Virus record (IMG/VR): IMGVR_UViG_3300044634_004833 | Span: 90,942 to 154,941 of that record | Source: a virus | Reading direction: 5' to 3' (one strand) | DNA length: 64,000 bases | Part shown: piece after piece, positions 1-64,000 of the stretch | Numbering within the stretch: the stretch's first letter is position 1 | How the letters are laid out: each line of letters opens with the position of its first letter | Notes under the pieces: generated by a model | Databases searched by the model: none | Told to the model about the DNA's origin: nothing | What the model saw: only the letters and a program-made list of their open reading frames with translations | Made by a program: the position numbers and the translations under genes

Positions 1-2367
1 AAGTTTGCTGCTTCTATTCATAAAATAGAATCACAAGCTGGGCTGGCAAAAAAAGAAATAAAAGGTGGAACTGCAGATCCATATCTGTTGCAAATAAGCA
101 ACGAAGCAGACCAAGTGTGGCCTCCTGCTGGCACAAAAGATAATCCTAGCAACATTTATGTGTTCAAAGCTGGATTTGATCCGCAAAAATGCAGATTGAT
201 GGGCAAAGGACAAGTTTGGTGCATCTCTAGCTCTCATTTCAAAAAATGGACTATGGCATATAGAATAAACAGAGGTCAAGTTCAATACTTTATTTTTGAT
301 TTAAACAAAGACAAAGATGATCCAACACGTTATGTAAATGCAGGTGTTGCAGAATCAGAAGAGGCAGAAGATGAAGATTATGATACATCTACACTCATGG
401 GAGGCGAATGGGTTGATGCCAGAAATCATCCAGATGAAATAGAAGGTTATTCAAGCGTTGAAGAGTATGAAAGGTATTTGGCCAGCAAAGGAGTTCCTGT
501 TGAAAAAGTTTTTGTGCCAGAACCACTAAGTGATGATGAAAAAAAATTAAAAACATATTTAAAACAACAAAACTGGAAGGAAGCCAAAGCTTTAAGCACG
601 GAGCTTTGGGAAGCCTACATATTGTTATCAGATAGACTGCCAGATGAAGCTTACAATACGCTTTCTGAAGAACAAAAAACAACTTTTAGACATGGTAAAT
701 TACAAACTTTAACTACAAAGCAAATAAGCGATGCTGTTGGTGAAAGGAAAAATAATAAGAGGAATTTCAAAGAATGGGTAAAAAGCTTATTATTGTACGA
801 TATGACAGTCGAGGATATGCTGGGACTAGTTCCCGAAAATGAACAATATGAATTTATGGACGAATTTTTAGGATCTGTTCAAGATGGAACTCTTACCAAA
901 TTACTTTCACATGGATTAAGAACTATTAATAATAAACAATTTTCAGATTTGCTTATAAAGCATAGTGAAAAATTTGACAACTCAGCTTATATTGACATGC
1001 TTATTTCTAAAGGAATAACAGAGTTTTCTCCAGAAAATATAAAAGTAATTGAAAATATGCCAGAATATAATTTTGGCAATAGCATGCTTAGTCTTATGCC
1101 TGATAAAGGCGGGGATGAAAATTCTGAGACGATGTTTTGGAGTTTGGTTGAAAACCATGCTGATGTTGTGGCCAAAAAGCTTTCTAAAAACAAAATTTTG
1201 TATTCAAATATTTTGAACCTTTTTGGTGATTATAAAATGTTCACAAAGTTTTTTAATGCAATAAATCCAGAGATTATGAAATATTTGGGTGGCAAGATAG
1301 AATCTTCTCTAGATTGGATGTCTCATTCTGACTTGAAAAATTTGCTTAATAAAAGTAATAGCGATATCGTAAAATTTATTTACGATAATACAAATGAATA
1401 TACTCATAGGAAATTATCTCCATTTTTTGACGAAGGAAATAACGATACAGCTAAATTGTCTCATCTAAAACATGCTAAATATAACTTTGAAAATGGCGAA
1501 TTATTAAATGGGATTTTAAATTCCAAAAACCCTTTGAGTTTTATATCTGACATAGGTGTTGAAAAGTTTAGAAAACTTCTATGGTATCCCGAATTCATTG
1601 TGAAGGCTATTGAAGTTTTGAATAGAACAAGATCAATTTCACAAAATGATATTTATGATTTGATATCCACTGAAACTTTAGACAATTTAGGCTATGAAGA
1701 CATAAAAAATCTTTTGAAAAAACTACATTTTGATCAAATGTCAGAGTCCAAACTTGTAGATTACCTGTTGCAAAGATTAATTGGAATGGAAGTATCTGGA
1801 GGAAAGAAAATAGAGTCTAGCAAAGAGGATAGAATCGCTGAATTATTAAATTCTATTCATAGTCTGGATAATTCTCTATCTGTTTCAAAATTGCAAAAGC
1901 TAAAGAATATGGCTGGCGACAGTGTGTGGAATAATATAAAGCCACAAGCTGTGGCAGAATTTTTGCTTAGATTGCCGGAACTACGTTTAAACGAATCAAC
2001 TATAAATGAAATAGCAAATTTGTTTAATTTGCAATCTTTGGAATCTTTGCCAGTTTCCATTTTGGTGAAACTGCTTGATAAGCTTCCAAATTTAAATTAC
2101 ACCAATGGATTTTACCAAGCTATAAAAAATGATCTTGGTTCGTACATGAGATACATGCCACCCTTTGTTGTGCTTCTTCTTGATAAAGCAAAAGGCAAAA
2201 TAGTTTTATCGCCAGCAGAAATTGCCGATTTGATAAACAAAAAGGAATTTACTGCTGTTGAGACAATAAAAAGGCTGGGCAAGGAACGAATGACCCCGCA
2301 GGTTGTTGCGCTTTTGAAGCCAAAAATCAGGGATTATTATCAAAGCGATATGCTTCCGAGGATGTAG
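1..2367 (+). CDS. 5'-truncated large phage protein with conserved 'KCR.MGKGQ.WCISSS' domain; paralog of 25762..28293
   Basis: Frame +1 is open from base 1 (KFAASIHKIES...), so the TTG at 88 is not the true start. Near-identical block NIYVFK..KCRLMGKGQVWCISSS..QYFIFD..DP.RYVN.GVA..EWVD.RN in the paralog. Confidence 0.8.
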   Translation, partial: KFAASIHKIESQAGLAKKEIKGGTADPYLLQISNEADQVWPPAGTKDNPSNIYVFKAGFDPQKCRLMGKGQVWCISSSHFKKWTMAYRINRGQVQYFIFDLNKDKDDPTRYVNAGVAESEEAEDEDYDTSTLMGGEWVDARNHPDEIEGYSSVEEYERYLASKGVPVEKVFVPEPLSDDEKKLKTYLKQQNWKEAKALSTELWEAYILLSDRLPDEAYNTLSEEQKTTFRHGKLQTLTTKQISDAVGERKNNKRNFKEWVKSLLLYDMTVEDMLGLVPENEQYEFMDEFLGSVQDGTLTKLLSHGLRTINNKQFSDLLIKHSEKFDNSAYIDMLISKGITEFSPENIKVIENMPEYNFGNSMLSLMPDKGGDENSETMFWSLVENHADVVAKKLSKNKILYSNILNLFGDYKMFTKFFNAINPEIMKYLGGKIESSLDWMSHSDLKNLLNKSNSDIVKFIYDNTNEYTHRKLSPFFDEGNNDTAKLSHLKHAKYNFENGELLNGILNSKNPLSFISDIGVEKFRKLLWYPEFIVKAIEVLNRTRSISQNDIYDLISTETLDNLGYEDIKNLLKKLHFDQMSESKLVDYLLQRLIGMEVSGGKKIESSKEDRIAELLNSIHSLDNSLSVSKLQKLKNMAGDSVWNNIKPQAVAEFLLRLPELRLNESTINEIANLFNLQSLESLPVSILVKLLDKLPNLNYTNGFYQAIKNDLGSYMRYMPPFVVLLLDKAKGKIVLSPAEIADLINKKEFTAVETIKRLGKERMTPQVVALLKPKIRDYYQSDMLPRM

Positions 2368-2380
2368 TTTCGTCAACCAC

Positions 2381-2390
2381 CCCCTATAAT
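2381..2390 (+). promoter_or_regulatory. class B promoter motif CCCCTATAAT
   Basis: Recurrent intergenic CCC(C/G)TATAAT upstream of an SD and ATG 2419. Confidence 0.65.
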
Positions 2391-2418
2391 TTAAATAAAA
2401 TCAAGGAGGACAACAATC

Positions 2419-2940
2419 ATGAAATTTAAAATTACGATCTTTTTGACGGCTATGCCTTTTATACTTTTTATTCTGCAAAGTCAGACACAGTTTTCAAAAA
2501 TTAATGATAAAAACATAAAGTTGGAAAATGAAGTAGCAGTATTAAAAAGCGAATTAAATAATCTTCAAGAAACAACGATTGTCAAAATGTTTCAATCCGC
2601 AGAAGAAGCAAAAAAGAAAGCTTTGGATATGCTTGACCAGAATATTCAAATTTATAAAAAAAATGAAGAGTTTAGAATAAAACTATTAAAAGAGTTGGCT
2701 GAAGCTTCTGATACTGCCAACAAATATGTTGAAGCCTATGCCAAAAATATTGATTTGGGAGAATATGGCAAAATGGAACTGATTGCTACTGCTTCTCCAA
2801 AAAAGAGGAAACAATTAGAATCGGCTATTGAAAATACTATTAGGCATACAACAGAAGAACAAAGAGAGAAGGATATTGAATTGAAGAAACATTTGTATGA
2901 AGCTAAAAAAGCATTGCATAATATTAAGAATAATTTTTAG
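2419..2940 (+). CDS. hypothetical protein, N-terminal membrane anchor/signal plus coiled coil
   Basis: SD AAGGAGG; hydrophobic N-terminus; heptad-rich. Confidence 0.75.
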   Translation: MKFKITIFLTAMPFILFILQSQTQFSKINDKNIKLENEVAVLKSELNNLQETTIVKMFQSAEEAKKKALDMLDQNIQIYKKNEEFRIKLLKELAEASDTANKYVEAYAKNIDLGEYGKMELIATASPKKRKQLESAIENTIRHTTEEQREKDIELKKHLYEAKKALHNIKNNF

Positions 2941-3353
2941 TCTTCTTCTTCTCCTTCAAGATCTTCTAATTCCAAATGTGAGTCCTCTATTTCACCACAG
3001 AAAACACCAAATTTACTAGATAGATGCCCAACTACTTCGATAGGAACTCTGCTGAAAAACAATCCTTGGTTTTGATTATTGCATTTATGCTTTTTCAATT
3101 CTTTTTTGCCAATCTTAACAAGATGGTAGTCTTTGTCTAACAATCTATCTAAAATGTTTAAAAATATTATTGGATTGCCATCTACAAATATGGGCTCAAG
3201 ACTTTTATTTTCTTCATCAAAACAACAATATGCATACTTGTCATCAAGGTATTCAAAAGTAATAAATTTTATTTTTTCATCAAGACATTCTAAAATTTGT
3301 TTAAACCAAGATTTTTCATGCTGCACAAGTGGAATAAGTTTTAGTTTTTCCAT
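2937..3353 (-). CDS. hypothetical protein, acidic C-terminus
   Basis: 138 aa ORF; CATAAATA box 5 nt before ATG. Confidence 0.7.
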   Translation of the reverse strand: MEKLKLIPLVQHEKSWFKQILECLDEKIKFITFEYLDDKYAYCCFDEENKSLEPIFVDGNPIIFLNILDRLLDKDYHLVKIGKKELKKHKCNNQNQGLFFSRVPIEVVGHLSSKFGVFCGEIEDSHLELEDLEGEEED

Positions 3354-3358
3354 ACCTC

Positions 3359-3366
3359 TATTTATG
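3359..3366 (-). promoter_or_regulatory. T4-late-like promoter CATAAATA
   Basis: 5 nt before ATG 3353. Confidence 0.6.
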
Positions 3367-3396
3367 GGTTTTGTTAATTTTTATTTATTCAGAAAC

Positions 3397-3404
3397 TATA
3401 AATA
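3397..3404 (+). promoter_or_regulatory. T4-late-like promoter TATAAATA
   Basis: Exact T4 late consensus upstream of helicase ATG 3428. Confidence 0.6.
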
Positions 3405-3427
3405 GAATATACTTTGTGGAGATAGAA

Positions 3428-6298
3428 ATGAAGAATTTAGAGGGTTGCACATTCATCGAATGGCTCAAAATTGATGAAAACATGGTTTTTATGACAGAAG
3501 CAGAAGATACTAATCCAAAAGATACTGATCCAAAAGATACTGATCCAAAAGATACTGATCCAAACGCTAAAGGTGAAATTGCTACCGATCCAAAAGCAGG
3601 ACATACTTTATTTGTTGTTCAAAATAAAAATACGGGCAAAATTTATGCTGCAAGACCATTTTTTCCAATTGGAACAAGTAATATTTCTTTTGGAGAAAAA
3701 ACTATAAACTTCCAAAAAGGTAAGATTTCTTTTGTTCTTAAAATTGAAGAATTTAAAAAAGAATATCAATTTATGGCAGAAAAAAGCGCTCCAAACAAAC
3801 CAATAAAATTCAGTTCAAGGAAAGGTTTTATATATGATGCTGTTAATCCAATTTTTGACGGATTCATATATCCTGCGAGATTTTGCAGGATGGAATTAGT
3901 TCCCGTTATTGACGGTAAGCAGACAGCAGCAAATACTACAAACATTCCTGTTGTAGACACAACTGGATACAATCCTTGCAAAGATAAAGAAGAAGCTCCC
4001 AAACCTGGTACTGCTGGAGCTAGTGCTGCCGTTGCTAAACAACCAGAAAGCAATGATAAAAAATCTGGCGATCAAGCTGATGTAAAAGTACATGTAAATG
4101 AATTAGATGAAGATTGCAAAATGAAGCTTGGAGACCCTGAAAAGAAATTTGTTGATGAAGCTTTTTATAATGTTTTAAAATCTGGCAAGCGTGGAAATAT
4201 TGTTGTTAATGCTTTGGCAGGTTCTGGCAAAACTAGTACACTTGTTTGTCTCTGGGAAAAGTATGGAATGTATAGTGGTCAAAGATGGTTGTATTTAGTT
4301 TTTAATAAAAAAAATCAACTAGAAGCAGCAGAAAGATTTAGATCAGTTGACCAGAAAGAATTAACAAGTGCAAAAGGTGAAAAATATATTGTTAACAATG
4401 ATATTATCATTAAAACTACAAATAAGTTTTTAGGCGATGTATTGAAGCAAACCCCTGGATATCATGTTCCAAGAACTGAAAGAAGTGGCGATGCCTTTTT
4501 AGCTGGGCAAAAGTTTGATGATAAAGGAACCCCTTTGCCACTCAGAAAAAAATATGAACAAATAACAAAGATTGCAGTTGCACAAGATACAGTAGAATTT
4601 GACAATCTTGTAGAAGATTCCAGTTTGCCAAAATATGATGTTGTGAAAAACAAATTGTCATCTAATAGGGTAGACACTAGATATTCTGCTTTGGGCGGCA
4701 AAGGTTTGTCTTTTGTAAAAAGACAAAGGAAAGCTATTATCGAAGCATCGGAAAAACTTGCAAATTTATCAAAACAATTTGGGGCAGATCCATTTGATAA
4801 TAAAAAACTAGAAGAAAAATTAGATAACATTCTTGACAGATATGATATTTCTATAAACCTTAGTAAGGTTATGGAAGGTTGGTATGAAATTCCTAATAAT
4901 CGCTTTTTTTCTACGGAGTATAGGAATTTGTGGTACCACGTTAATTCTTTTATTGAAGATATTTCATTAAAAGAAAAATTAGATATTATTAAGCAGTTGG
5001 CAAAATGGCTATTAATAAAAACTGCTCCAGGCAATAAAGATTTAAATGATGCGCCACTTAAAAATGGTAAAAATATGTCGCAAATGGCAAAAACAAAACT
5101 TGGAGCAAAAATAGATTTCGATAAAGTAAGAGACTTTGACGACGACTACTGGTACTCTGGGATTAATATGGAAAAAATTAATTGGCCTAAGTATAATGTT
5201 GTTCTTGCCGATGAAATTCAAGATTTTAATTCTGTGCAAAAAGAGATGTTGAAAAAATTAGCGGAAAAAGGAGCTACTATTATAGGTGTTGGGGATCCCA
5301 ATCAAGCAATTTATAGATTCCGTGGTGCAGAAGCTAGTAGCTTTGATGATATTGTAGAAACATTGAAAAAAGATAATTTAAGTATCCAAGGAACAGATGA
5401 TATCATTAAAGGAATGCCTACAAATTACAGAAGCAGACAAGCAGTTATTGATTATGTAAATAAGGCAACAAAAGTAAATAACTTGGTTCGTGGCAAGAAG
5501 TACGAGGATGACTATCATGGGGAAGTTACAACTAACAAAAGCGTAAAGGATATGTTGTCTGAAATTCAGGGATATATCAAAAATGGGGAATTAGACAAAA
5601 GTACGGCAGTTATAGCTCGAACAAATGCTCCTTTGGGGGCTCTTATGGTTCCTATGTTAAAAAGAGGTATACCATTTGCAGCTATTGGTACTGATTTCAT
5701 TTCAGAAATTAAAAAAGAAATGCAAACAATATTAGATGATCTTGGTATTGATGAATATTATGATTTAAATTCAATACTTGGCGATTCAGAGGATAATCAA
5801 CCCAATTATGATGATGAAAATTCAGGCGAATACGGCACAAAAGGAGAGAATAGTCAATTAGAAAAATTTTACTTAAATAAAGTTAGACAATATCAAGGCA
5901 TTCCAAGTAAACAAAAAGTACTGAAAGAACTTAGAAAAAATATAGATACAATGGCGCAAGTTATCTATGCTGCTATGGAAGAGGATGACTCAATAAAAAA
6001 TATGAGTGGTGTATATGGCTGGCTTGAAGATAAATTCAAGAAGAATATTGTTGATGTCAAAAAATTGAAAAAATCAGATTTGAAAGATAAAGTAATTTTG
6101 ACAAGCGTTCACAAAAGTAAGGGGTTTGAATTTGGCAGAGTATATCTTTTAGATATTGAAAATTTCCCCCATGCAATGGCAACTAGAGATGAAGACAAAG
6201 AACAAGAAGAAAACGCCAAATATGTTGCCATGACCAGAGCAGAAGAAGAACTTCACATTCTAAAACAAAATCCAGACGAAAAATGGAAAGACATTTAA
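3428..6298 (+). CDS. SF1 UvrD/Rep-family DNA helicase with long N-terminal extension
   Basis: Motifs ALAGSGKTS, LVFNK, LADEIQD, VGDPNQAIYRFRGA, NYRS, IARTN, VHKSKGFEF, YVAMTRA; start set at ATG 3428 (GGAG upstream). Confidence 0.92.
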   Translation: MKNLEGCTFIEWLKIDENMVFMTEAEDTNPKDTDPKDTDPKDTDPNAKGEIATDPKAGHTLFVVQNKNTGKIYAARPFFPIGTSNISFGEKTINFQKGKISFVLKIEEFKKEYQFMAEKSAPNKPIKFSSRKGFIYDAVNPIFDGFIYPARFCRMELVPVIDGKQTAANTTNIPVVDTTGYNPCKDKEEAPKPGTAGASAAVAKQPESNDKKSGDQADVKVHVNELDEDCKMKLGDPEKKFVDEAFYNVLKSGKRGNIVVNALAGSGKTSTLVCLWEKYGMYSGQRWLYLVFNKKNQLEAAERFRSVDQKELTSAKGEKYIVNNDIIIKTTNKFLGDVLKQTPGYHVPRTERSGDAFLAGQKFDDKGTPLPLRKKYEQITKIAVAQDTVEFDNLVEDSSLPKYDVVKNKLSSNRVDTRYSALGGKGLSFVKRQRKAIIEASEKLANLSKQFGADPFDNKKLEEKLDNILDRYDISINLSKVMEGWYEIPNNRFFSTEYRNLWYHVNSFIEDISLKEKLDIIKQLAKWLLIKTAPGNKDLNDAPLKNGKNMSQMAKTKLGAKIDFDKVRDFDDDYWYSGINMEKINWPKYNVVLADEIQDFNSVQKEMLKKLAEKGATIIGVGDPNQAIYRFRGAEASSFDDIVETLKKDNLSIQGTDDIIKGMPTNYRSRQAVIDYVNKATKVNNLVRGKKYEDDYHGEVTTNKSVKDMLSEIQGYIKNGELDKSTAVIARTNAPLGALMVPMLKRGIPFAAIGTDFISEIKKEMQTILDDLGIDEYYDLNSILGDSEDNQPNYDDENSGEYGTKGENSQLEKFYLNKVRQYQGIPSKQKVLKELRKNIDTMAQVIYAAMEEDDSIKNMSGVYGWLEDKFKKNIVDVKKLKKSDLKDKVILTSVHKSKGFEFGRVYLLDIENFPHAMATRDEDKEQEENAKYVAMTRAEEELHILKQNPDEKWKDI
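3506..3565 (+). repeat. 4 x 15 bp in-frame tandem repeat (DT[ND]PK)
   Basis: GATACT(A/G)ATCCAAA(A/C) x4. Confidence 0.95.
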
Positions 6299-7047
6299 AG
6301 TTTGTGTTGGGCGAGGATTTGCTTAACTTGATTTAGTTTTGCAATCCATCCATTATAAACAGAAATCCAATGGTTTTGCCAACCATGTGATCCAGTATTC
6401 TTAGATGCTGGCTTATTTAAATAATATTTGTGTGTAAGTTTATCGTATTCCAAGCCTGATATAATGCTGTCAATATAATTGCTTGATATTTGTTTTTTGG
6501 CTAAGGTTTGTAGATTGCCTTTCATTATTTCTTGAAATTTTGTTTTAAGTATTTTATCTTTATCGAGCTCTTCTAATTGTTCTTTGCTGAATCTATTTGT
6601 TCCCTGTACATTATCATGTAACTTCTTGTCTTCTGCTGCTTGTTCAACTACTTCTTTTGTTTGAATTCTCATTACATCTTGAACTTCATTTGGAAACAAA
6701 GTTTTAAATGCATTGAATGTTTTGTTTTTCTTATCAATTTTTAAAATTTCTTGTTGAATTTTTGTTGCAGTGGCTTGGTCAACTGGTTCTGCATTAGCCT
6801 TTTTCTTTTTTCCTGCTGCTGCTAAAGGCGTTCTTTGTTGAATTGATAAATTTTGATTAGCAGATTGGTTTGTAGGTGTTCCACCACCTAATCCAGAAAT
6901 TGCTGCGCCAGCTAATCCTTTTGCTGCGCCACCTATTGCTGATAATACGTTTCCTATGAATTCATTTACTAAAGACTCTTCTTTAATTTGGCTAATTAGC
7001 TCAGAGTCTTTGGAATTTACATATTTTTCAAAAGATATCTTTTTCAT
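6295..7047 (-). CDS. hypothetical protein with capsid-targeting-like N-terminus
   Basis: MKKISFEKYV; TATAAATA at 7066-7073 on the minus strand. Confidence 0.75.
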   Translation of the reverse strand: MKKISFEKYVNSKDSELISQIKEESLVNEFIGNVLSAIGGAAKGLAGAAISGLGGGTPTNQSANQNLSIQQRTPLAAAGKKKKANAEPVDQATATKIQQEILKIDKKNKTFNAFKTLFPNEVQDVMRIQTKEVVEQAAEDKKLHDNVQGTNRFSKEQLEELDKDKILKTKFQEIMKGNLQTLAKKQISSNYIDSIISGLEYDKLTHKYYLNKPASKNTGSHGWQNHWISVYNGWIAKLNQVKQILAQHKL

Positions 7048-7099
7048 AATTGGTAGTCCTTATTTTATTTATAATTTTTGGTAGTTTTTTTTAAATGCT

Positions 7100-7109
7100 A
7101 CCCTATAAT
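7100..7109 (+). promoter_or_regulatory. class B promoter motif ACCCTATAAT
   Basis: Variant of the recurrent motif. Confidence 0.5.
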
Positions 7110-7169
7110 CTATGCGGTAAGAATGCAGCAAACATGGCTAAGACTACTGGGTAGTTAGGCAAACTAGGG

Positions 7170-7196
7170 CTGCGATAAATTTATCGTGGCCCCTAG
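7170..7196 (+). promoter_or_regulatory. class A motif CTGCGATAA-N14-CTAG within an imperfect palindrome
   Basis: Exact spacing; upstream of ATG 7237. Confidence 0.75.
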
Positions 7197-7236
7197 TATT
7201 TTGTTTCCTAACCCTTTAATTCTGGAGTAAACCAAT

Positions 7237-8211
7237 ATGTCAAACTACATTTTAAAATACGATGATGTTATTAAAAATAAAAATATTAAAAACTGTATGA
7301 GTGCAGATATGAAGTATAGACATGTTATGCCTGTAATAGTTTGCGACAGGGAAGGATGGAAAGCTTTTAACACCGATGAATACTATTTAAAAATTCATAA
7401 GCCTGTTGAAGTAATGAGTATCGAAGAATTGGAGCAGGAAATTAGAGCATGTTATTTACCATCTCTTGAACATAATTCTGATTTCAAGAAAAACTATGGT
7501 GAACTATCTATTGATCTGATTGATTTGATCAAAATGTTTCATTTACGGCGTTCAAAGTGTCAACAAGAATTGTTGGCTAGGAAAAATTATTATAGAAACC
7601 TAGAAGATATTGAATTTGTACTGGAAGATAACGGATTTAAGATGGGTATTAGTAAAGTATTTGAAGATGGCAGAGTTTTTGGAAGGAAATTAATTGATGA
7701 TAGTCATGTAGCTATGTTTTGGCCCGGATATCGCAAATTATTAATTCATGAATTTGATTGGCTGTCCTATAACAAAGCATTAGAAAATCATAAAAAATTG
7801 AATATTAGCCCTGAAGAATTTAAGAATAATTATGAAGATCTTTATTTTCTTGATCATACTTTGGTAGGCAATAGTGATAATCCTAATGGAAGCCTGATTA
7901 TTTTTGAGAAATTATCAGGTGAATGGCATCGTTGTGGACAAGAGTATTCTTTTGAATATAAATATGGCTGGGAAAATGAACTGCCATCATTTCTTGAGGA
8001 TAGTATCAAAAATTTTCATTATCCCAACTGTCAAAAGTGTGGCGACCCCATGTACACAGAAACAGTCCATATAACTAAAATAAATGCCAATGTAACATAT
8101 TGGAAATGTTGTAACAGCAAAAAAAAGAACTGTCGAAAAAAATACGAGTGCGGAAAAGATAACCTTGTAATGAAGTATCCTTTCTTTGACAAGGCTTTAA
8201 CCCCAGCGTAA
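7237..8211 (+). CDS. hypothetical protein with C-terminal zinc ribbon
   Basis: CQKCG...CC..C..C near the C-terminus; SD GGAG. Confidence 0.75.
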   Translation: MSNYILKYDDVIKNKNIKNCMSADMKYRHVMPVIVCDREGWKAFNTDEYYLKIHKPVEVMSIEELEQEIRACYLPSLEHNSDFKKNYGELSIDLIDLIKMFHLRRSKCQQELLARKNYYRNLEDIEFVLEDNGFKMGISKVFEDGRVFGRKLIDDSHVAMFWPGYRKLLIHEFDWLSYNKALENHKKLNISPEEFKNNYEDLYFLDHTLVGNSDNPNGSLIIFEKLSGEWHRCGQEYSFEYKYGWENELPSFLEDSIKNFHYPNCQKCGDPMYTETVHITKINANVTYWKCCNSKKKNCRKKYECGKDNLVMKYPFFDKALTPA

Positions 8212-8222
8212 GGAGACAAAAA

Positions 8223-8642
8223 ATGTCACAATTAAAAGTTTTCACTCTTTCGACGGATATGAATGATGCAGAATTAGATTTGACAATAAAAAAGATGCAT
8301 CATATTAATAAAACAGAAGAAGGCCCATCTGTTTTAACAATTGATGGTTTTTGCAAAGACCCAAGACCACTTTGGCAAATTAAAGAAGTTGTTCAATTTG
8401 CTAAAAAGTTGGTATCCAAAGGAGTTTGTAATGAACTTGTTACCTCTACGAACATCAAAGAGGTAATGCCAGAAGATGTAGATCCTAATATATTGTTGAA
8501 TAGTTTGGGAAGTATGGAAGTTTGGCTTTTGTCTAAGGGATACAAATTAGAGAGTGTTTTGATTACGATTGGACTCATGCAAGAATTTGTAGAAGATTTT
8601 CAGGTACATGCTCCTGAATACAAAAGGATTCTACAAAGTTAA
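8223..8642 (+). CDS. hypothetical protein, CRR6/DUF1817-like
   Basis: IDGFCKDPRPLWQIKEV resembles the GY.DDPREL.EIPEV motif. Confidence 0.5.
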   Translation: MSQLKVFTLSTDMNDAELDLTIKKMHHINKTEEGPSVLTIDGFCKDPRPLWQIKEVVQFAKKLVSKGVCNELVTSTNIKEVMPEDVDPNILLNSLGSMEVWLLSKGYKLESVLITIGLMQEFVEDFQVHAPEYKRILQS

Positions 8643-8665
8643 AGTTTAAAAAATATAATTTTTTT

Positions 8666-8697
8666 AAGAGCCAAGGCGTTCTTGGTTCTTTTTTTTT
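8666..8697 (+). terminator. rho-independent terminator
   Basis: AAGAGCCAAG-gcgtt-CTTGGTTCTT plus T-run. Confidence 0.8.
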
Positions 8698-8701
8698 AAT
8701 G

Positions 8702-8711
8702 CCCCTATAAT
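8702..8711 (+). promoter_or_regulatory. class B promoter motif CCCCTATAAT
   Basis: Directly after the terminator, before GGAGG and ATG 8747. Confidence 0.7.
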
Positions 8712-8746
8712 TTTAGCGGTCACCATATCCATCGGAGGGAAACATA

Positions 8747-8956
8747 ATGATGCCTATCGACCATATTCCTGCTTATGTTCAGTTTTTTGCCCAAAGCCAA
8801 TATGAAGTTGCTTTTTATATTAATAAACCTCGTAGGGTTAGAAGCACACAAATAGTTAGTGCAAACTCTAGTTCTGATGCAAAAGCACTTATTATTGCTC
8901 AGTATGGCAAGGACAATGTAAGCATCATCTCTACCAAAAAGGTAGAAAGGAAGTGA
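8747..8956 (+). CDS. small hypothetical protein
   Basis: SD GGAGG; promoter upstream. Confidence 0.65.
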   Translation: MMPIDHIPAYVQFFAQSQYEVAFYINKPRRVRSTQIVSANSSSDAKALIIAQYGKDNVSIISTKKVERK

Positions 8957-8959
8957 TGT

Positions 8960-10084
8960 GTGAGCATCAAAGACAATGTGGCCAAGAAGAAGGCCAGAGA
9001 AGATAGAATCCGTAAAGCGAAACACGAAGAAAGTCGCAGAAAATGCTATCCCCCTATTGTAATAATAAATGGGGATCAAGTATCTTCGTATTTTCTTAAT
9101 GCAATTACTAAAGCTGTTGATACTATTAATTTTGATAGTATTTCATCATTCCACAAAGATAAAGATCCAAGAGAATACTTGAGAAAAATAACAAGAGCTG
9201 AATCATCAGATGTATATTTTCAAGAAGGAGGTAGCCAATACTTAACTTCTTTGCATTTGTATATTTGGGCTGCATTGATTCAGTCTATTGGTATTGATAA
9301 AGTAAAAGCTTTGATGCCTGAAGAAGGATTTCGTGTAGCTTTTTGCAAAAATACTATATTTGTTATTTGCAAAAAAATATATGCCAATAATTCGATTCAC
9401 AATAGATTTTATACTAACAATAATTATGTGCAGGTAGGCAAAAAAAACTACAAGCTTCATTATTCGAAGCATATGGTTGAAAGGTTGTTTGAACGAGGTA
9501 ATTATATAACCGAAAACCAAGCGGGCGAATGGGCCGAAGCTTTTAGAACAGCGTGGGTTTTTTCTCTATTCTATGATATTGTAGATATAAATCTTTATAA
9601 GATTAGTGCTTCTTTCAACCAAATATTTGTAGATTTCTATGTTTTAGCGTCGGGTATTGAATTCAATTTGGTTGAGCATACAAACACAATAGTTGAATCA
9701 TGGTCTGAGAACATTCTTGTTAATTCAGATGGATTGCTTGTTGCGAAGCGAATAGTTGCCCCTATGGCTATATTTGATGCTGAAGGCGATGGTAAATTTG
9801 ATGATATTGTTTTAAAAACAAGTTTGCTTCCTGGATTTGAAGGAACTTTGGAACATAGCATCATGAACAGAATAACTTTCCCTAGATATGTGAAAAAGGC
9901 ATGTTTAGATGTTTTAGATGATCCACAAAGGAGATATACAAAAGAGTATACTGGAGTTCAGCATATGTTCAACAAACGATGTGCGCCACAATACTATTGG
10001 CTTCAAAACAACAAGACCAAATCGATAGCTTTGAGAAATCTAACCGACAAAGCCGATTCGATTCCAGAAATTAAACACAACTAA
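8960..10084 (+). CDS. hypothetical protein
   Basis: 374 aa ORF, GTG start, coupled to the upstream gene. Confidence 0.75.
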   Translation: MSIKDNVAKKKAREDRIRKAKHEESRRKCYPPIVIINGDQVSSYFLNAITKAVDTINFDSISSFHKDKDPREYLRKITRAESSDVYFQEGGSQYLTSLHLYIWAALIQSIGIDKVKALMPEEGFRVAFCKNTIFVICKKIYANNSIHNRFYTNNNYVQVGKKNYKLHYSKHMVERLFERGNYITENQAGEWAEAFRTAWVFSLFYDIVDINLYKISASFNQIFVDFYVLASGIEFNLVEHTNTIVESWSENILVNSDGLLVAKRIVAPMAIFDAEGDGKFDDIVLKTSLLPGFEGTLEHSIMNRITFPRYVKKACLDVLDDPQRRYTKEYTGVQHMFNKRCAPQYYWLQNNKTKSIALRNLTDKADSIPEIKHN

Positions 10085-10100
10085 TTTTAAAGCTCCGCCC

Positions 10101-10108
10101 CATAAATA
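10101..10108 (+). promoter_or_regulatory. T4-late-like promoter CATAAATA
   Basis: 4 nt before ATG 10113. Confidence 0.6.
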
Positions 10109-10112
10109 TGGC

Positions 10113-11471
10113 ATGGGGGATTTTATGACTATGATACTTGAATTTGCACAATGGTTAGATATAGACGAAGCTCGTCGTTTCAACATGGGTAGTGTTGGCA
10201 GTGCTGCCGAAGGCAGACAAGCCGGTAGAGATGCAAATGAAATAGTTACATGTATATTAAGTAAAAAACTTGGCACAAGAATTAGAGATTATCCTCCCAG
10301 ATCTACTCAAGATTTAGCTGGAATCGATGCAAAATTTTTGGATGGTGAATTTGCAAATCAAAACTTGCAAATTCAAGCAAGAGCATCTCATGCTGCCCAA
10401 GATGACTTTGCAATATCATTAGCCGTTAAAGAAAAAAATGTAGGCAAATTTCTAGGCAGCAAAATTACAGACATAATAAAGCCAAACCCTAATGCAGAAT
10501 ATTTGACAAAATGGCATCAAAAAACAGCCATTCATGCTTTAATGAGCGCTGATGACAATATGATTTATTTGGCCAAATGGGAAGATCTAGAATCGTTAGC
10601 CATGAAGGCATTTGAAAATTGGGAAAACAATCACAACAATATTATAGCCTTAACGATTTCGTTGCCAAAGCCTGCAAATCAAATGGCTGGAGCTTTAGTT
10701 CCACAAGGACATCAAGAAAAGGACCCAGATAAACTACAAGGCTCTATGAGCATTTCTTTAATAGCTAATGTCGATGGTAAAGACATAGAAGCAAATGCTG
10801 ATTTTAACATATCCTCAGATGTAGATTCCACAATTCAAAGTATAAAAAATGGTTTCGAAAATGTTTTAGGTGAAGGCAGTGTAATTTTCGTCAAGAAAGT
10901 ACCCATGCCTTTTAGACTTAGATATATTGTAAAATTTAAAGAAGGTATTGAAATTGATGGAGACCCAGTTTGGAACAGTATTAAATACGAAAATAATGAG
11001 CCAATTAGAGGACTAAGAATTTATTTCGAAGCTCCTCATGGCAAGTCAGGAACATTTAATACGGAAAGAGATACATTCGTTGATCCAGAAACACATATTA
11101 CTGTAAGATTGACTAGATCAACTCAAGGACCAGATTATAACCAGCAAACAGTTTATAATCCTATGGTGTTCATACCAGCCAAAAGCGTACCAACAAAACA
11201 AATTCCAATAACTCAAGAAGATATTGACCAATGTAAAGAAAAACCAGAAGTTGTAATTGATACTAGAAATGATATGGAAAAGGCTGAAGATGAAGCCAAT
11301 GAAAAAGGCCAAGGAACTGTTAAGATAATGTCTTCGAATCCTAAAAATATAAAAAGTAAACAAGAAGAGATTGAAAAATTTGCTAGAAGAAACAATCTAA
11401 ATGTTTCGTGGCCAGATAAAAAAGATGATAAAAATTTAGGGAATACTGCAATTTACACAAAAAAGGCATAA
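10113..11471 (+). CDS. hypothetical protein with capsid-targeting-like N-terminus; possible PD-(D/E)xK-like N-terminal domain
   Basis: LEFAQWLDIDE; DLAGIDAK..LQIQAR is only a weak nuclease-like pattern. Confidence 0.7.
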   Translation: MGDFMTMILEFAQWLDIDEARRFNMGSVGSAAEGRQAGRDANEIVTCILSKKLGTRIRDYPPRSTQDLAGIDAKFLDGEFANQNLQIQARASHAAQDDFAISLAVKEKNVGKFLGSKITDIIKPNPNAEYLTKWHQKTAIHALMSADDNMIYLAKWEDLESLAMKAFENWENNHNNIIALTISLPKPANQMAGALVPQGHQEKDPDKLQGSMSISLIANVDGKDIEANADFNISSDVDSTIQSIKNGFENVLGEGSVIFVKKVPMPFRLRYIVKFKEGIEIDGDPVWNSIKYENNEPIRGLRIYFEAPHGKSGTFNTERDTFVDPETHITVRLTRSTQGPDYNQQTVYNPMVFIPAKSVPTKQIPITQEDIDQCKEKPEVVIDTRNDMEKAEDEANEKGQGTVKIMSSNPKNIKSKQEEIEKFARRNNLNVSWPDKKDDKNLGNTAIYTKKA

Positions 11472-11472
11472 A

Positions 11473-12024
11473 ATGAAAAGTTTTTTAAAGTGGCTTAATG
11501 AAGAAAATGAAGGTTTGTCTTTTTCTTTTGATCCTATGAAAGCACAAAAGAGCAACGAGCCAAAGTTGAATCCAAGAGTAGAAGAAAAACTAAACAACGC
11601 AGTTTTGGCTCTTACTCCAACTATTCCCGGCGTTCCTTTTGGAAATCTAAAAAGAAGCCAATCATCTCAATACTCTGGCATGACTTATGAAACTAATCTT
11701 GATGATATTCTTAAAACATATGTTGATATGATTCATGATCTCAATAAAGATGTTAAGATGAAAACAGGAAAGCAAAGCCTATTATTAAATTATTTGAGTG
11801 CCAATACGCCAGAAGACTATATGAACAAAATTGAAAACAAAGTGGCTGAATTAGGAAAAGGATATCTACAAGCATTTCAAAGAATTCAAAAATATCATCA
11901 ACTATTTGTTGATATCAAAAATAAGTATGGAGATAAAGCCCCTCAAATTAAGGTGACGATCAGAAAGCATCGTCCAGAAGATGAGCCTTTTGTAGAACAA
12001 AAGAAAAATCCCAGTAGCTTTTAA
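11473..12024 (+). CDS. hypothetical protein with capsid-targeting-like N-terminus
   Basis: MKSFLKWLNEE. Confidence 0.75.
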   Translation: MKSFLKWLNEENEGLSFSFDPMKAQKSNEPKLNPRVEEKLNNAVLALTPTIPGVPFGNLKRSQSSQYSGMTYETNLDDILKTYVDMIHDLNKDVKMKTGKQSLLLNYLSANTPEDYMNKIENKVAELGKGYLQAFQRIQKYHQLFVDIKNKYGDKAPQIKVTIRKHRPEDEPFVEQKKNPSSF

Positions 12025-12032
12025 AACAAAAC

Positions 12033-12042
12033 CCCGTATAAT
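12033..12042 (+). promoter_or_regulatory. class B promoter motif CCCGTATAAT
   Basis: Upstream of the exonuclease. Confidence 0.65.
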
Positions 12043-12068
12043 TAATTCAACCTAATGGGGATTGTACT

Positions 12069-12887
12069 ATGCTTAGGCGTTTGTTCACTGATGGCAACGG
12101 TGTTGATATTTCTGGCAAAACCCTTATTGTTTTTGATGTAGAAACTACAGGTCTAAATCCTGAAAATAAACTCACACAGATAACCACCATTTCTGCTGTT
12201 AAATACAATTCAAATGGAGATAGATTTGGGGACTCTTTTGACGAACATGTTGTTTTAAACAACGATGTAAAAGAAAGACTCGCATTTGAAACAATTTTCC
12301 CTGTGCCAGATAATGAAAATATTAGCCAGTGGATTAAGAAGTCTGGCTGGGATTCAAGTCGGGCTACATTAAATGAATTGCAATCAGTGCAAGCATTTAA
12401 AAATTGGGTAGAGAAGCATGAAAATTATTTATTGGTAGGATACAATGTTAATTTTGATATTAATATGATTAATTATCAATTGGCAAAAGAAAATAGACAA
12501 ATTACAAGCAATTGTTATGATGTAATGGAATTGGCAAAAACCACATTCAGAGCTTTAATTAATACTATGGCTCAAACTGGCAATACAGTTGCACAAAAAT
12601 TCATTACAGATATTTCTGTTAATGAAAAACCATCTTATAAGCTTGAATTGATTGGGCCAGCTTTGGGATTTGCCACAGATAAGTCTCATGAATCTTTGGA
12701 TGATTGCAAACAAACTGGAAGAATTTATTTTGAAATGAGAAAGATTATTAAAAAGAATATTAGAATCATGAAGACACCTGCCTTTATGGAAAATTTTAGG
12801 TCTGCTCTCTTATCTTGGAATTATCAGATGTCCAAAAGCAATCGAAAGCAAGTTAATATTGCTGTCCATGTTCCATCCGCAGTTTAG
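12069..12887 (+). CDS. DEDDh 3'-5' exonuclease (DNA pol III epsilon-like)
   Basis: ExoI VFDVETTGL, ExoII GYNVNFD, ExoIII HESLDDC. Confidence 0.9.
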   Translation: MLRRLFTDGNGVDISGKTLIVFDVETTGLNPENKLTQITTISAVKYNSNGDRFGDSFDEHVVLNNDVKERLAFETIFPVPDNENISQWIKKSGWDSSRATLNELQSVQAFKNWVEKHENYLLVGYNVNFDINMINYQLAKENRQITSNCYDVMELAKTTFRALINTMAQTGNTVAQKFITDISVNEKPSYKLELIGPALGFATDKSHESLDDCKQTGRIYFEMRKIIKKNIRIMKTPAFMENFRSALLSWNYQMSKSNRKQVNIAVHVPSAV

Positions 12888-12908
12888 GAGTTGTATTTAA
12901 CTGGCCAG

Positions 12909-12918
12909 CCCCTATAAT
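12909..12918 (+). promoter_or_regulatory. class B promoter motif CCCCTATAAT
   Basis: 22 nt upstream of tRNA-Arg. Confidence 0.7.
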
Positions 12919-12940
12919 TTAATAGTCAACGAAAGTTAAC

Positions 12941-13014
12941 GCTCCCGTAGCTCAACTGGATAGAGCAACAGATTTCTACTCTGTAGGTTGCTGATTCGAC
13001 TTCAGCCGGGAGCA
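12941..13014 (+). tRNA. tRNA-Arg(UCU), CCA not encoded
   Basis: Acceptor GCTCCCG/CGGGAGC; anticodon arm ACAGA-TTTCTAC-TCTGT; T loop TTCGACT. Confidence 0.93.
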
Positions 13015-13042
13015 TTTTGTATTCTTAAAAAAGGAGATTTAA

Positions 13043-13582
13043 ATGGGCAGATTATATGATTTCACAAATTTTGATGGCGTAAATTTGTTGAATGATGTGT
13101 TTGTTGAAACAGGCACATTTCAAGGTGAAACTCTTGCACAAGCTGTTATTGCTGGATTCAAAGAAGTCCATACTATTGATGTAGTCCAAAAATATTGTGA
13201 TAACGCAAAACTTAGATTTAAAGATTATGAAAATCTTCATTGCCATTGCGGAACCAGTCCTGATATTTTGAGTAAAATATTAGATGGAAAAAAATCAACT
13301 ACTTTTTGGCTAGATGCTCATTATCAAAATAATGCCGATTTTGAGACTTGTGAAAAATATGGTCAATGTCCTGTGCTTGAAGAATTAAAAGTAATTTTTT
13401 CAATTGAGTGGCAAGCAAGAATTGTAATTCTAATAGATGACTCACATATGTTTAGGAATCCTGATCAAAATCGTTTCAAAGTAGAAGAGTGGCCAAAGGA
13501 AGACAAAATATTTTCTATTGTGCCAGAAGGATATACAATTAAAGATATTAATGATATTTTGATTATAACAAGAAAAGATTAA
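13043..13582 (+). CDS. class I SAM-dependent methyltransferase-like protein
   Basis: FVETGTFQG, FWLDAH, ILIDD motifs. Confidence 0.75.
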   Translation: MGRLYDFTNFDGVNLLNDVFVETGTFQGETLAQAVIAGFKEVHTIDVVQKYCDNAKLRFKDYENLHCHCGTSPDILSKILDGKKSTTFWLDAHYQNNADFETCEKYGQCPVLEELKVIFSIEWQARIVILIDDSHMFRNPDQNRFKVEEWPKEDKIFSIVPEGYTIKDINDILIITRKD

Positions 13583-13619
13583 TATTGCTGCTTCTATATT
13601 ATAATTGGAGGTAATTACT

Positions 13620-13865
13620 ATGGCTAAAGGTTTAAAGGGTAATAAGATCAAGGCAAAGCGTATTGCCGATGTGCAAAAGGTGCTAAACCAAGTTGCTCAT
13701 CCTGCTGCTGCAGCCAAGTATAATCATATTCGTGTTCAGTTTGAAGATGGCAAAGAAGCTCATCTTCTTTTCACTGATGGCGAAATGGAGAAGGCTTTAG
13801 CTAGAGCAAAGAAGAATCCAGAAGATTGTCCAAATGTTTCTGTTTTCCGTGATATTTTTGATTGA
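13620..13865 (+). CDS. small basic hypothetical protein
   Basis: SD GGAGGT; ATG 13620. Confidence 0.75.
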   Translation: MAKGLKGNKIKAKRIADVQKVLNQVAHPAAAAKYNHIRVQFEDGKEAHLLFTDGEMEKALARAKKNPEDCPNVSVFRDIFD

Positions 13866-13887
13866 TTGATACTTATTTAAATTTACT

Positions 13888-14091
13888 ATGACACCAGAAC
13901 TACTTTTATCAGATAAGTTTGTTGAATTTTCACAAAAAATCTCTGCTCTTCATGAATCGAAGAAAAAGATCAGTACAGAATTAAAGAAGGTTGTTGAAGA
14001 GGGCAAGGCTAATCTCAAGAAGATTGACGATGAAGCCACTGTTTTAACAGCTGAATTTGAAACTTGGCAAAAAGAACAGGTCAAGAAGTAA
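13888..14091 (+). CDS. small coiled-coil hypothetical protein
   Basis: 67 aa; TAATG overlap with the next gene. Confidence 0.65.
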   Translation: MTPELLLSDKFVEFSQKISALHESKKKISTELKKVVEEGKANLKKIDDEATVLTAEFETWQKEQVKK

Positions 14092-14732
14092 TGGTATTGA
14101 ATCCTTTAAAGAGTCATCCATCTATAAAGATGGATGACTTATCTGTTAATTTAAACAAAGGTTGGGCATACCAAGCTTTGCCTGGATATATTGAGTATGA
14201 TAAAGAATACTGGGAAAAATATATTGTATATGAAACAAATGATATTTGCAAGAAGCTAAATGATTTCAGGTGTTCTATAACAGAAAAATATTGTACAAAT
14301 GTATTAGACGTTGGGATAGGAAGTGGAATATTTTTAAAGAATTTAAATATTAATAAAAAAGGTTTTGATGTTAATAAACATGCAGTAGAATGGTTGAAAA
14401 ATAATAATTTATATCATAACCCTTATGAAGAAAAAAATGATTTTGATGGTTTTTGTTTTTGGGATGTTTTAGAGCATTTTGAAAATCCAAATGATATTTT
14501 ATGTAAAATTCCAAAAAATAGTTATGTTATAACTTCTTTGCCAATATTTAACGATATAACAAAAGTTCATTTATCAAAACATTATAGACCAAATGAACAC
14601 TTATGTTATTTTACTTCTGATGGATTAATAAATTTCTTTTCAGAATTGTTATTTGATTGTGTTGAAATAAGAAGCGATGAAATAAAAATCGGCAGGCAAG
14701 ATGTTTTAGCTTTTGTTTTTAAAAAATCTTAA
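14091..14732 (+). CDS. class I SAM-dependent methyltransferase
   Basis: VLDVGIGSG, GFDVN, WDVLEHFENP. Confidence 0.85.
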   Translation: MVLNPLKSHPSIKMDDLSVNLNKGWAYQALPGYIEYDKEYWEKYIVYETNDICKKLNDFRCSITEKYCTNVLDVGIGSGIFLKNLNINKKGFDVNKHAVEWLKNNNLYHNPYEEKNDFDGFCFWDVLEHFENPNDILCKIPKNSYVITSLPIFNDITKVHLSKHYRPNEHLCYFTSDGLINFFSELLFDCVEIRSDEIKIGRQDVLAFVFKKS

Positions 14733-15733
14733 ATTTCAAAAGCAAATGAATCACACAAGTTTGAATAAAATAGATCTGGTTTGTTGCAAAATGGATAGTA
14801 ACATCTTTTATTATCGAATAAATGACCATTTGTCGATTTTATTTTAATATTTTCTTTTGAAAATTTTTGTCCAGCTATAACAGATAAGCATGAATCAACT
14901 CCAATATAACCAGAAGATTTTTTTACTATTTCTATGCTTTCCTCTATATTTGAATCTTTTATGTGCAATATATTTGGATGAGGGTTTTTACAGTTACAAA
15001 AAACACAAACTAAATAAGTGCTTTTAGATTTGCATAAGTTATAAACACAATTTATTTCTTCTTCAGACATTTGTCTATTTTGCAGGTCTCTGTTTGGGTC
15101 TCTATTGCTAACTGTGACCATGCTTACATAAAACTGTGGCAAATTAAATTTTTTAATATCTACATTATTGTTAGACATTAGAGAAGAATATTTTGGTGTT
15201 ATTTCATTCTTATGTATTCTTGGAAAAACTTCGGCAATGCTAAAGTCTACCGTCTTGAAAGTTTTGTTTTTTATATAAGGATTATTTGTTGCAACTAAAT
15301 AGTCTTTTAATTGTGGCCAGTTGTCGAAGTGGTATCTATCTTCTGGAAATTTATTAAACAAATTAATTACATTTAAATTTGGATAGCATAACTTAATAAG
15401 TTTTGTAATTTCATTTGCACCTCTTGTAGCTAAAACAACTTGATTCAAACTTTCTATTTTGTCTGCAAATAAGTGAGATTCTACAGAGATAAAGTCTCCT
15501 ATTCCGCCAGTTATTATAGCATCATATTTTATTGCCCTATCAAACCAATTATTATTTGGTATTTTTGGAGCTTCAAAAATTTTGTTGCTTGTTTTATGAA
15601 CTCTTTGGTTGTCTATTGTTTTTATTTTATCATTACGCCAATTAATATTAGATGTTGGTACGCTGCCTCCTCGTCTTTCGATAGACTTGCGTACTAAATC
15701 TTGTATTTTTATTGTTTTATTGTTTTCCATCAA
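14729..15733 (-). CDS. GT-B glycosyltransferase-like (GT9-like)
   Basis: GGIGD and YIGVDS motifs. Confidence 0.6.
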   Translation of the reverse strand: MMENNKTIKIQDLVRKSIERRGGSVPTSNINWRNDKIKTIDNQRVHKTSNKIFEAPKIPNNNWFDRAIKYDAIITGGIGDFISVESHLFADKIESLNQVVLATRGANEITKLIKLCYPNLNVINLFNKFPEDRYHFDNWPQLKDYLVATNNPYIKNKTFKTVDFSIAEVFPRIHKNEITPKYSSLMSNNNVDIKKFNLPQFYVSMVTVSNRDPNRDLQNRQMSEEEINCVYNLCKSKSTYLVCVFCNCKNPHPNILHIKDSNIEESIEIVKKSSGYIGVDSCLSVIAGQKFSKENIKIKSTNGHLFDNKRCYYPFCNKPDLFYSNLCDSFAFEI

Positions 15734-16044
15734 GAGTTAATATATTTTTGTCTTAGTTCTTCTGCAAGTTCTTCAGCAATTGCTGCATTCACGTTTCTTC
15801 TTGTCAATTCTTTTATTAGATTTTTTTCTATGAACAGCTTATATGCTAAACCTTTTCTTTTGGCACTTTTCTTAATAAAATCTTGTCCTTTTTTGCATTC
15901 CTGTAATATTCTGAAAGCACCTATGCATATTGAAATTATCATAAGAATTGTAAATGGGTCAAAACCAATAGCATCATCAAATTTGTCGTGTACTATTTTT
16001 GATATATCTTTTTCATTCATAGTTGTCTCCATTTTTGTTTCCAT
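15730..16044 (-). CDS. small membrane protein
   Basis: One hydrophobic segment FTILMIISICIGAF. Confidence 0.65.
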   Translation of the reverse strand: METKMETTMNEKDISKIVHDKFDDAIGFDPFTILMIISICIGAFRILQECKKGQDFIKKSAKRKGLAYKLFIEKNLIKELTRRNVNAAIAEELAEELRQKYINS

Positions 16045-16061
16045 ACTATATAGGTTTGTAT

Positions 16062-16096
16062 AAAAAAAAAGAGTCTGGTTGCCCAGACTCTTTTTT
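16062..16096. terminator. bidirectional rho-independent terminator
   Basis: A9-GAGTCTGG-ttgc-CCAGACTC-T6. Confidence 0.85.
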
Positions 16097-16113
16097 GTTT
16101 CGTTAAGTATAAA

Positions 16114-16386
16114 TCATGTGCTTGATACAACGCCAATAACGTCTGTTATGGTTTGAAGTGTGTCGGTGAATTCAGCACCGTCAGCCATTTCTGTAACCTT
16201 AACATCTTGACCAACGCCACCAGCGGCGGTTGTCATATAACCTGTTCTCTGAGCAGAGACAGGGATTGTGGCGGGTTGGCCAGCAGCAGTGTTTGGATTG
16301 GTGATGTAAGTAACGCTTGTGTCCAAGGATCCCTCGTCAGCCAAGTTTCTGGCTTCTGGAGTTAGCCTTAATTGATAAGTTGCCAT
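16114..16386 (-). CDS. small Thr/Ala/Gly-rich protein, likely virion structural
   Basis: SD AGGAG; TATAAATA at 16442-16449 (-); own terminator. Confidence 0.7.
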   Translation of the reverse strand: MATYQLRLTPEARNLADEGSLDTSVTYITNPNTAAGQPATIPVSAQRTGYMTTAAGGVGQDVKVTEMADGAEFTDTLQTITDVIGVVSST

Positions 16387-16510
16387 AATTTTCTCCTATA
16401 AAAAAAGGTCATGCATGCCTCTATTAGGCACAGTTATATATTATTTATATACTTTCTTTTCATTTTATATACAATTTTTTTATACCAATTGGTTGTTTGC
16501 CGTGGGTAGC

Positions 16511-16520
16511 CCCCTACAAT
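16511..16520 (+). promoter_or_regulatory. class B promoter variant CCCCTACAAT
   Basis: Upstream of ATG 16566. Confidence 0.55.
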
Positions 16521-16565
16521 TTGAAGTGTCAGGCCGAAAGTAAAGTTATGAAAGGAAGGCAAATC

Positions 16566-16904
16566 ATGAAAAATGAAAAAGAAGTTTTGTGGGATGAAAT
16601 TGATATTGGCACCCATCCATACAGTGAAATAGGTGTTGCAACTACAGATGCTGATTATCTTACAAAAGCCAAACAGGAAGCAGTCGCTTTTCGTCGCCAA
16701 CTTATTCGTAAGTTTGGCAAGAGGGAAGATGCTGAATTCTTGGTACGCAAAATTAAGCAGCCTGACAACATTTATTACAATGTTGTTTTGACTTATCAGA
16801 TCAACGACTTTGATTCATCTAACTTTGCATTTATTCAAGTGGAAGAATCTATTCCAGACCATTGGGATGATATGGCTAAAAAGGAATTAGCTCAAGTTAA
16901 ATAG
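16566..16904 (+). CDS. hypothetical phage protein
   Basis: SD AAGGAAGG; ATG 16566. Confidence 0.7.
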   Translation: MKNEKEVLWDEIDIGTHPYSEIGVATTDADYLTKAKQEAVAFRRQLIRKFGKREDAEFLVRKIKQPDNIYYNVVLTYQINDFDSSNFAFIQVEESIPDHWDDMAKKELAQVK

Positions 16905-16923
16905 ACAAACCCGCTAAACTACG

Positions 16924-16931
16924 CATATATA
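16924..16931 (+). promoter_or_regulatory. late-like promoter CATATATA
   Basis: 4 nt before ATG 16936. Confidence 0.55.
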
Positions 16932-16935
16932 CAGT

Positions 16936-17670
16936 ATGCGTAGTTTATTTGATTTTTATGAAAGCAAAAAGTCTACTCTTGAGTACCATGAGACTCTTAA
17001 TCCAAAACTATGGATCGGAGAGAAGCTTAAACCTCAAATTAGACAAAAACTTCTTGAAATAGCTAATTTTTGGGCAGAGCATGCTTTAATTCCTGAAGAT
17101 GCAATACAGGATATAACATTGGTAGGCGGAAATGCCAATTTTAATTATACAGATTTGTCAGATGTTGATTTGCACCTCTTAATAGACAAATCAAAAATAG
17201 CAGAATGCGAAGATAAAATACTAGATGAATATCTAAAAGATAAAAAAGCTATATGGGGTCTTACTCATGACCTTCAGATTTATGGCATACCTGTAGAGAT
17301 ATATGCACAGGACATTTCTGAAAAGACAAGCAAAGACCAAGGGGTTTTTTCAGTAAAAAACAACAAATGGGTTAGCAAACCAACATATAAAAGAATTAAT
17401 ATAAACGATCCTATTATTCAAAAAAAAGCAAGATCTATAGAAAATGTTATTAATTATTTTATGCAAAATAAAGTAGATAATCTTCAATTGTTAAATAATT
17501 TTAAAGATAAAGTAAGAAACATGAGAGGCACTGCCATTAAAAGAGGTGGTGAATTTAGTGTTGAAAATTTAGCATTCAAAGAATTAAGAAATAAAGGTCT
17601 GCTTGATAAATTTACTAATTATATTGTAAGCATCGAAGATAAGAAACTTAGTTTGGGGGAAAATGATTAA
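16936..17670 (+). CDS. pol-beta-superfamily nucleotidyltransferase (T4-like phage family)
   Basis: LVGGNANFNY..SDVDLHL (G[GS]..DxD); third acidic residue in PVEIY. Confidence 0.8.
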   Translation: MRSLFDFYESKKSTLEYHETLNPKLWIGEKLKPQIRQKLLEIANFWAEHALIPEDAIQDITLVGGNANFNYTDLSDVDLHLLIDKSKIAECEDKILDEYLKDKKAIWGLTHDLQIYGIPVEIYAQDISEKTSKDQGVFSVKNNKWVSKPTYKRININDPIIQKKARSIENVINYFMQNKVDNLQLLNNFKDKVRNMRGTAIKRGGEFSVENLAFKELRNKGLLDKFTNYIVSIEDKKLSLGEND

Positions 17671-17902
17671 ATTCAATGATTGGATACACACAAGAGAATC
17701 AAGTGCCTCGACCAGAAACAAATGGATGGCTGCTTTAGGTCTTCAGCCAATGTATTCAGCAGATGTGTTTGGACATGCAACTCCAAGACCTTGGGTTGCA
17801 GAAAAACTACTTAAAAATTTAAAGAAGAAAAAGAAGAAGAAGAAGAAGAAATCTAAACACAAAAAGCACAAAACCTTTAAGGAGTTTTTGGAAAACAAAT
17901 AG
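17663..17902 (+). CDS. small poly-Lys protein with targeting-like motifs at both ends
   Basis: MIKFNDWI...K10 run...KTFKEFLENK. Confidence 0.65.
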   Translation: MIKFNDWIHTRESSASTRNKWMAALGLQPMYSADVFGHATPRPWVAEKLLKNLKKKKKKKKKKSKHKKHKTFKEFLENK

Positions 17903-17923
17903 GCATCGTTATAATTATTCATA

Positions 17924-18274
17924 ATGATTTTTAAAGAATGCCGCAACTGCAAAGAACAAAGAATACTAGAAGATTTTCCTCTTTTTTCAACTAAAGAAGC
18001 TGGAAGAAAAAATACCTGCAAAATTTGTACTTATAAACTAAGTGAGATCAGACGGCATCTAAAAATTACAAATCCTCCACCGCCTCCCGGCAACTGTCCG
18101 ATTTGTAATTTCTTTACTGATTCATGGATACTTGATCATTGTCATTTTTCAAATGCTTTTCGTGGATACATATGTAATTCTTGCAACCTTGGTCTTGGTA
18201 GATTTAATGATGATATTGATATTTTGAGAAAAGCAATTGATTACCTTGGCAGGCAGACCACTCCTGTTCCTTAA
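17924..18274 (+). CDS. endonuclease VII-family HNH nuclease
   Basis: CxxC pairs; LDHCH..RGYICNSCNLGLG..D..L.KAIDYL. Confidence 0.9.
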   Translation: MIFKECRNCKEQRILEDFPLFSTKEAGRKNTCKICTYKLSEIRRHLKITNPPPPPGNCPICNFFTDSWILDHCHFSNAFRGYICNSCNLGLGRFNDDIDILRKAIDYLGRQTTPVP

Positions 18275-18277
18275 TCC

Positions 18278-18520
18278 TTAGTCTTTTCTAATGCCTTGTA
18301 CTTTTGGATTGGAATCCATTTTTTTTATTATGTTCAAAGCTTTCCAAGGAGCCTTTTTGGAAAGATTCTTTAACCTAACATGGTCTTTAGCATCAATTGT
18401 ATAAGTATAAAGTCTATCCCCTATGTAAACCATTACACGGCCATCGCTGAACCAGCCAGCATATTTAATTTGTTTTTCATCGGCTTCAAAAAGCCATTGT
18501 TTAAATTGTAATTGACTCAT
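18278..18520 (-). CDS. small protein with capsid-targeting-like N-terminus
   Basis: MSQLQFKQWLFEA; AATATATA 5 nt upstream. Confidence 0.7.
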   Translation of the reverse strand: MSQLQFKQWLFEADEKQIKYAGWFSDGRVMVYIGDRLYTYTIDAKDHVRLKNLSKKAPWKALNIIKKMDSNPKVQGIRKD

Positions 18521-18601
18521 TGTTGTATATATTTGAATTTGCCTATTATTTTTGTTGACTCATTGTCGATTTGTTGGCATGATAATAACAAGGGGAAATA
18601 T

Positions 18602-19630
18602 ATGCTTATTGACAAGCCTTCATTACAATTTAAACAAAACAAACACACAACCTATGTTGGCGATTCTTTGCAATTTTTAAAAGCACTTCCAGAAGACCCT
18701 ATTTTCAATCTTATCTTCACCTCCCCTCCGTACAATCTTGGCAAGACCTATGAAGATAAAGTTGAAATTGGAGAATATTTAAAGCTAATAATTCCTATTT
18801 TAGAAGAATCATTTAAAAGACTTGCTCCAGATGGCTCGTTGATTCTTCAGGTAGGCAATTATATTACATCTGGAAAGACTAGAGTTCCACTTGACTACAT
18901 ATTCTTTCCATGCTTAAGCCAATTAGGATTTATATTTCAACAAAGAATCATATGGCATTATCGACATGGCCTTCATGGTAAAAATAGATTTGATGGAAGA
19001 CATGAAGCTGCTATGTGGTTCACCAAGAACGAAGACTATAAGTTCAATATTGATCCTGTAAGAGTTCCACAACTTTATCCCAATTACAAGAACAAAGGTG
19101 TTAAAACAGCAAACCCTATGGGTAAGAACCCTAGTGATACTTGGGAAATGGAAGCCCCAGAACTTATGACGGCAGATTTCATTGATAACATTCCTAATGT
19201 TAAGAAGAACCATTGTGAAAAAGTTGATCTTGTAAACCCTGTTTCAGCAGATGAAACCCATCCTTGCCAGTTCCCTGTAGGTCTGGCAGAACGATTCATT
19301 TTGTCAATGACAGACAAAGGCGACGTTGTTTTCGACCCATTTGCAGGAGTTGGATCCTGTGGGGTTGCAGCAGTTATGAACGAAAGAATTTATCTTGGTT
19401 GCGACTTAATTGAACGATATGGACTAACTGCCGACCAAAGAATAGAAGATCATCTTCAAGGAAAGAGGAAGTACAGGCCTCATAACGCTAAGATTCCCGA
19501 TCCTGCCAATAGTAGTTGTGGCCCTAATCCCAAACCCAAGAAATCAGACCATAAACAAGCGCAAAAGCCAACCTCTGCCTCGTTTGATTGGTCAAGCATC
19601 CAAATAAATTTGAACGATTTAGTCAAGTAG
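18602..19630 (+). CDS. beta-class N4-C/N6-A DNA methyltransferase (M.BglII-like)
   Basis: TSPPYN before DPFAGVGS; WHYRHGLH..RFDGRHE; HPCQFP. Confidence 0.92.
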   Translation: MLIDKPSLQFKQNKHTTYVGDSLQFLKALPEDPIFNLIFTSPPYNLGKTYEDKVEIGEYLKLIIPILEESFKRLAPDGSLILQVGNYITSGKTRVPLDYIFFPCLSQLGFIFQQRIIWHYRHGLHGKNRFDGRHEAAMWFTKNEDYKFNIDPVRVPQLYPNYKNKGVKTANPMGKNPSDTWEMEAPELMTADFIDNIPNVKKNHCEKVDLVNPVSADETHPCQFPVGLAERFILSMTDKGDVVFDPFAGVGSCGVAAVMNERIYLGCDLIERYGLTADQRIEDHLQGKRKYRPHNAKIPDPANSSCGPNPKPKKSDHKQAQKPTSASFDWSSIQINLNDLVK

Positions 19631-19684
19631 GTTGTTTTTTTTGTAGTCCTCCCTAAAACTATATTGTGGGCAGGGAAAGACCCC

Positions 19685-19711
19685 CTGCGATAAGTTTTTC
19701 AAATACTCTAG
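19685..19711 (+). promoter_or_regulatory. class A motif CTGCGATAA-N14-CTAG
   Basis: Exact spacing; upstream of MTase 2. Confidence 0.75.
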
Positions 19712-19754
19712 TGGCCGGGAAGCCATTAACTAAAGTATGGAAGGAGGTGCAGCG

Positions 19755-20675
19755 ATGCATTGTTTGCGTTTTCAACAAGGACATGGTGGTCGTTTCAGTG
19801 ATCAGAGCTTGAGCAAGAAAAGCCCATCCTATATTGTTGATAAAGACTATGCGATTTGGCAGGATGACTGCCGTAAACTTTTGAAAGAATTGCCTCGTAC
19901 TAAATCAATCAACATGGTGTGGAGTTCTCCTCCATATAATGTTGGCAAGTGCTATGAGAACAATAAATCAATTAATGAATATCTAGACTTTCATAAAGAA
20001 GTGATTGATGAAATCATTCCTCGTATGGATGATGATGGAATTGTTTGCTGGCAAGTTGGTTTCTATGTGAATAATAAAACTGGCGAAATTGTGCCGCTTG
20101 AATATTTCTTCTATGACATGTTCAAGAAACATGGTTTGATTATGAAGAATCGAATCATTTGGCATTATCGACATGGTTTGACTTACGATAGTCGATTCGC
20201 TGGCAGACATGAAACAATTATGGTCATGACTAAAGGTAATCATAATTTTAATGTTGATCCTGTGCGTATGCCACAGATTTATAAGAATAAGAAGAAGAAT
20301 GGAAAGTTGACCTGCAATCCTCTTGGTAAAAACCCTGGAGATGTTTGGGATAACATTCCTAATGTTAAGGCTAGTCACCCAGAGAAGATTGATCTGTATA
20401 ATGGTCATACCAAGACCAAAGAGAAACATCCTTGCCAAACTCCAGTTGGTCTGGTTGAAAGGTGCTTGTTGAGCATGACTAAACCAAAAGACCTTATCTT
20501 GGACCCATTTGCAGGTACTGGAAGTATTGGTGTTGCTGCTGCAATTCATGGACGGCGATTCTGGGGCTGTGAAATTTCAGCCAAATACGCTATCGCTGCC
20601 CAAGGTCGAATCAACCAAGCGTTGAGAGGGGAAGCTATGTGGCGACCCCATAACAAACCTATAAAATCTGTTTAA
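19755..20675 (+). CDS. second beta-class N4-C/N6-A DNA methyltransferase, paralog of 18602..19630
   Basis: SSPPYN, WHYRHGL..RFAGRHE, HPCQTP, DPFAGTGS; SD AAGGAGGT before ATG 19755. Confidence 0.92.
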   Translation: MHCLRFQQGHGGRFSDQSLSKKSPSYIVDKDYAIWQDDCRKLLKELPRTKSINMVWSSPPYNVGKCYENNKSINEYLDFHKEVIDEIIPRMDDDGIVCWQVGFYVNNKTGEIVPLEYFFYDMFKKHGLIMKNRIIWHYRHGLTYDSRFAGRHETIMVMTKGNHNFNVDPVRMPQIYKNKKKNGKLTCNPLGKNPGDVWDNIPNVKASHPEKIDLYNGHTKTKEKHPCQTPVGLVERCLLSMTKPKDLILDPFAGTGSIGVAAAIHGRRFWGCEISAKYAIAAQGRINQALRGEAMWRPHNKPIKSV

Positions 20676-20721
20676 AAGTTAGTTTTGGTTTTTTCATTCA
20701 TTTAAGAAAGGATGGTGCGTT

Positions 20722-22482
20722 ATGTCTACTACTCACGAGTTGGATGATCCTATTATTTTGAGAGACACTTTTAATATTGTTGATGCTGCTACAAGGATGC
20801 GGGCTATTAAGGATGCTTTGAATGATTCTTCTAAACGAGCACAAGCTATGCCCGTTGGAAACGAAGATATTATCATAGATGGCAATCAGTATAGTTGGGA
20901 GCCAACTATGCTTGATTTTGATAATTTATTATTTGATGTTGCAAACTTCCGTACTCCGATTGCTTGCCAAGAATTTGGTATAGATGATCCTTATAGTAAA
21001 TGGGATAGCGATCAAATTGAAGACCAATTGATTGCGATGAAAGCATTATACGAATGTGAATACAAGGAAGAAGGTCAACGAGTTCTTTTTGACAATTTGA
21101 AATCTCACAAAAAACTTATTCGCCCATTAGTCGTGGACGGAATGGGCGTTGTTCGTGAAGGCAACAAAAGACTTTTTGCAATTTTGGAGCTTCATAAAAG
21201 AGGTGTTTGGCATCGCAAACAAATCGAAGTTGTAGTCCTGCATGAAAAAATACATGTAGTAGGCGGTGGCACAGAGTTGCAACCTGTTACTGACAAAACT
21301 CTAATTCAGAAAGTAAAAGAGCATTATAGCAAGCATGATGATGGCAAGAGAGATCATCATGACTTCGAAAAAGCAGAACAAACCTATCTCCGCTACAACA
21401 AGGTTAATCCTTTTGATTCCACTCCTCTTCCTGCGGAGTTGGCAAACAAATCTAAAGAAAATAGGAAAATTATTAAAGAAGAATTTTTGCTAGGCGAAGC
21501 CATCTCTAAATTTAGGGATAAAACTGCCAGTTTGAGAGATGCTGGTGGCAAATTGATTTTGCCTGTGCGAACTAGTGGTCACATGCAAATAGTTCAATTA
21601 ATGAAAGATATTGTTGACGTTATTAAAGCAATTAAACGACAATATGCAAACAATCCTCTTCTAAACCAGTTTATTGATTATGCATATCAAGAAACAATCA
21701 GCTATATTATCATGTTTCATGACGTAAATCATCCAGATCATGATCGAACTAGGCAAGATTGTTACAGAGCTACTCATGGAGAAGTATGCCACAAATACTT
21801 CCTGCACTGTTTTGATAATGTTTGGGTTGAATCGATACCAAATTTTTTAATGCTGAAGTCGCAAGCAGTTGCCCCATCGCAACCTGCAACGCCCACACAG
21901 AATATTCAAGCACCCCCACAGAATATTCAAGCACCCCCACAGAATATTCAGCCAGTTTCTTCGCCTCCTTCTGGGCCTTCAGGGGCACAAGGCAGATTGC
22001 AAAGGGGTGGCGGTACTACGCCTCCTCCAGTTGCAACCATGTCTGATTATGATTCTATGAAGTTTGATAGAGATTATGTAAAGCAGGTTAAGGCAGATAA
22101 GGATAGGAATGGCGATGACATTTGTGAAAAAATCCATGATAGTGTTGGCAAAGTAACAGAAAACATAGAGTCTTTGTTGATAACTAAGATTTCAGGAAAG
22201 ACTCAACTTGTATTATCTCCTGAAAACACTGGCAAGATAGTCAAATTGTTGATGAACAATATTTGTGATAGCGCAGGTGTCATATTTGAGATTGAAAAGC
22301 TAGCACCTCCGATGGTGCAAAACAAATTTGTGGTAGATATTTTTTCTAAAGTTGTCGAACATGGATTGCGTTTGATTTATAGAGTAATGCAATCTAATGG
22401 ACAAGCAACTAATGATGTTGAAAAAATAATTGAGCGACAGACATTGGATGCAGTTCGAAATCATTTGTTTGGCAAGAAGTAA
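20722..22482 (+). CDS. ParB/Srx-like N-terminal domain protein
   Basis: NFR...RPLVVD..VVREGNKRLFA matches the ParB GxxR box; Pro/Gln-rich linker. Confidence 0.65.
   Translation: MSTTHELDDPIILRDTFNIVDAATRMRAIKDALNDSSKRAQAMPVGNEDIIIDGNQYSWEPTMLDFDNLLFDVANFRTPIACQEFGIDDPYSKWDSDQIEDQLIAMKALYECEYKEEGQRVLFDNLKSHKKLIRPLVVDGMGVVREGNKRLFAILELHKRGVWHRKQIEVVVLHEKIHVVGGGTELQPVTDKTLIQKVKEHYSKHDDGKRDHHDFEKAEQTYLRYNKVNPFDSTPLPAELANKSKENRKIIKEEFLLGEAISKFRDKTASLRDAGGKLILPVRTSGHMQIVQLMKDIVDVIKAIKRQYANNPLLNQFIDYAYQETISYIIMFHDVNHPDHDRTRQDCYRATHGEVCHKYFLHCFDNVWVESIPNFLMLKSQAVAPSQPATPTQNIQAPPQNIQAPPQNIQPVSSPPSGPSGAQGRLQRGGGTTPPPVATMSDYDSMKFDRDYVKQVKADKDRNGDDICEKIHDSVGKVTENIESLLITKISGKTQLVLSPENTGKIVKLLMNNICDSAGVIFEIEKLAPPMVQNKFVVDIFSKVVEHGLRLIYRVMQSNGQATNDVEKIIERQTLDAVRNHLFGKK
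21892..21952 (+). repeat. 3 x 21 bp in-frame repeat (P[PT]QNIQA)
   Basis: Core CACAGAATATTCA x3 at 21-bp period. Confidence 0.9.
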
Positions 22483-22495
22483 TAGGAGTAAAATC

Positions 22496-24436
22496 ATGGA
22501 TAAGGTTAAGATACAACTTTCTGTAAATAAGTCTTTTGTAGAAGTTTATTGTATTGGGAATGGAGAGTCCTACAAAGAGATAATGAAATTTGTAGGAATT
22601 CAAACTCAGGCAATGCCATATATTGGCAAGTCTGTAATCTCCACCAAATTATCAGAAGATCAATATAGAATAGTCTTTGAAAGAGAAGCATTCGTAAAGT
22701 TATGGATAAGTTTTAAAAATTGGTATGCCATTCATTCAGGATTGCATTTTCGTAATTATGGCGCTCATTTTGCAGACATGGAGATGACTGAAGAAGACGA
22801 AGATATAATTGATAGCATAGTTGCAGGAAATAATTATTCTGATGTTAAATTAGAAAACTATACTTCAAGGAAAGATGCCGAAAACGAGATAATAAAACAG
22901 GATTTGATTAAGTTTGGAGTTTCACTATCTGATGAAACAAATCTTGAGGAAGATCAGTATGCTAGTGTTAAACAACACTTAAATGGCAGTATTTTTAATT
23001 GCAGTTTGGCTGGCTGTGGAAAAACTATAGTTTCATTATCATCGTATGTCCTTGAGACAAACTGGCAAGTTCCTTTGGTCGTATTCGGCTCAAAAAGCGC
23101 AATAGATTCATGGCAAGTTCAAGAATTGCCTAAGTGGGTTCCAGAAATAGCGAAAAATCATACAGTTAGAATTACATCTAAGAACATGCACATGTTTGAT
23201 ATGCTTGTGCGTAATAAAAAAGTAGTTTTAATAAACTATGATATTATTCATAGGATTTTTAATAAGCTATCACATTATTTTAAAGATGTTCATCCATATT
23301 GTATTTTGGATGAAGCACACCGTTTGAAAAATATAGCATCTAGGAAGACTGGCGCTATGTTGCGCTTGGTCGGATCGGCTTACAAAGTTAGAATTGTTAC
23401 TGCAACTCCGAATCCCAATGATATTGCTGGCGGGCCTCAAAAAGATTTAATTACTTTGTTGATGCTTGCACATCCTAATGCTCATATTTCGCAATTTCAA
23501 GATGAAGAGTATTCTAAGAATGAATTCAGTAGGTTGACAACATACTCAAACAACTTACCAGATGAAGTTGTTATGCCTACTTATTTTGCAGAAATGAGTG
23601 CTTTGCATAAAGATTTCTATCTTAGGCATATTGCCAGCAAGAATAACATTAGACGTATTCAGGGCTATCTTAGAAGCCAAGACCTCATTCGTGCAAGCCG
23701 AGCGCTTGCACATATAATGATGTACATAGCCTTTCCTTCTAGTCCAACGATATTGGCTAGACTAGAAAGAGATGATGATATTGATTCTGCAGAGATAGAA
23801 AGTCTTAGAAATTCCGGTCATGGAAGCAAGATTAATGCAACAGTAAACATTGCCAAAGATATTCTTGATGAAGGCAAAAAAGTAATTATATGGACTTCAT
23901 GGAATGATACTGCAAATTATTTGCAAAGTTTCTTTAGAGCAGAGAATGCAGTAATTTATAATGGTTCTGTAAGGGACAAAACTGTCCCATTGAAGGAGTT
24001 TCATGAGAATCCCAACTGTAGATTGTTTGTTGGGAATATAGGTTGTGGAGAAGCTATTAGTTTGCACAGGGTTGCACAACACGCCATATTTAATGACTAT
24101 AATTATAATTACTGCCATTACGTTCAAAGTCGTAATAGGCATCGTCGTAGGAATATGCCAGTAGGAACAGTTCCTACTACATATTTTATTCAAGCCACCT
24201 ACAATGGCAATCCAGAGTGGACAGTTGACCACAACATATCTGAAAGGATTGGCTTGAAGCATCGGAATAGCACAGATTTATTTAGCAGAATGGCACCTGT
24301 TGACTATTCAAAACCAAAGGACGATGCTCAAAAACTTGCAGGAACAGACAACAAAAATGATATTAGGACTAATATTGAAGGAGCTTTGCGTACCATGATG
24401 GATTTACATGAAGGCATGGACAACAATGACTCTTGA
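22496..24436 (+). CDS. SNF2-family helicase/ATPase
   Basis: AGCGKT, ILDEAHRLKN, TATP, KVIIW, GEAISL, QSRNRHRR; SD AGGAG before ATG 22496. Confidence 0.88.
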   Translation: MDKVKIQLSVNKSFVEVYCIGNGESYKEIMKFVGIQTQAMPYIGKSVISTKLSEDQYRIVFEREAFVKLWISFKNWYAIHSGLHFRNYGAHFADMEMTEEDEDIIDSIVAGNNYSDVKLENYTSRKDAENEIIKQDLIKFGVSLSDETNLEEDQYASVKQHLNGSIFNCSLAGCGKTIVSLSSYVLETNWQVPLVVFGSKSAIDSWQVQELPKWVPEIAKNHTVRITSKNMHMFDMLVRNKKVVLINYDIIHRIFNKLSHYFKDVHPYCILDEAHRLKNIASRKTGAMLRLVGSAYKVRIVTATPNPNDIAGGPQKDLITLLMLAHPNAHISQFQDEEYSKNEFSRLTTYSNNLPDEVVMPTYFAEMSALHKDFYLRHIASKNNIRRIQGYLRSQDLIRASRALAHIMMYIAFPSSPTILARLERDDDIDSAEIESLRNSGHGSKINATVNIAKDILDEGKKVIIWTSWNDTANYLQSFFRAENAVIYNGSVRDKTVPLKEFHENPNCRLFVGNIGCGEAISLHRVAQHAIFNDYNYNYCHYVQSRNRHRRRNMPVGTVPTTYFIQATYNGNPEWTVDHNISERIGLKHRNSTDLFSRMAPVDYSKPKDDAQKLAGTDNKNDIRTNIEGALRTMMDLHEGMDNNDS

Positions 24437-25370
24437 TCTAAATACAAGCACATTTAACAAGCTGTGCGATATTTGGAACATATTGTCTAAAAACAAAGGA
24501 ATAGATGTAGACTATCTTTCACATCTCTGCAAATCTATTAGATATAACGCAGGTTATGTTTTAGATTTTGGAATCAAAAATGAATTATTTTTTATAGATG
24601 AAAATAATTTAGTTTCTTTGACAAAGGAACAAACTATTTTTCAATTTAGATTGCAATTTATTATAAATTATATTAAAAATAATATTGACATTTTGCCATA
24701 CAAGAAGTCATTGCTTCGAGGAAGAATCGCTTTCATAAATGAAATAGGAATTTACAACAATGTTTATCAGATTATGAACGATGCAGGATTAATCAAAGAA
24801 AGCTCTCATGATGCTGCTGTGTTTTGGAAATTTATAGATGCTATTGCTAGAAATAAATTGAATTTACTTAAAGGGGACTATGGATTAATTGGCGAAGAGC
24901 TGTCTATTGAATTAGAGAACTCTTATTTAGATGCTGTAAGCTTGACAGTCAATGGACCCAAAAGAAAATGCAAATGGATATCTATAGACCGTCCTCATGC
25001 AGGATACGATATAAGAAGTTATTACATAGATTCTAAAAACCGTTATGTCAAAAAACGTATTGAAGTAAAAACTTCAAGGGATATAATAAAAGGAAGGATG
25101 TTTATAACTTGGAATGAATGGCGCAAAATGCGTTATGAAACAAGTTGTGGCAAGCTTCCAATCAAATATGTTATTCACCTTTGGGATATACATGATTTGA
25201 AGCATCCAAGACGAGCTATTTTGTGTTATGATGACATAGCTCCTTGTGTGCCAAGATTAAGAAATGGGGGCAGGATTGAGTCATTTAACATCGATGTTCG
25301 TAGGTTCTACGATAACCACAGATTCCACTATATTTCCAATCAAATTACCACAACTTTATCACAGCCATAG
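24426..25370 (+). CDS. DUF3883 (NO VEIN C-terminal) PD-(D/E)xK nuclease protein
   Basis: GLIGEE..E, AGYDIRS, IEVKTS, FITWNEW. Confidence 0.85.
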   Translation: MTLDLNTSTFNKLCDIWNILSKNKGIDVDYLSHLCKSIRYNAGYVLDFGIKNELFFIDENNLVSLTKEQTIFQFRLQFIINYIKNNIDILPYKKSLLRGRIAFINEIGIYNNVYQIMNDAGLIKESSHDAAVFWKFIDAIARNKLNLLKGDYGLIGEELSIELENSYLDAVSLTVNGPKRKCKWISIDRPHAGYDIRSYYIDSKNRYVKKRIEVKTSRDIIKGRMFITWNEWRKMRYETSCGKLPIKYVIHLWDIHDLKHPRRAILCYDDIAPCVPRLRNGGRIESFNIDVRRFYDNHRFHYISNQITTTLSQP

Positions 25371-25776
25371 GTTTGCAGAGAACACAAACCAAGCATTTGT
25401 AAATAATGATTTTGCAAATTTATTTTTATTTTTGCCTAAGCCAGATATAGCAATTAAAACAAAAGACTTCAGAAAAACAGTTTCCGAATTATTTGTTAAA
25501 AATCAATATAAACAAGTTGATAGATCTTGTTTTTTCATAAAAAATAATATTGGCATAATATTTCAAACTGGCAACAAAATGAATGCTGCAACTGATTTGC
25601 TATACCTTCAAAACGAATATGTTCTACAAAATATTTATGGAGCAATTTATTGCACCCCTTCGAAAAAATGGAGAGATATTTGGTCGGAAGGAGTTATAGA
25701 AGCTGATAATGTAATTGGCTTGTTAAATGATTGCAAAGCAGTAATAACTTTGCCCGTCACACTATTCGAATTTTAA
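25294..25776 (+). CDS. BglII/BstYI-like restriction endonuclease fold, catalytic motif degenerate; start uncertain
   Basis: HSHRFAE and FIKNNIGIIFQTGN...DLLYLQ...IYGAI resemble DF.K..vgvEvQFG...Dl.k. Confidence 0.5.
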   Translation: MFVGSTITTDSTIFPIKLPQLYHSHRFAENTNQAFVNNDFANLFLFLPKPDIAIKTKDFRKTVSELFVKNQYKQVDRSCFFIKNNIGIIFQTGNKMNAATDLLYLQNEYVLQNIYGAIYCTPSKKWRDIWSEGVIEADNVIGLLNDCKAVITLPVTLFEF

Positions 25777-28293
25777 ATCGTTTTTAACTCTTTTCACAGT
25801 TGCTCCAGCCCAATTTATGTCTGGCGCTAACTCTTGGACTTTTGCTGGATCAATTTTTGCGACAGTATTTGAGCCTAGAGCATTGAATACTTTTTTCAAA
25901 TTAGTTGATATAGCAGTTTGATCTCCTGATTTTTCTGCTTCTGTTTCCATTTGTTTAAGAAATTTAGCAACAAGCTCGTTGATTACATTTTCATCCTTTG
26001 TTGCCCACCACTCAGGACTTATAGCAAAAATTTCATTCCAATGCCTACCTGTAAGCTGCATTACCAAATCTTCATCAGTAATATTGTTCATGTTTTCCCA
26101 GCCAATGTATTTATCAAGATATTTTTCACTAATTGAATTATTAAGATAAAAACGATAGGTTTGCAACAAAGACCTGACTTCTGAAGAATTAAGAACTTTA
26201 TTTTTCACTAAAGCATCAGTCAATTCTTTTCTTTTTTCTGCTTCTGAATAAATAAAGAACCTCGTAAAATTAATATCAGGATAATATTTGGCGAAATTGG
26301 TCATAAACCAAATTTGGAATTCGTATCTGTTTTTTATGCTCAATAAGTTGCTGACTTCCCACTCATCAAATTTCTTAAATTTTTCAGCACCTATAATTTT
26401 TGTTAATTCATTTAAGTTTTTATTTGGAGCATGAATTAGCATGAATGCAATATCACTATTTGATAATTTTTCTATATTATCAGTAATTTGATTTGTATCA
26501 GAATTTAAGTTGTCTGAATTTATGATTGCTTGAATAAATTTCAAATAAACGTCAGGATCATTTCCATTTTCCTGTAATAAATTTAAAGCTTCAAGTATTT
26601 TTATTAATACAGGACCTCTTTGTTCTGTTAATACTTTTAGTTTTTTAGGATCTTTTATCCATGTATCTAATTCTTCCTGAAAAGCATGTATATTTTGTAT
26701 AATTCCAAGTTTTTTAAATGTTTCTGGGTCTAATTTTTCGTATAACTTATTAATAAGAACCCCTCCATGTATTACCATATTAATTATTTTATCATTTAAA
26801 TAAGTGCTTCCTAAATTTTTAAAAACATCAGGATCATTTTTTAGTTTATCAAACAATTCATCGCCTATGATTTCAAATCGTTCATTCATATCTTCTGGTG
26901 TTCTAGATCGCTTAATAAATTGAATTGCATCAGATAGATTTACTTTTCTTTTTATATTTTTAATCATATTCCATATTTCTTCTTTTTTATTATATTCTCC
27001 CATTGATATTATGAAGCTTTCTATAAAATTATCATAATTCCATCCTATATCAGAATATGATAAATGGGTCAAATAATCTTTCAAATGTTTTTCATTTTTT
27101 GAAAGGAATAAAGCTTTCGACTTTGAATTAATTTTTTTGCCAATAATAAAAATGGCTTTCTCAGCATCAGATAGTTCGTCAAATTTATTGTCAGCAAGAT
27201 TGTCTGTTAATTTTAGGAAATAGTACATTCTTTTGCAAATTCCATCAATTAAATCTTTTTCTTGTTCACAATCTTTTTTTACAGCATTTAAATTTTGTTG
27301 TTCAATTTGATCTTTTACAGATGTTTCAAATTTACTCAACGGCTCTGCTTTGAATTCAGAAACATTAACACCCATAGATTTAAGATAATCCAAATATTCT
27401 GGTAAATTTTGGTAGCCGTTTACTGAAAAAGAAATATTATCTTTTGTTGCGCCTCTAGCATTTCTTCTGTCTACCCATTCAGAATATTCACCGGCAGTAG
27501 CAACTCCCGGGTTCACATATCTTGCTGGGTCGTTTGAGCTTTTGTTAAAATCAAATATAAAGTATTGAGTTTGTCCGTATTCATGTCTATAGTTAAAGTA
27601 ATATTTTACACTTTCTGAACTACTAATGCACCATCTTTGGCCTTTGCCCATAATCCTACATTTAAATGGATCATCTCCTTTAAAAACCCATATGTTTTTG
27701 CCTTTTGAAACTAAATCAGCATTATTTTGTAGTTCTAAAAAAGCTGGATTTTGCAGTCCTTTTTCTGTTTTAAAATCTCCGTCATTATTTGGTTGGTGTT
27801 GTATACCATGTAATATTGAAATAAATTGATTCATATCATTGTAATTTGATATAATCTGATCCTCAAATCGTATTTCAGGCTTGTTTTTGAAAAGTAACTC
27901 AATTTGATTGTTAGATATAAAACTTCTTAACAGAACCATCATTTCATCAATTGCTTGTTGAAATAATACGCTATTGTTTTCTTTTTCTGCGAAGTAAACA
28001 GCCGTTTTATATTCTGGTATGGTTATTTGTTTGTTTTTCAAATTATCATAAAGAACTTTTAAAACAGGTAACTTTGGCTCTTCTATTTCAATTTCTTTTT
28101 TCTTAATGAACTTGCTTTGAAGAATTGAAAAGGCTGATTTTTTATCGTGTGGAGTTGGGGCGGCTTCAAGCTCTGCAATAGCTTTCTCGACTTCTTCTTT
28201 GTTTGCTGGCCACTTAGCTTGCAAAAGTATATTTTTTACATTTGGATCAAGAGTTTCCCATAGCTTGATCCATTTTTTGAAGGTTATATTCAT
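25762..28293 (-). CDS. large protein with capsid-targeting-like N-terminus and 'WCISSS' domain
   Basis: MNITFKKWIKLWE; paralog of 1..2367. Confidence 0.85.
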   Translation of the reverse strand: MNITFKKWIKLWETLDPNVKNILLQAKWPANKEEVEKAIAELEAAPTPHDKKSAFSILQSKFIKKKEIEIEEPKLPVLKVLYDNLKNKQITIPEYKTAVYFAEKENNSVLFQQAIDEMMVLLRSFISNNQIELLFKNKPEIRFEDQIISNYNDMNQFISILHGIQHQPNNDGDFKTEKGLQNPAFLELQNNADLVSKGKNIWVFKGDDPFKCRIMGKGQRWCISSSESVKYYFNYRHEYGQTQYFIFDFNKSSNDPARYVNPGVATAGEYSEWVDRRNARGATKDNISFSVNGYQNLPEYLDYLKSMGVNVSEFKAEPLSKFETSVKDQIEQQNLNAVKKDCEQEKDLIDGICKRMYYFLKLTDNLADNKFDELSDAEKAIFIIGKKINSKSKALFLSKNEKHLKDYLTHLSYSDIGWNYDNFIESFIISMGEYNKKEEIWNMIKNIKRKVNLSDAIQFIKRSRTPEDMNERFEIIGDELFDKLKNDPDVFKNLGSTYLNDKIINMVIHGGVLINKLYEKLDPETFKKLGIIQNIHAFQEELDTWIKDPKKLKVLTEQRGPVLIKILEALNLLQENGNDPDVYLKFIQAIINSDNLNSDTNQITDNIEKLSNSDIAFMLIHAPNKNLNELTKIIGAEKFKKFDEWEVSNLLSIKNRYEFQIWFMTNFAKYYPDINFTRFFIYSEAEKRKELTDALVKNKVLNSSEVRSLLQTYRFYLNNSISEKYLDKYIGWENMNNITDEDLVMQLTGRHWNEIFAISPEWWATKDENVINELVAKFLKQMETEAEKSGDQTAISTNLKKVFNALGSNTVAKIDPAKVQELAPDINWAGATVKRVKNDLKFE

Positions 28294-28364
28294 GAGATAA
28301 TCTATTTATTTAGCAACTATCTTAAAATTAATCTATTCTAAATAAATAATACAGGAGAAATACT

Positions 28365-31300
28365 ATGGACTACAAATTTGAATTGCCAAAACAAGCACCT
28401 AATGTTGATTTGGATCCTATTAAAATTAATGGTAAATCATTACAAATTACTGGATACATAGAAACTGTAGATCCATTTGGAAATGTAAAAATATCAGTGC
28501 CCAAAGACGGCCAAAGATTTAACGATACACCACAGAATTTGGCGGATGTAATGGGAGCAATAAATCCCACTCCAACACATTATATTCTTTATAATGGTAC
28601 TCAAGGTTTGACAGATTATCAGCTTCAATTAGGAACAGAACAATCTTATGCATATGATCCTGTAATTACATATACAACAGATGGGGATTATAAAGTAAAA
28701 GTTATAACATGTGCAGATGCAGAAGGAATTAATAAAATAATATATAATAGTTCATTAGTACCAGAAAAGTGTTTGTTTGATGCTCTGTCAGATGTAGTAG
28801 ATTTAGGATACAAATTAAGACTTATGAGTCCAGATTATGCTTCTGCAGGAGCAACAACCGAACTTATATGTGAATATTTTCTTTTTAGAGGATATTCTTT
28901 TTCTGTTAAAAGTACAGTTGACGTATGGATTACCACTAGTCAGTTTGCCAGTTCTTGGATTTATCCTGGCCCCAACCCAAATAAACCTACAAGATTTTTA
29001 AACAAACCAAGTGTTTTGCCACAAGGCGCAACAACTACTACTACCACAACAACTACTTCTACCACTACTACTACAACATCGGCTCCAATTTCAACCTCAA
29101 CTACAACGACAGCGGCTCCGGGTGCTGGTGGCAGACTGCCTCTTCCCGGCAATTCTTTGTCTTATAACGGTGTCACTCTTACAGGCTCTGGTTCAGGTAG
29201 TAATTATGCAGCACCATTTACCTATTGTTCAGTATCCATGCCTGCTAATTCTATGATTCTTGGAAATGCTGGAAGTGGTACTTATACGCTTACATTCTCT
29301 TTGCCTGTAAACAATATTCAAATTTTAGGATCAGGTCAAAATTTTGGAGAAACCTTTACATTTTCAGTCAATAATGGCACATTAACCACAAGTCTAATGC
29401 CAGGAATTGGTTGCAATGCCACTTTAACTGGAAATACTGTAGGTAATTCCAGCGTTGGTTCTTTTGGAGCAACGCTAGCATCAACATCAGATTACACATC
29501 TTTGTCTATAACATTCCCCGGCGGTGGCGGCGGCACATTGTTCTCAGTTATAGAAAGCTCTGTTGTTTCTGGAGCAACCACAACTACACCTGTTCCAACA
29601 ACCACAACAACTACTACACCTGCGCCTACTACAACTACACCTGTTCCAACAACCACTACCACTCCAGCACCTGCAGTTTCTACTGGATTGCCATTAATTG
29701 GAACCTCTTCTGTTATAAATGGTGTTACATTAACGGCATCTGGCGTTGGAACTTCTTATTCAAGCCCTTGGTCAAGCTGCTCTCCTCCTATCTCAATTAC
29801 TGCACCTTGCTTGTTCTTGGGAAGAGCCATTGGAACATATACTGTTTCATTTGATTCATTACAGAATGATATAGTAATTTTTGCAAACGCTAGTGACACA
29901 GGAGAAAGCTTTGACTTTGGAGTAGACTCAGGAACACTAAGCATTAGTGTTGTTCAAAGCTGCGGAGTAACAGTATCTGGAACAACAGTTTCTAGCGTTG
30001 GAGCAAATGTTGGATGGGTCATAAGGCTCACAAGCACAACTCCATACTCTCAAATAACAATATATTCTGGTGCTGTAACATCTGGAAGCCTTTTTGGAAT
30101 TTATGCAAGCTCAATAGTTCCAGGTGCAGTAGTAACAACTACAACGCCAATTCCAACAACTACTACAACCACAACTACTACAACCACTCCCGAACCAACA
30201 ACAACCACCACTACTACTACACCTGCTCCAACGACCACTACAACCACAACTACTACAACTACAACCACTACAACTACAACCACTACAACAACTACAACTA
30301 CGCCCGCACCAGACCAAGCATATTCATTGTTTGGATGGGGAGAAGGTAACCTAGGAAATAATCGTTCTGCTGGAGCCCAATCGCCAACTCAAACAGTTTC
30401 TGGCGGAACAAATTGGGGAACACCTCCAAAATGCTCTTATGCACAACACTATGCCATATTGAAGAAGGATGCAACACTCTGGGCATGGGGCACTAATAGT
30501 GCAGGAGAACTTGGTAATAACACAACAACAAATAGAAGTTCTCCTATTCAAATTGCTGCCCCCGCAGGAGTTACATGGAATGCTGTAAATATGGGATATC
30601 AAACCACATTTGTTATAGACACAACCGGCGCATTGTGGGGATGGGGCAAAAATAACTTTGGGCAGTTGGGCATTAGCACTACAATAAATGTAAGCTCTCC
30701 TGTTCAGATCAGCGCCGATACAACATGGAGTTCTATTGTAGCAGGCAATTTTGCTACTTATGCAATTAAGAAAAATGGAACTTTATGGGCATTTGGATAC
30801 AATGTACAAGGACAAATCGGAGATGGAACAATAGTAAACAAAAGCAGCCCAGTTCAAATTGGCTCTGACACCACATGGTCACAAATAACTGCTGGTCAAG
30901 GACACGCATTATCAATTAAATCAGATGGAACTTTGTGGGCATGGGGAGCAGGGTCTAACGGTTCCCTTGGAAATGGTACAATAACACATAGAAGTAGCCC
31001 CATTCAAATAGGAACTGATAATACATGGTCTTTAATACAATCAACTGGATTTGGCGGAGCAGCTTTGAAAACAGATGGAAGCCTATGGTGCTGGGGCGGA
31101 AATACAAATGGCGCTCTAGGAGATGGAACAACAGTTCACAGAAGTAGCCCAATTCAAATAGGATCTGATACAAATTGGACAGATATCGCTGGAGGACAGT
31201 ATTCTGTAGTTGCACTAAAATCAGACAAATCCTTATGGCATTGGGGCTATGGTGGAGCAATGGGCATAGGTGTAAACTCTGCCAGAAGCTCTCCAGTTCA

Positions 31301-32621
31301 GACATTAAAAGCAGATACCTTATGGATTTCAATAGGCAGCAGCTTAAGAAACTTCTTCTGCATTAGAGGTGTTACAACAACAACGACAACTACAACACCA
31401 GCACCTACAACTACAACACCAGCACCTACAACTACAACACCAGCACCTACAACGACAACGACAACACCAGCACCTACAACGACAACACCAGCACCTACAA
31501 CGACAACACCAGCACCTACAACTACAACACCAGCACCTACAACTACAACACCAGCACCTACAACCACTCCTGCTCCAGCAGGAGGAAGTGGATTGTGGGC
31601 ATGGGGATTCAACTCTTATGGAATGCTTGGAGATGGGACAGTTGAAAGCAGAAGTAGCCCAGTGCAAATGTTGACATCATCATTTAATGATATTGCAGAT
31701 GGCGGATACGCTCAACATGGTGCTGCTGTAAAAGCAGATGGAACTCTTTGGATATGGGGCAACAATAGCTACGGACAGCTAGGGGATGGAACAACTGTGG
31801 CTAAAAGTTCGCCTACTCAAGTTGGAACTGAAAATACTTGGGATGAAGTAGTCAAGGGACTCAACACCGCTGCTTCTAAAACAGATGGAAGTTTATGGGG
31901 CTGGGGAGGAAACGCATATGGACAACTTGGCATAGGAACAAAAATAAATGTTAGCTCTCCTGTTCAAATTATGGGCGCATCATCTGGATATTATGATATT
32001 ACAATATCTGCTGCAAATGCAGCCGTAATAAAGAAAGATGGGACTTTATGGGCATGGGGACCTAACAATGATGGAATTTTGGGCACTAATGATAAAATAC
32101 ACAGATCGTCTCCAGTACAAATAGGTTCTGATACAACATGGAGAAATGTTACTTTTACAGCCTACTCTATGTGTGCAATTAAGTCTGATGGCACTTTATG
32201 GAGCTGTGGAAACGGATACAGCGGAGTAACAGGTTTAAATAATACTTTAAACTATAGCTCCCCAACTCAAATAGGAACAGATAATACATGGAGCTATGTT
32301 TTTGCAACCTACTTATTAGTACACGCAATAAAGAACGATGGTTCTCTATGGGTTTGGGGACAAGGAGGAGCATCAGAATCTGGAATTACTCGTAGCAGTC
32401 CAACTCAGGTAATAACAGGAAAATCATTCAGCAAAGTTGTTTCTGGTATGGCTACCTCTGCTGGATTGACTACTGATGGAAAACTATGGGCATGGGGACA
32501 AAATGCATATGGCTCAATGGGAGAGGCCGCATCTAGTGCCAGTCCAGTAATGTTATTCTCCGATACCACATGGTCTGATATTTCAGCAATCGCTGCTGGA
32601 TTCCACGCCACAAAAGCATAG
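28365..32621 (+). CDS. putative virion fibre/adhesin: two RCC1 beta-propellers, two beta-rich repeats, mucin-like Thr/Pro linkers
   Basis: Repeated LW.WG.N..GQLG...SSP.QIG.D..W; duplicated LPL.G....NGVTLT.SG domain; poly-Thr tracts. Confidence 0.85.
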   Translation: MDYKFELPKQAPNVDLDPIKINGKSLQITGYIETVDPFGNVKISVPKDGQRFNDTPQNLADVMGAINPTPTHYILYNGTQGLTDYQLQLGTEQSYAYDPVITYTTDGDYKVKVITCADAEGINKIIYNSSLVPEKCLFDALSDVVDLGYKLRLMSPDYASAGATTELICEYFLFRGYSFSVKSTVDVWITTSQFASSWIYPGPNPNKPTRFLNKPSVLPQGATTTTTTTTTSTTTTTTSAPISTSTTTTAAPGAGGRLPLPGNSLSYNGVTLTGSGSGSNYAAPFTYCSVSMPANSMILGNAGSGTYTLTFSLPVNNIQILGSGQNFGETFTFSVNNGTLTTSLMPGIGCNATLTGNTVGNSSVGSFGATLASTSDYTSLSITFPGGGGGTLFSVIESSVVSGATTTTPVPTTTTTTTPAPTTTTPVPTTTTTPAPAVSTGLPLIGTSSVINGVTLTASGVGTSYSSPWSSCSPPISITAPCLFLGRAIGTYTVSFDSLQNDIVIFANASDTGESFDFGVDSGTLSISVVQSCGVTVSGTTVSSVGANVGWVIRLTSTTPYSQITIYSGAVTSGSLFGIYASSIVPGAVVTTTTPIPTTTTTTTTTTTPEPTTTTTTTTPAPTTTTTTTTTTTTTTTTTTTTTTTTPAPDQAYSLFGWGEGNLGNNRSAGAQSPTQTVSGGTNWGTPPKCSYAQHYAILKKDATLWAWGTNSAGELGNNTTTNRSSPIQIAAPAGVTWNAVNMGYQTTFVIDTTGALWGWGKNNFGQLGISTTINVSSPVQISADTTWSSIVAGNFATYAIKKNGTLWAFGYNVQGQIGDGTIVNKSSPVQIGSDTTWSQITAGQGHALSIKSDGTLWAWGAGSNGSLGNGTITHRSSPIQIGTDNTWSLIQSTGFGGAALKTDGSLWCWGGNTNGALGDGTTVHRSSPIQIGSDTNWTDIAGGQYSVVALKSDKSLWHWGYGGAMGIGVNSARSSPVQTLKADTLWISIGSSLRNFFCIRGVTTTTTTTTPAPTTTTPAPTTTTPAPTTTTTTPAPTTTTPAPTTTTPAPTTTTPAPTTTTPAPTTTPAPAGGSGLWAWGFNSYGMLGDGTVESRSSPVQMLTSSFNDIADGGYAQHGAAVKADGTLWIWGNNSYGQLGDGTTVAKSSPTQVGTENTWDEVVKGLNTAASKTDGSLWGWGGNAYGQLGIGTKINVSSPVQIMGASSGYYDITISAANAAVIKKDGTLWAWGPNNDGILGTNDKIHRSSPVQIGSDTTWRNVTFTAYSMCAIKSDGTLWSCGNGYSGVTGLNNTLNYSSPTQIGTDNTWSYVFATYLLVHAIKNDGSLWVWGQGGASESGITRSSPTQVITGKSFSKVVSGMATSAGLTTDGKLWAWGQNAYGSMGEAASSASPVMLFSDTTWSDISAIAAGFHATKA
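31372..31578 (+). repeat. 21 bp tandem repeat encoding PAPTTTT
   Basis: CCAGCACCTACAAC(T/G)ACAACA, about 8-9 copies. Confidence 0.92.
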
Positions 32622-32628
32622 CCTTTAG

Positions 32629-32657
32629 CTCCCGCATGAAATTCATGCGGGAGTTTT
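32629..32657 (+). terminator. rho-independent terminator
   Basis: CTCCCGCATGAA-a-TTCATGCGGGAG-TTTT. Confidence 0.8.
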
Positions 32658-32678
32658 AGTTACAATTTTTTTGATTTG

Positions 32679-32688
32679 CCCCTATCAT
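32679..32688 (+). promoter_or_regulatory. class B promoter variant CCCCTATCAT
   Basis: Before SD AGGAG and ATG 32708. Confidence 0.55.
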
Positions 32689-32707
32689 TTGGGCAGGAGA
32701 TCAAAAC

Positions 32708-33304
32708 ATGCTTAGAACTACGATTCTTTCTTTTTTAGTGTTTTTAATTATGGTTAGCGATCCAACCATTGCGAAAGCTGGTTGAGGCGCACCAAGCTTG
32801 CCCCGGTCGGGGTATATGCCAATTCAAATCACACAAACTCAATTAGAAATACTTGAAATAGATAGAAAAGCAAGAGCTATTGCTCATACTATGTACGCTG
32901 AAAACAATGAAGAACAAATAGAACTATCTGTCAAAAGCTCCGATAAAATACATCGTATTGCTGCCGTTTTTTATTATCAACAAAAAATGGACCCTAATCC
33001 ATGTTTGCTTAATCTTCTTGCAGATCAAGATCCATTAGTTGTTGAAGCAGCACATATCGCATGTATTATTATTGCAAACAATAAAAAACACAAAGATTTT
33101 AACAAGTATCCCAAAGGACATTTAATCGACTTTGGACCTTGGTTAAATAGACTCAACAACCAAAGCGAAGGCACAGGAGCCAGACAAGAAGCTATTGATA
33201 TGTGGCAATCCCACTTTGATAAAATACTTAAAAACAAAAAAGAAATTGAAGATAAGCCAAAAGAAGAAAAGAAAAGTGTAGAAGAAATTCTTAGAATTAA
33301 ATGA
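32708..33304 (+). CDS. candidate selenoprotein: signal peptide, in-frame TGA at codon 26, HEAT-like domain
   Basis: ATG 32708 is in frame with ORF 32798..33304; TGA at 32783-85; LLADQDPLVVEAA..DFGP..RQEAIDMW. Confidence 0.65.
32786..32820 (+). promoter_or_regulatory. putative bacterial SECIS element
   Basis: TGCCCC-GGTC-GGGGTA hairpin, apical loop 20 nt after TGA; lower stem GGCG/TGCC. Confidence 0.6.
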
Positions 33305-33307
33305 AGA

Positions 33308-33345
33308 CAAAAAAGTACCCCGGTGTTAACCGGGGTACTTTTTTG
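33308..33345. terminator. bidirectional terminator between convergent genes
   Basis: CAAAAAAGTACCCCGGT-gtta-ACCGGGGTACTTTTTTG. Confidence 0.9.
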
Positions 33346-33351
33346 TTGCGA

Positions 33352-34071
33352 TCAAGGACCTGTTTTAATTACTCCCTTTGTTGATTCTAAGCCATCTATG
33401 TTTAAATCCATAAATAAATTATCTTTAGAAAATTTAGCAACTTTAATTTGCTTTTGGCCATTTACATATGAAACATAACTTGTAAGTTGTATGGAATTTC
33501 CATTTTGATCCAAACTTGTATCTAATCCCATAGGCATTCCCTCATAGCCTCTTCCATTAGCTATTTGGCTTGAACTAAGACCAGCTTGTGTTTTTAAACC
33601 ACCAGCCTTGGGAACACACATTCCTGGCATTTTCTGACCTACAAATGTGCCAACAAATGGTTCTATTGAAGTCCCGCCAGGAATCTGATCGTTAGCACCA
33701 GCATCTTGTGTAACATCAACTGTGGTAGGAGGAAGACATAAACAATCACCACAATTTGCATCACAATTCCAATCAGATCCACTCCATGTGCATGTGCATG
33801 TGCCTTTGCAAGGAGGAGAATTAGTTAAATAAGGATAAGGAGGAGGTGGTGTAGTAATAACTCCCGGTGTTGTAGGTGGCGTAGTTGTTACCATAGGTGG
33901 CGTAGTTGTCACCATAGGAGGTGTTGTTGTCACCATAGGTGTTGTTGTTGGAGCCATAGGTGTTGTTGTTGGAGCCGCCGTTGTTCCAAGAGGAGGCGAA
34001 GTTGTTGGAGCATCTGTTGTGCCTCCACCTGGACCTACTGTTGTTACTGCTTGCCCGTGAACATAACTCAT
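33352..34071 (-). CDS. Thr/Pro-rich protein with Cys-rich module, likely virion-associated
   Basis: TTTP(P)MV repeats; CKGTCTCTW..CDANCGDCLC; CATATATA upstream. Confidence 0.75.
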   Translation of the reverse strand: MSYVHGQAVTTVGPGGGTTDAPTTSPPLGTTAAPTTTPMAPTTTPMVTTTPPMVTTTPPMVTTTPPTTPGVITTPPPPYPYLTNSPPCKGTCTCTWSGSDWNCDANCGDCLCLPPTTVDVTQDAGANDQIPGGTSIEPFVGTFVGQKMPGMCVPKAGGLKTQAGLSSSQIANGRGYEGMPMGLDTSLDQNGNSIQLTSYVSYVNGQKQIKVAKFSKDNLFMDLNIDGLESTKGVIKTGP

Positions 34072-34147
34072 ATTTTCCCCTTTATATTTTTAAAAACTAT
34101 AAAATATATATGCATTATTTTTTTAATTGACAAACTCTAATAATCCT

Positions 34148-34774
34148 ATGGTTAACCATGAATATAAATTTGTGTATATTCACCCGCCCAAAAATGCGGG
34201 AACAAGCATAGAACAGCTTTTCAATTTCCCTAGACCTATGCAACCTCATGATCTAGCAGACACATATAAAAAGAAATATCCAGATTATTATTATTGGATT
34301 ACTATAAGAAATAGTTGGGATAGACTTGTATCAATGTATTATTATAATGAAGGAATATCTAACAGACTTACATTTAAAGAATTTTGTATGGAAATTGTAC
34401 ATCCTGATGGTAAAAGCGGCATTCCAAACTCTCCCGGCTGGTCACACTACCTTGGCGCTCATGGACAAATGTACTATTGCTATTATCAAGATACAGGTAT
34501 TTATTGTATAGATTTTTATGTTAATACATGGTGCATGAAAGAACAATTACCAATTCTATTTGATAGATTAAATATAAACAAAAACATTCTTAATAACGTT
34601 CCCTATATTAATACAACAAAGCACAAAGACTACAGAGAAGAATACGATGAAGAATCTAAAGAAGCTTGTTATTTAAGATACCAAAGAGAAATAGATCATT
34701 TCGGTTTTGATTTTGACGATCCTAAAAAAACCAAACCATTCGTTGGAATAGACTTGTCTGGCATGAAAGTTTAG
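34148..34774 (+). CDS. sulfotransferase family 2 protein
   Basis: 5'-PSB motif IHPPKNAGTS; 3'-PB motif RNSWDRLVSMY. Confidence 0.85.
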   Translation: MVNHEYKFVYIHPPKNAGTSIEQLFNFPRPMQPHDLADTYKKKYPDYYYWITIRNSWDRLVSMYYYNEGISNRLTFKEFCMEIVHPDGKSGIPNSPGWSHYLGAHGQMYYCYYQDTGIYCIDFYVNTWCMKEQLPILFDRLNINKNILNNVPYINTTKHKDYREEYDEESKEACYLRYQREIDHFGFDFDDPKKTKPFVGIDLSGMKV

Positions 34775-34803
34775 TTATACTGAGCTCAATTAGGAGACCA
34801 GCC

Positions 34804-35142
34804 ATGAACAAAGCTATATTTAATTTACAAGAATGCACGATACGAATTGAAAAAGGATTAATTATTATACAATCAACAAAGCCTCTCTCACACGTCCCAG
34901 AAGAATTTTATCCCTTTGATATTATTGAAGATAAAAACATTGATGATTTAATCAGACAAATTGTCGGAAAAGAACCACAAGGCACTCTTAAAGATCTACC
35001 TAAGTTAACAACCGATGATAAATTTTGGTTTATGTCAGATGAAGAACTATTAAAAGTGTTTGAAGAAGATATTCAATATAAAAAATATTATAAACAACCT
35101 ACAAAATTTCCAAACTTTAGTGTTATTGCGCCAAAAGACTAA
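34804..35142 (+). CDS. hypothetical protein
   Basis: SD AGGAG. Confidence 0.65.
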   Translation: MNKAIFNLQECTIRIEKGLIIIQSTKPLSHVPEEFYPFDIIEDKNIDDLIRQIVGKEPQGTLKDLPKLTTDDKFWFMSDEELLKVFEEDIQYKKYYKQPTKFPNFSVIAPKD

Positions 35143-37202
35143 AAGCCACGCAAAGCTTTTTGCTTGAGTTTGTTGAATTCATTCGGCAAATCTTTTCTCA
35201 AAATTTGCACGAATTTTTCCAACGATTTAAATGCTGCCATAGAATCAAAACCTTCTCGATCAGTCTGAGGATGCAAATCAAACTGTAATTCTAATTCAAT
35301 TTTTATTTCAGGTAACCTAGCTTTTGGATTTTTACTATAATCCTCATAATATTTTTTAATTAGAGGGCTATTAGTTTTTAGTTCAGCTATGTCAAGGTTT
35401 ACATCAAACTTCATGTTTGGAAATTGTGTTGCATCATTCCTTGCTAATTCAAGTTTTTCTTCAACTAAGATAGTCATTTCGCTTTTAAGTGTCTCTCCAG
35501 AATTATCAAACTTTATATTTCTGTAAAATAAGTCTTCTTGAGTACCAAAAATATTAGATGGAACAGAAAATCCGCCTTGTTTATTTACTAAACCATATAA
35601 ATCACCAACTAAAATTGGTGGAACTTCTACTTTGAAAGCATCATTATAAGCAGAACCATAGCCAGAACGCCCTGCATTTCTAGTAGAACGACTATGTCTT
35701 ACTTTAATGTCCGCAGATTTCTGAATAATACTTTTTGATTCTATTATATCAGCACTTTCCAAAGCTTTTAATAAGATGTCTGGAACCTTTTCAATATCTC
35801 TGTCAAAAATATCCATTGCATCAAAAAATCGTTCAGCTTCCTGCAAGTCAGCAGTTTGATCATCTGGCCTACCTTTTCTAAAAGATAATTTGAAACAAAG
35901 AGATTCATGCTCAATTGTTAATGCAAATCTCTCTCTCATAGGAGACAAATTATTCATGCTTCTATAATCTAAAAGATTATTTAATATTTGATCTAATTCA
36001 TCCATTTTATCAACCAAATAATTATTAGGCACATTCTCAGACAAAATGGGGAAATCACTTGCTGGTATTAGTAATTTAATTGAATTTAGTGGAAAACAAT
36101 GCTGATAATTAACAGTAAGTTTTTCCACAAATTCATTTGGCAATTCAGTAGAAGGCACTATTATGAGTTGTAATTTGTAGCTAAGATTATGATCTTCCCA
36201 GTTTCCCCTTATTCTGTTTGCTAATTCTTGTTGCGACATAGTACTGATAGCAACATCTGACTGATCATTTGTTTCATCTGTATCCTCACCCCTAACTTTA
36301 CCTACAAGGTCAAAAGAAGGAATATTAAAATATTTGGAAAGTATGTTTTCACTACTAGAGTCTGAAACTCCTCCATGTAATGTAACTTTACTCAAATTTT
36401 TATCAAAATCACCAACATCATGATTATTTTCTGTAGCCCAAGACCTCATAACATTATAATACTTGTCATTCACATGAGAACCACTCTTCTCTCTTAAATA
36501 TACTTTTGTTTCTGGAACTAATATCTTTTTGTCATTTACAGTAAAACTACGCAGACGAATTCTTTCTATTGGCTTAATTCCTCTTACTCCACGACATTTG
36601 TCCTCAAAAATTTCATCTGCATCTAAATCCACTCCTTCTAAATCGTCTGTATTAACCAAATATGAAACAATTCCACCAGTCCTAGCTTCAGATTGTGCAG
36701 ATTTCCAATAACCTCTATTGGGGGAATGACAACTTGATGAATCTTCAAAATCAGACATCCTTACAATGTCTATTGGCTTTCTACTTATTACGACACTCTC
36801 TGGCAATTTATCAGGCTTTGGAACCTCTTGCCCTGTTTCAAATATTCTCAGTAATTGTTTGTAGTCTTGGTTATTAGGGCTTTTGTTTATCAAATTCTGC
36901 AAAAATCTACCTAGTTTAATAACTTGGTCTTTTTCACCTTGTTGTGTTACTGTTTTTTGAGTGACTTTCTTGTTGGCCCAATCAATCTTAACATTATCCT
37001 GATTTTCAATTTGCTTCAGTATGTCCTTGTCTTTACCATATGGTATGACAATTCTATCTTTATTGCCAAATATATGATTGAAACGCAGGTTTTCTGGGTA
37101 TTCTTTTAAACCTTTTTCAAAGTTTTTCCAATTGTCAGCTTCTCTCGCATCAATTTCACTCAATAAAAACCATTCTCTGAATGTTAAATTATCTTTTTGC
37201 AT
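35139..37202 (-). CDS. large protein with capsid-targeting-like N-terminus
   Basis: LTFREWFLLSE; ISRKPIDIVRMSD..SC block. Confidence 0.8.
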   Translation of the reverse strand: MQKDNLTFREWFLLSEIDAREADNWKNFEKGLKEYPENLRFNHIFGNKDRIVIPYGKDKDILKQIENQDNVKIDWANKKVTQKTVTQQGEKDQVIKLGRFLQNLINKSPNNQDYKQLLRIFETGQEVPKPDKLPESVVISRKPIDIVRMSDFEDSSSCHSPNRGYWKSAQSEARTGGIVSYLVNTDDLEGVDLDADEIFEDKCRGVRGIKPIERIRLRSFTVNDKKILVPETKVYLREKSGSHVNDKYYNVMRSWATENNHDVGDFDKNLSKVTLHGGVSDSSSENILSKYFNIPSFDLVGKVRGEDTDETNDQSDVAISTMSQQELANRIRGNWEDHNLSYKLQLIIVPSTELPNEFVEKLTVNYQHCFPLNSIKLLIPASDFPILSENVPNNYLVDKMDELDQILNNLLDYRSMNNLSPMRERFALTIEHESLCFKLSFRKGRPDDQTADLQEAERFFDAMDIFDRDIEKVPDILLKALESADIIESKSIIQKSADIKVRHSRSTRNAGRSGYGSAYNDAFKVEVPPILVGDLYGLVNKQGGFSVPSNIFGTQEDLFYRNIKFDNSGETLKSEMTILVEEKLELARNDATQFPNMKFDVNLDIAELKTNSPLIKKYYEDYSKNPKARLPEIKIELELQFDLHPQTDREGFDSMAAFKSLEKFVQILRKDLPNEFNKLKQKALRGF

Positions 37203-37222
37203 ATAAATTATATACTAATTTA

Positions 37223-37230
37223 CATAAATA
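37223..37230 (+). promoter_or_regulatory. T4-late-like promoter CATAAATA
   Basis: 4 nt before ATG 37235. Confidence 0.6.
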
Positions 37231-37234
37231 ATAC

Positions 37235-37573
37235 ATGCAAACTTTTAACGAATGGGTTAAGACTAAAAAAGAATCTTTCGAACCCGAACATTGGTTGGCC
37301 GACACAGGAGCAGAAGCTAAGCCAAGAGGAGATTCCCACCCAGCTAAAGGTGGTTGGCTAAAACCTAAAATACAAGTATTAGACGATACACTCATTATTA
37401 AAAAACCAAAGTTTGCTAAAGCAGATATTGCTAAAATGGCAGAAGAATGGACTAAGAAGTTAAAAGATATAGGACATATAGTAGAATTAGAAAATAAACC
37501 AGACGAATCAATACTAAAATTCTATAACAATGAAAAAGCCCAAAGAGCTTTCCATTTTATTAATAAACTTTAA
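37235..37573 (+). CDS. small protein with capsid-targeting-like N-terminus
   Basis: MQTFNEWVKTKKES. Confidence 0.75.
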   Translation: MQTFNEWVKTKKESFEPEHWLADTGAEAKPRGDSHPAKGGWLKPKIQVLDDTLIIKKPKFAKADIAKMAEEWTKKLKDIGHIVELENKPDESILKFYNNEKAQRAFHFINKL

Positions 37574-37574
37574 T

Positions 37575-38780
37575 CTATTTAACTGATCCCATATATCTAT
37601 TTGCTGTCTCTTTGCCAATTTTATTTATGAAATCTATTGTTTGGTTTAAAAACTCTTTTGATACTTGTTTTTTTACGTCTGAGTCACTTATCATTTTCCT
37701 CACATTAGCCTTATCAATAGCCTTCTTTTTTGCATTGAACTTACTTTGGTTTATATCAAGCCCCGCAGTGCCTGCTGCAAATACAATTCCACTTGCTACA
37801 GAAGTACCAACTGCAACAAATGATCCGGTTAAAAGTAAAATTCCGAATCCGGAAACCATTGACACGCCTCCTCCTATTACTGCTGCAAGCATCCATCTAT
37901 CAAAATTTGCCTTATTTTTTATTAGTTCCGGCATTTTGCCACTTGTTTTCAACTTGTTTGCTTGAGCTTTCACAGCCTGCTCTATAGCTTCTTTAGTCCC
38001 TCTGCTTTTAAATTTTTCTGCTGCTTTGTTCAACAAATCCTTATATTCATTAGGAGGAAGATCACTTATTCTCTCCACCTCTGCTTGCAATTTAGCACTA
38101 TTTTTATATGCTTCTCCAAGCTTTGAATTTTGAATTATTTTTATAAACTGACTTAAATCTAAACTACCATCTGCACTACCATCTGCTAATCTTTCCACTT
38201 TTTTGTACTGAGGAACTTTCATTACAATATCTTTGTATCCAGAATTTATAGCAAACCACGTCTTTGCACTTTTTAAAGCAGGGTCTTTTTCAATTAAAAA
38301 TGTATGAATCCAATCTTCCCAAATCTTTTTAGCAACCATATACATTTGTTGAGCATATGCTCCTAAAGAATATCTTTGATCAGCTTCATTAAAATTCATA
38401 GGAGGAGGAGATGGAGCTTTATTAGCTTTAGAAATAAGTTTATTCATCCAATTATTATATCTATTTTTTAATTCTTCATGATATTTTTCTAAAGTAATTG
38501 CAGCTCTATTAAACGCATCGCTATCCTTATTTTTATATGCATTTAAAGTTTTGCCTATCATTCTTGTAATTTTTAGGTCTAATTCTTTTAAGAAATTATC
38601 GCCAGCCTTAGTTAATATTTCTTTATCTACTTCTGGAGTAGTTTCCAAATCAAAATCATCCAGATCAGAACTAGGACCGGGGGTTTTTGTAGGTTGAAAG
38701 GGACTACCAGGCTTTGGACCACCAGGCCTTGGACTACCTTTGCCAGTATTTTCATTTAACCATTTGCTAAATTCTAACAT
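37575..38780 (-). CDS. membrane protein with capsid-targeting-like N-terminus
   Basis: MLEFSKWLNE; Gly-rich hydrophobic hairpin near the C-terminus. Confidence 0.8.
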   Translation of the reverse strand: MLEFSKWLNENTGKGSPRPGGPKPGSPFQPTKTPGPSSDLDDFDLETTPEVDKEILTKAGDNFLKELDLKITRMIGKTLNAYKNKDSDAFNRAAITLEKYHEELKNRYNNWMNKLISKANKAPSPPPMNFNEADQRYSLGAYAQQMYMVAKKIWEDWIHTFLIEKDPALKSAKTWFAINSGYKDIVMKVPQYKKVERLADGSADGSLDLSQFIKIIQNSKLGEAYKNSAKLQAEVERISDLPPNEYKDLLNKAAEKFKSRGTKEAIEQAVKAQANKLKTSGKMPELIKNKANFDRWMLAAVIGGGVSMVSGFGILLLTGSFVAVGTSVASGIVFAAGTAGLDINQSKFNAKKKAIDKANVRKMISDSDVKKQVSKEFLNQTIDFINKIGKETANRYMGSVK

Positions 38781-38797
38781 ATGAAGTATTTAGGTCT

Positions 38798-38824
38798 CTG
38801 CGATGAAAAATTGAGTTTTCTTAG
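38798..38824 (+). promoter_or_regulatory. class A variant CTGCGATGA-N14-TTAG
   Basis: Exact spacing. Confidence 0.6.
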
Positions 38825-38866
38825 CCCCCACAAAGTTGTTTTTTGGCAAGCATATATAAATAAATT

Positions 38867-39670
38867 ATGCAAAAAATAATTTCTCTTTATCATGCAACAA
38901 CCAAACAATCTGCCGAATCTATATTAAAAACAAAGACTCTTAAGGCAGACAAAGAAAGACATGTATATGTTTCCAATTCTCCTACTATAACAAATGATTA
39001 TGGAGATGGCACACTACTCAAAGTATATGTTGATCCCAGAAAATTGGAGCTTGATGATGAGTTCCCCACGGGGAGAAGGGATTACAGACTTCCTTCCCCC
39101 TATAGACCAGAAAAAATAGAACTTGTTTTTTCATACAAAGAATGCTTTAATATTATTAGCCTAGGAGAAAAACCCATGAAAAGTTTCAACGAATATGTAA
39201 TTCTTAAAGAGAGTCGTGCGACTGTTGACATAAATGAGATTGCCAAAGATTTAAAATTTGTTCGTACTACGAAAAAGAAGCTAATGTACAAATATGTAGA
39301 TTCAGATCAGAATATGCCTCCTTTGTCTTATACTGTTGCTAAAAACCAGACTCTTCATACACCTCTAGATCAAAGCACTAGACAAGTAAAAGAAGGTGAT
39401 ATATTAATGAGTGGCCCCAAAGGAGAGGTATATAGTCCTTCTGCTAAAAAGTTCGCCACAGATTATGTCGGAGAGATCGGTAGTACAGTTCACCCAGAAC
39501 AATCAGAAAGGATAGTTGCCCAATATAATGGTGAGCCAATCACCTTTGTGCCAAGTTGGGGAGGAACTATGATTGCCGACCCAGGTGATTACATAGTAAA
39601 AGAAGGTGAAGGCAAATATTATAGAATCGAAAAAGAAGTTTTTGATATAACTTACAATCAAATTAATTAA
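38867..39670 (+). CDS. ADP-ribosyltransferase-like domain fused to a PGDYG-like domain (internal start 39176)
   Basis: LYHAT..A.SI, VYVS, YG; C-terminal GPKGEVY, DPGDYIV; internal AGGAG plus MKSFNEYV. Confidence 0.65.
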   Translation: MQKIISLYHATTKQSAESILKTKTLKADKERHVYVSNSPTITNDYGDGTLLKVYVDPRKLELDDEFPTGRRDYRLPSPYRPEKIELVFSYKECFNIISLGEKPMKSFNEYVILKESRATVDINEIAKDLKFVRTTKKKLMYKYVDSDQNMPPLSYTVAKNQTLHTPLDQSTRQVKEGDILMSGPKGEVYSPSAKKFATDYVGEIGSTVHPEQSERIVAQYNGEPITFVPSWGGTMIADPGDYIVKEGEGKYYRIEKEVFDITYNQIN

Positions 39671-40594
39671 ATGGTTTTTTATTACACATATTGGGAGTTT
39701 GAATATCTATATGGAAAAAATAGGTTTAGCCATCATGTGTTATTATTGTCGGCAACACTATTAATTCATGCTTATCCAAATTCAACTATTAATATTTTAG
39801 TATATGATTTTATTCCAAAATCTTTAGATATATTAAAATCTTTGCCACAAGTAAATATAATTTTATTAAAATGCTATGTTGATAAAAAACAAGAAGAAAA
39901 TCAATTATTAAATATAAATCTTACTAATGATAAAACTTTCACATTTCTATTGTCTAAGCCAATTGATGTTTTTAATTTGGCAAAAGAAAAAAATGAAATT
40001 TTTATATTACTTGATGTAGATTTTTTTGTTTTTAATAAATTTCAAAATTTAGATATTAACAAGATAGGATTTTTATTTTACAACAACAATTTAGATTCAA
40101 ATGTAAATACTGGTTTAATAGTTTCTGGAACACAATCTTTTGAATGTAAATACTTTTTCGATTTATATGAAAGTTTCCTAAAATTATTTGATAATCAAAA
40201 TCATTTAATTAAAGAAAAATTGGTATCTTTTGCTTATCCCCACCCATCAGCACAAGAAGAAATAATCATTTCAAGCATAGTTAAAAAATTTACAGAACTT
40301 AAAAACGTTGTTTTCTACGACATAACATCAAATAATCATCAATTGTATTGTTGTAACATTTATTTAAATTATCAAAATAATATTCATACAATGAATATGG
40401 ATAAAAAAAGAATATGTTCGGTTATGTGTCAATTAGAACATGTAAAGAAAGTTTTAAATAGAAAAGATTTTTATATAATAAAAAAAGAACTAATAGAATA
40501 CTCATACGAACAAGAGTTTAGTCAAGAAGAAAAAAGACTTATAAAAAACATAAATGATTCTATGCCTGTCAAAGATAAAAGAATCTTTCTATGA
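39671..40594 (+). CDS. GT-A glycosyltransferase-like protein
   Basis: LLDVD (DxD), VNTGLI, QEE; very AT-rich. Confidence 0.55.
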   Translation: MVFYYTYWEFEYLYGKNRFSHHVLLLSATLLIHAYPNSTINILVYDFIPKSLDILKSLPQVNIILLKCYVDKKQEENQLLNINLTNDKTFTFLLSKPIDVFNLAKEKNEIFILLDVDFFVFNKFQNLDINKIGFLFYNNNLDSNVNTGLIVSGTQSFECKYFFDLYESFLKLFDNQNHLIKEKLVSFAYPHPSAQEEIIISSIVKKFTELKNVVFYDITSNNHQLYCCNIYLNYQNNIHTMNMDKKRICSVMCQLEHVKKVLNRKDFYIIKKELIEYSYEQEFSQEEKRLIKNINDSMPVKDKRIFL

Positions 40595-40999
40595 TTCGCA
40601 TTCCCATTTGCTATATTTTTTCCCTCTGGAATTCCTTAGCATCTTTGGCTTGCACTTGCCAATATTGCAAGCATTAGCTTTGTTCCACCCATTTACACAA
40701 AGCTTAGCACAAGATGATACTCTTTCACTTGACTTGACATCAATACACTTGCCAATTAAATTAGAACGAGTTAATGGGTCTAAACCACTACTAGTCATTT
40801 TCTTTTCAAAAGAATCATAGCCAACATCGAAAGCACTTTTCATATACCCAGGAAGTGCTCTTCCCATATTAACAACATTGTCCAACGAAGATTGCATTCC
40901 CAATTCGTCAGCACCAGGTAGGCCAGTATACATAGATGCAACATTCCCAACTATATTTGCCAAACTTTCATTTTTATCCAACCATTCTTTAAAATTCAT
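40589..40999 (-). CDS. protein with capsid-targeting-like N-terminus and Cys-rich C-terminus
   Basis: MNFKEWLDKNES; TATATATA 4 nt upstream. Confidence 0.75.
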   Translation of the reverse strand: MNFKEWLDKNESLANIVGNVASMYTGLPGADELGMQSSLDNVVNMGRALPGYMKSAFDVGYDSFEKKMTSSGLDPLTRSNLIGKCIDVKSSERVSSCAKLCVNGWNKANACNIGKCKPKMLRNSRGKKYSKWECES

Positions 41000-41034
41000 A
41001 CTTTATATATAAATAAATATAAAAAAAGGAAATT

Positions 41035-41946
41035 ATGCCCACCATCCACCCAGATAAATTCTATAGCAGTGACTATGAGTCATACACCATCATCGCTATG
41101 CCATCCAAAAATCTACTATTTTCACAAGCATATCCAAAAACACACGAAGAAATGCTAGAATACGACCTATCACAAGATGATATGGAAAAACTCTATAACC
41201 AAGATCTATCACATGACTATGCTTATAGAGATGATGATGATCATAATTATGATCATGGCAAATCAAGCAGTTCTTACAACTCCTCTGGCATCAGGCAAAG
41301 CATCTATGATAGATACTACTTCCAAACACACGCCGATGGATACCTAGGTAGAGCTAGAATAACTAATAACGACCTAGAATTCTCCCTCTGGGCCTCCAAA
41401 GATAAATCCATGTATGCCCCAAGTAAAATACAACAAATAGCTAAACAATTGGCTGAATACTTCCACGTTCAAAACCTTACATTCCATGTCCCACAAGAAA
41501 TATTCGATGTAAGTACACCTAGAATATATAAACAAAAAGTTGTACACTTCCGATACAATCCAGATAAAGATACAATCAAAAAAGTACCCGCCCCTGCCGA
41601 ATCAAAACCAAAACCAATAGCAAATCCAATCTTTAATATAAAGAAATATGAAATAAACGGAGAAAAATACTCTTTAAATGACCTAGGCAATAGACGCAAA
41701 GAATTACACCTTAAAGGCGCTAGAAATATCGACCCAGTACTCTGCGCCATAGATGAAAAGAAATACCCAGAACTCAAAGGCTATAAGCCAATGAACTGCC
41801 CCAAAGAACAACTACCCACCCCAAAACTCAACCCTTGGACCGTAAAACGATCACCAGAAGACTGGAAAGGAATCCCCATAAATAGATTGACCTCAGAAAA
41901 TCTAAGCTTTATAAATTATGTTAATAGAAGGGATACTGAAGTGTAA
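41035..41946 (+). CDS. hypothetical protein, paralog of 46318..47184
   Basis: Shared C-terminal domain RR..LH..G...D.VLCAID.KKYPEL.G..P.NC. Confidence 0.8.
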   Translation: MPTIHPDKFYSSDYESYTIIAMPSKNLLFSQAYPKTHEEMLEYDLSQDDMEKLYNQDLSHDYAYRDDDDHNYDHGKSSSSYNSSGIRQSIYDRYYFQTHADGYLGRARITNNDLEFSLWASKDKSMYAPSKIQQIAKQLAEYFHVQNLTFHVPQEIFDVSTPRIYKQKVVHFRYNPDKDTIKKVPAPAESKPKPIANPIFNIKKYEINGEKYSLNDLGNRRKELHLKGARNIDPVLCAIDEKKYPELKGYKPMNCPKEQLPTPKLNPWTVKRSPEDWKGIPINRLTSENLSFINYVNRRDTEV

Positions 41947-42081
41947 TCTGCACTTCATAAATACTAATTATGATCTTTGAGTCAAGAAAACCCCCCCTTT
42001 AATACACACAATCAAAAAAATATTTTAATAAATAATTATTAAGTAAAATACATATATGCGGCATAACAAGTGAGGACAAAT

Positions 42082-42462
42082 ATGAAAAGTTTTATGCAGG
42101 TAATGATGGAGATGAATAGCGGCCTTGTTTCAATTAATGATGCAAAAGCTAAAAGATTGGTAACACACTACATGAATCCGATACCCAAGCTCAAGGCACA
42201 GGAAAAAAGCCTTGGACTTACTCCAAAAGAAATGGATGCTTTAGGCCAAATTGAAAGAGCTTCTCAAAAAGTAGGCATGAATTTGCGGAGTAGCTTAGTA
42301 AACATTCAAGATGTATATACCTATTTAAATTTATTAGGTGATTTGCAAAAAACTGATTTAAAGAAAATTGCAAATTATATTGATAATATTCGCCTGAGTG
42401 TAGAGGATGATTTAATGCCACATATTAAAGAAGCAAACCCCAGAGCCGATATGGGCAATTAA
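42082..42462 (+). CDS. protein with capsid-targeting-like N-terminus
   Basis: MKSFMQVMME; GAGG SD. Confidence 0.7.
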   Translation: MKSFMQVMMEMNSGLVSINDAKAKRLVTHYMNPIPKLKAQEKSLGLTPKEMDALGQIERASQKVGMNLRSSLVNIQDVYTYLNLLGDLQKTDLKKIANYIDNIRLSVEDDLMPHIKEANPRADMGN

Positions 42463-43020
42463 TCATCTGTCTAATTTTGGCATGTACTCCGGTGGAACTA
42501 TTGGTGGCAACACAAGCTTTTCATAATTTTCAACTCCCAATAATTCCTTTAATTGAGATAACTTTATCCTTTTACTATACAAATAAATGTATGGTCTTTT
42601 CATGTCATCCATAAGATTATACATTTTTATCCTTCTGGTGATTTCCGCATGCTTTATTGCATATGCTTCTCTTTGCCAATCCCAGCCAAAAATAACCTCA
42701 TTTTGTTTAAGGTACTTCCAAGCATAAATTATAAAATCTACATAACGAACATTGTCTTCTTGACAATACCGCCAAACATCATCCGTGGTAGGTAAATTTT
42801 GATGAGGTGATAATTCAGATTTTGCATCCCTAATATATTTTGGTAATTGTCTAAAAGGTATTTTCCGGCACTCATGAACCCAATAATACCCACTATCCTC
42901 TATAGAAACAAAAATAATTTCCTTAATAGGCTCGGTCACATTTGTTGTAAACCAAGAAATTAACATACTCAAAACAAGCTTATTGTTAAACTTGACTAGC
43001 CAGCCAAATAACATATTCAC
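42463..43020 (-). CDS. hypothetical protein
   Basis: 185 aa ORF fills the gap; start uncertain. Confidence 0.65.
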   Translation of the reverse strand: MNMLFGWLVKFNNKLVLSMLISWFTTNVTEPIKEIIFVSIEDSGYYWVHECRKIPFRQLPKYIRDAKSELSPHQNLPTTDDVWRYCQEDNVRYVDFIIYAWKYLKQNEVIFGWDWQREAYAIKHAEITRRIKMYNLMDDMKRPYIYLYSKRIKLSQLKELLGVENYEKLVLPPIVPPEYMPKLDR

Positions 43021-43040
43021 CTTTAATATTTAAGTTAAAC

Positions 43041-43048
43041 CATAAATA
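43041..43048 (+). promoter_or_regulatory. T4-late-like promoter CATAAATA
   Basis: 5 nt before ATG 43054. Confidence 0.6.
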
Positions 43049-43053
43049 AAATT

Positions 43054-44244
43054 ATGAAAAACTTTATAGAATTCTTGGCGGAAAAAGACCCTGCTCTATT
43101 ACAAGAATATATATATTTAGCTAGCCTATCAGAAAACTCATGGCATAAATACTTGCTTCCCTTAATGCTAGGAGCGCAGGCAACTGCTCAAGCAGGAACT
43201 CCTACAGAACTAAAACAAAGACAAGATTATAATCAAAGTCTTAAAGATCCACGAAATTCCAGAAACGAAAAAGAATTACATAGCCGAATGTTTACCCAAG
43301 GAATAACAGTCGATGACTTAGTTGGTCGCAAATTTAGTTGGTCAAAAACTGATAGAAATAAAGATACAATGACCAAACTAGACCGCCTAGATCTTCCTGA
43401 CGCTATGAGAAAAGGCATCCCAAGTGAACATGAAGAAGAATACAAACAAGAAGATATCTTGTTCAAAAAAGTAATAAATCCTTACGATTACATAAGATCG
43501 ACACAGCATGATAAAGAAAAATTTGACAGAGATTACCAGAAACTAAATACGGATAATCCTAATGACAAAGGATTTTCCACCTTTAAACATAAATTCAACA
43601 ACCAAGTATTAATGTATGTGGTGAAGGCAAATGCCCTTAGTAGAGTTGAACCTGGTGCATCTGGATATCATACTGTTACAATCAACCCAGATACTGGAAA
43701 AAAAATTGAGATGATAGTTCTGCCAGATACCGCCTTTAAGACATTGCCTTCTGGAAACTCCTTGGGCGAATTAACAGATGATGGAACGGCACTTTTAGCA
43801 CATGAGTTAAGACACGGCACACAACGAAGTGAAAATGTGCCAGTCGGCAAATATCAGACCGATAACTCAAACTATCATCATTATATGCACGACCCTATGG
43901 AAATTGGGGTCAGATTAGCGGCTACCAAGAATTTAATGTCTCCTGATACAATCTTGCGCTTGACTAAAAATTATCCTAAACACCAAGAAATTGCAAAAAA
44001 TATATTACAAAAAGCCAGCGAAAGCGAAAAAGAATTGATGAAGATGATTATGAATCCCGAAGGTGAAAACGCAAATACCTTGCATTTCATTAGAGATAGA
44101 TTAAAAGTTATTAATAAAGATGTAGATTCTCTCTTCCAATTTTACGATACGCTCAAGGGTGCTGAAAAAGCAAATTTTATGAAACAACTAATCGATAATT
44201 ATGATAATGTTGTAAAAAATAATACCAAAACATCCACTACTTAA
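43054..44244 (+). CDS. zincin-like metallopeptidase with capsid-targeting-like N-terminus
   Basis: MKNFIEFLAE; LAHELRHGTQ...Y...PME. Confidence 0.7.
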   Translation: MKNFIEFLAEKDPALLQEYIYLASLSENSWHKYLLPLMLGAQATAQAGTPTELKQRQDYNQSLKDPRNSRNEKELHSRMFTQGITVDDLVGRKFSWSKTDRNKDTMTKLDRLDLPDAMRKGIPSEHEEEYKQEDILFKKVINPYDYIRSTQHDKEKFDRDYQKLNTDNPNDKGFSTFKHKFNNQVLMYVVKANALSRVEPGASGYHTVTINPDTGKKIEMIVLPDTAFKTLPSGNSLGELTDDGTALLAHELRHGTQRSENVPVGKYQTDNSNYHHYMHDPMEIGVRLAATKNLMSPDTILRLTKNYPKHQEIAKNILQKASESEKELMKMIMNPEGENANTLHFIRDRLKVINKDVDSLFQFYDTLKGAEKANFMKQLIDNYDNVVKNNTKTSTT

Positions 44245-44279
44245 AACTAAAGAGTTCGAGGTTTTATTGCCTCAAGGAT

Positions 44280-44287
44280 CATAAATA
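44280..44287 (+). promoter_or_regulatory. T4-late-like promoter CATAAATA
   Basis: 5 nt before ATG 44293. Confidence 0.6.
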
Positions 44288-44292
44288 AAAAT

Positions 44293-45696
44293 ATGAAATT
44301 CAAATTATGGCTCATTGAAGCCGAATACAAAGATGTAAGAAATACTTACAAAGACTTGATGGATTACTTAGAAAAAACATCAGAAGAAGTATTCGTAAAC
44401 TTTAGCGATAGACCCAAAGGCTTGTTTGTTGCCAGCAAAAAAACCTCACACTATGACCCAATTGGGATTTACGGATTCGGCAAAGAATACATGCAAAGAA
44501 AAGATAATTCTAACCAAGGCTTCTGGAGCATGCCTTACATCACAGTATTTAAACTGAAGCCAGATGCTAATGTACTTGACTTAAGCACCATTACAGTTAA
44601 TACCGCCAAAGAAATGCTCCAAAAAATGGACATAGAAGATTATATCGATAAACCATACCACAGAAAACCAGCCAATAACTCCGGTGGAGCACTCCTATGG
44701 AATACTATGGAAAAATACATAGCCACCAATAGGTTACATAAAAATACCGCATGGAATACACTATTCAAAAAAATAGATGTAGATGCCGTTAGAGATACAA
44801 ATTCCATTATACACCACAATGAACCAGACCAAATCATAGTCCTAAACCCATCCAAAGCAGCAATCGTCAAAACAATAGAAAAACCACTCAATACTTGGCA
44901 GCAAAAAATACAAAAACAAATCTACGATTTGTTAACTGAATTGGGAAATAAATATCTTAAAGACTTCAAGATTACAAGCACCAGAAGAGGCTCAGCCGAT
45001 ATAACTAAAAATTATCCCAATTACGAACTTGCTGCCAAACCCGATATTTCAATGCTAGCCATTTCAAATAACCCAGAACTACCCTTGATCATTGAAATCT
45101 ATTACACCGCTTATAACGGCAAATTAACAGGACATATAAGCCGAAAAGCCCCTCTCGACCGCCTGTTCAGAACCGAAATAAAACCAGATCAATTGTCAAG
45201 TGACCAAATTAATGTTGTCGATGTAGATTTCCCCAACATGAAATCACAAATGATAGAAGCCCTTGATAAAATTATACAAGAATTTACTCCATCGCAAATG
45301 GGCGAAACTAAAAATATACACCAAAATATAATCGACCAACTAAACTTTGCTAACTTCAAAACAAAATATGAAAATGGAGATTATAACTCCATAGCACAAT
45401 TCAAAACAGGAAATTTCCCCGCCGCTCTTAAAGTCATCACCAGCCCTAGCGAAAATGGCGTAACCACTAACCTAAACTTATCCTACACCGCTAGAGATAT
45501 AAACTGGGGTAAAAATAGAAGATACAAAATTCCTTTCGAATCAATAACAATTAATTCCGATGAGGATGCCAAAGATATAAAGTCCAAATTTAAAACCAAA
45601 ATTAATACAATGATTGATAATATTCGTAATCATGAATTATCATATATGTATGACAATGACCTACATGCACTAAAAAATATGGAAAAATTATTGTAG
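44293..45696 (+). CDS. protein with capsid-targeting-like N-terminus; possible ART-like N-terminal domain
   Basis: MKFKLWLIEAE; DPIGIYGF...IHHNEPDQ. Confidence 0.65.
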   Translation: MKFKLWLIEAEYKDVRNTYKDLMDYLEKTSEEVFVNFSDRPKGLFVASKKTSHYDPIGIYGFGKEYMQRKDNSNQGFWSMPYITVFKLKPDANVLDLSTITVNTAKEMLQKMDIEDYIDKPYHRKPANNSGGALLWNTMEKYIATNRLHKNTAWNTLFKKIDVDAVRDTNSIIHHNEPDQIIVLNPSKAAIVKTIEKPLNTWQQKIQKQIYDLLTELGNKYLKDFKITSTRRGSADITKNYPNYELAAKPDISMLAISNNPELPLIIEIYYTAYNGKLTGHISRKAPLDRLFRTEIKPDQLSSDQINVVDVDFPNMKSQMIEALDKIIQEFTPSQMGETKNIHQNIIDQLNFANFKTKYENGDYNSIAQFKTGNFPAALKVITSPSENGVTTNLNLSYTARDINWGKNRRYKIPFESITINSDEDAKDIKSKFKTKINTMIDNIRNHELSYMYDNDLHALKNMEKLL

Positions 45697-45727
45697 GTGC
45701 CAGAACACGAGAAAAATAAGGACAAAT

Positions 45728-46273
45728 ATGAATAATTTTACCGAATGGCTTCAAATAAACGAAAACACAAATTGGGGACACGGTGGATGGAAAATTCATT
45801 TGCGAACAGGAACAGATAATAAAATTAGAGATCGAGCTTATCAAATAGTTCAAGAAATTATTAAAAATAATAAAAAAAATTGGCCTTCTAAAAAACTTGG
45901 TGGCGGCGAAGCCGATGAAAAAGATATTACCATTTATTGCGGACCTAAATCAGAAGCTAATCAAGCAGCTAAAGCAATATCAGAGCACCCCGAATTATCC
46001 AAATTACTTTCAAAACCAAGTGAAGAGATGTTGCGAGATGATGTAGAAATATTACCCGGCACAAATGTGTATGGAAGATTTAATGCTTCACTTTTAATGG
46101 CAATGACAAAAGGTGTTGAATTTCACCAATATGGATGCAAAGGTCATTCAATGCTAAATTCTTTTGTAACAAGATCTATGACAGATAAAGAAAACTTTGA
46201 TAGAACAAAAGCTTGCCAAGATTCCTACAGGCTTCTTAAAAACTTATTCGGCAAAGATTTTACAGACAATTAA
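45728..46273 (+). CDS. stand-alone phosphothreonine-lyase-like domain (OspF / LanL-LanKC N-terminal lyase family)
   Basis: GWKIH, K, KDITIY, D, YGRF in the order of the lyase motifs; N-terminal MNNFTEWLQINE. Confidence 0.65.
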   Translation: MNNFTEWLQINENTNWGHGGWKIHLRTGTDNKIRDRAYQIVQEIIKNNKKNWPSKKLGGGEADEKDITIYCGPKSEANQAAKAISEHPELSKLLSKPSEEMLRDDVEILPGTNVYGRFNASLLMAMTKGVEFHQYGCKGHSMLNSFVTRSMTDKENFDRTKACQDSYRLLKNLFGKDFTDN

Positions 46274-46317
46274 TCACCATAAATTGGAAATAAATTCTAA
46301 AAACACAAAGGTAGAAA

Positions 46318-47184
46318 ATGACACCAGATGATATTTTTAATAACGAAAAAATAATAAACCAAAAAACTTTTATATATTTCCCAGCAAAAAATAAACTAAT
46401 AACCAAATCTTTTGATACTCATGGTATGATGTATAACAATATGCAACATGAAATGGGATCTAAAATAAATGGGTTTGACGGATTAACTAAAAAAGACATT
46501 TTTGCATCCTATATCGAAAAACATAAGAAATTACCACCATCATTCGCTGGCATCAGATTCGTTATGCAAAGTTATGGAGATGTTCTACTAGGAAGAGTAG
46601 GACTAGAAAAAGAAAATATATCAAACGCAATAGCCGCACTATGGCCAACAAAGAAAAAAGAATACATGTCAAATACAATTTATGAAAATATCATAAAAGA
46701 AATTCTTGAACTAAATAACTTTAACGATGTCCAAAATGTAAAACTGTTCGCTTCAAAAGAACTATATGATGCCAGTAATCTTAGAGAATATGAAAAAAAT
46801 GAATTAATATACAAAACACAACCAAATCTAGAACTAATATCAAAAACAAAATTCTCAAAAGAAGAAGAAATAAAAAAAACCTATGTCATAGACGGAGAAA
46901 TATACACACATGATGAATTAGTCGAAAGAAGAGCAAAATTACACCTCCTAGGAATGGCACATGTCGATAAAGTTCTATGCGCCATAGATCAAAAAAAATA
47001 CCCAGAACTATTCGGCTTCATTCCCACTAACTGCGAAAGAAAACCAGAAATGAAACCCCTGCCATTCTCCGAACCTAGAGGTAAAGATGATTGGAAAGGA
47101 AACCCACTCTGGAGAAGAACCTCAGAAAACTTCTCCCAATATGTCGAATCACAAGATCTAAATCACTATTTAAATAATATATGA
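46318..47184 (+). CDS. hypothetical protein, paralog of 41035..41946
   Basis: Shared C-terminal domain. Confidence 0.8.
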   Translation: MTPDDIFNNEKIINQKTFIYFPAKNKLITKSFDTHGMMYNNMQHEMGSKINGFDGLTKKDIFASYIEKHKKLPPSFAGIRFVMQSYGDVLLGRVGLEKENISNAIAALWPTKKKEYMSNTIYENIIKEILELNNFNDVQNVKLFASKELYDASNLREYEKNELIYKTQPNLELISKTKFSKEEEIKKTYVIDGEIYTHDELVERRAKLHLLGMAHVDKVLCAIDQKKYPELFGFIPTNCERKPEMKPLPFSEPRGKDDWKGNPLWRRTSENFSQYVESQDLNHYLNNI

Positions 47185-48005
47185 AACAATACTACTTACA
47201 TAAGTCTGGCGGATTAGGAGATTGCATCTGGGCATACTTCAAACTATATCACCACCTTTTAACAGAACTTAAAAAAAATGAACCAAATTCACATGTAACC
47301 TATGTCGCTTGCTCAAATAACACCCAAATCCAAGAATTTTATAAAACAAATAAACTAATAGACCAAGCTTTTTATTACCCAATGTCAGATTACCACCACC
47401 AAACATGGAAAAAACATACAGAAAATAAAATATCCCTGCTAGATGCAATACAAGTTCCAGAACAACCACCAGCTAATCAATTCTGGCTCACTCCTGAAGA
47501 ACAACAGTTTGCACATAATGTACTTAATATGGGCAAATTCGTCGCACTACACCCTTTCGGTGGTACACACGAAAGAACTATGAATAGGAATGACTTCTCC
47601 ATCAACCAACTAATAACGTCTATTATAAATTTAAATTATAATTGCATAGTATTAGGAGGTAATGATGATCAAAGAAAATGTAACTTGCAAAAAATAAACT
47701 TCAACCACCCAAAATGCATCAATATAATCGATAAATTCTCATGCAGATTACACTCATTCTTCACAGCACATGCTAACGCTTTCATAGGAGTAAGTAGCTG
47801 CTACTCTGTAATAGCATCCCTATTCAAAGTCAAAGGACTTATTTATTACCCCACCTCACTTAAATGGTGGCAACAAGGAACACCACCACAAATAGGTATA
47901 GATGGATTCTCCCAAGCTTTCAGAGATAGCGGATTCTGGGCAGAATTCTTCGAACAACCATCCACTACAACAACACAACTAATAACAAACTTTCTAAATA
48001 CTTAA
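47181..48005 (+). CDS. GT9-like glycosyltransferase
   Basis: GGLGD, LHPFGG, VLGG, FIGVSS. Confidence 0.65.
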   Translation: MKQYYLHKSGGLGDCIWAYFKLYHHLLTELKKNEPNSHVTYVACSNNTQIQEFYKTNKLIDQAFYYPMSDYHHQTWKKHTENKISLLDAIQVPEQPPANQFWLTPEEQQFAHNVLNMGKFVALHPFGGTHERTMNRNDFSINQLITSIINLNYNCIVLGGNDDQRKCNLQKINFNHPKCINIIDKFSCRLHSFFTAHANAFIGVSSCYSVIASLFKVKGLIYYPTSLKWWQQGTPPQIGIDGFSQAFRDSGFWAEFFEQPSTTTTQLITNFLNT

Positions 48006-48049
48006 TATATAACTTTGAATAAATTCCCTTGCCAAGATAAAATACCCAA

Positions 48050-48634
48050 ATGATAACATTCAAAGAATTCATGGAACTAAATCCACCCCTAAACCTAATA
48101 CTAGAAGACCTAGAACCACAAGAGTCTACCATAGTACAAAAACTAAAAACCATTGCCACAGATATTATAAATAATATAAAAACTTCCCTAAAAATACCAG
48201 ATCAAAAAACCCTAGACACCCAAGTACCCAAACTACTCAATAAACTCAAAAACAAATATAGCAAATACGCAAATGAAGACTATGATCTCTCCCTACTCTC
48301 AGGATTCAACTTCTTTAACCAAATAGATCACCTAAAAGAATTCTGGTCAAGTGTAGGAAAAGCTATACTAAAAGCTATAGTAGCTATAATCAAATGGCTA
48401 TTCACTAGCCTAGCTAACCTAATCAAAGCATCACTCAACATGATCAAAGATTCTTTCTCAGAAGAAGGATTCTTCAAACTATGTGTCGTATGGGTGGCCC
48501 CAGCCATCTTAGCCTCCCCAGTTCTAGGTCTACAAACTATCTACGGAATAAACAACCTCATAGGACTAACACCATTCATCGCTTGGGTCATATGGCATGT
48601 ATTCGTCGCTCCAGCATTAGATAAATTGGATTGA
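48050..48634 (+). CDS. membrane protein with capsid-targeting-like N-terminus
   Basis: MITFKEFME; C-terminal hydrophobic helices. Confidence 0.75.
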   Translation: MITFKEFMELNPPLNLILEDLEPQESTIVQKLKTIATDIINNIKTSLKIPDQKTLDTQVPKLLNKLKNKYSKYANEDYDLSLLSGFNFFNQIDHLKEFWSSVGKAILKAIVAIIKWLFTSLANLIKASLNMIKDSFSEEGFFKLCVVWVAPAILASPVLGLQTIYGINNLIGLTPFIAWVIWHVFVAPALDKLD

Positions 48635-48654
48635 TTACTCAGTACATTTTATAT

Positions 48655-48688
48655 AAACCCGGGACTTTAATACAGTCCCGGGTTTTTT
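48655..48688 (+). terminator. rho-independent terminator
   Basis: AAACCCGGGACT-ttaatac-AGTCCCGGGTTTTTT. Confidence 0.88.
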
Positions 48689-48785
48689 ATTTCATTTTAT
48701 TCCATATGATTTTCATGGCGTATTATAAAATACGCTAGCCGTGAATATGCTTAAAAGTTGTTATTATTAAAAATTGGAATTCAAC

Positions 48786-49592
48786 ATGAATATTAAAATA
48801 ACCCATCCAGACATAGCAGCTCAAGCTCATAATTGGGATCCCACTATTGTTAGTGCTGGTAGCAATCAAAAAAAAGAGTGGATTTGCATCAAAGGACATA
48901 TTTGGAAAACTACAGTTAATTCTAGAACTTCTGGCACAGGATGTCCTTATTGTTTTGGTTTAAAACCAATTGTAGGAGAAACAGATTTAAATACAACTCA
49001 CCCAGATATAGCAGCACAAGCTTATAATTGGAGCCCAAAAACTATTAGTTATGGAAGCGATAAGGAAAAAATGCAATGGAAATGCAATGAAAATCATATT
49101 TGGATGGCAACTGTTAATAGTAGAACAAATATGAAATCCGGCTGTCCATATTGTGCATATGATGGATTTAAACTAAATCTAATATCATTTGTCTATCTGA
49201 TTTGGAAACTAGGTAAATATAAAATAGGAATATATAATATAAATAGTGGAAGAATTGAAATACACAATCGAAAAGGATGGACTCTTATAGAAGAGTTTAA
49301 GACTAATGATGGTTATACAGCCAAACAAATAGAAAAGACAATAATACAGCAATTAGATAATAATAAAATACTAAGAGGCAAAAAAGCTTTTAGAAAAAAA
49401 TTTTATGGTTGGACAGAATCATGGCAAGAAGTAGATCTACAAGTAATTAATATGATAGATCTATTTAAAAAATTAAATATGGTTCATCTAATACCTCAAG
49501 AGGTATTAATTCAATTGCAACCAAATACTTCGAAGCTTTCTTCTATATCAATGGGGCGAAGCCTTGAGGGGCAAGCGGGATCGGGGCTGTAG
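48786..49592 (+). CDS. putative homing endonuclease: two DUF4379-like zinc ribbons plus a GIY-YIG-like domain
   Basis: HPDIA..W..W.C..H.W...R..GCPYC x2; VYLI..YKIGI..R..E. Confidence 0.75.
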   Translation: MNIKITHPDIAAQAHNWDPTIVSAGSNQKKEWICIKGHIWKTTVNSRTSGTGCPYCFGLKPIVGETDLNTTHPDIAAQAYNWSPKTISYGSDKEKMQWKCNENHIWMATVNSRTNMKSGCPYCAYDGFKLNLISFVYLIWKLGKYKIGIYNINSGRIEIHNRKGWTLIEEFKTNDGYTAKQIEKTIIQQLDNNKILRGKKAFRKKFYGWTESWQEVDLQVINMIDLFKKLNMVHLIPQEVLIQLQPNTSKLSSISMGRSLEGQAGSGL

Positions 49593-49701
49593 ATAGGGGA
49601 GGCTTTACATATCTACACGCTACATGACATGATGTGTGATATTAAAGTGATATCATTTTGAGATCAATATAATAAATGACTGTGGATTAGGAGACCCTTT
49701 C

Positions 49702-49785
49702 CATATCCACACCCATATCCACACCCATATCCACAGGCATGTATACACGCATATCTACACGCATATCTACACGCATATCTACACT
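49702..49785 (+). repeat. 7 x 12 bp tandem repeat CATATC(C/T)ACAC(C/G), putative origin iterons
   Basis: Units at 49702, 49714, 49726, 49738 (degenerate), 49750, 49762, 49774; extra copy at 49608. Confidence 0.9.
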
Positions 49786-49860
49786 TAGAATTTTTATATC
49801 AATGTGATATCATATAGATATAGAGTTTGTTGTAACAGTTTAGTATGAGTTATATGAGTA

Positions 49861-49894
49861 GGGGGGTCTGGCCCGTTTCCTTCCCAGACCCCCC
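49861..49894. other. GC-rich hairpin (terminator or origin structure)
   Basis: GGGGGGTCTGG...CCAGACCCCCC. Confidence 0.7.
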
Positions 49895-49910
49895 AAATTA
49901 TTTCAAGCCC

Positions 49911-50365
49911 TTATTTCTCCCGAGCATCCGACCTTTTTTGATTAATTTGAATTACCTGTTTGGGCTTATTTTGAACTTTTTCAATTTTCCATGTGATGAC
50001 TAAAATTCCATTTTCCAAGGAAGCGGTGGGGGGTAGACTGAGCAAACGAAGGATGATTGTCGTAGTTCACGGGCGTAGAACTGGGCAGATTCTGGGGCGT
50101 GTAAGTCGTGATGCATACGGCCCTTTATCGTGAGGGTGTTATCTTCGTTGTACGAGAGTTCTAGATCTTCGGAGGTACAGCCCGGTACAGCGAGGACTAG
50201 TTTGATTTCTTTGTCATCTAAGTAGTAATTAAGTTTTGGATAGCCGGTATTAGATTTAGCTGAGTTGAGTAGAGAATATCTTTGTCCGAAAAAATCGTTG
50301 AAGAATTTGTCAAAAGCGGCTTCCAATGGGAATAGAAATTCATCACGATGTGGTAAAATGTTCAT
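49911..50365 (-). pseudogene. frameshifted Hsp20 small heat-shock protein
   Basis: YPKLN..LAVPG..L.I.G..RE...SF in one frame; ASLENGILVITW..KPKQVIQI continues in another frame to TAA 49911. Confidence 0.8.
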
Positions 50366-50520
50366 AAAAACCTCACTAATGTTTTAATAGACCCCTCTAA
50401 TTTTATTAGAGCGTTTCAAAAGTAATCGAATATGTTATACGGTTGTCGTGAGATTTTTTGCAAGCGAAAATTTTGTCGTCCACAGGGGGAGCCAGCCCAT
50501 TTTATCTGGTTTATTGGAAC

Positions 50521-50640
50521 CGTGTACTTTTCAATGGGCTGGTGTACTTTTTGATGGAGCCGTGTACTTTTCAATTGAACCGTGTACTTTCGAATGGGCC
50601 GGTGTACTTAAATGGGGCCGGTGATGGAGCTGTGTACTTA
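50521..50640 (+). repeat. 20 bp-period repeat with core GTGTACTT
   Basis: Cores at 50522, 50542, 50562, 50582, 50602, 50632. Confidence 0.9.
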
Positions 50641-50962
50641 GTTCGGCCAGGGCGGGAGTCTCTGCCTCCCGAATATAGCTTTTTGTAGTCTAATGTTTTA
50701 ATAGGTGCTTCGACTTTTATTAGATTATATAAATTTTAATAGATTTTAGAACAACTGTGCCACTAAATTTATAATTTATATAATTTATGATGGCTATCAC
50801 AAATGTTATTTGTTATATTTAATGTAATGGCCTACAAAGGGAATTGGAGTAGGTCAATTCTAATTGGTGTGGGTACGAATCGGGAGGTTTTGGGTGTGGA
50901 GATGGCCCAAATGCGGTAGCGTTGCCTTATTATTATATGTGTGCGTAAGGGCGTGGGTGTGC

Positions 50963-50989
50963 CTGCGATAAAAAATGGAGAAGTATTAG
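50963..50989 (+). promoter_or_regulatory. class A motif
   Basis: CTGCGATAA-N14-TTAG. Confidence 0.75.
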
Positions 50990-51124
50990 GGGGCACCAGA
51001 AAAGGAGGCGGTGAAAATCTAGGATATGCAATGTTAATCTCACGCAAGGTGAGCGTTGTGAATTAAACCCGTGAATCCCCACCCGTCCTAGCGAAGGGGT
51101 TTTTACAACAATAAGGAGGGTTAT

Positions 51125-51334
51125 ATGACTAAGGGTTCTCGTGACTTGTTTCTTGCTGACATTCAGGCAGCGATTAAAGAGCATTACATACTTACTGAAA
51201 GGGAAGCTGAGTGTGTCTTGCATTCACTAAGAATTGATGTGCATGCAATTGATACATTGTTGAAATTCAAAAGATTGAGTCAAGACAAGGTTGACTTAAT
51301 TCTCTCTAAATCTAGAGAGGCTGGGTTGGTTTAG
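51125..51334 (+). CDS. small hypothetical early protein
   Basis: SD TAAGGAGG. Confidence 0.75.
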   Translation: MTKGSRDLFLADIQAAIKEHYILTEREAECVLHSLRIDVHAIDTLLKFKRLSQDKVDLILSKSREAGLV

Positions 51335-51335
51335 G

Positions 51336-51362
51336 CTGCGATAAAAAATGGAGTGTCGTTAG
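51336..51362 (+). promoter_or_regulatory. class A motif
   Basis: CTGCGATAA-N14-TTAG, 1 nt after a stop. Confidence 0.75.
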
Positions 51363-51470
51363 GGATCGCAAAATCGAGATGTGGTTGATGAAGAATGATA
51401 TCAATATTTTCTTGTGGTGTTTAGAGTTTGTGAAAAGGCTAAGAGTAGACAAAAAAAGGAGGGCTTAAAA

Positions 51471-51644
51471 ATGAAAGAAGAGCATATGAAAGTTATAGAA
51501 GAACTTCGGGATCTGGGATATGCGGTGTGCATATTTACTCCAGAGGAGTTGAGTGGAGCAAAGCCTCATAAGGTAGAGGATGAGCTTGTTTCTGCTGGGT
51601 GGGACATTATTGATACTTTGGCTACAGAAGAGGAGGTTATATGA
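51471..51644 (+). CDS. small acidic hypothetical protein
   Basis: SD AAGGAGG; ATG 51471. Confidence 0.75.
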   Translation: MKEEHMKVIEELRDLGYAVCIFTPEELSGAKPHKVEDELVSAGWDIIDTLATEEEVI

Positions 51645-51853
51645 TTGATCCTATTGTTGTTAAGTTGGATATAGACTGGGCTTCTTTGAGGGAACAAAAG
51701 GCTGAGTTAATTAAGTATGCTTGGAAAGATGCTGATAGCAATAAATTGCTTGAAGGGATCATCAGCATTATAGATGCTATTCAGGATCAAGCTGTGGATG
51801 AAAATGGTTTGAGTGAAATGTTGGTCTTTGGTGAGAATTTTGGGAAGTCTTGA
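51641..51853 (+). CDS. small hypothetical protein
   Basis: ATGA overlap; GGAGG. Confidence 0.75.
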   Translation: MIDPIVVKLDIDWASLREQKAELIKYAWKDADSNKLLEGIISIIDAIQDQAVDENGLSEMLVFGENFGKS

Positions 51854-51901
51854 AAATTACGATAATTTTATAGCGTATGACCAATTAAGGAGGGCTTAAA
51901 A

Positions 51902-52324
51902 ATGGCTACCAGAGGTACTTATCAGTTCATTGATGATTCTACTAAGACTACCATTTATGTTCATTGGGACAATTATTTGGAAGGGGCAGCAAATTACTTT
52001 TATAATATGCTGACCAATCCTAGTAAAGGTAATTTGGCGACTCAATTTATTAGAGCAGTTAGTCATGCTGAAATAACAAGGTCTCATGCTCGTCATGGAG
52101 ATACTGAATTTCAATATAATATAAAAGGTTCTGATGGTGGTGCAGAACTTGTAGTCAATAGTCCATGCACTAATACAGTTGTGTATAGTGGTGTACTTTT
52201 TGATTTTATCAACGATCATAGTAAGTTAATTGAAAATTACAAGCCTATAAGAAAGTATGTCAATGAGTGGGGTTCTATTCAGTATATGACTGTCGATATG
52301 GCTGAGAGAATGAAACTATGCTAA
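51902..52324 (+). CDS. phage protein with M.TR...YxHWD motif
   Basis: MATRG..IYVHWDNYLEG; SD AAGGAGG. Confidence 0.75.
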   Translation: MATRGTYQFIDDSTKTTIYVHWDNYLEGAANYFYNMLTNPSKGNLATQFIRAVSHAEITRSHARHGDTEFQYNIKGSDGGAELVVNSPCTNTVVYSGVLFDFINDHSKLIENYKPIRKYVNEWGSIQYMTVDMAERMKLC

Positions 52325-52596
52325 AAGTATTTTTATATCAAGAGGGCAGTTTATTTTCAGAAGGAAGTACAGGTAGCAAAGTATTTCCTTCTGATGAAAA
52401 AATTTATAAGTTTAAAAAAAAGCCATTTTCAAGTATGTGGACAGATGAAGTACTTCCTATGTTATGGCATAGTTTTTGGTTTAACAATGAATTTGGAAGT
52501 TCTTACCTTTTTGCAAGAAGTAACGATAGTTGGGAATGGGCTTTAGAGAATATGGTATTTGGCCCTAATTGGAGAGAGCAGAGAGAGAAGTATTAG
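52318..52596 (+). CDS. hypothetical protein
   Basis: Overlaps the upstream stop. Confidence 0.6.
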   Translation: MLKVFLYQEGSLFSEGSTGSKVFPSDEKIYKFKKKPFSSMWTDEVLPMLWHSFWFNNEFGSSYLFARSNDSWEWALENMVFGPNWREQREKY

Positions 52597-52599
52597 GGG

Positions 52600-52626
52600 C
52601 TGCGATAAAAATAAGTTACTTTCTAG
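52600..52626 (+). promoter_or_regulatory. class A motif
   Basis: CTGCGATAA-N14-CTAG. Confidence 0.8.
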
Positions 52627-52659
52627 TGCCCGTAAGAATTAAAGTAAAGGAGGTGAATT

Positions 52660-53379
52660 ATGCCTAATTGGTGTGCTAATGATTTGACTATCTCTGGAAA
52701 AACAACTGATATTAACGCTATGGTTGAATTATTTGATGTAGATGCTAATGGGGTTGTTATATTTAGTTTTGAAAAGATATATCCTACTCCAGATGAATTG
52801 AAGAATGATGATTTATGGTCATCTGGTACGAGTGCAGATACAATAGCAAAGCAATATAAAAGAAACGATCCTTTGACTGATATAGATGGAGTTTCATTGT
52901 TAGGTAGAGACTGTGTGTTATCAGAAGGGGTAAAAGAGTTTCTGGATGACAGTAGGTATATTGATTGGGTTAATTCATATGTTCTTTTAAAAGAAGAAGA
53001 TGACGAAGATAAGATTATGAGTTTTGCTCAAGATTTTGTTAAAATGGTAAACAGACTGGAAGCTTATGGTTTTACTGGTTGGTATGGTTGGAGGGTTGCC
53101 AATTGGGGAACTAAATGGGATGTTGCTCCAGATGATGCATCAATCAATATTGTTGAATATAAGGGTAATAGAAACAAATCAAAATTTTCTTCAACATTTG
53201 ATACAGCTTGGTCACCTCCTATTGGTGTATTGCATAAGTTATCAGAAAGGTTTCCAGAATTGGAAATTAAGGTAGCATTTTTTGAAGGTGGTTGTTGTTT
53301 TAAGGGTACTGCTAAGTTTAAGGGTGGAGAACTGATAAGTTCTACAGAGGGTTCGTATCGTGGCCCTAGAGGGGGTTAA
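52660..53379 (+). CDS. DUF1281/YubB ferredoxin-like domain protein
   Basis: MPNWCAN, W..NWGTKWD, FDTAWSPP. Confidence 0.85.
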   Translation: MPNWCANDLTISGKTTDINAMVELFDVDANGVVIFSFEKIYPTPDELKNDDLWSSGTSADTIAKQYKRNDPLTDIDGVSLLGRDCVLSEGVKEFLDDSRYIDWVNSYVLLKEEDDEDKIMSFAQDFVKMVNRLEAYGFTGWYGWRVANWGTKWDVAPDDASINIVEYKGNRNKSKFSSTFDTAWSPPIGVLHKLSERFPELEIKVAFFEGGCCFKGTAKFKGGELISSTEGSYRGPRGG

Positions 53380-53393
53380 TAATAAAATTTGAA

Positions 53394-53556
53394 CCTTTGA
53401 CCAAAGATATATCGTCAACTACCCCCAGCTAAAGCAGGGAGCTTGTCATTCCAAGTTTCGTGCTGACTTTTAGTCCAGTTCCGGCTTTCAGCCGGAACAC
53501 ACGGAATCTGAAATCAGATTCAACGGACGACATTAGGCTGATTGATGCAGCCCTAT
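53394..53556 (-). ncRNA. putative TnpB-type omega RNA (about 140 nt scaffold plus 3' guide)
   Basis: TTGAAC-N16-TATAAT promoter (53589-53562); several hairpins; ends ...GGGGGTAGTTGAC then flank. Confidence 0.55.
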
Positions 53557-53640
53557 GTTTAATTATAGTGTTGTTTTGTTTAAGTTCAAGAGCCAATTCC
53601 TCCCCCGACTAAAGTCAGGGGGGATTCCTTGGCTCGAAGA
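53414..53640 (-). mobile_element. non-autonomous IS200/IS605-family mini-element (no tnpA or tnpB)
   Basis: Terminal GTCAAC plus hairpin CCCCCAGC-TAAA-GCAGGGAG; second hairpin CCCCCGAC-TAAA-GTCAGGGGG; far boundary approximate. Confidence 0.75.
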
Positions 53641-53658
53641 TCTTGAAAAAGGGGATGC

Positions 53659-53685
53659 CTGAGATAAAAAGTGAGGTATGTCTAG
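53659..53685 (+). promoter_or_regulatory. class A variant CTGAGATAA-N14-CTAG
   Basis: Exact spacing. Confidence 0.7.
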
Positions 53686-53709
53686 TAGGAAAAGAAAAGG
53701 AGGTGCTTT

Positions 53710-53931
53710 GTGGATTTGGAATCTTTGAGGGAAAAGGTTGCCAACGAATTGTGGGAAGGTGCAGATCTACCTGAGCCTTTAAATAAGGAGGGTGAGCGCA
53801 CCCAATGGGTTAAGTATAAAAAGCAAACCAATGTGTGGGTGCGATGTTTTCGGGGAAAGACTCGGAATGAAATTTTCCGAATTAAGTGGAAGTCAAAATC
53901 TATTGAATTTGTTTCAGCAGGTTTGATGTGA
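53710..53931 (+). CDS. small hypothetical protein
   Basis: SD AAGGAGGT; GTG start. Confidence 0.7.
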   Translation: MDLESLREKVANELWEGADLPEPLNKEGERTQWVKYKKQTNVWVRCFRGKTRNEIFRIKWKSKSIEFVSAGLM

Positions 53932-54137
53932 GACACATTCATAGGATACACATAGGGGTTTCCAATTCTATGTTAGATATGCCAGCTGACTGCGAGAAAG
54001 AAGGCTGGCGTATGGTTTGGGATTGGCAGGGGGAGAGATGGAGCTTCTCTGAATCCAATTGTTGTTCATTTAGAAATGACTTGAGACATAATAGGTTACT
54101 AGGTCAAGATTACAACGAAGGATTTTTTTATAGCTGA
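53928..54137 (+). CDS. small hypothetical protein
   Basis: GTGA overlap with the upstream stop. Confidence 0.5.
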   Translation: MRHIHRIHIGVSNSMLDMPADCEKEGWRMVWDWQGERWSFSESNCCSFRNDLRHNRLLGQDYNEGFFYS

Positions 54138-54150
54138 AAGGAGGTGTAAC

Positions 54151-54750
54151 ATGATTGAACTTAGTGATGTTATTCCTGCCGTATTAAAGACATACAAAAA
54201 AGAGCAGCGTGTATTTATTAATATTCGACCTAATGATAATAAGGTATATGTTAATAGAGAAGGAAGTTCTATACTAAAAGATAGTCAATTTATCAAGTCG
54301 GTTACAAAGTTAATGGGATTGTTTACAAATGAAGAGTTAGTTGAATCTGCTAAAACTTTAGCTAGGTGTTCATTTGGCAATTTGGCAAAAGATTTTGAAG
54401 ATAGGGATTTTTTTATAGATATAGAAGATGGTATTTGTAATGATGAATTAACAAAAATTAGTTGGTTTATTCAGTTGTGTAGTTTGTCATTTGCTTATGA
54501 TTTTTGTATAGCAGATATAGACTTTAGTGAATCTATTTCTGATATTGAAAATCCACATATAAAAGTAACTATTGTTTCAAATCAATCTAAAAACCAATTT
54601 GATGTTGTATATGATATTGATGAAGATGAAGGTGAATGTGAAGAATGTGGGTATCTAGAGTGTGAGTGCTGTGCAGATTGTGAGTGTGCAGATTGTGAGT
54701 GTTATGATGATGATGATTTTGATGATGATGATGATGATGATGAAGAGTGA
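54151..54750 (+). CDS. hypothetical protein with Cys-rich, highly acidic C-terminal tail
   Basis: SD AAGGAGGT; ECEECGYLECECCADCECADCECYDDDDFD7EE. Confidence 0.8.
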   Translation: MIELSDVIPAVLKTYKKEQRVFINIRPNDNKVYVNREGSSILKDSQFIKSVTKLMGLFTNEELVESAKTLARCSFGNLAKDFEDRDFFIDIEDGICNDELTKISWFIQLCSLSFAYDFCIADIDFSESISDIENPHIKVTIVSNQSKNQFDVVYDIDEDEGECEECGYLECECCADCECADCECYDDDDFDDDDDDDEE

Positions 54751-54777
54751 CTGCGATAAAATCTTGGGGTTGTCTAG
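54751..54777 (+). promoter_or_regulatory. class A motif
   Basis: CTGCGATAA-N14-CTAG abutting the TGA stop. Confidence 0.8.
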
Positions 54778-54804
54778 TATTCAATTAAGAAAGGAAGTGT
54801 TGAT

Positions 54805-55179
54805 ATGAGTAGTAGCTTCTATATCTGCATTCATCTACATGAGATGTATATGATTAAAGGTTCTATGGTTTATATGTTAGAGAACGATCTTACTATGCTT
54901 AAAGAACAAGCCCAACTTTTGGCTAGAAGTTGTGAGTGGTTTGACAAGAAGTGTAGCAATAATGATATAATCAATGGTTGGAAAGCAAATGGCGATGATC
55001 TTGATGAGTGGATTATTGCATTATGGTTTGCTATGGATGTAGATCCAAATTTGAATGAAAATCATAAGGAAACATTGCGTAGATTGGCATGGTGGCTGGA
55101 TGATGTAGTTGCTTCAGAATTACCGCTAGAGACTGTGCATAGTTCTCCGATGGTTGTAAAAGCGAGGGAAGTGGGCTAA
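54805..55179 (+). CDS. hypothetical protein
   Basis: SD AAGGAAG. Confidence 0.7.
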   Translation: MSSSFYICIHLHEMYMIKGSMVYMLENDLTMLKEQAQLLARSCEWFDKKCSNNDIINGWKANGDDLDEWIIALWFAMDVDPNLNENHKETLRRLAWWLDDVVASELPLETVHSSPMVVKAREVG

Positions 55180-55192
55180 TTTTATTAGCTGG

Positions 55193-55202
55193 CCCGTATA
55201 AT
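55193..55202 (+). promoter_or_regulatory. class B promoter motif CCCGTATAAT
   Basis: Upstream of 55226. Confidence 0.65.
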
Positions 55203-55225
55203 TTATTTTCAGGAGGGAAGCAATT

Positions 55226-55816
55226 ATGCAAAGTAATGATAAATTAGCCAAGTGGAAGGCCCGTCTTAGTTATTTCAAGGATGAGATGGGTTTTGGCCCT
55301 TTGAAGCAATATCGCAACGAGGAGGGCAATCTTCATAGGGATGATGGCCCTGCGTGGATTTCCCCTACTAGAGTGATTTGGTATCAGAATGGGCGCAAGC
55401 ATGGTCTTGATGCTGATATTCATGGTAGTATTCATTACTACTTTGAGAATATTAGGATACCTCCACACTTCTATACAAAGCCTGATTCTTTGACTGTAGA
55501 AGAAGTATTAGGCCATCCCAATGCAGAGTGCCGATATGTAGGCATGAAATGTATTGGTATGGATAAAGTAATGAATCATAAGAGGACAAAGGTGATTCAC
55601 AAGGATAATAGCAAGGGTCAGGTTTTGTTTATGATTGGTGGTATATTTGATGAGCCTGTAGCTTATGTAAAGGTTGTTAATAGTACACAAGAGCCAGATG
55701 GTAGTTATAAAGACTATTATCTATGTGTTCCACCTACTTGTAAAACTTGTTCTGAAGCTGTCAGTTGGACTTTTGGCTTAACTGCTGATAGCTATCGTCC
55801 AGAGCAGGAGACATAG
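55226..55816 (+). CDS. DUF6745-like domain protein
   Basis: LHRDDGPA; KVVNST.EPDGS.K.Y.L.VPP...AV.WTFGL...Y.P..ET. Confidence 0.8.
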   Translation: MQSNDKLAKWKARLSYFKDEMGFGPLKQYRNEEGNLHRDDGPAWISPTRVIWYQNGRKHGLDADIHGSIHYYFENIRIPPHFYTKPDSLTVEEVLGHPNAECRYVGMKCIGMDKVMNHKRTKVIHKDNSKGQVLFMIGGIFDEPVAYVKVVNSTQEPDGSYKDYYLCVPPTCKTCSEAVSWTFGLTADSYRPEQET

Positions 55817-55817
55817 G

Positions 55818-55844
55818 CTGCGATAAAAAATTGAAAAGTTCTAG
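55818..55844 (+). promoter_or_regulatory. class A motif
   Basis: CTGCGATAA-N14-CTAG. Confidence 0.8.
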
Positions 55845-55876
55845 TGCTTGTACTGAGGGGCAAAGGAGGGACAAAG

Positions 55877-56290
55877 ATGTTGGAACAGGCACTAGAACAT
55901 TTGAAGCAGGATGAGTTTAGGGAAGCAATGATGCTTCTTTTGTCTAATCCTGATAAGTTTTCTTCTGAAGATAGGAAGAAGATTTCTAAGTATTGTTTAT
56001 CATCATGTCCAGATATGGCAGATGAAATCTTTACATTGTGTAAGGTTAAGTCTGATACTGAAATGATGAAGCAAGCATTTCAGCATATCAAGCTTAGTAA
56101 TAACAATACTCTTATCTACGCTATTGAATTGGGCCTTGATGCTGTAGCTGAAAGGCTAGTATCAGAGGGCAAGGTCAATAACTTAGATGCTGCCATTTAT
56201 AAATGTTTGCTTTTGCAGAATGGTGTTCTAGCTGGCAAGCTATTGGATATTAAAGCAAAAAGGCAAGCTGAGAAGAACCAGCAATCCTGA
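55877..56290 (+). CDS. helical (ankyrin-like) hypothetical protein
   Basis: SD AAGGAGG; LIYAIELG..VAERLV. Confidence 0.7.
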   Translation: MLEQALEHLKQDEFREAMMLLLSNPDKFSSEDRKKISKYCLSSCPDMADEIFTLCKVKSDTEMMKQAFQHIKLSNNNTLIYAIELGLDAVAERLVSEGKVNNLDAAIYKCLLLQNGVLAGKLLDIKAKRQAEKNQQS

Positions 56291-56292
56291 GC

Positions 56293-56319
56293 CTGCGATA
56301 AAAATAAGTTATTCTCTAG
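56293..56319 (+). promoter_or_regulatory. class A motif
   Basis: CTGCGATAA-N14-CTAG. Confidence 0.8.
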
Positions 56320-56349
56320 TGGGCAACATTACTCTAGGAGGGACAACAA

Positions 56350-57519
56350 ATGACTCATGCTGAAAAATTAGAACAGATTGAAAAATTCAATGAGCTTGCT
56401 CAGAATGGTGAGTGGGAGCAAGCGATAGATATGGTTATATCAGACTTTGATATAAGTTTGTTTAACCTTTCTTCCCGCAAGAAGTTTGTCCAGTATTGCA
56501 AAGATAATGTTACTGAAGATAACGATATTTCTAATAAAAATAAGGTTGTAATTTTCAAGTCTATTGAATCTTTGAGGGTTGTTACAGATAAGTTATTAGG
56601 TGTGCCGATTGCTGAAGAGAAGATAAATTCTCTCCATTCATTTATCCGTATGGGATATGGAATTACTGATTTTAGCAGGGATAAAATAGACTTTTTTTCT
56701 AGCATAGATTTTGCTAAGAATGAGTATTCTTATAACAAATTTGTTGGTGTATTCTTCAATAAAATGAATTTTTCGCATCCTGAGATAAATTGGTATATTA
56801 CTAAGATTATGGATAGTGCTGGTAGGCATAGGTATAACATTAGTTTGGAGAACTCTAAGAAGTTGTTAGACATAGGTTTTTCTGAAAGTTATCCATTTAA
56901 TATGGAAGGATTGTTTTCTATTGATAAATCTCTTATCAATAGAACTACTAAAATAGTTCTTGATAAAAAGAATACAGATTTGGCCAATTACTTATTTACT
57001 GCTTGCTGTGAGAGAAACAATAGAGAATATATTGTTTCTTTGCTTGATAATGGATTTAAGTCTATTACCAATGGAATTCAGATTGCAATAAATAGTAATC
57101 ATTTTGGTCTTGCTACGCTTATATTGAAGTATAAGCCTAGAAAGTTCAGCCTTAGCATGGTTCAATGGCTTATGGACAGATACCACAATCTTGCTAGGAG
57201 GTATTCAGATCGCATTCTTACTATTGTGGATAAATATGCAAAATATGATGTATCTACTAGTAAAAGTTATGCTGAAGAAGCAACTAAGCATGCTAAGCTT
57301 AGTGTTGATGTTATCAATTGCATTCAATATTCACTTGATAGAAAGCCAGATGAAAGTTGTTTGAGCTATATCAAAACAGTTGCTAATGATGCCTCTCATT
57401 ATTTGGATAAGATTAAAAACATTGGTTTAGAGATTGAATCCTATAATATTCCAGCGTTTAGGTGTTTTGATAATGACTTGCGACAAATGGATTCTTATCA
57501 ATCTAATGTTGCTCGTTAG
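56350..57519 (+). CDS. hypothetical protein with ankyrin-like segment
   Basis: SD AGGAGG; AC..NN.E.IVSLLDNG...AI..NH..LA..IL. Confidence 0.75.
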   Translation: MTHAEKLEQIEKFNELAQNGEWEQAIDMVISDFDISLFNLSSRKKFVQYCKDNVTEDNDISNKNKVVIFKSIESLRVVTDKLLGVPIAEEKINSLHSFIRMGYGITDFSRDKIDFFSSIDFAKNEYSYNKFVGVFFNKMNFSHPEINWYITKIMDSAGRHRYNISLENSKKLLDIGFSESYPFNMEGLFSIDKSLINRTTKIVLDKKNTDLANYLFTACCERNNREYIVSLLDNGFKSITNGIQIAINSNHFGLATLILKYKPRKFSLSMVQWLMDRYHNLARRYSDRILTIVDKYAKYDVSTSKSYAEEATKHAKLSVDVINCIQYSLDRKPDESCLSYIKTVANDASHYLDKIKNIGLEIESYNIPAFRCFDNDLRQMDSYQSNVAR

Positions 57520-57520
57520 A

Positions 57521-57547
57521 CTGCGATAAAAAATGGCTATTGGTTAG
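57521..57547 (+). promoter_or_regulatory. class A motif
   Basis: CTGCGATAA-N14-TTAG. Confidence 0.75.
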
Positions 57548-57588
57548 TAGTCATGCTCATCAAGGTGGTCTTGGTGAGAAAAGTAACC

Positions 57589-57615
57589 CTGCGATAAGTT
57601 ATCGCAGTTTGCTAG
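57589..57615 (+). promoter_or_regulatory. class A motif containing a perfect inverted repeat CTGCGATAA-G-TTATCGCAG
   Basis: Exact spacing to CTAG. Confidence 0.8.
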
Positions 57616-57663
57616 TGTGTGCCGGTGGTGTTTATTACTTTGTTGTTAAGGAGGGTTAATACT

Positions 57664-58767
57664 ATGGCTCGTACCAAATCTGCTTCTACTGTGTGGCTTG
57701 AGAATGTTTTGACTTCTAATCCTGATCTGCGTTTTGCAGAGGCAGTTGGCCATCCTGACTATGCCAGCAATGGCTTCAACTTCGATGCTGCGTATTTCAA
57801 CGCAATTAAGTGTCGATATAAGAAGTCCCTTACTGGGGCTGGTGTTGGTACTGGTGGGTCTGTTGCTGTTGTTTCTCCGTCTCAGACTTCCGTAACTGAT
57901 CGACAGAATTATGATTATGACTCTGATACAACAGAGATGATTCCATCTGTCGATCCGCACTATGTGCTGACTGGAGAGAACATTTCCTTCTTTGAATTGG
58001 TTCAGAAAATGTCTGATTCAAAGAATGTGAATGTGCGTCTGGTTGGGCCAGCTGGTTGTGGTAAGACTAGCTTTGCCAGCCAATATGCTGCAAAGTATAA
58101 CTTGCCTCTTATGGTTGTCAACTGTGCGAATGTGCGTGAACCAAGAGATTGGTTCGGCTATCGCAAGTTGGATCAAGATAAGAATCTTGTCTGGCATGAA
58201 AGTCTCTTTGTTAGGATGCTAGAGACTCCTAATGCTGTTATCGTGCTGGACGAAACGAATCGTTGTCCTATGCACACACTTAACACTTTGTATCCTCTGC
58301 TTGACCATCGTAGGTCTAGCTATCTTGAGGAGGCTAATCGTACTCTAACTGTTGCAGAAGGCGTTACCTTTTGGGCAGCTATGAACGAGGGCAATCAGTT
58401 TACTGGTACTACTCAGCTAGACGAGGCTTTTGCTGATCGTACTGGTCTGGTGCATGAGTGTAAGTTTCTTTCTCTAGAGGACGAGACACTTGTGTTGCAC
58501 AATCGTACTGGTCTTGATAAAGCAAACTCGTTAAAGCTAGTGGAGATTGCCGATCAAGTGCGTAAGAAAGCACTTATGGATAGTGGTGATAGCTTTAGCA
58601 AGCCTATCTCTACTCGTATGCTTGAGGAGGCTGCTGCTGCGTTTGTGATTGGGGGGCCTAATACTATGGTCTATACTCTGCTTAATCACTTTAGTTCAAG
58701 TGGTGGCACTACTAGCGAGCGTCATAACTTGAAGACTCTACTGACTGGTAAGTTTGGCCAGCTGTAA
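57664..58767 (+). CDS. MoxR/CbbQ/NirQ-type AAA+ ATPase (phage CobS-like)
   Basis: GPAGCGKTS, VLDETNR, AAMNEG, LDEAFADR, ISTR. Confidence 0.9.
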   Translation: MARTKSASTVWLENVLTSNPDLRFAEAVGHPDYASNGFNFDAAYFNAIKCRYKKSLTGAGVGTGGSVAVVSPSQTSVTDRQNYDYDSDTTEMIPSVDPHYVLTGENISFFELVQKMSDSKNVNVRLVGPAGCGKTSFASQYAAKYNLPLMVVNCANVREPRDWFGYRKLDQDKNLVWHESLFVRMLETPNAVIVLDETNRCPMHTLNTLYPLLDHRRSSYLEEANRTLTVAEGVTFWAAMNEGNQFTGTTQLDEAFADRTGLVHECKFLSLEDETLVLHNRTGLDKANSLKLVEIADQVRKKALMDSGDSFSKPISTRMLEEAAAAFVIGGPNTMVYTLLNHFSSSGGTTSERHNLKTLLTGKFGQL

Positions 58768-58788
58768 GGTTTTAGTTGTTTTTTCTGC

Positions 58789-58823
58789 CCCCTACCCATA
58801 TAACTTATGGGTAGGGGTTTTTT
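58789..58823 (+). terminator. rho-independent terminator
   Basis: CCCCTACCCATA-taact-TATGGGTAGGGG-T6. Confidence 0.88.
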
Positions 58824-58840
58824 CGTTGACGAAAACAACC

Positions 58841-58867
58841 CTGCGATAAAAAATAGATTATCTCTAG
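58841..58867 (+). promoter_or_regulatory. class A motif
   Basis: CTGCGATAA-N14-CTAG. Confidence 0.8.
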
Positions 58868-58906
58868 TGTGTGTGGTGGTAAGGTAACTTAAAGGAGGGC
58901 CAAAAA

Positions 58907-60991
58907 ATGAGCAATAATGATGATGGCTTGTTTGACTTTGACAATGAGGATTTGGATTTGGAGAAAGATTTGCGTGGCCCTTCTAAGTTTGATGCTTCAA
59001 GTATTCCAGATGACCACCCATATCTTCCACAGAATCAAAATAAGGCTCCGAAGACTTACGATGTTACCAACTGGCATGAAGGTCAGTTTGGTCAACGCAC
59101 TAGCTGGTACACTTCCTTCACTCCGATGAAGTCTACTTCAGAGTATCTCCGTAGTAGCAGCTATGGTAGCTATGGATATTATGATAACTATTCTTCTTAC
59201 AAGAAGAAAACTGATACTGAAGTTATTTTGCAAGAGCAATTGCATGAAGTTCTGAAAGAGCTTAACAAGACTATCAATCTTACCAGTAACTCTAATACTG
59301 GCAAAGAGGAAGTTCTTAATGTTAAGTATTCTAATGGCATGGTTGTTAATGATCTAATGTCTAACACTTTGTTTGTTTCTCCTAATGTTATGCTGGAGAA
59401 TGAAGAAAAATTAAAGAGTGGCGACACTTATTATGACTCTCTTGATGGTCTTAATGGTCAAGCTATGTTGTGTGCCTTTATGAAAAAGGGCATTCATGCT
59501 GATGCTAACATTCAGTACAAAGAGAGTGCGTCTTGGGCTACTCGTAATATCTTTATGTCAGATATTCAATCTACTGCTGCTGGTGAAGTGTTTAGCAAGT
59601 GGCCTGGCTTTATGAGCTATATCACACAACAGATGACTGTATTTGGTGTGCGTAAAGATGTAGTTCTCAATCGCTTTCGTCAGGAAGTTATTCTTCTTGA
59701 TGATCTAGTTGAGTGCCTTTGCTATAATCGTCTTGCACCAGATAAGATTGACTATAGTATGTTCGACGAAGAAATTGTTAAGAAGATGCTGCTTGCAGAT
59801 AAAGACTTCAACGATATGATGGATATTGATTGTGAGTCTGCTTTAAGATTCCAGAAAGCAATTCGCATCTATGAGAATGTTCGTGATATTCTCAATCTTA
59901 ATTCGATGGATTTGAATGCTAGGTTTAATGCTTCTGGTATGAGTGTTCCAGCAAAACCTACAGATGATAGTGTTGACGAATCACTTTCTGGCAAGAAAGA
60001 GATTAAAGATGAGCCTTCTGAATTGAAGCGAGACTTTACTGGCGACAATAGTTACAACAATCATAAAGAGATTGAAGGTGATATTGTCTCTGGTATTCTT
60101 GACCACAATAAGAAGATGAAAGAAAGACTGAAGGAGTTGGAAGATAAGTTGGCTAGTGATCTCAGTCAGATGGAGATTCTGAATGATGTTACTTACAAAA
60201 TGATGATTCCTCCAGTCAATAAGGAACAGATTGCTGATTATGATAACTATGTCCGTAGCAATCGTAAAGCTATCGACAGTATCAAAAATGGTATGATGTT
60301 CCATAACAATCATCCTAATGTCTTCAGTTATGGTTTGACTGATGGCGATATTGATGAACATGCTCTCTATAAGATTCACTTTGGAGAATGTCAGCGTATC
60401 TTTGAGCGCAAAGATATAATTGGTGATAAGAGCTATCATGTTACTTTGGTTATTGACCAATCTGGTAGCATGGGTGGAGGAAAGATTACTGAAGCTGCAA
60501 AGCTATGTATCTTGTTCTCTGAGGCTTTAAAGTATCTCAAAGCTACAGAAGTGTCTATCTATGGTTTTGAGACGCATGATATTCGCACTTGGGTCTATAA
60601 GGATAAGATTTATGATAAGACTAAGGCTTTGATTCATGCTAAAGAAGATGGTGGTACTGCAATGGGATACCATTTGGGTTCTATTGGTGATAAGGTACTC
60701 ACTCAGTATGGGGAGTTTGATAACAAGTTTATGTTTGTTATCTGTGATGGTGGCCCTACTCATGCACCTGAAGGTATGCACCCAAAACAGCATACTGCTA
60801 AGGTTATTCAGAAGTTGCGACAGAAAGGTATCAAAGTATATGGGATTGGTATCCTGAATGCTTTTGATGATTCTACTGGCAATGATATATTCGGTGAAGG
60901 AAACTTTACTGTAATCAATGATATTGCTGGTAGTCTTCCTGTCCTTTGCAATAGGATGCGTAAGTATCTGCAAAAGACTTCTAAGGCGTGA
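58907..60991 (+). CDS. VWA-domain protein (CobT-like MoxR partner)
   Basis: MIDAS motif IDQSGSM, GGT, ICDGGP, YGIGI. Confidence 0.88.
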   Translation: MSNNDDGLFDFDNEDLDLEKDLRGPSKFDASSIPDDHPYLPQNQNKAPKTYDVTNWHEGQFGQRTSWYTSFTPMKSTSEYLRSSSYGSYGYYDNYSSYKKKTDTEVILQEQLHEVLKELNKTINLTSNSNTGKEEVLNVKYSNGMVVNDLMSNTLFVSPNVMLENEEKLKSGDTYYDSLDGLNGQAMLCAFMKKGIHADANIQYKESASWATRNIFMSDIQSTAAGEVFSKWPGFMSYITQQMTVFGVRKDVVLNRFRQEVILLDDLVECLCYNRLAPDKIDYSMFDEEIVKKMLLADKDFNDMMDIDCESALRFQKAIRIYENVRDILNLNSMDLNARFNASGMSVPAKPTDDSVDESLSGKKEIKDEPSELKRDFTGDNSYNNHKEIEGDIVSGILDHNKKMKERLKELEDKLASDLSQMEILNDVTYKMMIPPVNKEQIADYDNYVRSNRKAIDSIKNGMMFHNNHPNVFSYGLTDGDIDEHALYKIHFGECQRIFERKDIIGDKSYHVTLVIDQSGSMGGGKITEAAKLCILFSEALKYLKATEVSIYGFETHDIRTWVYKDKIYDKTKALIHAKEDGGTAMGYHLGSIGDKVLTQYGEFDNKFMFVICDGGPTHAPEGMHPKQHTAKVIQKLRQKGIKVYGIGILNAFDDSTGNDIFGEGNFTVINDIAGSLPVLCNRMRKYLQKTSKA

Positions 60992-60997
60992 TAGCAA

Positions 60998-61031
60998 AAG
61001 GGGGCTGAGATAAAAACTCAGCCCCCCTTAG
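60998..61031 (+). promoter_or_regulatory. hairpin (terminator-like) overlapping class A variant CTGAGATAA-N14-TTAG (61005)
   Basis: GGGGGCTGAG-ataaaaa-CTCAGCCCCC. Confidence 0.7.
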
Positions 61032-61055
61032 TTGTCAAAAGAAAAGAGGTGTGCA

Positions 61056-61490
61056 ATGGTAAGTAAAGAATTCATTCTGGCAGGGAGAGCAATCTTCTCT
61101 ATTACTATACCAGAGGGTTTTGCTAAGAAGAATAAGATTGCCACCTCTTTCATCTACAGAGTAGCTAAGAAGCCAGACGCTTCTGTTTACTTTGTCAGTA
61201 TCATGGATGCTGCTAACAATGATTATCAATACATTGGTATGTTAAGTGCAGATACTGGTGAGGTCAACCTTACCCGCAGTTCGCATATCAACACCGAAAG
61301 TTTGGTCTATAAGCTAATCAATAGAATCCTACAAAATATTTGGGGTGGAACTAGCGATAAGATTATAGAGTCAGGATTCCAAGTTGAACACTTGGGCAAG
61401 TGTGGAAGGTGCGGATGCAAATTACTAACCAAAGAATCGATGGTTAGAGGCATCGGTCCAGAATGTCTAGCTATGTTAGGATTGAGCTAG
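61056..61490 (+). CDS. DUF6011-like zinc-finger protein
   Basis: CGRCG.KL...S..RGIGPEC. Confidence 0.8.
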   Translation: MVSKEFILAGRAIFSITIPEGFAKKNKIATSFIYRVAKKPDASVYFVSIMDAANNDYQYIGMLSADTGEVNLTRSSHINTESLVYKLINRILQNIWGGTSDKIIESGFQVEHLGKCGRCGCKLLTKESMVRGIGPECLAMLGLS

Positions 61491-61558
61491 CATTAAATAT
61501 AAACTATAAAGGTTCCCAGCCTCTTAATGGGACCGTGTACTTAATAAGGGGGTGCCCA

Positions 61559-62098
61559 ATGCAACCCGGGAATACTCACAAGGTCCTGATCAATAATAAA
61601 TGGCAAGGGGCAATCATAGTCAGGGAGAGACCAGATATCTATGAAGTAAGACTGAGTGATTCTAATTCAGTCATAGGCATTCGAAAATCGTTTCTAAAGG
61701 CCTTTCGACCCCTGCCCAAGGGACTTGGATCAGATAGCCCCCTGATCGCCCGTTTTAGGGCCATAAATTATGATGAGCTGCTTAGACTGGTGCTGCAGGC
61801 AAGCAAGTTCTTAGACCCCGGGGAAGTGCTCAAAATAAACCAAGATGGTTCGATATCTGATGGTTCCGGAGCTGTAACAATCAAAGTTGGGACAATGGAT
61901 CAGGTTACTGATGAATTCATTGAAGAGGTCCCAGCATGGGTTATTACTCTTAATGACCCATATGTTGGCACCAGCGTCGTAGCCACTTGTGTGGAGGCCC
62001 TTCCTGCTGCAGAGGCTTTTACTAAAGCTTGGTATCACAGAAAAGCTACTCTTTACTTCGATACTTTGAGACTAAGTACTTTTAGGATATTAGTCTGA
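61559..62098 (+). CDS. hypothetical protein
   Basis: AAGGGGGT SD; ATG 61559. Confidence 0.65.
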   Translation: MQPGNTHKVLINNKWQGAIIVRERPDIYEVRLSDSNSVIGIRKSFLKAFRPLPKGLGSDSPLIARFRAINYDELLRLVLQASKFLDPGEVLKINQDGSISDGSGAVTIKVGTMDQVTDEFIEEVPAWVITLNDPYVGTSVVATCVEALPAAEAFTKAWYHRKATLYFDTLRLSTFRILV

Positions 62099-62125
62099 CT
62101 GCGATAAAAAATAAGTTATTCCTAG
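62099..62125 (+). promoter_or_regulatory. class A motif
   Basis: CTGCGATAA-N14-CTAG abutting the TGA stop. Confidence 0.8.
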
Positions 62126-62155
62126 GGAGTATAACAAACGAAAAGGAGGTGTCGA

Positions 62156-62707
62156 ATGGAAACAACACTTAACGACAGGTTCGCAGTTGGTAAGGATGTT
62201 ATTGTTATGGCTACTAAAGCTGTTGGCAAAGTAGTAAAGCATGAAGGGGGCGAAGGGGAACTTCGTCAGACTAGAGTTTCTTTTGGGAGTTATGAAAAGG
62301 TCTACGATCAGTATTATCTGGCACCATATAAGAAAATCAGATCTGATGCTCTGGATACCTTTTGTTTGCTAGTTGACAATCTGGTTGAATCTATTAATAA
62401 TGTTTGCACTAAATTCAATCTGCCTAAAGTGCAATATAGTGATGGTCGAATTTTTGATAGTGTTTATGGACTGAGTTTAACTCCTACTGTATCATATCGT
62501 CATAGTATTAGTGGGTTTATTGAATATTGCTGTTGGGAGATGTCTATCAGCAGTACTATGTCTAAGGATCATGGATGGGATGGCACTATTCATGTTTTTG
62601 AAGAAATGAATGAAGTTATGACTAGCATTTATAATGCTACTAAGGTATATGTTGCGGAGTTAGCTAAGATCGCTGTTAATCATGCAGTTAATAAAGAATT
62701 TGAATAA
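62156..62707 (+). CDS. hypothetical protein
   Basis: SD AAGGAGGT. Confidence 0.75.
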   Translation: METTLNDRFAVGKDVIVMATKAVGKVVKHEGGEGELRQTRVSFGSYEKVYDQYYLAPYKKIRSDALDTFCLLVDNLVESINNVCTKFNLPKVQYSDGRIFDSVYGLSLTPTVSYRHSISGFIEYCCWEMSISSTMSKDHGWDGTIHVFEEMNEVMTSIYNATKVYVAELAKIAVNHAVNKEFE

Positions 62708-62717
62708 TGATTTAAAG

Positions 62718-62799
62718 AGCCACCGATTGGACTTGAACCAACAATGAGAAAACTCGCCGGTTTACAAAACCGGTCCCTTACCATTCGGGGCACGGTGGC
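62718..62799 (-). tRNA. tRNA-Thr(UGU) with long variable arm, CCA not encoded
   Basis: Acceptor GCCACCG/CGGTGGC; anticodon arm CCGGT-TTTGTAA-ACCGG; variable CGAGTTTTCTCATT; T arm GTTGG-TTCAAGT-CCAAT. Confidence 0.85.
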
Positions 62800-62821
62800 G
62801 TGATACTTTATTATAGTTCGC

Positions 62822-62848
62822 CTGCGATAAAAATCCAATACATCTTAG
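62822..62848 (+). promoter_or_regulatory. class A motif
   Basis: CTGCGATAA-N14-TTAG. Confidence 0.78.
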
Positions 62849-62868
62849 TTTGCAAAGGAGGGCCAACA

Positions 62869-63303
62869 ATGCAAACGATTCTTCATACTTTTCAATTCTG
62901 CGAACATAACTTTCATTATGTGCAAGCCCCTTGTCCTACATCCCACGCCGTCACCCATGAGGTGGTTGGCGTGACGAAGGATGATTCAGAGTTCCTCTAT
63001 TCCAATGAGGAACTACTTCATGCTGTTTTTGAATATGGCAGGATAATCTGGTTATCTAAGAAGGACGAACTAAAAGAAGAAAGTGTGCCAAGTATGACGC
63101 TTGATGAGGCTCAAAAGTTAGGCGAAGGCATGGAAGTTAATTATCAAGGCTATTCTTGTCTGATAAGGAAAGTCATGTTCTTCGGTGGGAACCATCCTTA
63201 CTGGATATTGGCCCCAGAGATGGGAATGCCGAAACAAATGCGTGTGAAGGTGGGAGGAGGCCCTATTAGCTATGCTGCTTGCCAGCCTGTTGGGCTGCGA
63301 TAA
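62869..63303 (+). CDS. hypothetical protein
   Basis: SD AAGGAGG; ATG 62869. Confidence 0.7.
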   Translation: MQTILHTFQFCEHNFHYVQAPCPTSHAVTHEVVGVTKDDSEFLYSNEELLHAVFEYGRIIWLSKKDELKEESVPSMTLDEAQKLGEGMEVNYQGYSCLIRKVMFFGGNHPYWILAPEMGMPKQMRVKVGGGPISYAACQPVGLR

Positions 63304-63340
63304 ATTTTCGAAGAATACTGTGGATTGGGAAAAAATGATT

Positions 63341-63350
63341 GCCGTATAAT
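63341..63350 (+). promoter_or_regulatory. class B promoter variant GCCGTATAAT
   Basis: Upstream of 63425. Confidence 0.55.
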
Positions 63351-63424
63351 TCCCTGTGCGGAGGTGGTCTCTGCACTAAGTTTAATCTGTGTTTGATTTT
63401 AAGTGTATAAAGGAGTATTAGCAC

Positions 63425-63934
63425 ATGAACCCTAAATTTGCCACCAACAATCGCTACGAAGATAATCCCCAGTTCAACATTGGTCTACTTGGCAAATTTG
63501 TTTGTCTAAGTTGCAACAAGAAGATGCTTTCTGACATTAAGGATATTATTTCCAATGATGGAGAAAGCAGCAAGGATTTTACTAACTTCTTGGATGATGC
63601 TGTAAGAATGATGGCTTGCGAAGGCACTACTTCGGAAACGGAAGAGTATCAGATTGCTCGGTTCGATGGTGTTTACACCATTCACATGACCCAGGAATTT
63701 GCAAAGGATGTTTCTTATTGTTTGTACGATATTCTAAGATCTCAAACTAGCAATCATCCTAGGGCCAATGTGGTGTTTGCTCTTAGCAAACGGTTGAACC
63801 TAGCTGCTGAAGGTGATTTCAAGGCACTTCAGACAACTGCTGCCGGTAGGCAGATGCCTCCTCCGATGCCTTACCCGATGTTTGGCTACTATCCTCCACA
63901 GCCCCGTGGCGGGAGGTTTAGTTATGGCCGGTAA
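63425..63934 (+). CDS. hypothetical protein with Pro-rich C-terminus
   Basis: SD AAGGAG. Confidence 0.75.
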   Translation: MNPKFATNNRYEDNPQFNIGLLGKFVCLSCNKKMLSDIKDIISNDGESSKDFTNFLDDAVRMMACEGTTSETEEYQIARFDGVYTIHMTQEFAKDVSYCLYDILRSQTSNHPRANVVFALSKRLNLAAEGDFKALQTTAAGRQMPPPMPYPMFGYYPPQPRGGRFSYGR

Positions 63935-64000
63935 ATTGATTAGGCTTCATAAGGTTAAGATTCGCAAACCTTTGGAAGTTTCTAATGGGAAGATGGTTTT

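Follow-up and report, generated by a model that had tools for sequence, protein, structure and literature searches.

In bacteriophage T4, the internal proteins (IPI, IPII, and IPIII) carry a capsid targeting sequence (CTS; Mullaney and Black 1996; reviewed in PMC9026906 and PMC3012670). According to PMC9026906, the aromatic residues 4 and 7 of IPIII are the main determinants of targeting, whereas processing depends on residues 8 and 10. T4 also packages the ADP-ribosyltransferase Alt, which is processed at both termini by gp21 (PMC5694885 and PMC9026906). In phiKZ, 201phi2-1, and SPN3US, the propeptides of ejection and inner-head proteins are removed by the S80 prohead protease, which cuts after [S/A/G]-x-E (PMC5694885). 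As described there, these large phages pack many proteins into the head, some of them enzymes (virion RNA polymerase), and a relative of T4 gp21 cleaves the proteins on the C-terminal side of Glu; a prohead-targeting role has been proposed for the propeptides. Among those described in PMC5694885, most are longer than 100 residues, and no short tag is common to them.

We analyzed a 64,000-nt stretch (the window) at positions 90,942 to 154,941 of IMGVR_UViG_3300044634_004833 (G000), a 155-kb contig that represents a 31%-complete fragment of an uncultured half-megabase phage. About 29 mostly basic G000 proteins start with a tag of about 10 to 15 residues, M-x(1-2)-F-[KR]-E-[WFY]-[LIVM]-x(0-3)-E. 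In T4 (NC_000866), ipII and ipIII begin with MKTYQEFIAE and ipI with MKTFKEFTS. Like the T4 CTS (~10 residues), the tag is an N-terminal peptide on unrelated basic proteins, has an aromatic-x-x-aromatic-aliphatic-x-Glu core (compare MKTYQEFIAE with MKNFIEFLAE at 43054), and is conserved while its cargo is hypervariable. The two differ in that T4 has three such proteins (four with gp61.1) versus about 26 to 29 in this 155-kb fragment. The putative cargo here reaches 956 aa and includes a helicase, the tags prefer W at the second aromatic position, the distance to Glu varies from F+5 to F+10, and a second copy is found near the C terminus of some proteins. Unlike the phiKZ-type propeptides, the tag is short and common to all cargo, and the protease of the clade matches S77 (T4 type) directly. 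Alt offers a parallel as a large enzyme that is packed in the T4 head and injected, and its processing at both ends recalls the proteins here with tag-like motifs at both ends, but none of the tagged proteins searched against Pfam and PHROGs revealed an ART domain. In its proposed function, the tag is also comparable to the cargo-loading peptides of encapsulins (HK97-fold shells), where a short terminal peptide docks unrelated cargo inside a shell; those peptides mostly sit at the C terminus, stay uncleaved, and serve a cellular nanocompartment rather than a virion. By analogy with T4, we consider it probable, at roughly 70%, that the shared N terminus is a CTS of the T4 kind with a greatly enlarged cargo set.

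ORFs were called crudely (longest-ORF, greedy), so gene counts, including the 202 ORFs (46,799 residues) of the whole contig, are approximate. When tags were summarized as M-x(1-7)-F-x-[EKDQ]-[WFY]-[LIVM]..E, matching starts were found for 15 window ORFs, for 1 ORF crossing the left edge, and for 2 doubtful or nested cases, in line with the original prediction of about 18 tagged ORFs; the eleven starts it quoted are all correct ORF starts with the quoted peptides. Over the whole contig, 26 of the 202 G000 ORFs, or ~1 gene in 8, gave strict matches at the N terminus. The expectation from 41 internal matches in 46,799 residues is 1.4 (Poisson p 5e-24), a value that the several candidate starts per ORF raise a few-fold at most. 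A position matrix trained on 72 tags from three other phages, with no G000 tag included, gave 39 matches of at least 8 bits in G000, 27 of which, including the nine best, lay within 26 codons of the first start; the remaining 12 were inside proteins or at their ends. In a leave-one-genome-out scan, the match rate per 10,000 positions was 39.6 at N termini versus 1.4 in the interior, a 28-fold enrichment for G000, and the enrichment was 9- to 12-fold for G006, G026, and G025. A chance origin of the N-terminal matches is thus excluded. Totals reach about 26 to 29 tags in G000 and about 25 to 33 in relatives. In the T4 control, 12 of 286 ORFs matched loosely, and the near-consensus ones were ipI, ipII, ipIII, and gp61.1, while two non-huge phages without S77 or gp23 had clear cases in only 1 of 267 and 2 of 117 ORFs.

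In the window, a strict pattern (F-x-[EKDQRNST]-[WF]-[LIVMF], ATG no more than 10 codons upstream, long ORF) picked out 13 ORFs, which start at the lower coordinate on the plus strand and at the higher coordinate on the minus strand. The leftmost encodes a 956-aa UvrD/REP-type helicase (3428..6298, plus; N terminus MKNLEGCTFIEWLKIDE; matrix score 18.4 bits), with a TATAAATA motif 23 nt upstream and, after it, a Shine-Dalgarno (SD) site. Next come a 452-aa protein (MGDFMTMILEFAQWLDIDE; 10113..11471, plus; strict-pattern start 10113/10131; 14.0 bits), with TAAATA 4 nt 5′ of the first ATG and alternative starts at 10125 and 10131; a 183-aa protein (MKSFLKWLNEENE; 11473..12024, plus; 13.3 bits); a 79-aa protein with the tag at both ends (MIKFNDWIHTRE ... 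KTFKEFLENK-stop; 17663..17902, plus; 12.4 bits); an 80-aa protein (MSQLQFKQWLFEADE; 18278..18520, minus; 17.0 bits); an 843-aa protein (MNITFKKWIKLWETLD; 25762..28293, minus; TAAATA 9 nt upstream); and a 687-aa protein (MQKDNLTFREWFLLSE; 35139..37202, minus; 12.8 bits). Further right are a 112-aa protein (MQTFNEWVKTKKE; 37235..37573, plus; TAAATA 4 nt 5′ of ATG; 12.0 bits); a 401-aa protein (MLEFSKWLNE; 37575..38780, minus; TAAATA 6 nt 5′ of ATG), in which a Pro/Gly-rich linker follows the tag and residues 296 to 340 form a hydrophobic segment; and a 136-aa protein with a Cys-rich C terminus (MNFKEWLDKNE; 40589..40999, minus), the best matrix match at 21.1 bits. The last three are a 396-aa protein (43054..44244, plus; TAAATA 5 nt 5′ of ATG), whose tag MKNFIEFLAE is the nearest to the T4 peptide; a 181-aa protein (MNNFTEWLQINE; 45728..46273, plus; 16.6 bits; no Pfam or PHROG match); and a 194-aa protein (MITFKEFME; 48050..48634, plus; 18.6 bits) whose C-terminal half contains three hydrophobic segments. 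Pattern and matrix scans revealed no N-terminal match in the window to the right of 48050, as expected from the earlier statement that no tag occurs beyond 50 kb.

Five candidates lie outside the strict 13. A 467-aa protein begins with MKFKLWLIEAE (44293..45696, plus; TAAATA 5 nt 5′ of ATG; 13.9 bits). A 250-aa protein (MKKISFEKYV; 6295..7047, minus; 8.4 bits) has a weaker tag, MKKISFEKYVNSKDSE, which precedes a Gly/Ala-rich stretch. The C-terminal 788 codons of a 933-aa protein fall inside the window (1..2367, plus; 10.0 bits), and the protein begins, with the tag MHFKQFILLSE, 434 nt to the left of the window, at contig position 90507. A 244-aa protein (16936..17670, plus) has a doubtful N-terminal variant, MRSLFDFYES, that fails the pattern, and carries the tag-like DKFTNYIVSIED 20 residues before its end (C-terminal match, 8.5 bits). 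Finally, a nested candidate start for a tagged 164-aa product (39176..39670, plus; 15.8 bits) lies inside ORF 38867-39670, where the DNA reads AGGAG, 8 nt, ATG, and then MKSFNEYVILKE.

Among 87 tags from three huge phages, the core of which is defined by the search pattern itself, F occupies the position of T4 residue 4 in 82, and the position three residues after F is W in 41, F in 24, and Y in 22, followed by L, I, V, or M. The first Glu lies 5 to 10 residues past F in 74 tags, but only 13 reproduce the T4 spacing (F+6) exactly, and another 13 have no Glu from F+5 to F+10. The T4 cleavage rule is L/I-x-E, and [LIVMF]-x-E comes next in 49 of the 87 tagged versus 162 of 1,042 untagged N termini. 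Judged by sequence, the conserved positions coincide with the T4 CTS residues mapped experimentally for targeting and processing, and the likeness to the CTS noted originally is real. The tag could instead be a docking or sorting signal for a reader other than the prohead core; a phage chaperone or unfoldase, a factor in tail or baseplate assembly, and a receptor on a membrane or compartment are candidates. We regard this as unlikely, even though a short, amphipathic peptide at the N termini of unrelated proteins would suit such a reader, Glu is missing from some tags, and tag-like copies occur at C termini (10 of 202 in G000 versus 2.6 expected). Moreover, the tag peptide starts single proteins in G013 and G016, phages without a T4-type head, and so is not strictly tied to that head. 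ClpX reads N-terminal motifs, and the contig encodes a ClpX-type protein (zf-C4_ClpX and AAA_2 domains; contig positions 65604-66830), but nothing links ClpX to the tagged genes, and G006 has about 31 tags and only a weak, partial ClpX-like match (31% over 104 aa). The coincidence with mapped CTS residues, the Glu in most tags, and the small tagged genes that neighbor those for portal, protease, and capsid proteins in three genomes all argue for a prohead reader.

No head genes were found on the 155-kb contig, and the link to a T4-type head therefore runs via relatives. Neither S77 nor gp23 genes were detected in G000 or in its DnaE-relatives G001 to G005, all of them 5 to 34% fragments, which is why the G000 head type is inferred from G026 and others. 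G026 and G000 have 29 proteins in common, of which 21 form a single collinear block; identity is 75% for PrkA and 48% for DnaE. Genes for a gp23-type capsid protein and for a prohead protease of the gp21 type (S77) are present in the syntenic G026 and in eight other tag-bearing huge-phage records. With T4 as a positive control, PF03420 (E about 1e-28) and PF07068 (E about 1e-86 to 1e-90) were both found in 7 of 19 tag-bearing viral records; G006 gave 1.5e-89 for Gp23 and 1.9e-27 for S77, and G026 has the same capsid protein and a protease at 1.9e-26. The head of the clade is thus T4-type with a gp21-type protease, and T4-late-like promoters are a further likeness. The clade also has a scaffold gene.

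Promoters were assessed by scoring a hexamer, judged late-type by the T4 late promoter consensus, 2 to 12 nt 5′ of ATG. The hexamer was associated with the tag in G000 (odds ratio 3.4, p 0.011), G006 (8.9, p 6e-8), and G026 (13, p 1e-7), although only 10 of 26 tagged G000 genes have it directly 5′ of ATG, which weakens the case for a CTS. None of the 13 G000 genes with a promoter of the other class, CTGCGATAA-N14-YTAG, is tagged; this absence and the late-type enrichment do not bear out the objection named in the original prediction, a motif equally common on early and replication proteins. In many tagged genes, the hexamer lies only 4 to 7 nt 5′ of ATG, so that promoter and first codons are physically linked, and modular shuffling of regulatory cassettes is described for T4-type phages in PMC2839356. 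DNA shuffling might accordingly have spread the shared start as part of a mobile late promoter/start cassette, the encoded peptide having no role; in a variant, the tag codons would serve leaderless translation. Such an origin is very improbable. Many late-promoter genes are untagged (27 versus 10 tagged in G000), and ~8 of the 26 tagged genes have, by eye, an SD-like site or an overlap with the upstream gene and no fused promoter. Synonymous codons vary freely: In G000 tags, F is encoded by TTT 17 times and TTC 11 times and five Leu codons are in use, whereas CTG dominates among Leu codons in G026 (56% G+C). The tag is kept by orthologues from 33% to 56% G+C in pairs only 31 to 53% identical in the body. 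The helicase orthologue in G026 begins with MDTLTFKSWLTLTNE, and G006 orthologues of the 687-aa protein (651 aa, 33% identity) and the 467-aa protein (428 aa) begin with MNFKNWLEQN and MSFKTWLERSE. In addition, 100 of 120 listed homologues of the 843-aa protein, from many metagenomes, start with the tag. Since synonymous codons vary while orthologues and these homologues keep the peptide, selection on the tag acts at the protein level.

The bodies of the tagged proteins are otherwise unrelated, as proposed. When the first 20 residues were removed from 29 tagged proteins (8,382 aa), blastp at E ≤ 1e-3 returned a single matching pair, the 933- and 843-aa paralogues (37% identity over 381 aa). 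Being present on unrelated proteins and kept by orthologues, the tag is indeed portable. Of the enzymes listed originally, the UvrD-type helicase was confirmed (PF00580, 2.8e-19; PF13361, 1.3e-18; phrog_1967, 8e-66), while the NTase, protease, lyase, and ART-like assignments found no family match. The 43054-44244 protein contains a HELRH (HExxH) motif but matched no family, and neither 15 other tagged proteins searched against Pfam nor 8 others searched against PHROGs scored above the family cutoff. Tagged proteins have a median pI of 9.05 versus 6.97 for the rest (p 0.0014); T-even internal proteins are described as basic in PMC9026906. Membrane segments are predicted in two tagged proteins, and PMC5694885 describes such segments as frequent in ejection proteins.

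Most tagged proteins have no recognizable enzyme domain, and a conserved small tagged protein adjoins the portal gene in G006, G026, and G025. The tag might therefore load mainly structural or scaffolding core proteins that are degraded or retained in the capsid, with no arsenal of injected effectors. This seems quite unlikely to us given a full-length UvrD-type helicase whose tag is kept in G026, the membrane segments, and a multi-paralogue family that looks like host-interaction equipment; PMC9026906 reports, moreover, that the T4 CTS alone suffices to deliver foreign proteins into the host.

If the tag is a CTS, then by analogy with T4 IPI to IPIII, its two aromatics would dock the new protein onto the prohead scaffolding core, the shell would close around the docked cargo, and the prohead protease would cut after the Glu beyond the aliphatic residue, releasing the mature protein into the packaged DNA. 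Proteins whose tags lack a nearby Glu (about 15%) would be loaded and remain uncut. At infection, the cargo would exit the head together with the DNA, and would comprise the UvrD-type helicase, a possible HExxH peptidase, two membrane-segment proteins, and many small basic proteins. Because ~1 in 8 genes begins with a peptide that matches the T4 head-loading tag, the packaged and probably injected protein set of the phage may be readable from sequence. Our literature search found no paper describing the tag on huge phages. The 843-aa protein belongs to a large, uncharacterized family in which helical repeats follow a conserved domain of ~400 aa; the family is fast-evolving and multi-paralogue, with helical or ankyrin repeat tails. 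The 956-aa helicase would be a surprising cargo.

The N-terminal tag M-x(1-7)-F-x-[EKDQ]-[WFY]-[LIVM]..E, which resembles the T4 capsid targeting sequence (CTS), was counted in crude gene calls made for this analysis. The strict pattern gave 13 N-terminal cases in the window. The original prediction spoke of about 18 tagged ORFs, and every start coordinate and peptide it gave was correct; adding the ORFs at 44293 and 7047 (minus strand) and a 933-residue ORF with its tag 434 nt to the left of the window brings the number to 16, with a weak case at 16936 and a nested one at 39176 in addition. It also placed no tag right of 50 kb, and indeed nothing was found in the window beyond 48050. In the whole 154,941-base contig, 26 of 202 crude ORFs match the pattern, where the interior rate would predict 1.4 (p = 5e-24). 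The contig is thus unusually dense in tags (13% of ORFs), since the complete genome of another tag-bearing huge phage, G025, has ~33 loose matches in 793 ORFs.

We then ran a profile of the peptide in the form of a position matrix, for which 72 tags of three other phages had been used, over all positions of all ORFs of the contig. There were 39 matches of at least 8 bits, 27 of them lying no more than 26 codons from the first start; the nine top-scoring matches were all N-terminal. With one genome left out at a time, the ratio of the N-terminal to the interior rate was 28 for the contig and 9, 12, and 10 for the huge-phage records G006, G026, and G025, respectively; the tag set of the contig is recovered even though the matrix was trained on other genomes. 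The phenylalanine lies 2 to 8 residues past the Met in 28 of 28 tags of the contig, the tag being the extreme N terminus.

One possible source of the shared start is a family of paralogues. When the first 20 residues were removed, 27 of 29 tagged proteins had no mutual similarity, in line with the earlier description of them as otherwise unrelated, and the sole similar pair consisted of the 933-residue protein and one of 843 residues; with one related pair among 29, a paralogue family was rejected. A cause at the nucleotide level, i.e., a promoter or a leaderless-translation signal, was also considered. Tag codons vary freely in the contig (Phe is encoded by TTT in 17 and by TTC in 11 tags, and Leu by TTA, CTT, CTA, CTC, or TTG), the same peptide is spelled with CTG and with Arg replacing Lys in G026 (56% G+C), and some tagged genes have an SD site in place of a fused promoter. 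Therefore, selection acts on the peptide, and a nucleotide-level cause was rejected in view of the synonymous variation and of the persistence of the tag between 33 and 56% G+C.

The timing of expression was approached through late-type hexamers, defined as TAAATA, TATATA, TACATA, or TATAAA located 2 to 12 nt before ATG. They are associated with the tag in the contig (odds ratio 3.4, p = 0.011), in G006 (8.9, p = 6e-8), and in G026 (13, p = 1e-7), where such A+T-rich words are rare. Judged by the T4 consensus, these hexamers are probably late promoters. Of the 13 genes behind the contig's CTGCGATAA-N14-YTAG promoters, none is tagged.

The cleavage rule of T4 is L/I-x-E. In the T4 genome (NC_000866), ipII and ipIII begin with MKTYQEFIAE and ipI with MKTFKEFTS. 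The tag pattern applied to T4 picks the three internal proteins plus gp61.1. Gene 61.1 (18966 to 19130, minus strand; 467 to 631 in stretch L281) codes for a 54-residue hypothetical protein and adjoins the primase gene; it begins with MKTFKEFIKE, a near-perfect CTS and the only such T4 match besides ipI, ipII, and ipIII. In its treatment of IPIII, PMC9026906 states that the first 10 residues suffice for packaging, that targeting depends mainly on residues 4 and 7 and processing on residues 8 and 10, and that a protein with Asp at residue 10 is loaded but not cut. We counted the equivalent positions in 87 tags from the contig, G006, and G026. The residue-4 position is F in 82 of 87 tags (T4 IPIII has Y4 and F7), while the residue-7 position is W, F, or Y and the residue-8 position L, I, V, or M, both being part of the search pattern. 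At the E6 position, Glu occurs most often (35 of 87). The first Glu lies at F+5 to F+10 in 74 of 87 tags and at the exact T4 spacing in 13 of 87; Glu spacing is looser in huge-phage tags than in the T4 CTS. PMC5694885 describes T4 and giant-phage proteases as all cutting after Glu. The propeptides of phiKZ and SPN3US ejection proteins are mostly >100 residues long, have no common short tag, and are served by an S80-family protease; in contrast, the tags described here are shared and comprise 10 to 15 residues, and the protease of the clade matches PF03420 (S77) above the cut-off.

The record that contains the window is linear, and its CheckV completeness of 31% implies a genome near 500 kb. 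On this 31%-complete fragment, no capsid, portal, or protease gene was found by the PF03420 search or among ORF candidates. Searches of five DnaE relatives (G001 to G005) with PF03420 and PF07068 gave no match, which is uninformative on absence, all five being fragments. The head type was therefore assessed in other tag-bearing records. A degenerate DNA pattern for M-x-x-F-K-E-W-L-x-x-E, run against 2.9 million viral contigs, returned 56 stretches, in 41 of which an ORF of 50 residues or more begins with the match. Seven of 19 tested tag-bearing records, these seven being 100 to 323 kb long and 20 to 64% complete, encode both PF03420 (S77, E ~1e-28) and PF07068 (Gp23, E ~1e-86 to 1e-90); T4, used as a positive control for this search, was matched. 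The S77 protease and the gp23-type capsid protein are present in G006, G007, G008, G010, G012, G014, G018, G025, and G026. One or two tagged proteins occur in each of two non-huge phages that lack S77 and gp23, so that the peptide is not exclusive to T4-type heads, while families of the tag are.

In G006, genes for the portal, protease (1.9e-27), scaffold, and capsid protein (1.5e-89) follow the T4 order, with five small tagged genes within 6 kb. The head module is also present in G026 (343 kb; S77 at 1.9e-26), where a scaffold gene likewise separates those for the protease and the capsid protein. In G006, G026, and the complete 532.7-kb G025, a tagged protein of 114 to 134 residues divergently adjoins the portal gene. 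G026 is a true relative of the contig studied here, having 29 proteins in common with it, 21 of them in one collinear block, with identities of 75% for PrkA, 67% for DUF444, and 48% for DnaE; G006 has 17 proteins in common with the contig. Part 2 of the contig's DnaE, matched in G026 at 49% identity, has no match in G025 (532,729 bp, CheckV 100%); phages of a single capsid clade seem to carry different replication modules. Among 321 IMG/VR stretches that match the gp23-type capsid protein, the best 80 (L147 to L226) show at least 80% identity. Genomes of the capsid clade have 36 to 56% G+C, and genes other than that for the capsid protein are 30 to 50% identical or unrelated; the capsid protein is unusually frozen.

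The window has 31 to 41% G+C. Outside it, the contig carries a split DnaE, a DEAD-box helicase, a PrkA kinase with DUF444, a ClpX-like ATPase, and giant RCC1-repeat proteins.

Several tagged proteins have tagged orthologues. The 687-residue protein corresponds to one of 651 residues in G006 that starts with MNFKNWLEQN, and the 467-residue protein to one of 428 residues that starts with MSFKTWLERSE. A 153-residue protein has counterparts of 147 residues in G006 and 83 residues in G026, and the G026 orthologue of the tagged helicase begins with MDTLTFKSWLTLTNE. The family of the 843-residue protein has at least 173 metagenomic members, with the tag, typically MNFKEWLILSEAID, at the start in 100 of 120 among the matches listed.

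A helicase, an NTase, a lyase, and an ART-like enzyme had been named among the tagged proteins. The helicase stood: a 956-residue UvrD-type protein is the only tagged protein with a family match in Pfam and PHROGs. The other three labels found no support in family searches. Pfam searches of 16 tagged proteins gave nothing else above the cut-off (Peptidase_M78 scored 21 bits against contig 13827 to 15179, the cut-off being 22), and PHROGs searches of 10 added to the helicase a weak tape-measure match (E = 8.5e-4). With phmmer, the 843-, 687-, and 933-residue proteins had no match at E ≤ 0.1 among PDB sequences; the ESM Atlas gave no usable match for the 687-residue protein, whose own model has a pLDDT of 0.36. 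When two tagged proteins from small marine contigs were compared by tblastn with 50,697 phage records, one had no match at all, and the other matched through its C-terminal domain only, in podoviruses and cyanophages, with no virion-proteome link. Tagged proteins are basic (median pI 9.05 vs 6.97, p = 0.0014). The ORF at 43054 to 44244 contains HELRH, and hydrophobic segments occur in the ORFs at 37575 to 38780 and 48050 to 48634.

The 843- and 933-residue proteins (25762 to 28293 and 1 to 2367) share an invariant core, C-x3-GK-x3-WCI ... QxQYFxFD ... EWVDxxN, which has no Pfam, PHROG, or PDB match, followed by variable tails of helical or ankyrin repeats. A profile of the 843-residue family matched only designed or helical-repeat proteins among PDB sequences, through its C-terminal part. 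Four paralogues of this family lie on one 271-kb NCBI contig.

Tag-like motifs also occur 10 to 20 residues before the stop, often on proteins that are tagged N-terminally as well, in the contig, G006, and G026. They are found at 17663 to 17902 and 16936 to 17670 of the window and at contig 89993 to 90517, just left of it; examples are ...KTFKEFLENK-stop and ...PTFKEWLDINAL-stop. These C-terminal copies are enriched in the contig (10 of 202 vs 2.6 expected) and barely elsewhere (9 vs 6.6 in G006, 9 vs 5.0 in G026, and 11 vs 10.5 in G025). T4 Alt is processed at both ends (PMC5694885, PMC9026906). The nested tag at 39176 lies in frame inside the ORF at 38867 to 39670, where AGGAG-N8-ATG precedes MKSFNEYVILKE (15.8 bits); a TATAAATA motif stands 4 nt before the start of the ORF itself. 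The start at 39176 could give rise to a tagged isoform nested in the ORF, or mark the junction of a cargo polyprotein.

The best reading of these sequences is that the tag is a T4-type capsid targeting tag, which a widespread clade of uncultured huge phages has expanded ~ten-fold and placed on large proteins. By analogy with T4, we estimate a probability of about 0.7 that it loads proteins into the head as it does there. Injection of the tagged proteins and effector roles in the host, as originally proposed, would follow the same analogy. A broader proposal falls somewhat short of even odds: one short CTS would serve as a general loading code in a widespread clade of uncultured phages that have genomes of ~500 kb and T4-type heads, making a packaged and injected proteome of some 25 to 35 or more proteins per genome readable from sequence, including a UvrD-type helicase, membrane-inserting proteins, and a multi-paralogue repeat-protein family; C-terminal copies and nested starts would mark double-anchored or shortened cargo, and T4's three internal proteins would be the reduced remnant of an older, much larger system. 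Full-text literature searches, with subscription journals and supplementary files outside their scope, returned papers on T4 and SPN3US, none of which described a large family of CTS-tagged proteins in huge phages.

Should the tag act as it does in T4, these uncultured huge phages would themselves label the proteins that they package. The cargo list would then comprise proteins that are already in the host when phage gene expression begins, among which anti-restriction and take-over functions are to be expected. The T4 CTS would be no T-even curiosity; T4-type heads in general would use it as a code for cargo, here on a ~ten-fold larger scale and on enzymes that approach 1,000 residues in length. 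Since the tagged proteins are mostly orphans, the tag would offer a first clue to the function of roughly one gene in ten, and it could yield new loading tags for T4-based protein delivery.

The genes best conserved by far between the contig and G026 are those for the PrkA kinase, the DUF444 protein, and a 533-residue protein, which form an operon at contig 16020 to 21359 (L002/L003), left of the window, with 65 to 75% identity. The densest cluster of putative cargo genes was seen on a 19.9-kb IMG/VR contig (L067), where 13 consecutive or near-consecutive tagged ORFs of 159 to 436 residues lie within 13 kb.

What the first reader, a model, noticed from the sequence alone, without database searches (positions are those of the whole stretch)
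18602..25776. Phage-borne six-gene RM-like system: 2 MTases + ParB-like + SNF2 + DUF3883 nuclease + BglII-like
Seen: co-oriented and tightly coupled genes, with overlaps at SNF2/DUF3883/BglII-like. There are two paralogous SPPY beta-class MTases, a ParB-like NTPase, an SNF2 ATPase, a PD-(D/E)xK DUF3883 nuclease with intact D and ExK, and a BglII-fold protein. The phage class A motif (19685) sits before MTase 2, so the operon looks wired into the phage program rather than being a passive passenger. Known: SNF2, DUF3883, ParB and MTases recur in defence islands, but this order does not match BREX, DISARM or type I-III RM as I know them. Inference: an undescribed methylation-gated, ATP-dependent restriction system used against competing phages or host DNA.
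Basis: partly seen in the sequence, partly recalled or inferred. Interest (0 to 1): 0.85.

Follow-up and report, generated by a model that had tools for sequence, protein, structure and literature searches.

The report
Phage-borne methylase-linked restriction-like cassette
A very large phage carries two DNA methylases followed by an exchangeable four-gene set (ParB-like protein, Snf2 motor, DUF3883 nuclease, BglII-like protein without its cutting residues). The same parts list occurs in bacteria next to known defence genes, so it looks like an unnamed, untested restriction-modification-type weapon.

Summary
All six genes are real and co-oriented. They are two SPPY beta-class methyltransferases (45% identical), a 586-aa ParB/Srx-like protein, an Snf2 ATPase, a NOV_C/DUF3883 PD-(D/E)xK nuclease with D..ExK intact, and a small BglII-family protein. 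No PADLOC or NCBIfam model names the set.

The same parts recur in other orders:
- on distant phage-like contigs: ParB-like, Snf2, NOV_C, Dam, MTase;
- on bacterial contigs: MTase, BglII-like, ParB-like, Snf2, NOV_C, once beside dGTPase and SMC-like defence genes.

1. The BglII-like protein has hydrophobic residues where the family keeps its two catalytic carboxylates, so it is probably a DNA reader and not a nuclease.
2. The cluster is two units. The methylases belong to the conserved phage backbone (97-99% identity to relatives, dS below 0.1). The four downstream genes are an allele-swapped cassette (27-79% identity, dS 1.5-2.3, dN/dS 0.08), with the break exactly at the end of MTase 2.
3. 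The system is not phage-specific. This scan has already noted the bacterial five-gene form several times.

Best reading: a methylation-gated, ATP-driven restriction system used by the phage against unmethylated host or rival DNA. Function is inferred, not shown. The closest system in print is Hma (an Snf2-DUF3883 fusion).

The parts
18506..18583 (+). Two sigma-70-like promoter candidates and a direct repeat, TTGACTCATTGT x2, upstream of M1
   Evidence: Read directly from the sequence and found by the consensus scan. Promoter-like sites are not enriched over shuffles, so this is weak.
18602..19630 (+). M1: beta-class N6/N4 DNA methyltransferase with an SPPY motif IV
   Evidence: PF01555 2.9e-44. 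PADLOC MTase_II 5e-55. PDB relatives are M.RsrI, M.PvuII and N4C methyltransferases. It is 97-99% identical in L005 and L009.
19670..19711 (+). Hairpin GCAGGG..CCCTGC with a T-run, overlapping the phage motif CTGCGATAA-N14-YTAG (19685-19711)
   Evidence: Terminator-like site. The motif occurs 13 times in the window against 0.01 expected. It is conserved between M1 and M2 in L005, L007 and L009.
19755..20675 (+). M2: a second SPPY beta-class DNA methyltransferase, a paralogue of M1 (45% identity)
   Evidence: PF01555 4.9e-48. Paralogy shown. A GGAGG ribosome-binding site precedes the ATG at 19755.
20722..22482 (+). P3: ParB/Srx-like protein with a conserved N-terminal ~345 aa, a low-complexity P/Q linker and a helical C-terminal domain
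   Evidence: No family hit. Fold matches to ParB N-domains. Conserved N-x-R and G-N-[RK]-R-L boxes. An Snf2 gene always follows it.
22496..24436 (+). Snf2-family ATPase/translocase
   Evidence: PF00176 2.1e-14. phrog_62 3e-31. Walker A, DEAH and motif VI are invariant.
24408..25370 (+). NOV_C/DUF3883 PD-(D/E)xK nuclease. The start is probably at 24426. It overlaps the Snf2 stop.
   Evidence: PF13020 1.6e-8. D201 and E219-V-K221 are invariant in 6 homologues.
25294..25776 (+). BglII/BamHI-family protein lacking the family's catalytic D and E (F80 and I89 here). It overlaps NOV_C by 77 nt.

Best explanation
The cluster is a phage-borne, rearranged member of an unnamed family of methylase-linked restriction-type systems. 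The family's core is a ParB-like protein, an Snf2 motor and a DUF3883 nuclease.

Proposed working (inferred):
1. M1 and M2 methylate their sites on phage DNA.
2. The BglII-like protein has kept the restriction-enzyme scaffold but lost its two catalytic carboxylates. It binds the same sites when they are unmethylated.
3. The ParB-like protein is loaded there, perhaps as a nucleotide-dependent clamp, and recruits the Snf2 translocase.
4. The DUF3883 PD-(D/E)xK protein nicks or cuts the DNA.

In a lytic giant phage whose own DNA is pre-methylated, this would destroy unmethylated host DNA or co-infecting rival phages.

The four non-methylase genes behave as an exchangeable cassette in the phage population, while the methylases stay fixed.

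Shown here: gene content, motifs, synteny, cassette exchange and purifying selection. Inferred: every biochemical step, the methylation gating and the target.
For: 1. Domain assignments and intact motor and nuclease motifs.

2. The same components recur with a methylase in at least five arrangements:
- window and L007: M-M-P3-Snf2-NOV_C-BglII;
- the P0008 contig, at 35% P3 identity: P3-Snf2-NOV_C-BglII;
- L010-L012: P3-like-Snf2-NOV_C-Dam-MTase, where the MTase is 56-58% identical to M1 but the trio only 25-31%;
- L029, L031, L032: MTase-BglII-like-P3-like-Snf2-NOV_C with 1-4 nt overlaps, on a contig with cellular genes;
- L045 and L049: a DUF1156-like MTase or an N6_Mtase, then P3-like-Snf2-NOV_C.

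3. Defence context. L027 sits beside a dGTPase (1e-55) and an LmuB/AriA-like ATPase. In other genomes the P3-Snf2 pair is followed by PglZ or GmrSD.

4. No known system matches.

5. The BglII-like reader has lost its catalytic residues in two lineages: D to F and E to I/M in the phage clade, D to Q and E to Q in the bacterial cassette. Six true PF09195 members keep D and E.

6. Cassette exchange. Nucleotide identity to L005 and L009 falls from 96-100% to 60-80% and 40-50% exactly at 20680. dS is 1.5-2.3 in the cassette against 0.01-0.09 in the flanks, and dN/dS is 0.08. Swapped alleles held under purifying selection are typical of conflict loci.

7. An Snf2-DUF3883 fusion (HmaA) is an experimentally shown anti-phage nickase (PMC11232893).

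8. The phage's own promoter-like motif precedes M2.
Against: - There is no experiment on any member.
- The methylases stay 97-99% identical while P3 and Snf2 are replaced by alleles only 27-41% identical (L009). That is unexpected if the restriction genes must match the methylase specificity, and it allows the two units to be functionally independent.
- The ParB assignment rests on moderate scores (Z 5-6.7, Foldseek E 0.02).
- The BglII-like model was poor (pLDDT 52). A relocated active site that uses other invariant acids (D76, E65, E108) cannot be excluded.
- HmaA defends without its methylase (PMC11232893).
Confidence: 0.6

Rival explanations
1. There are two independent units. M1 and M2 are ordinary phage self-protection (anti-restriction) methylases against host restriction enzymes. 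The four-gene cassette is a methylation-independent defence or exclusion module, an HmaA-like Snf2-plus-nickase triggered by something other than methylation state, that merely sits next to them.
For: - The recombination break lies exactly between M2 and P3. The methylases are backbone genes (97-99% identity, dS below 0.1) while the cassette alleles are anciently diverged.
- A hairpin and separate promoter-like elements lie before M1 and M2.
- HmaA protects without HmaB or HmaC (PMC11232893).
- The phage genome avoids several palindromes (CGCG 0 against 44 expected, CCATGG 0 against 25), which shows strong host restriction pressure.
Against: - A methylase of varying family (beta-class SPPY, Dam, DUF1156-like, N6_Mtase) lies next to the P3-Snf2-NOV_C trio in most arrangements, including bacterial ones with 1-4 nt gene overlaps.
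- A BglII-family fold next to an SPPY methylase looks like a derived type II restriction-modification pair.
Confidence: 0.22
2. It is a DNA replication, recombination or repair module of the phage. Snf2 would act as a fork or junction remodeller, DUF3883 as a structure-specific nuclease (like the Snf2 plus VRR-NUC pairs of other phages), and the ParB-like protein as a DNA-organising factor. The methylases would be unrelated neighbours.
For: - The neighbourhood holds DNA-metabolism genes: endonuclease VII, an RNase_T-like exonuclease and a UvrD-like helicase.
- phrog_62 is annotated 'DNA helicase'.
Against: - Core replication genes are not normally swapped for alleles 27-41% identical between phages that are otherwise 97-100% identical.
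- Homologous sets sit in bacterial chromosomes beside dGTPase, GmrSD and PglZ and are always methylase-linked.
- No cultured-phage genome in the collection carries a close Snf2 homologue.
Confidence: 0.08
3. It is a modification-dependent (type IV-like) or counter-defence system. The ParB-like protein, like the ParB-type domain of GmrSD/SspE-type enzymes, would sense foreign modified DNA, or the complex would remove host defence proteins from phage DNA.
For: - ParB/Srx domains act as sensors in GmrSD-type enzymes (stated in 10.1101/2025.10.09.681413).
- One P3-Snf2 pair is followed by a GmrSD gene.
Against: - The regular presence of a cognate-looking methylase, and of a restriction-enzyme-derived reader, points to restriction that methylation blocks rather than restriction that needs it.
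- No Pfam hit to GmrSD_N/DUF262 was found for P3.
Confidence: 0.07

Closest known systems
Hma system (HmaA-HmaB-HmaC; 'BREX-related type 1', centred on a DUF499 ATPase). Sources: PMC11232893; bioRxiv 10.1101/2025.10.09.681413
   Same: An Snf2 motor works with a DUF3883/NOV_C PD-(D/E)xK nuclease and is linked to a methylase and a further NTPase-like protein. HmaA is a proven anti-phage nickase. One relative found here (L045) even has a DUF1156-like (HmaB-type) methylase in front of P3-Snf2-NOV_C.
   Different: Here Snf2 and DUF3883 are separate, overlapping genes. There is no DUF499 ATPase. A ParB-like protein and a catalytically degenerate BglII-family protein are present instead, and the methylases are beta-class SPPY enzymes. 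The PADLOC HmaA model gives no hit to the window's Snf2 at E 0.01 or below, and only 4e-6 to 7e-6 (about 22-23 bits) to relatives.
Type IIP restriction-modification pairs of the BglII/BamHI group (PF09195 endonuclease plus an SPPY beta-class N4-cytosine methylase; this pairing is from established knowledge)
   Same: A BglII-family fold is genetically linked to an SPPY beta-class methylase. In the bacterial cassette the two genes are adjacent, like an M-R pair.
   Different: The BglII-like protein lacks the two conserved catalytic acids. It always comes with ParB-like, Snf2 and DUF3883 genes, and ATP-dependent translocation is implied.
ATP-dependent multi-protein restriction-like systems: DISARM (DrmD Snf2), Zorya ZorD, Dpd (DpdE plus ParB-like DpdB), Pbe, and MANTIS/Gao_RL (bioRxiv 10.64898/2026.09.23.753747)
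   Same: Self-marking by methylation or another modification, combined with a helicase/translocase and a nuclease. The Snf2 protein gives weak hits to DrmD, ZorD, DpdE and PbeA models.
   Different: All scores are far below the family cut-offs (for example 22 bits against 950 for DrmD). None of the defining partners (DrmA/B/C, ZorA/B/C, DpdA/C, MtsA/B) is present.
Virus-encoded restriction-modification systems used against host DNA (for example the chlorovirus R-M enzymes; from general knowledge, not checked here)
   Same: A lytic virus carries methylases that protect its own genome, together with a DNA-cutting function.
   Different: Those are simple type II enzymes. This one is a multi-protein, motor-driven set with an exchangeable cassette.

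Membership tests
Hma (HmaABC) | HmaA: Snf2 helicase fused to a C-terminal DUF3883 nuclease in one polypeptide | tested here: not met
   Snf2 (22496-24436) and NOV_C (24408-25370) are separate overlapping ORFs, both here and in all relatives. The PADLOC HmaA model does not hit the window protein at E 0.01 or below.
Hma (HmaABC) | HmaC DUF499 ATPase and HmaB DUF1156 methylase | tested here: not met
   No DUF499 or DUF1156 hit in the six window proteins. The methylases are PF01555.
Type II restriction-modification, BglII/BamHI group | Endonuclease of PF09195 with the catalytic D...E-x-Q/E | tested here: not met
   The fold and family are supported. But hhalign and MAFFT put F80 and I89 (M in one homologue) at the positions of the family's invariant D and E. 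A relocated active site is not excluded.
Type II restriction-modification, BglII/BamHI group | Cognate beta-class methyltransferase | tested here: met
   M1 and M2 are PF01555 proteins with SPPY. The base and site they modify were not determined.
DISARM | DrmA, DrmB (DUF1998) and DrmC, with DrmD above its cut-off | tested here: not met
   Only a DrmD-model hit at 22 bits against a cut-off of 950. There are no DrmA, DrmB or DrmC hits.
BREX | PglZ, BrxC and the PglX methylase | tested here: not met
   None is present in the window cluster. One distant P3-Snf2 pair (L043) is followed by a PglZ gene.
ParB/Srx superfamily (P3) | ParB N-domain fold with box I (N-x-R type) and box II (G-x-R-R type) motifs | tested here: inconclusive
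   Foldseek's top hits are ParB N-domains (best E 0.02, probability 0.90), and VIA-align gives Z 6.7 to 4.8 over residues 54-210. N-x-R and G-N-[RK]-R-L are invariant. ddrB-ParB scores E 0.02 in the L032 homologue. No Pfam hit reaches threshold.
ParB/Srx superfamily (P3) | Nucleotide (CTP/ATP) binding and hydrolysis | not testable with these tools
   This needs biochemistry.
Unnamed five-gene cassette (MTase, BglII-like, ParB-like, Snf2, DUF3883) | All five component families present, co-oriented and tightly coupled | tested here: met
   All five are in the window. They are homologous to the L029, L031 and L032 components: A3 profile 2e-14 to 3e-16, NOV_C 1e-13 to 1e-17, Snf2 1e-35 to 1e-39, BglII-like 2e-4 to 7e-4, MTase 9e-81. 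The order differs (BglII-like is last) and the methylase is duplicated.

The most novel reading that the evidence does not exclude
This is a previously undescribed class of restriction system in which the four tasks are split among four proteins: site reading by a nuclease-dead BglII-fold protein, loading or clamping by a ParB-like NTPase, translocation by Snf2, and cutting by DUF3883. Here a giant lytic phage has captured it as an offensive weapon against unmethylated host or rival-phage DNA. Phage populations keep the methylases fixed and trade deeply diverged alleles of the restriction cassette.
Probability: 0.3. Interest if true: 0.8.

Novelty: new variant of a known kind. Interest (0 to 1): 0.62.

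Why it matters
If the model holds, three things follow.
1. It adds a new architecture to methylation-based immunity. A restriction-enzyme fold would be recycled as a non-cutting site reader, coupled to a ParB-type protein and an Snf2 motor.
2. It shows that giant phages carry such systems themselves, most plausibly to destroy host or competitor DNA.
3. The sharp allele swapping of the four restriction genes beside fixed methylases gives a natural experiment. It can show which parts set specificity and which parts are under pressure from inhibitors.

The system is compact (about 5-7 kb) and could be tested in laboratory hosts.

Tried and rejected
- **Cultured-phage collection.** DNA search of 16000-29000: no match. 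tblastn of the Snf2 protein: only 22-28% partial hits. tblastn of the BglII-like protein: nothing.
- **IMG/VR scans.** Scans with P3, the NOV_C alignment and the 244-aa neighbour found no relatives.
- **Genome-contig scan** with the NOV_C alignment found only the 271-kb contig of G001. That 'MAG' has nine terminase hits and is probably a bin of phage contigs.
- **PDB sequence searches.** Searches for P3 and the BglII-like protein gave nothing meaningful.
- **BglII-like structure model.** The AlphaFold2 model was poor (pLDDT 52) and its Foldseek search was uninformative, so the dead-nuclease call rests on alignments only.
- **VIA-align wide search** of the P3 model was dominated by a helical hairpin at residues 283-338 and was uninformative.
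- **Complex prediction** of NOV_C with the BglII-like protein returned 'no answer' (score 0.00). This is neither support nor evidence against binding.
- **Capsid and terminase.** Gp23 and Terminase_6N were not found on the 155-kb record, which is only about 31% complete. Virus status rests on the IMG/VR classification and on gene content.
- **Literature.** Searches for DUF3883+ParB+methyltransferase and for BglII-like+helicase+defense found no paper. The Paracoccus restriction-deficient-strain lead from an earlier scan note could not be verified in the literature I could reach.
- **Named systems rejected:** DISARM, BREX, Zorya, Dpd, Pbe, Hma and MANTIS. Their defining partners are absent, and scores are far below the cut-offs where the library gives them (NCBIfam).
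- **Unpublished genomes.** G121 and G227 appeared only in the tally.

Full report
**1. What is there**

The window is bases 90942-154941 of a 154.9-kb IMG/VR virus record. CheckV rates it 31% complete, so the source is a very large phage. Most large ORFs have no Pfam hit. Neighbours include endonuclease VII and a 244-aa protein shared with T4-like cyanophages and Prevotella phages.

Six co-oriented ORFs fill 18602-25776:
- **M1 (18602-19630) and M2 (19755-20675)** are PF01555 methyltransferases (2.9e-44 and 4.9e-48). They are 45% identical to each other and both have SPPY. Their PDB relatives are M.RsrI, M.PvuII and N4C methylases.
- **P3 (20722-22482)** hits no library.
- **Snf2 (22496-24436)** is PF00176 at 2.1e-14, with GCGKT, DEAH and motif VI invariant.
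- **NOV_C/DUF3883 (24408-25370)** is PF13020 at 1.6e-8 and keeps D201 and E219-V-K221 in all six homologues.
- **The last protein (25294-25776)** is BglII-like. Pfam is sub-threshold in four homologues. Protein-language-model neighbours score 0.95. hhalign against six genuine PF09195 proteins gives E 8e-5. A cassette homologue passes the Pfam cut-off.

Gene spacing is tight: 46 nt, then 13 nt, then overlaps of 29 and 77 nt. The cluster ends against a convergent 843-aa gene.

**2. P3 is ParB-like, with moderate support**

An AlphaFold2 model of residues 1-345 (pLDDT 78) gives ParB N-domains as the top Foldseek rows (best E 0.02, probability 0.90). VIA-align gives Z 6.7 for pNOB8 ParB-N and about 5 for PadC and three chromosomal ParBs, over residues 54-210.

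An alignment that includes distant relatives keeps only N-x-R, Q, and G-x-V-x-x-G-N-x-x-L as invariant columns. The [RK]-R pair that follows G-N is kept in all but one sequence. This corresponds to ParB boxes I and II. One bacterial homologue gives ddrB-ParB at E 0.02. NTPase activity is untested.

**3. The BglII-like protein has lost the family's catalytic acids**

Six genuine PF09195 proteins taken from genomes (unpublished genomes not used) share D-[YFG]-x-K-x2-[VI]-x-[IVL]-E-[VI]-[QES]-F-[GN]. Profile-profile and multiple alignments show:
- The phage proteins read F-F-I-K-N-N-I-G-I-I-F-Q-T-G, so D becomes F and E becomes I or M.
- The bacterial cassette proteins read Q-Y-R-K-G-G-V-A-L-Q-F-Q-F-G, so D becomes Q and E becomes Q.

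The scaffold is therefore kept while the carboxylates are gone in two diverged lineages. The protein is probably a DNA-binding reader.

Caveats: the structure model was poor, and other invariant acids (D76, E65) could form a relocated site.

**4. The parts travel together**

The P3 family is small. Four representatives reach E 0.001 or better among 1.84 billion proteins with the phage profile. Every member has an Snf2 gene immediately downstream.

| Source | Gene order |
|---|---|
| Window, L007 | M-M-P3-Snf2-NOV_C-BglII |
| P0008 contig (35% P3 identity) | P3-Snf2-NOV_C-BglII |
| L010-L012 | P3-like-Snf2-NOV_C-Dam-MTase (MTase 56-58% identical to M1; trio 25-31%) |
| L029, L031, L032, L033 | MTase (38% identical to M1)-BglII-like-P3-like-Snf2-NOV_C, 1-4 nt overlaps |

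The L032/L033 type lies next to cellular genes (Orn/DAP decarboxylase, MgtE). This is the bacterial form.

L027 has the MTase, P3-like, Snf2 and NOV_C genes beside an anti-phage dGTPase (1e-55) and an LmuB/AriA-like ATPase.

In 7 of 400 genomes of the phylum that holds G001, a P3-like gene is always followed by Snf2. The partners there vary: a DUF1156-like methylase, an N6_Mtase, NOV_C, PglZ or GmrSD.

Conserved content in shuffled order, constant linkage to a methylase, and defence neighbours are the usual signature of a real multi-gene conflict system.

**5. No named system fits**

PADLOC and NCBIfam give only generic MTase_II hits, weak Snf2 hits (ZorD, DrmD, DpdE, PbeA, HmaA; where a cut-off is given, in NCBIfam, the scores fall far below it) and weak NOV_C hits (PDC-S36, PD-T4-1, Tiamat).

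The nearest system in print is Hma. Its HmaA is an Snf2-DUF3883 fusion and a proven anti-T4 nickase (PMC11232893). Hma has been re-read as a DUF499-centred BREX-related system (10.1101/2025.10.09.681413). That paper mentions ParB only in other contexts (GmrSD, DndB) and holds no BglII or BamHI term. MANTIS (10.64898/2026.09.23.753747) has different parts.

Earlier notes of this scan describe the same five-gene cassette in several bacterial genomes. I reproduced its existence independently from metagenome contigs, but not its claimed phyletic range.

**6. The phage cluster is two units**

| Comparison | Flanks and M1/M2 (protein identity) | Cassette (protein identity) |
|---|---|---|
| L005 | 97-100% (two short flank ORFs, 79 and 80 aa, at 85% and 91%) | P3 72%, Snf2 79% |
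| L009 | 93-100% (the 80-aa ORF at 89%) | P3 27%, Snf2 41% |

Nucleotide identity drops from 96-100% to 60-80% (L005) or 40-50% (L009) exactly at about 20680, the end of M2.

dS is 0.01-0.09 for the flanks and methylases but 1.5-2.3 for P3 and Snf2, and dN/dS is 0.08. This means old, functional alleles were exchanged by recombination. It is not decay or in-place acceleration.

In L007 the variable block extends through the 843-aa gene and the RCC1-repeat protein.

M1 has sigma-70-like elements upstream. M2 is preceded by a hairpin and by the phage's own over-represented motif CTGCGATAA-N14-YTAG (13 copies against 0.01 expected). That motif is conserved in relatives.

**7. Reading**

The best explanation (confidence 0.6) is a methylation-gated, Snf2-driven restriction system. 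The BglII-like protein reads unmethylated sites, P3 loads or clamps, Snf2 translocates and DUF3883 cuts. The phage would use it against unmethylated host or rival DNA.

The main rival (0.22) is that the methylases are independent anti-restriction genes and the cassette acts without reference to methylation. The exact break at M2/P3 and the methylase-independent action of HmaA favour this rival. The recurrent methylase linkage across five arrangements argues against it.

A replication or repair role (0.08) and a modification-dependent or counter-defence role (0.07) are less likely.

**8. Verdict**

Novelty class: a new variant of a known kind, namely a restriction-modification-like, Hma-like system. 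The phage-borne, cassette-swapping form is the new element here. All functional steps remain to be tested.

Noticed in passing
whole record G000 (154,941 bases, includes the window): The phage genome has no CGCG at all (0 against 44 expected from a Markov model), no CCATGG (0 against 25) and no GGCGCC (0 against 8.9). TGCGCA occurs once against 10.6 expected, and ACGT is at 0.45 of expectation. CpG overall is at 0.54. This strong palindrome avoidance points to specific host restriction enzymes.
   Followed up: partly
window 7170, 19685, 50963-62848 (13 sites, + strand): The bipartite motif CTGCGATAA-N14-YTAG occurs 13 times against 0.01 expected, all on the + strand. Most copies lie in the 51-63 kb gene array. 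At 19670-19688 its first half is the 3' arm of a terminator-like hairpin. It is likely a phage-specific promoter or terminator-promoter unit.
   Followed up: partly
window 18523-18567: The direct repeat TTGACTCATTGT occurs twice, 33 nt apart, just upstream of M1. Each copy starts with a -35-like TTGACT. It could be tandem promoters or an operator.
   Followed up: no
window 25762-32621: The convergent 843-aa protein (no family) and the 1418-aa RCC1-repeat protein downstream are the most diverged genes against the relative L007 (60% and 54%, while the flanks are 85-93%). The variable block therefore extends beyond the cassette. They could be host-interaction proteins.
   Followed up: no
L014/L015 = CAYVOK010000001.1 (G001): The 271-kb contig that carries the closest relative of the cluster is deposited in a MAG labelled uncultured Acidimicrobiaceae. 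The 3.8-Mb bin has nine separate terminase-large-subunit hits on different contigs, so it looks like a bin of phage contigs and not a bacterial genome.
   Followed up: partly
L007:1500-2988: In the 271-kb relative, two extra genes are inserted between endonuclease VII and the 80-aa gene upstream of M1. One is a prepilin-type N_methyl/SBP_bac_10 protein and the other a nucleoside 2-deoxyribosyltransferase-like protein. This marks a local insertion hotspot.
   Followed up: no
L043:3223-9091 and L046:1765-6680: In two bacterial genomes the ParB-like/Snf2 pair is followed by a PglZ-domain protein (9.7e-42) or by a GmrSD type IV restriction enzyme instead of NOV_C. This suggests the pair is a reusable front end for different effectors.
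   Followed up: partly
L027:2740-15417: This metagenome contig has a defence-island layout around the cassette relative: an SMC/AAA_23-type ATPase (LmuB/AriA-like) with a Metallophos protein, and a fused N6-adenine-methylase/HD dGTPase-like protein of 852 aa (PADLOC dGTPase 1e-55).
   Followed up: no

Follow-up and report, generated by a model that had tools for sequence, protein, structure and literature searches.

Bacterial genes of the SelB/SECIS type, of which E. coli fdhF is the archetype, carry an in-frame UGA followed by a short hairpin within the coding region; the small apical loop of the element reads G and then G or U, and UGA doubles as an ordinary stop in the rest of the genome. 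The published consensus for the bacterial element is a loop of 3-9 nt with a G in its first two positions, a stem of 4-16 bp, a distance of 16-37 nt from the UGA and a minimum free energy of -7.5 kcal/mol or lower (PMC13188914). Among viruses, the only selenoproteins found in our literature search are two poxvirus glutathione peroxidases, a GPx1 homologue in Molluscum contagiosum virus and a GPx4 homologue in fowlpox virus, whose SECIS likewise lies inside the coding region (PMC1802603). The same search returned no published report of a bacteriophage selenoprotein, in agreement with the original prediction, according to which no characterised one was known, and phages are absent from a 2026 review of the prokaryotic selenoproteome (PMC13188914).

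In this work, we analyse a gene with an in-frame UGA in a 64,000-nucleotide stretch of viral DNA (the window; positions 90,942 to 154,941 of IMG/VR record IMGVR_UViG_3300044634_004833). Comparative evidence strongly supports a selenocysteine at this codon, which is very probably the correct reading; we assign a probability of roughly 0.85 to the view that positions 32708-33304 encode one 198-residue precursor with UGA as selenocysteine, and not a 25-codon peptide followed by a 168-codon open reading frame (ORF). The locus shares the features of the bacterial archetype given above, its loop being GGUC, and differs in that the gene lies on a phage genome, with selB, selD and tRNA-Sec not found where sampled, and in that the protein fits none of the described selenoprotein families. 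Furthermore, the selenocysteine would be the second residue in the mature form of an exported protein, as opposed to lying in the active site of a cytoplasmic oxidoreductase, and, unlike in bacterial selenoproteins, no close Cys orthologues of the phage family were found. With the poxvirus glutathione peroxidases it has in common that it is encoded by a virus and would require the insertion machinery of the host (PMC1802603). Those genes, however, were captured from host GPx, serve in eukaryotic hosts and use a kink-turn SECIS bound by SBP2, whereas here a bacterial-type element is found in a tailed phage, and the gene encodes a HEAT-repeat protein that has no known enzymatic relatives. The features of the region are as follows.

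32629..32657, + strand: intrinsic terminator-like hairpin and T-run at the 3' end of the upstream RCC1-repeat gene
32659..32688, + strand: weak sigma-70-like promoter match, GTTACA-18-TATCAT (9/12 matches)
32695..32699, + strand: Shine-Dalgarno AGGAG, 8 nt upstream of the start codon
32708..32779, + strand: start codon ATG 32708 and predicted signal peptide, residues 1-24, ending A-K-A
32780..33301, + strand: predicted mature protein of 174 residues, a flexible N-terminal tail bearing the putative selenocysteine and then a helical domain
32783..32785, + strand: in-frame UGA, residue 26, second residue of the predicted mature chain, within the motif G-U-G-x-P
32799..32814, + strand: SECIS-like hairpin, 6-bp stem UGCCCC/GGGGUA with apical loop GGUC at 32805-32808
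32837..33253, + strand: HEAT-repeat-like α-helical core, residues about 44-182
33002..33004, + strand: TGT codon of Cys99, candidate partner of selenocysteine 26
33302..33304, + strand: true stop of the gene, likewise TGA
33307..33346, no strand assigned: strong bidirectional terminator hairpin, 18 pairs, dG -30 kcal/mol

Read from the sequence, the terminator-like hairpin at 32629..32657 has an 11-bp stem (CTCCCGCATGA / TCATGCGGGAG) with an AAT loop, followed by TTTT; it would close the RCC1-repeat gene and thus make the selenoprotein gene a separate transcription unit. The promoter motif that had been proposed at 32679 does exist as GTTACA-18-TATCAT but is no better than chance, as the count of sigma-70-like sites in the region does not exceed the shuffled expectation. 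The proposed translation start fared better, with AGGAG located 8 nt before ATG 32708, and SD-like purine runs are also found upstream of the equivalent ATG in homologue loci. The frame that was put forward is borne out as well: the 24-residue peptide ending in A-K-A is followed by Gly, by TGA 32783-32785 and by G-A-P-S-L-P-R-S-G-Y, in frame with the 168-codon ORF, for which translation table 11 gives TTG 32798 as the start. Downstream of the TGA, 172 more in-frame codons run up to TGA 33302-33304 and then to the terminator, which is common to this gene and to the convergent gene at 33352-34071.

A TGA is present at the homologous position in all 19 distinct lineages with readable DNA (the window, L010, L002, L017, L004/L013, L005, L011, L012, L008, L016, L018, L019, L009, L039, L038, L037, L051 and L052). 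These lineages range in identity from 87% down to about 25-30% and in GC content from 33 to 69%, come from more than 15 independent assemblies, and represent T4-like and jumbo-phage contigs together with one Planctomycetota chromosomal context. Throughout, the TGA directly follows a signal peptide with small terminal residues and a Gly. The codons around it change synonymously between lineages, both on the 5' side (Ala as GCT, GCA, GCG or GCC; Gly as GGT or GGC) and on the 3' side (Gly as GGC, GGT, GGG or GGA; Pro as CCA, CCC or CCT), and the stretch from the TGA to the helical core differs in length between lineages, always by whole codons and free of stops, with several lineages having no ATG anywhere in it. 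Translation thus runs in one frame before and after the TGA. A sense codon at the site, for Trp, Arg, Gly or any other residue, was found in none of the 19 lineages, and TGG, GGN or TGY never takes the place of the TGA. Homologues with Trp, Arg or Gly and no hairpin, the pattern named in the original prediction as speaking against it, were thus not encountered; all 19 carry TGA ahead of a hairpin.

Among close relatives, a search of 1.84 billion representatives gave no form with Cys in place of selenocysteine. Such an absence of Cys orthologues is unusual for selenoproteins. Distant relatives do carry a Cys early in the mature chain, within its first 3-13 residues (V-G-C-G in P0041/P0067, for example), in an N-terminal tail whose alignment is unreliable. 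BLASTN and TBLASTN searches against 50,697 GenBank phage records gave no match, and scans of IMG/VR with the protein and the alignment returned no relatives beyond the source record itself.

The hairpin TGCCCC-GGTC-GGGGTA described in the original prediction is present at 32799-32814, with 19 nt between the codon and the loop, which occupies positions +20 to +23 after the TGA. With a dG of -9.6 kcal/mol, it lies within the published bacterial SECIS consensus on all four criteria (PMC13188914), so that its description as SECIS-like holds. Across the family, 17 of the 19 loci have a hairpin within this consensus, the two without being L008 and L037, compared with 1.5% of all TGA triplets genome-wide. 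The window stem is written in CCC (10%), CGG (1.9%), TCG (4.2%) and GGG (7.9%), which for the amino acids concerned rank as the rarest or near-rarest codons in this genome of 33% GC, and the joint probability of these rare codons given the peptide is 1.6e-6. Under synonymous recoding an equally stable hairpin is rare (p of 0.002-0.3 per locus; combined Fisher p = 1.3e-7 over 11 lineages). Indeed, some stems are wholly different between lineages while the loop is still GGUC, as in L038 (ACGCCUU/AAGGCGU) and L051 (CUUGCU/AGCAAG).

Only 3 pairs were recovered by RNAalifold from a gapless alignment, as the register shifts with the length of the loop, and MAFFT misaligned the hairpins; stems were therefore tabulated structurally by script for the pairing statistics. 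Stem positions 1-6 are paired in 93% of cells; column shuffles give 71%, and none of 2,000 reached the observed pairing. Part of the stem conservation is confounded with the peptide, as the stem overlaps the conserved Pro and Gly codons. Rfam searches, at the gathering threshold and at E-values of up to 10, matched no SECIS family and gave chance matches only. The hairpin is selected at the RNA level and goes far beyond chance.

TGA is a true stop elsewhere, as had been stated: it terminates 42 of the 149 long ORFs, this gene among them, and reading it as sense brings no gain, with 85% coding coverage against 88% under table 11. A genome-wide reassignment of TGA (code 4 or 25, or late-gene recoding) was rejected on these figures, and is further disfavoured by a site that is never TGG, GGN or TGY and by the lack of a suppressor tRNA. 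The same regular use of TGA as a stop speaks against readthrough of the UGA without selenocysteine, to which we give a small probability and in which Trp, Cys, Arg or Gly would be incorporated by a suppressor tRNA of phage or host origin, or through near-cognate decoding, with the hairpin acting only as a stimulator; no suppressor tRNA with a UCA anticodon was found on the 155-kb record or the homologue loci. Stop-codon-recoding phages are known, the machinery for selenocysteine was not found on the phage DNA, and readthrough would likewise account for the frame being conserved before and after the UGA. It requires, however, that UGA alternate with the normal codons of the inserted residue, which it never does in 19 lineages spanning 33-69% GC, and in its placement, its size and its G-G/U loop the hairpin matches SelB-binding elements (PMC13188914).

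The synonymous changes between the UGA and the downstream starts bear on a second alternative, a very unlikely one, in which the region would hold two cistrons: a 25-codon leader and a HEAT protein initiated at TTG 32798 or ATG 32816, with the hairpin coupling or attenuating the two and masking a GGGG run that resembles an SD. Annotation by gene callers is everywhere confined to the downstream ORF, and the window does have a GGGG run 3 nt upstream of ATG 32816. Nonetheless, the codons from the UGA to these starts are constrained as protein (G-x-P..P-R/Q-S-G) and always in frame, and the starts themselves are not conserved: the first possible one lies 4 to more than 25 codons past the UGA, in some cases within the conserved helix, and L019 lacks an ATG there altogether. 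Two cistrons would also leave a lone signal peptide without a passenger and a downstream ORF without a signal peptide of its own.

For the selenocysteine-containing precursor, rule-based inspection indicates a signal peptide with a basic n-region, a hydrophobic core (Kyte-Doolittle 3.27 over 9 residues), a c-region containing Pro, and small residues at -3 and -1 of the predicted cut. The A-K-A ending claimed for it in the original prediction is consistent with this layout, which holds across the 18 lineages inspected, and signal peptidase I would cut before Gly25. The near-invariant Ala at -2 and Gly at -1 of the selenocysteine, which resemble a canonical L-A-G-C, raise the slim chance, lower again than that of two cistrons, that A-G-U is a lipobox, in which case selenocysteine would be the +1 residue after cleavage by signal peptidase II and its diacylglycerylated selenol would anchor a lipoprotein through a selenoether. 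The residue at -3 is, however, Lys, Glu, Tyr, Arg or Gly and never Leu, Val or Ile, L038 carries Asn at -1, and between the hydrophobic core and the site lie 5-8 residues of a charged or polar c-region with Pro, the arrangement of signal peptidase I substrates; by rule-based inspection the pattern [LVI][ASTVI][GAS]C is absent. A pseudogene or a sequencing or assembly error, which a lone in-frame stop in a single sequence would resemble, has a negligible chance of being right and is refuted: 19 diverged lineages, assembled independently, share the TGA, and in them the frames are intact and the sequence on either side is under purifying selection.

The HEAT-like character ascribed to the protein is supported at the level of the family: among 42 members, the Pfam profile HEAT_2 matches 21 (best E-value 2.2e-6) and HEAT matches 19, about half in each case, and the AlphaFold2 model is an all-helical solenoid with a mean pLDDT of 86.2, at 60-70 for residues 1-40 and above 90 across most of the core. 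Taken alone, the window protein has no Pfam match above threshold and no NCBIfam match at all, its E-value to Pfam HEAT being 0.041 (14.6 bits against a cut-off of 23.5). HEAT, ARM and alphaRep solenoids are the best neighbours in VIA-align, at Z-scores of 5-8, values that do not discriminate between helical-repeat proteins, and Foldseek found nothing in the PDB at an E-value of 0.001 or lower. The nearest clusters in the ESM Atlas are HEAT_2, with Planctomycetota as the most frequent source. On the basis of the family profiles and the model, the protein is a putative HEAT-repeat α-solenoid. Small HEAT proteins and cytochrome c-HEAT proteins are common in Planctomycetota. With HEAT proteins (PF13646 / PF02985) it shares the helical hairpin repeat and the signature D-x-D-P-L-V-x-x-A-A, and it differs from typical ones in being very small, with two to three repeats and a long C-terminal helix, in its predicted secretion and in the N-terminal tail with the putative selenocysteine. 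Cys99 forms an invariant column in alignments A1 and A2 of the close selenocysteine-bearing family, and the position is not Cys in the distant group without the UGA; one selenocysteine-bearing lineage (P0024/L052) is without it.

Taken together, these elements suggest a mechanism in which translation would start at ATG 32708 and the hairpin 19 nt downstream of UGA 32783 (UGCCCC/GGGGUA, loop GGUC) would recruit host SelB carrying Sec-tRNA(Sec), with selenocysteine insertion competing with release factor 2 as in fdhF-type genes of E. coli. The recognition of SECIS elements by SelB is specific to the lineage. The signal peptide would then route the chain through the Sec translocon, and signal peptidase I would cut after A-K-A, to give a periplasmic or extracellular HEAT-repeat protein with a flexible N-terminus, Gly-Sec-Gly-x-Pro. 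Its reactive group, for redox chemistry or metal binding, would be the selenol, probably with the conserved Cys99. Nickel superoxide dismutase has an N-terminal His-Cys-x-x-Pro-Cys hook. By analogy, we raise the speculative and rather unlikely possibility of an obligate selenoprotein family of viruses and Planctomycetota-like hosts, in which the Gly-Sec-Gly-x-Pro tail would act as a selenolate hook for metal or redox chemistry, possibly closed by Cys99. If cysteine could not replace selenocysteine in such chemistry, this would explain why no Cys orthologue appears in 19 lineages.

No tRNA-Sec, selB or selD was found on the 155-kb phage record (31% complete by CheckV), and neither tRNA-Sec nor selB had a match on a 271-kb relative contig, which is the ground for presuming that host SelA, SelB and tRNA-Sec are used. 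The phage fragment, having no such machinery, would have to draw on the host's, and the host may be a Planctomycetota bacterium. A cellular homologue in L037, in a cluster with the NCBI label Planctomycetota, keeps the same UGA beside uroD, a ubiE-like gene, purM and a prepilin/HX9DG gene, and selA, selB and selD are present in some Planctomycetes (PMC4807772); supply by the host is thus plausible, and Planctomycetota are suggested as hosts of the phage. A search for the host with the phage IF3 returned only phage-like or uninformative matches. The metagenome-assembled genome G001, which contains the 271-kb relative and also has selB, tRNA-Sec and selD, was set aside as a link to the host: its sel contigs have 70-74% GC whereas the phage contig has about 31-36% in the stretches read, and the bin is for this reason regarded as chimeric.

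If the selenocysteine reading is true, large phages would exploit the selenocysteine-recoding apparatus of their hosts through a secreted selenoprotein family, a new one whose selenocysteine is unusually located, at the N-terminus of the mature form of an exported HEAT protein, and infection would be tied to the availability of selenium. As expression would be limited to selenocysteine-decoding bacteria, the gene could serve as a simple marker of host range. As all members of the family are truncated by gene callers, such genes are systematically missed in viromes.

Elsewhere in the same phage, the remaining sites with a TGA and a hairpin lie in frames that look noncoding, with one exception. 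Were the hook reading true, this second candidate would bring the selenocysteine genes to at least two per genome, and the fitness of the phage would depend on the selenium status and SelB of the host. The candidate encodes a peptide ending in G-G-U-M-S-U, has a hairpin of its own and is also kept in the 271-kb relative, where the stem shows compensatory changes.

The original prediction of a phage selenoprotein at 32708-33304 is supported by an in-frame UGA kept in all 19 lineages read, by coding on both sides of that codon and by a SECIS-like hairpin; on this sequence evidence we judge decoding as selenocysteine (Sec) likely, with a probability of roughly 0.85. The anatomy first described, from the Shine-Dalgarno (SD) AGGAG and ATG 32708 through the peptide ending A-K-A and the Gly-TGA pair to the in-frame 168-codon ORF and the hairpin, was re-read exactly; the promoter motif proposed near 32679 corresponds to a sigma-70-like match at chance level. 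Under table 11, the 168-codon ORF starts at a TTG without an SD.

Features of the candidate selenoprotein gene (window positions)
32629-57, +, terminator-like hairpin ending the upstream RCC1-repeat gene, read from sequence
32659-88, +, sigma-70-like promoter match, no better than chance
32695-99, +, Shine-Dalgarno AGGAG, read from sequence
32708, +, start ATG of a 24-residue peptide that begins basic, has a hydrophobic core and ends A-K-A
32783-85, +, in-frame TGA preceded by Gly, read from sequence
after 32785, +, continuation G-A-P-S-L-P-R-S-G-Y into the 168-codon ORF, in the frame of ATG 32708
32799-32814, +, hairpin UGCCCC-GGUC-GGGGUA, 19 nt from UGA to loop
33302-04, +, gene stop TGA, end of the 168-codon ORF frame
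33307-46, no strand assigned, strong 18-bp hairpin past the stop, 3' of the gene

Given the hairpins upstream and downstream, the gene looks like a separate transcription unit. The product of its upstream neighbour (28365-32621, +) is 1418 aa long and contains many RCC1 repeats, between which run long poly-Thr/Pro linkers; that of the convergent neighbour (33352-34071, -) is a Thr/Pro-rich protein of 239 aa. Both products look like surface or fibre proteins.

A word-indexed protein search returned 15 relatives, and 39 came from a full profile search across 1.84 billion representatives; the close ones are all annotated as N-terminally truncated ORFs. Fetching the homologues' DNA wherever it was obtainable and reading upstream in frame gave 19 distinct lineages, which span 87% to about 25-30% identity, 33-69% GC and more than 15 independent assemblies. 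At the site where TGA or Cys had been set against Trp, Arg or Gly, TGA is present in 19/19 lineages and a sense codon in none of the 19. Common to all is an SD-led ATG and a 20-40-residue signal peptide ending in small residues, which bears out the signal peptide proposed for the window protein. Gly and then TGA follow directly, except at locus L038, where Asn immediately precedes the TGA; at locus L012, Cys immediately follows it. Most lineages carry a G-x-P and P-R/Q-S-G motif between the TGA and the conserved helical core. L038 lies on a T4-like contig with Gp23, L039 on a contig with a tubulin-like gene that we attribute to a jumbo phage, and L037 on a Planctomycetota chromosomal stretch whose genes include uroD, purM, one like ubiE and one for a prepilin/HX9DG protein; the protein cluster of L037 carries NCBI Planctomycetota labels. 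In the high-GC lineages L008 (298-5453) and L011 (384-5576), a conserved three-gene run stands immediately before the selenoprotein gene; its products are a protein of ~505 aa, a tubulin-like one (PF13809, shown in L011) and a VWA protein of ~680 aa. In place of this run, the window has a VWA/CobT-like gene (58907-60991, in region 57619-60991) at a distance of 26 kb.

The UGA could instead be a reassigned codon or subject to ordinary readthrough, but this is unlikely because TGA never alternates with a sense codon across 33-69% GC and no suppressor tRNA was found on the 155-kb record or in any fetched locus. The phage genome uses the standard code: TGA is the stop of 42 of 149 long ORFs, and coding coverage is 88% with TGA as stop versus 85% with TGA as sense. 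Alternatively, a leader peptide might end at the UGA and a HEAT protein be started separately, yet a lone signal peptide without passenger and a passenger without signal peptide are senseless as two genes. Furthermore, possible internal starts are not conserved, one lineage having no ATG in the tail region; the codons beside the TGA vary synonymously (four for Ala, two for Gly before and four after, three for Pro); and the UGA-to-core tail is stop-free and differs in length by whole codons. On this coding evidence from both sides of the UGA we reject the two-cistron reading, and a pseudogene likewise, coding through the UGA having been kept.

[quoted passage not shown] The window hairpin, originally likened to that of E. 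coli fdhF, fits this published consensus throughout (GGUC loop, 6 bp, 19 nt, MFE -9.6 kcal/mol), as do hairpins in 17/19 lineages versus 1.5% of the genome's 5,489 TGA triplets. The stem codons CCC, CGG, TCG and GGG account for 10%, 1.9%, 4.2% and 7.9%, respectively, of the synonymous codons used by this phage of 33% GC (joint probability 1.6e-6), and synonymous recoding of the same peptides seldom yields a hairpin as stable (Fisher p = 1.3e-7, 11 lineages). Stem sequences are wholly different in L038, L051, L052, L009 and L008 at the same distance from the UGA, L038 and L051 still carrying the GGUC loop, and pairs 5 and 6 of the main-group stems alternate between G-C, A-U, G-U and U-A. Stem positions 1-6 are paired in 93% of cells versus 71% after column shuffling, with 93% reached in 0 of 2000 shuffles. 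The inner C-G pairs alone are uninformative because they overlap conserved Pro and Gly codons. Together, these patterns indicate that the hairpin is selected at the RNA level. No matching Rfam model was found, to which we give little weight because bacterial SECIS elements differ widely between lineages.

The description of the protein as HEAT-like holds at the family level, where Pfam HEAT_2 matches 21/42 and HEAT 19/42 members, whereas the window protein itself falls below the Pfam threshold. An AlphaFold2 model (42-sequence alignment) is all-helical and of high confidence (pLDDT 86, core >90, first 40 residues 60-70). Structure searches returned solely HEAT/ARM/alphaRep-type solenoids, with non-discriminating scores; in the ESM Atlas the neighbours are clusters of HEAT_2 proteins, for which Planctomycetota are the commonest source. 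Signal peptidase I is predicted to cut after A-x-A, leaving a mature N-terminus of Gly-Sec-Gly-x-Pro. Throughout the close family Cys99 does not vary, and a distant UGA-less group lacks it; L052 is the one Sec-bearing lineage without it. Proteins of the distant group (for example, P0041/P0067, encoded at L050, where no TGA lies upstream) have Cys among residues 3-13 or earlier of the mature protein, the pattern expected of Sec/Cys exchange, but in tails that are not confidently alignable. As a working model, we take the protein to be periplasmic, with a role in redox chemistry or metal binding and an N-terminal selenol as its reactive group.

In the UGA-less P0041, P0034, P0029, P0031, P0026 and P0045 (locus L050:5001-5684), the signal peptide is followed by a Cys-rich tail containing C-[STNV]-P-[ST]-R, the sulfatase/formylglycine-generating-enzyme recognition motif (CxPxR); formylglycine at this Cys is a possibility. 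At the very C-terminus, the conserved motif (K)-S-V-x-E-I-L-G-[IV]-x, found at window 33272-33301 and in P0019, P0020, P0022, P0024, P0027, P0028, P0039 and P0044, recurs across subfamilies; it resembles the first J-domain helix (Y-E-I-L-G-V) and may be a short docking motif.

Mechanistically, the gene resembles an fdhF-type bacterial selenoprotein gene and passes the sequence tests for a conserved in-frame UGA with coding on both sides and for a consensus SECIS hairpin. Its novelty lies in its location on a phage genome and in a new exported family whose Sec is placed at the N-terminus of the mature protein and for which no close Cys version was found. No published phage selenoprotein was found in a literature search; a 2026 review of prokaryotic selenoproteomes makes no mention of phages or viruses (PMC13188914), and the only viral selenoproteins in PMC1802603 are poxvirus GPx homologues, which differ in using eukaryotic SECIS elements.

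The source is a 154,941-bp IMG/VR record (CheckV completeness 31%), of which the window is the final 64 kb; among its gene products are helicases, methyltransferases, a VWA/CobT-like protein and, outside the window, IF3 and peptide deformylase. A 271-kb contig is a relative, about 76-83% identical across two regions compared and 31-36% GC in the stretches read. It is binned in an Acidimicrobiaceae MAG of 70+% GC together with T4-type capsid contigs, a placement that is a binning mistake. This MAG (CAYVOK01; loci L010, L045-L049), a GTDB species representative with most loci read at 67-74% GC and two contigs with T4-type Gp23 genes at 41-43% GC, is chimeric.

A genome-wide scan for TGA plus a SECIS-like hairpin, with frames open on both sides, returned only the main gene and a 47-codon minus-strand ORF (L044:564-421; about 68263-68120 of the record), ~22.8 kb before the window start, which is a second candidate selenoprotein gene. 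It ends H-G-G-U-M-S-U, the two TGAs spaced as CxxC, and is followed 3' by a 7-bp hairpin, AGCCCGC-AGUU-GUGGGCU, with loop AGUU. Comparison with the 271-kb relative (L045) shows full identity over the 21 nt that surround both TGAs, against 76% further out, and compensatory changes in the stem; the short tail past the second UGA shows no conservation at the protein level.

Genes for tRNA-Sec, selB and selD were not found on the 155-kb record, and the long tRNAs of the 271-kb relative are tRNA-Leu and tRNA-Tyr. The phage would thus rely on host Sec machinery, as originally proposed, unless the unsampled two thirds of its genome encode these genes. Only one family member is clearly cellular; it comes from Planctomycetota and retains both the UGA and a hairpin, which implies a lineage able to decode Sec. 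Some Planctomycetes have documented genes for Sec insertion (PMC4807772). We regard Planctomycetota as a lead to the host, not a demonstration. In the high-GC actinobacterial part of the chimeric MAG, selD (L040, G001:C3:163152-164105, -) has one in-frame TGA, and its product is probably itself a selenoprotein. A tRNA-Thr(UGU) (window 62717-62799, -; L047:41-122) is 82-83 nt long, ~10 nt over a normal tRNA-Thr, and is also kept in the 271-kb relative, adjoining tRNA-Tyr.
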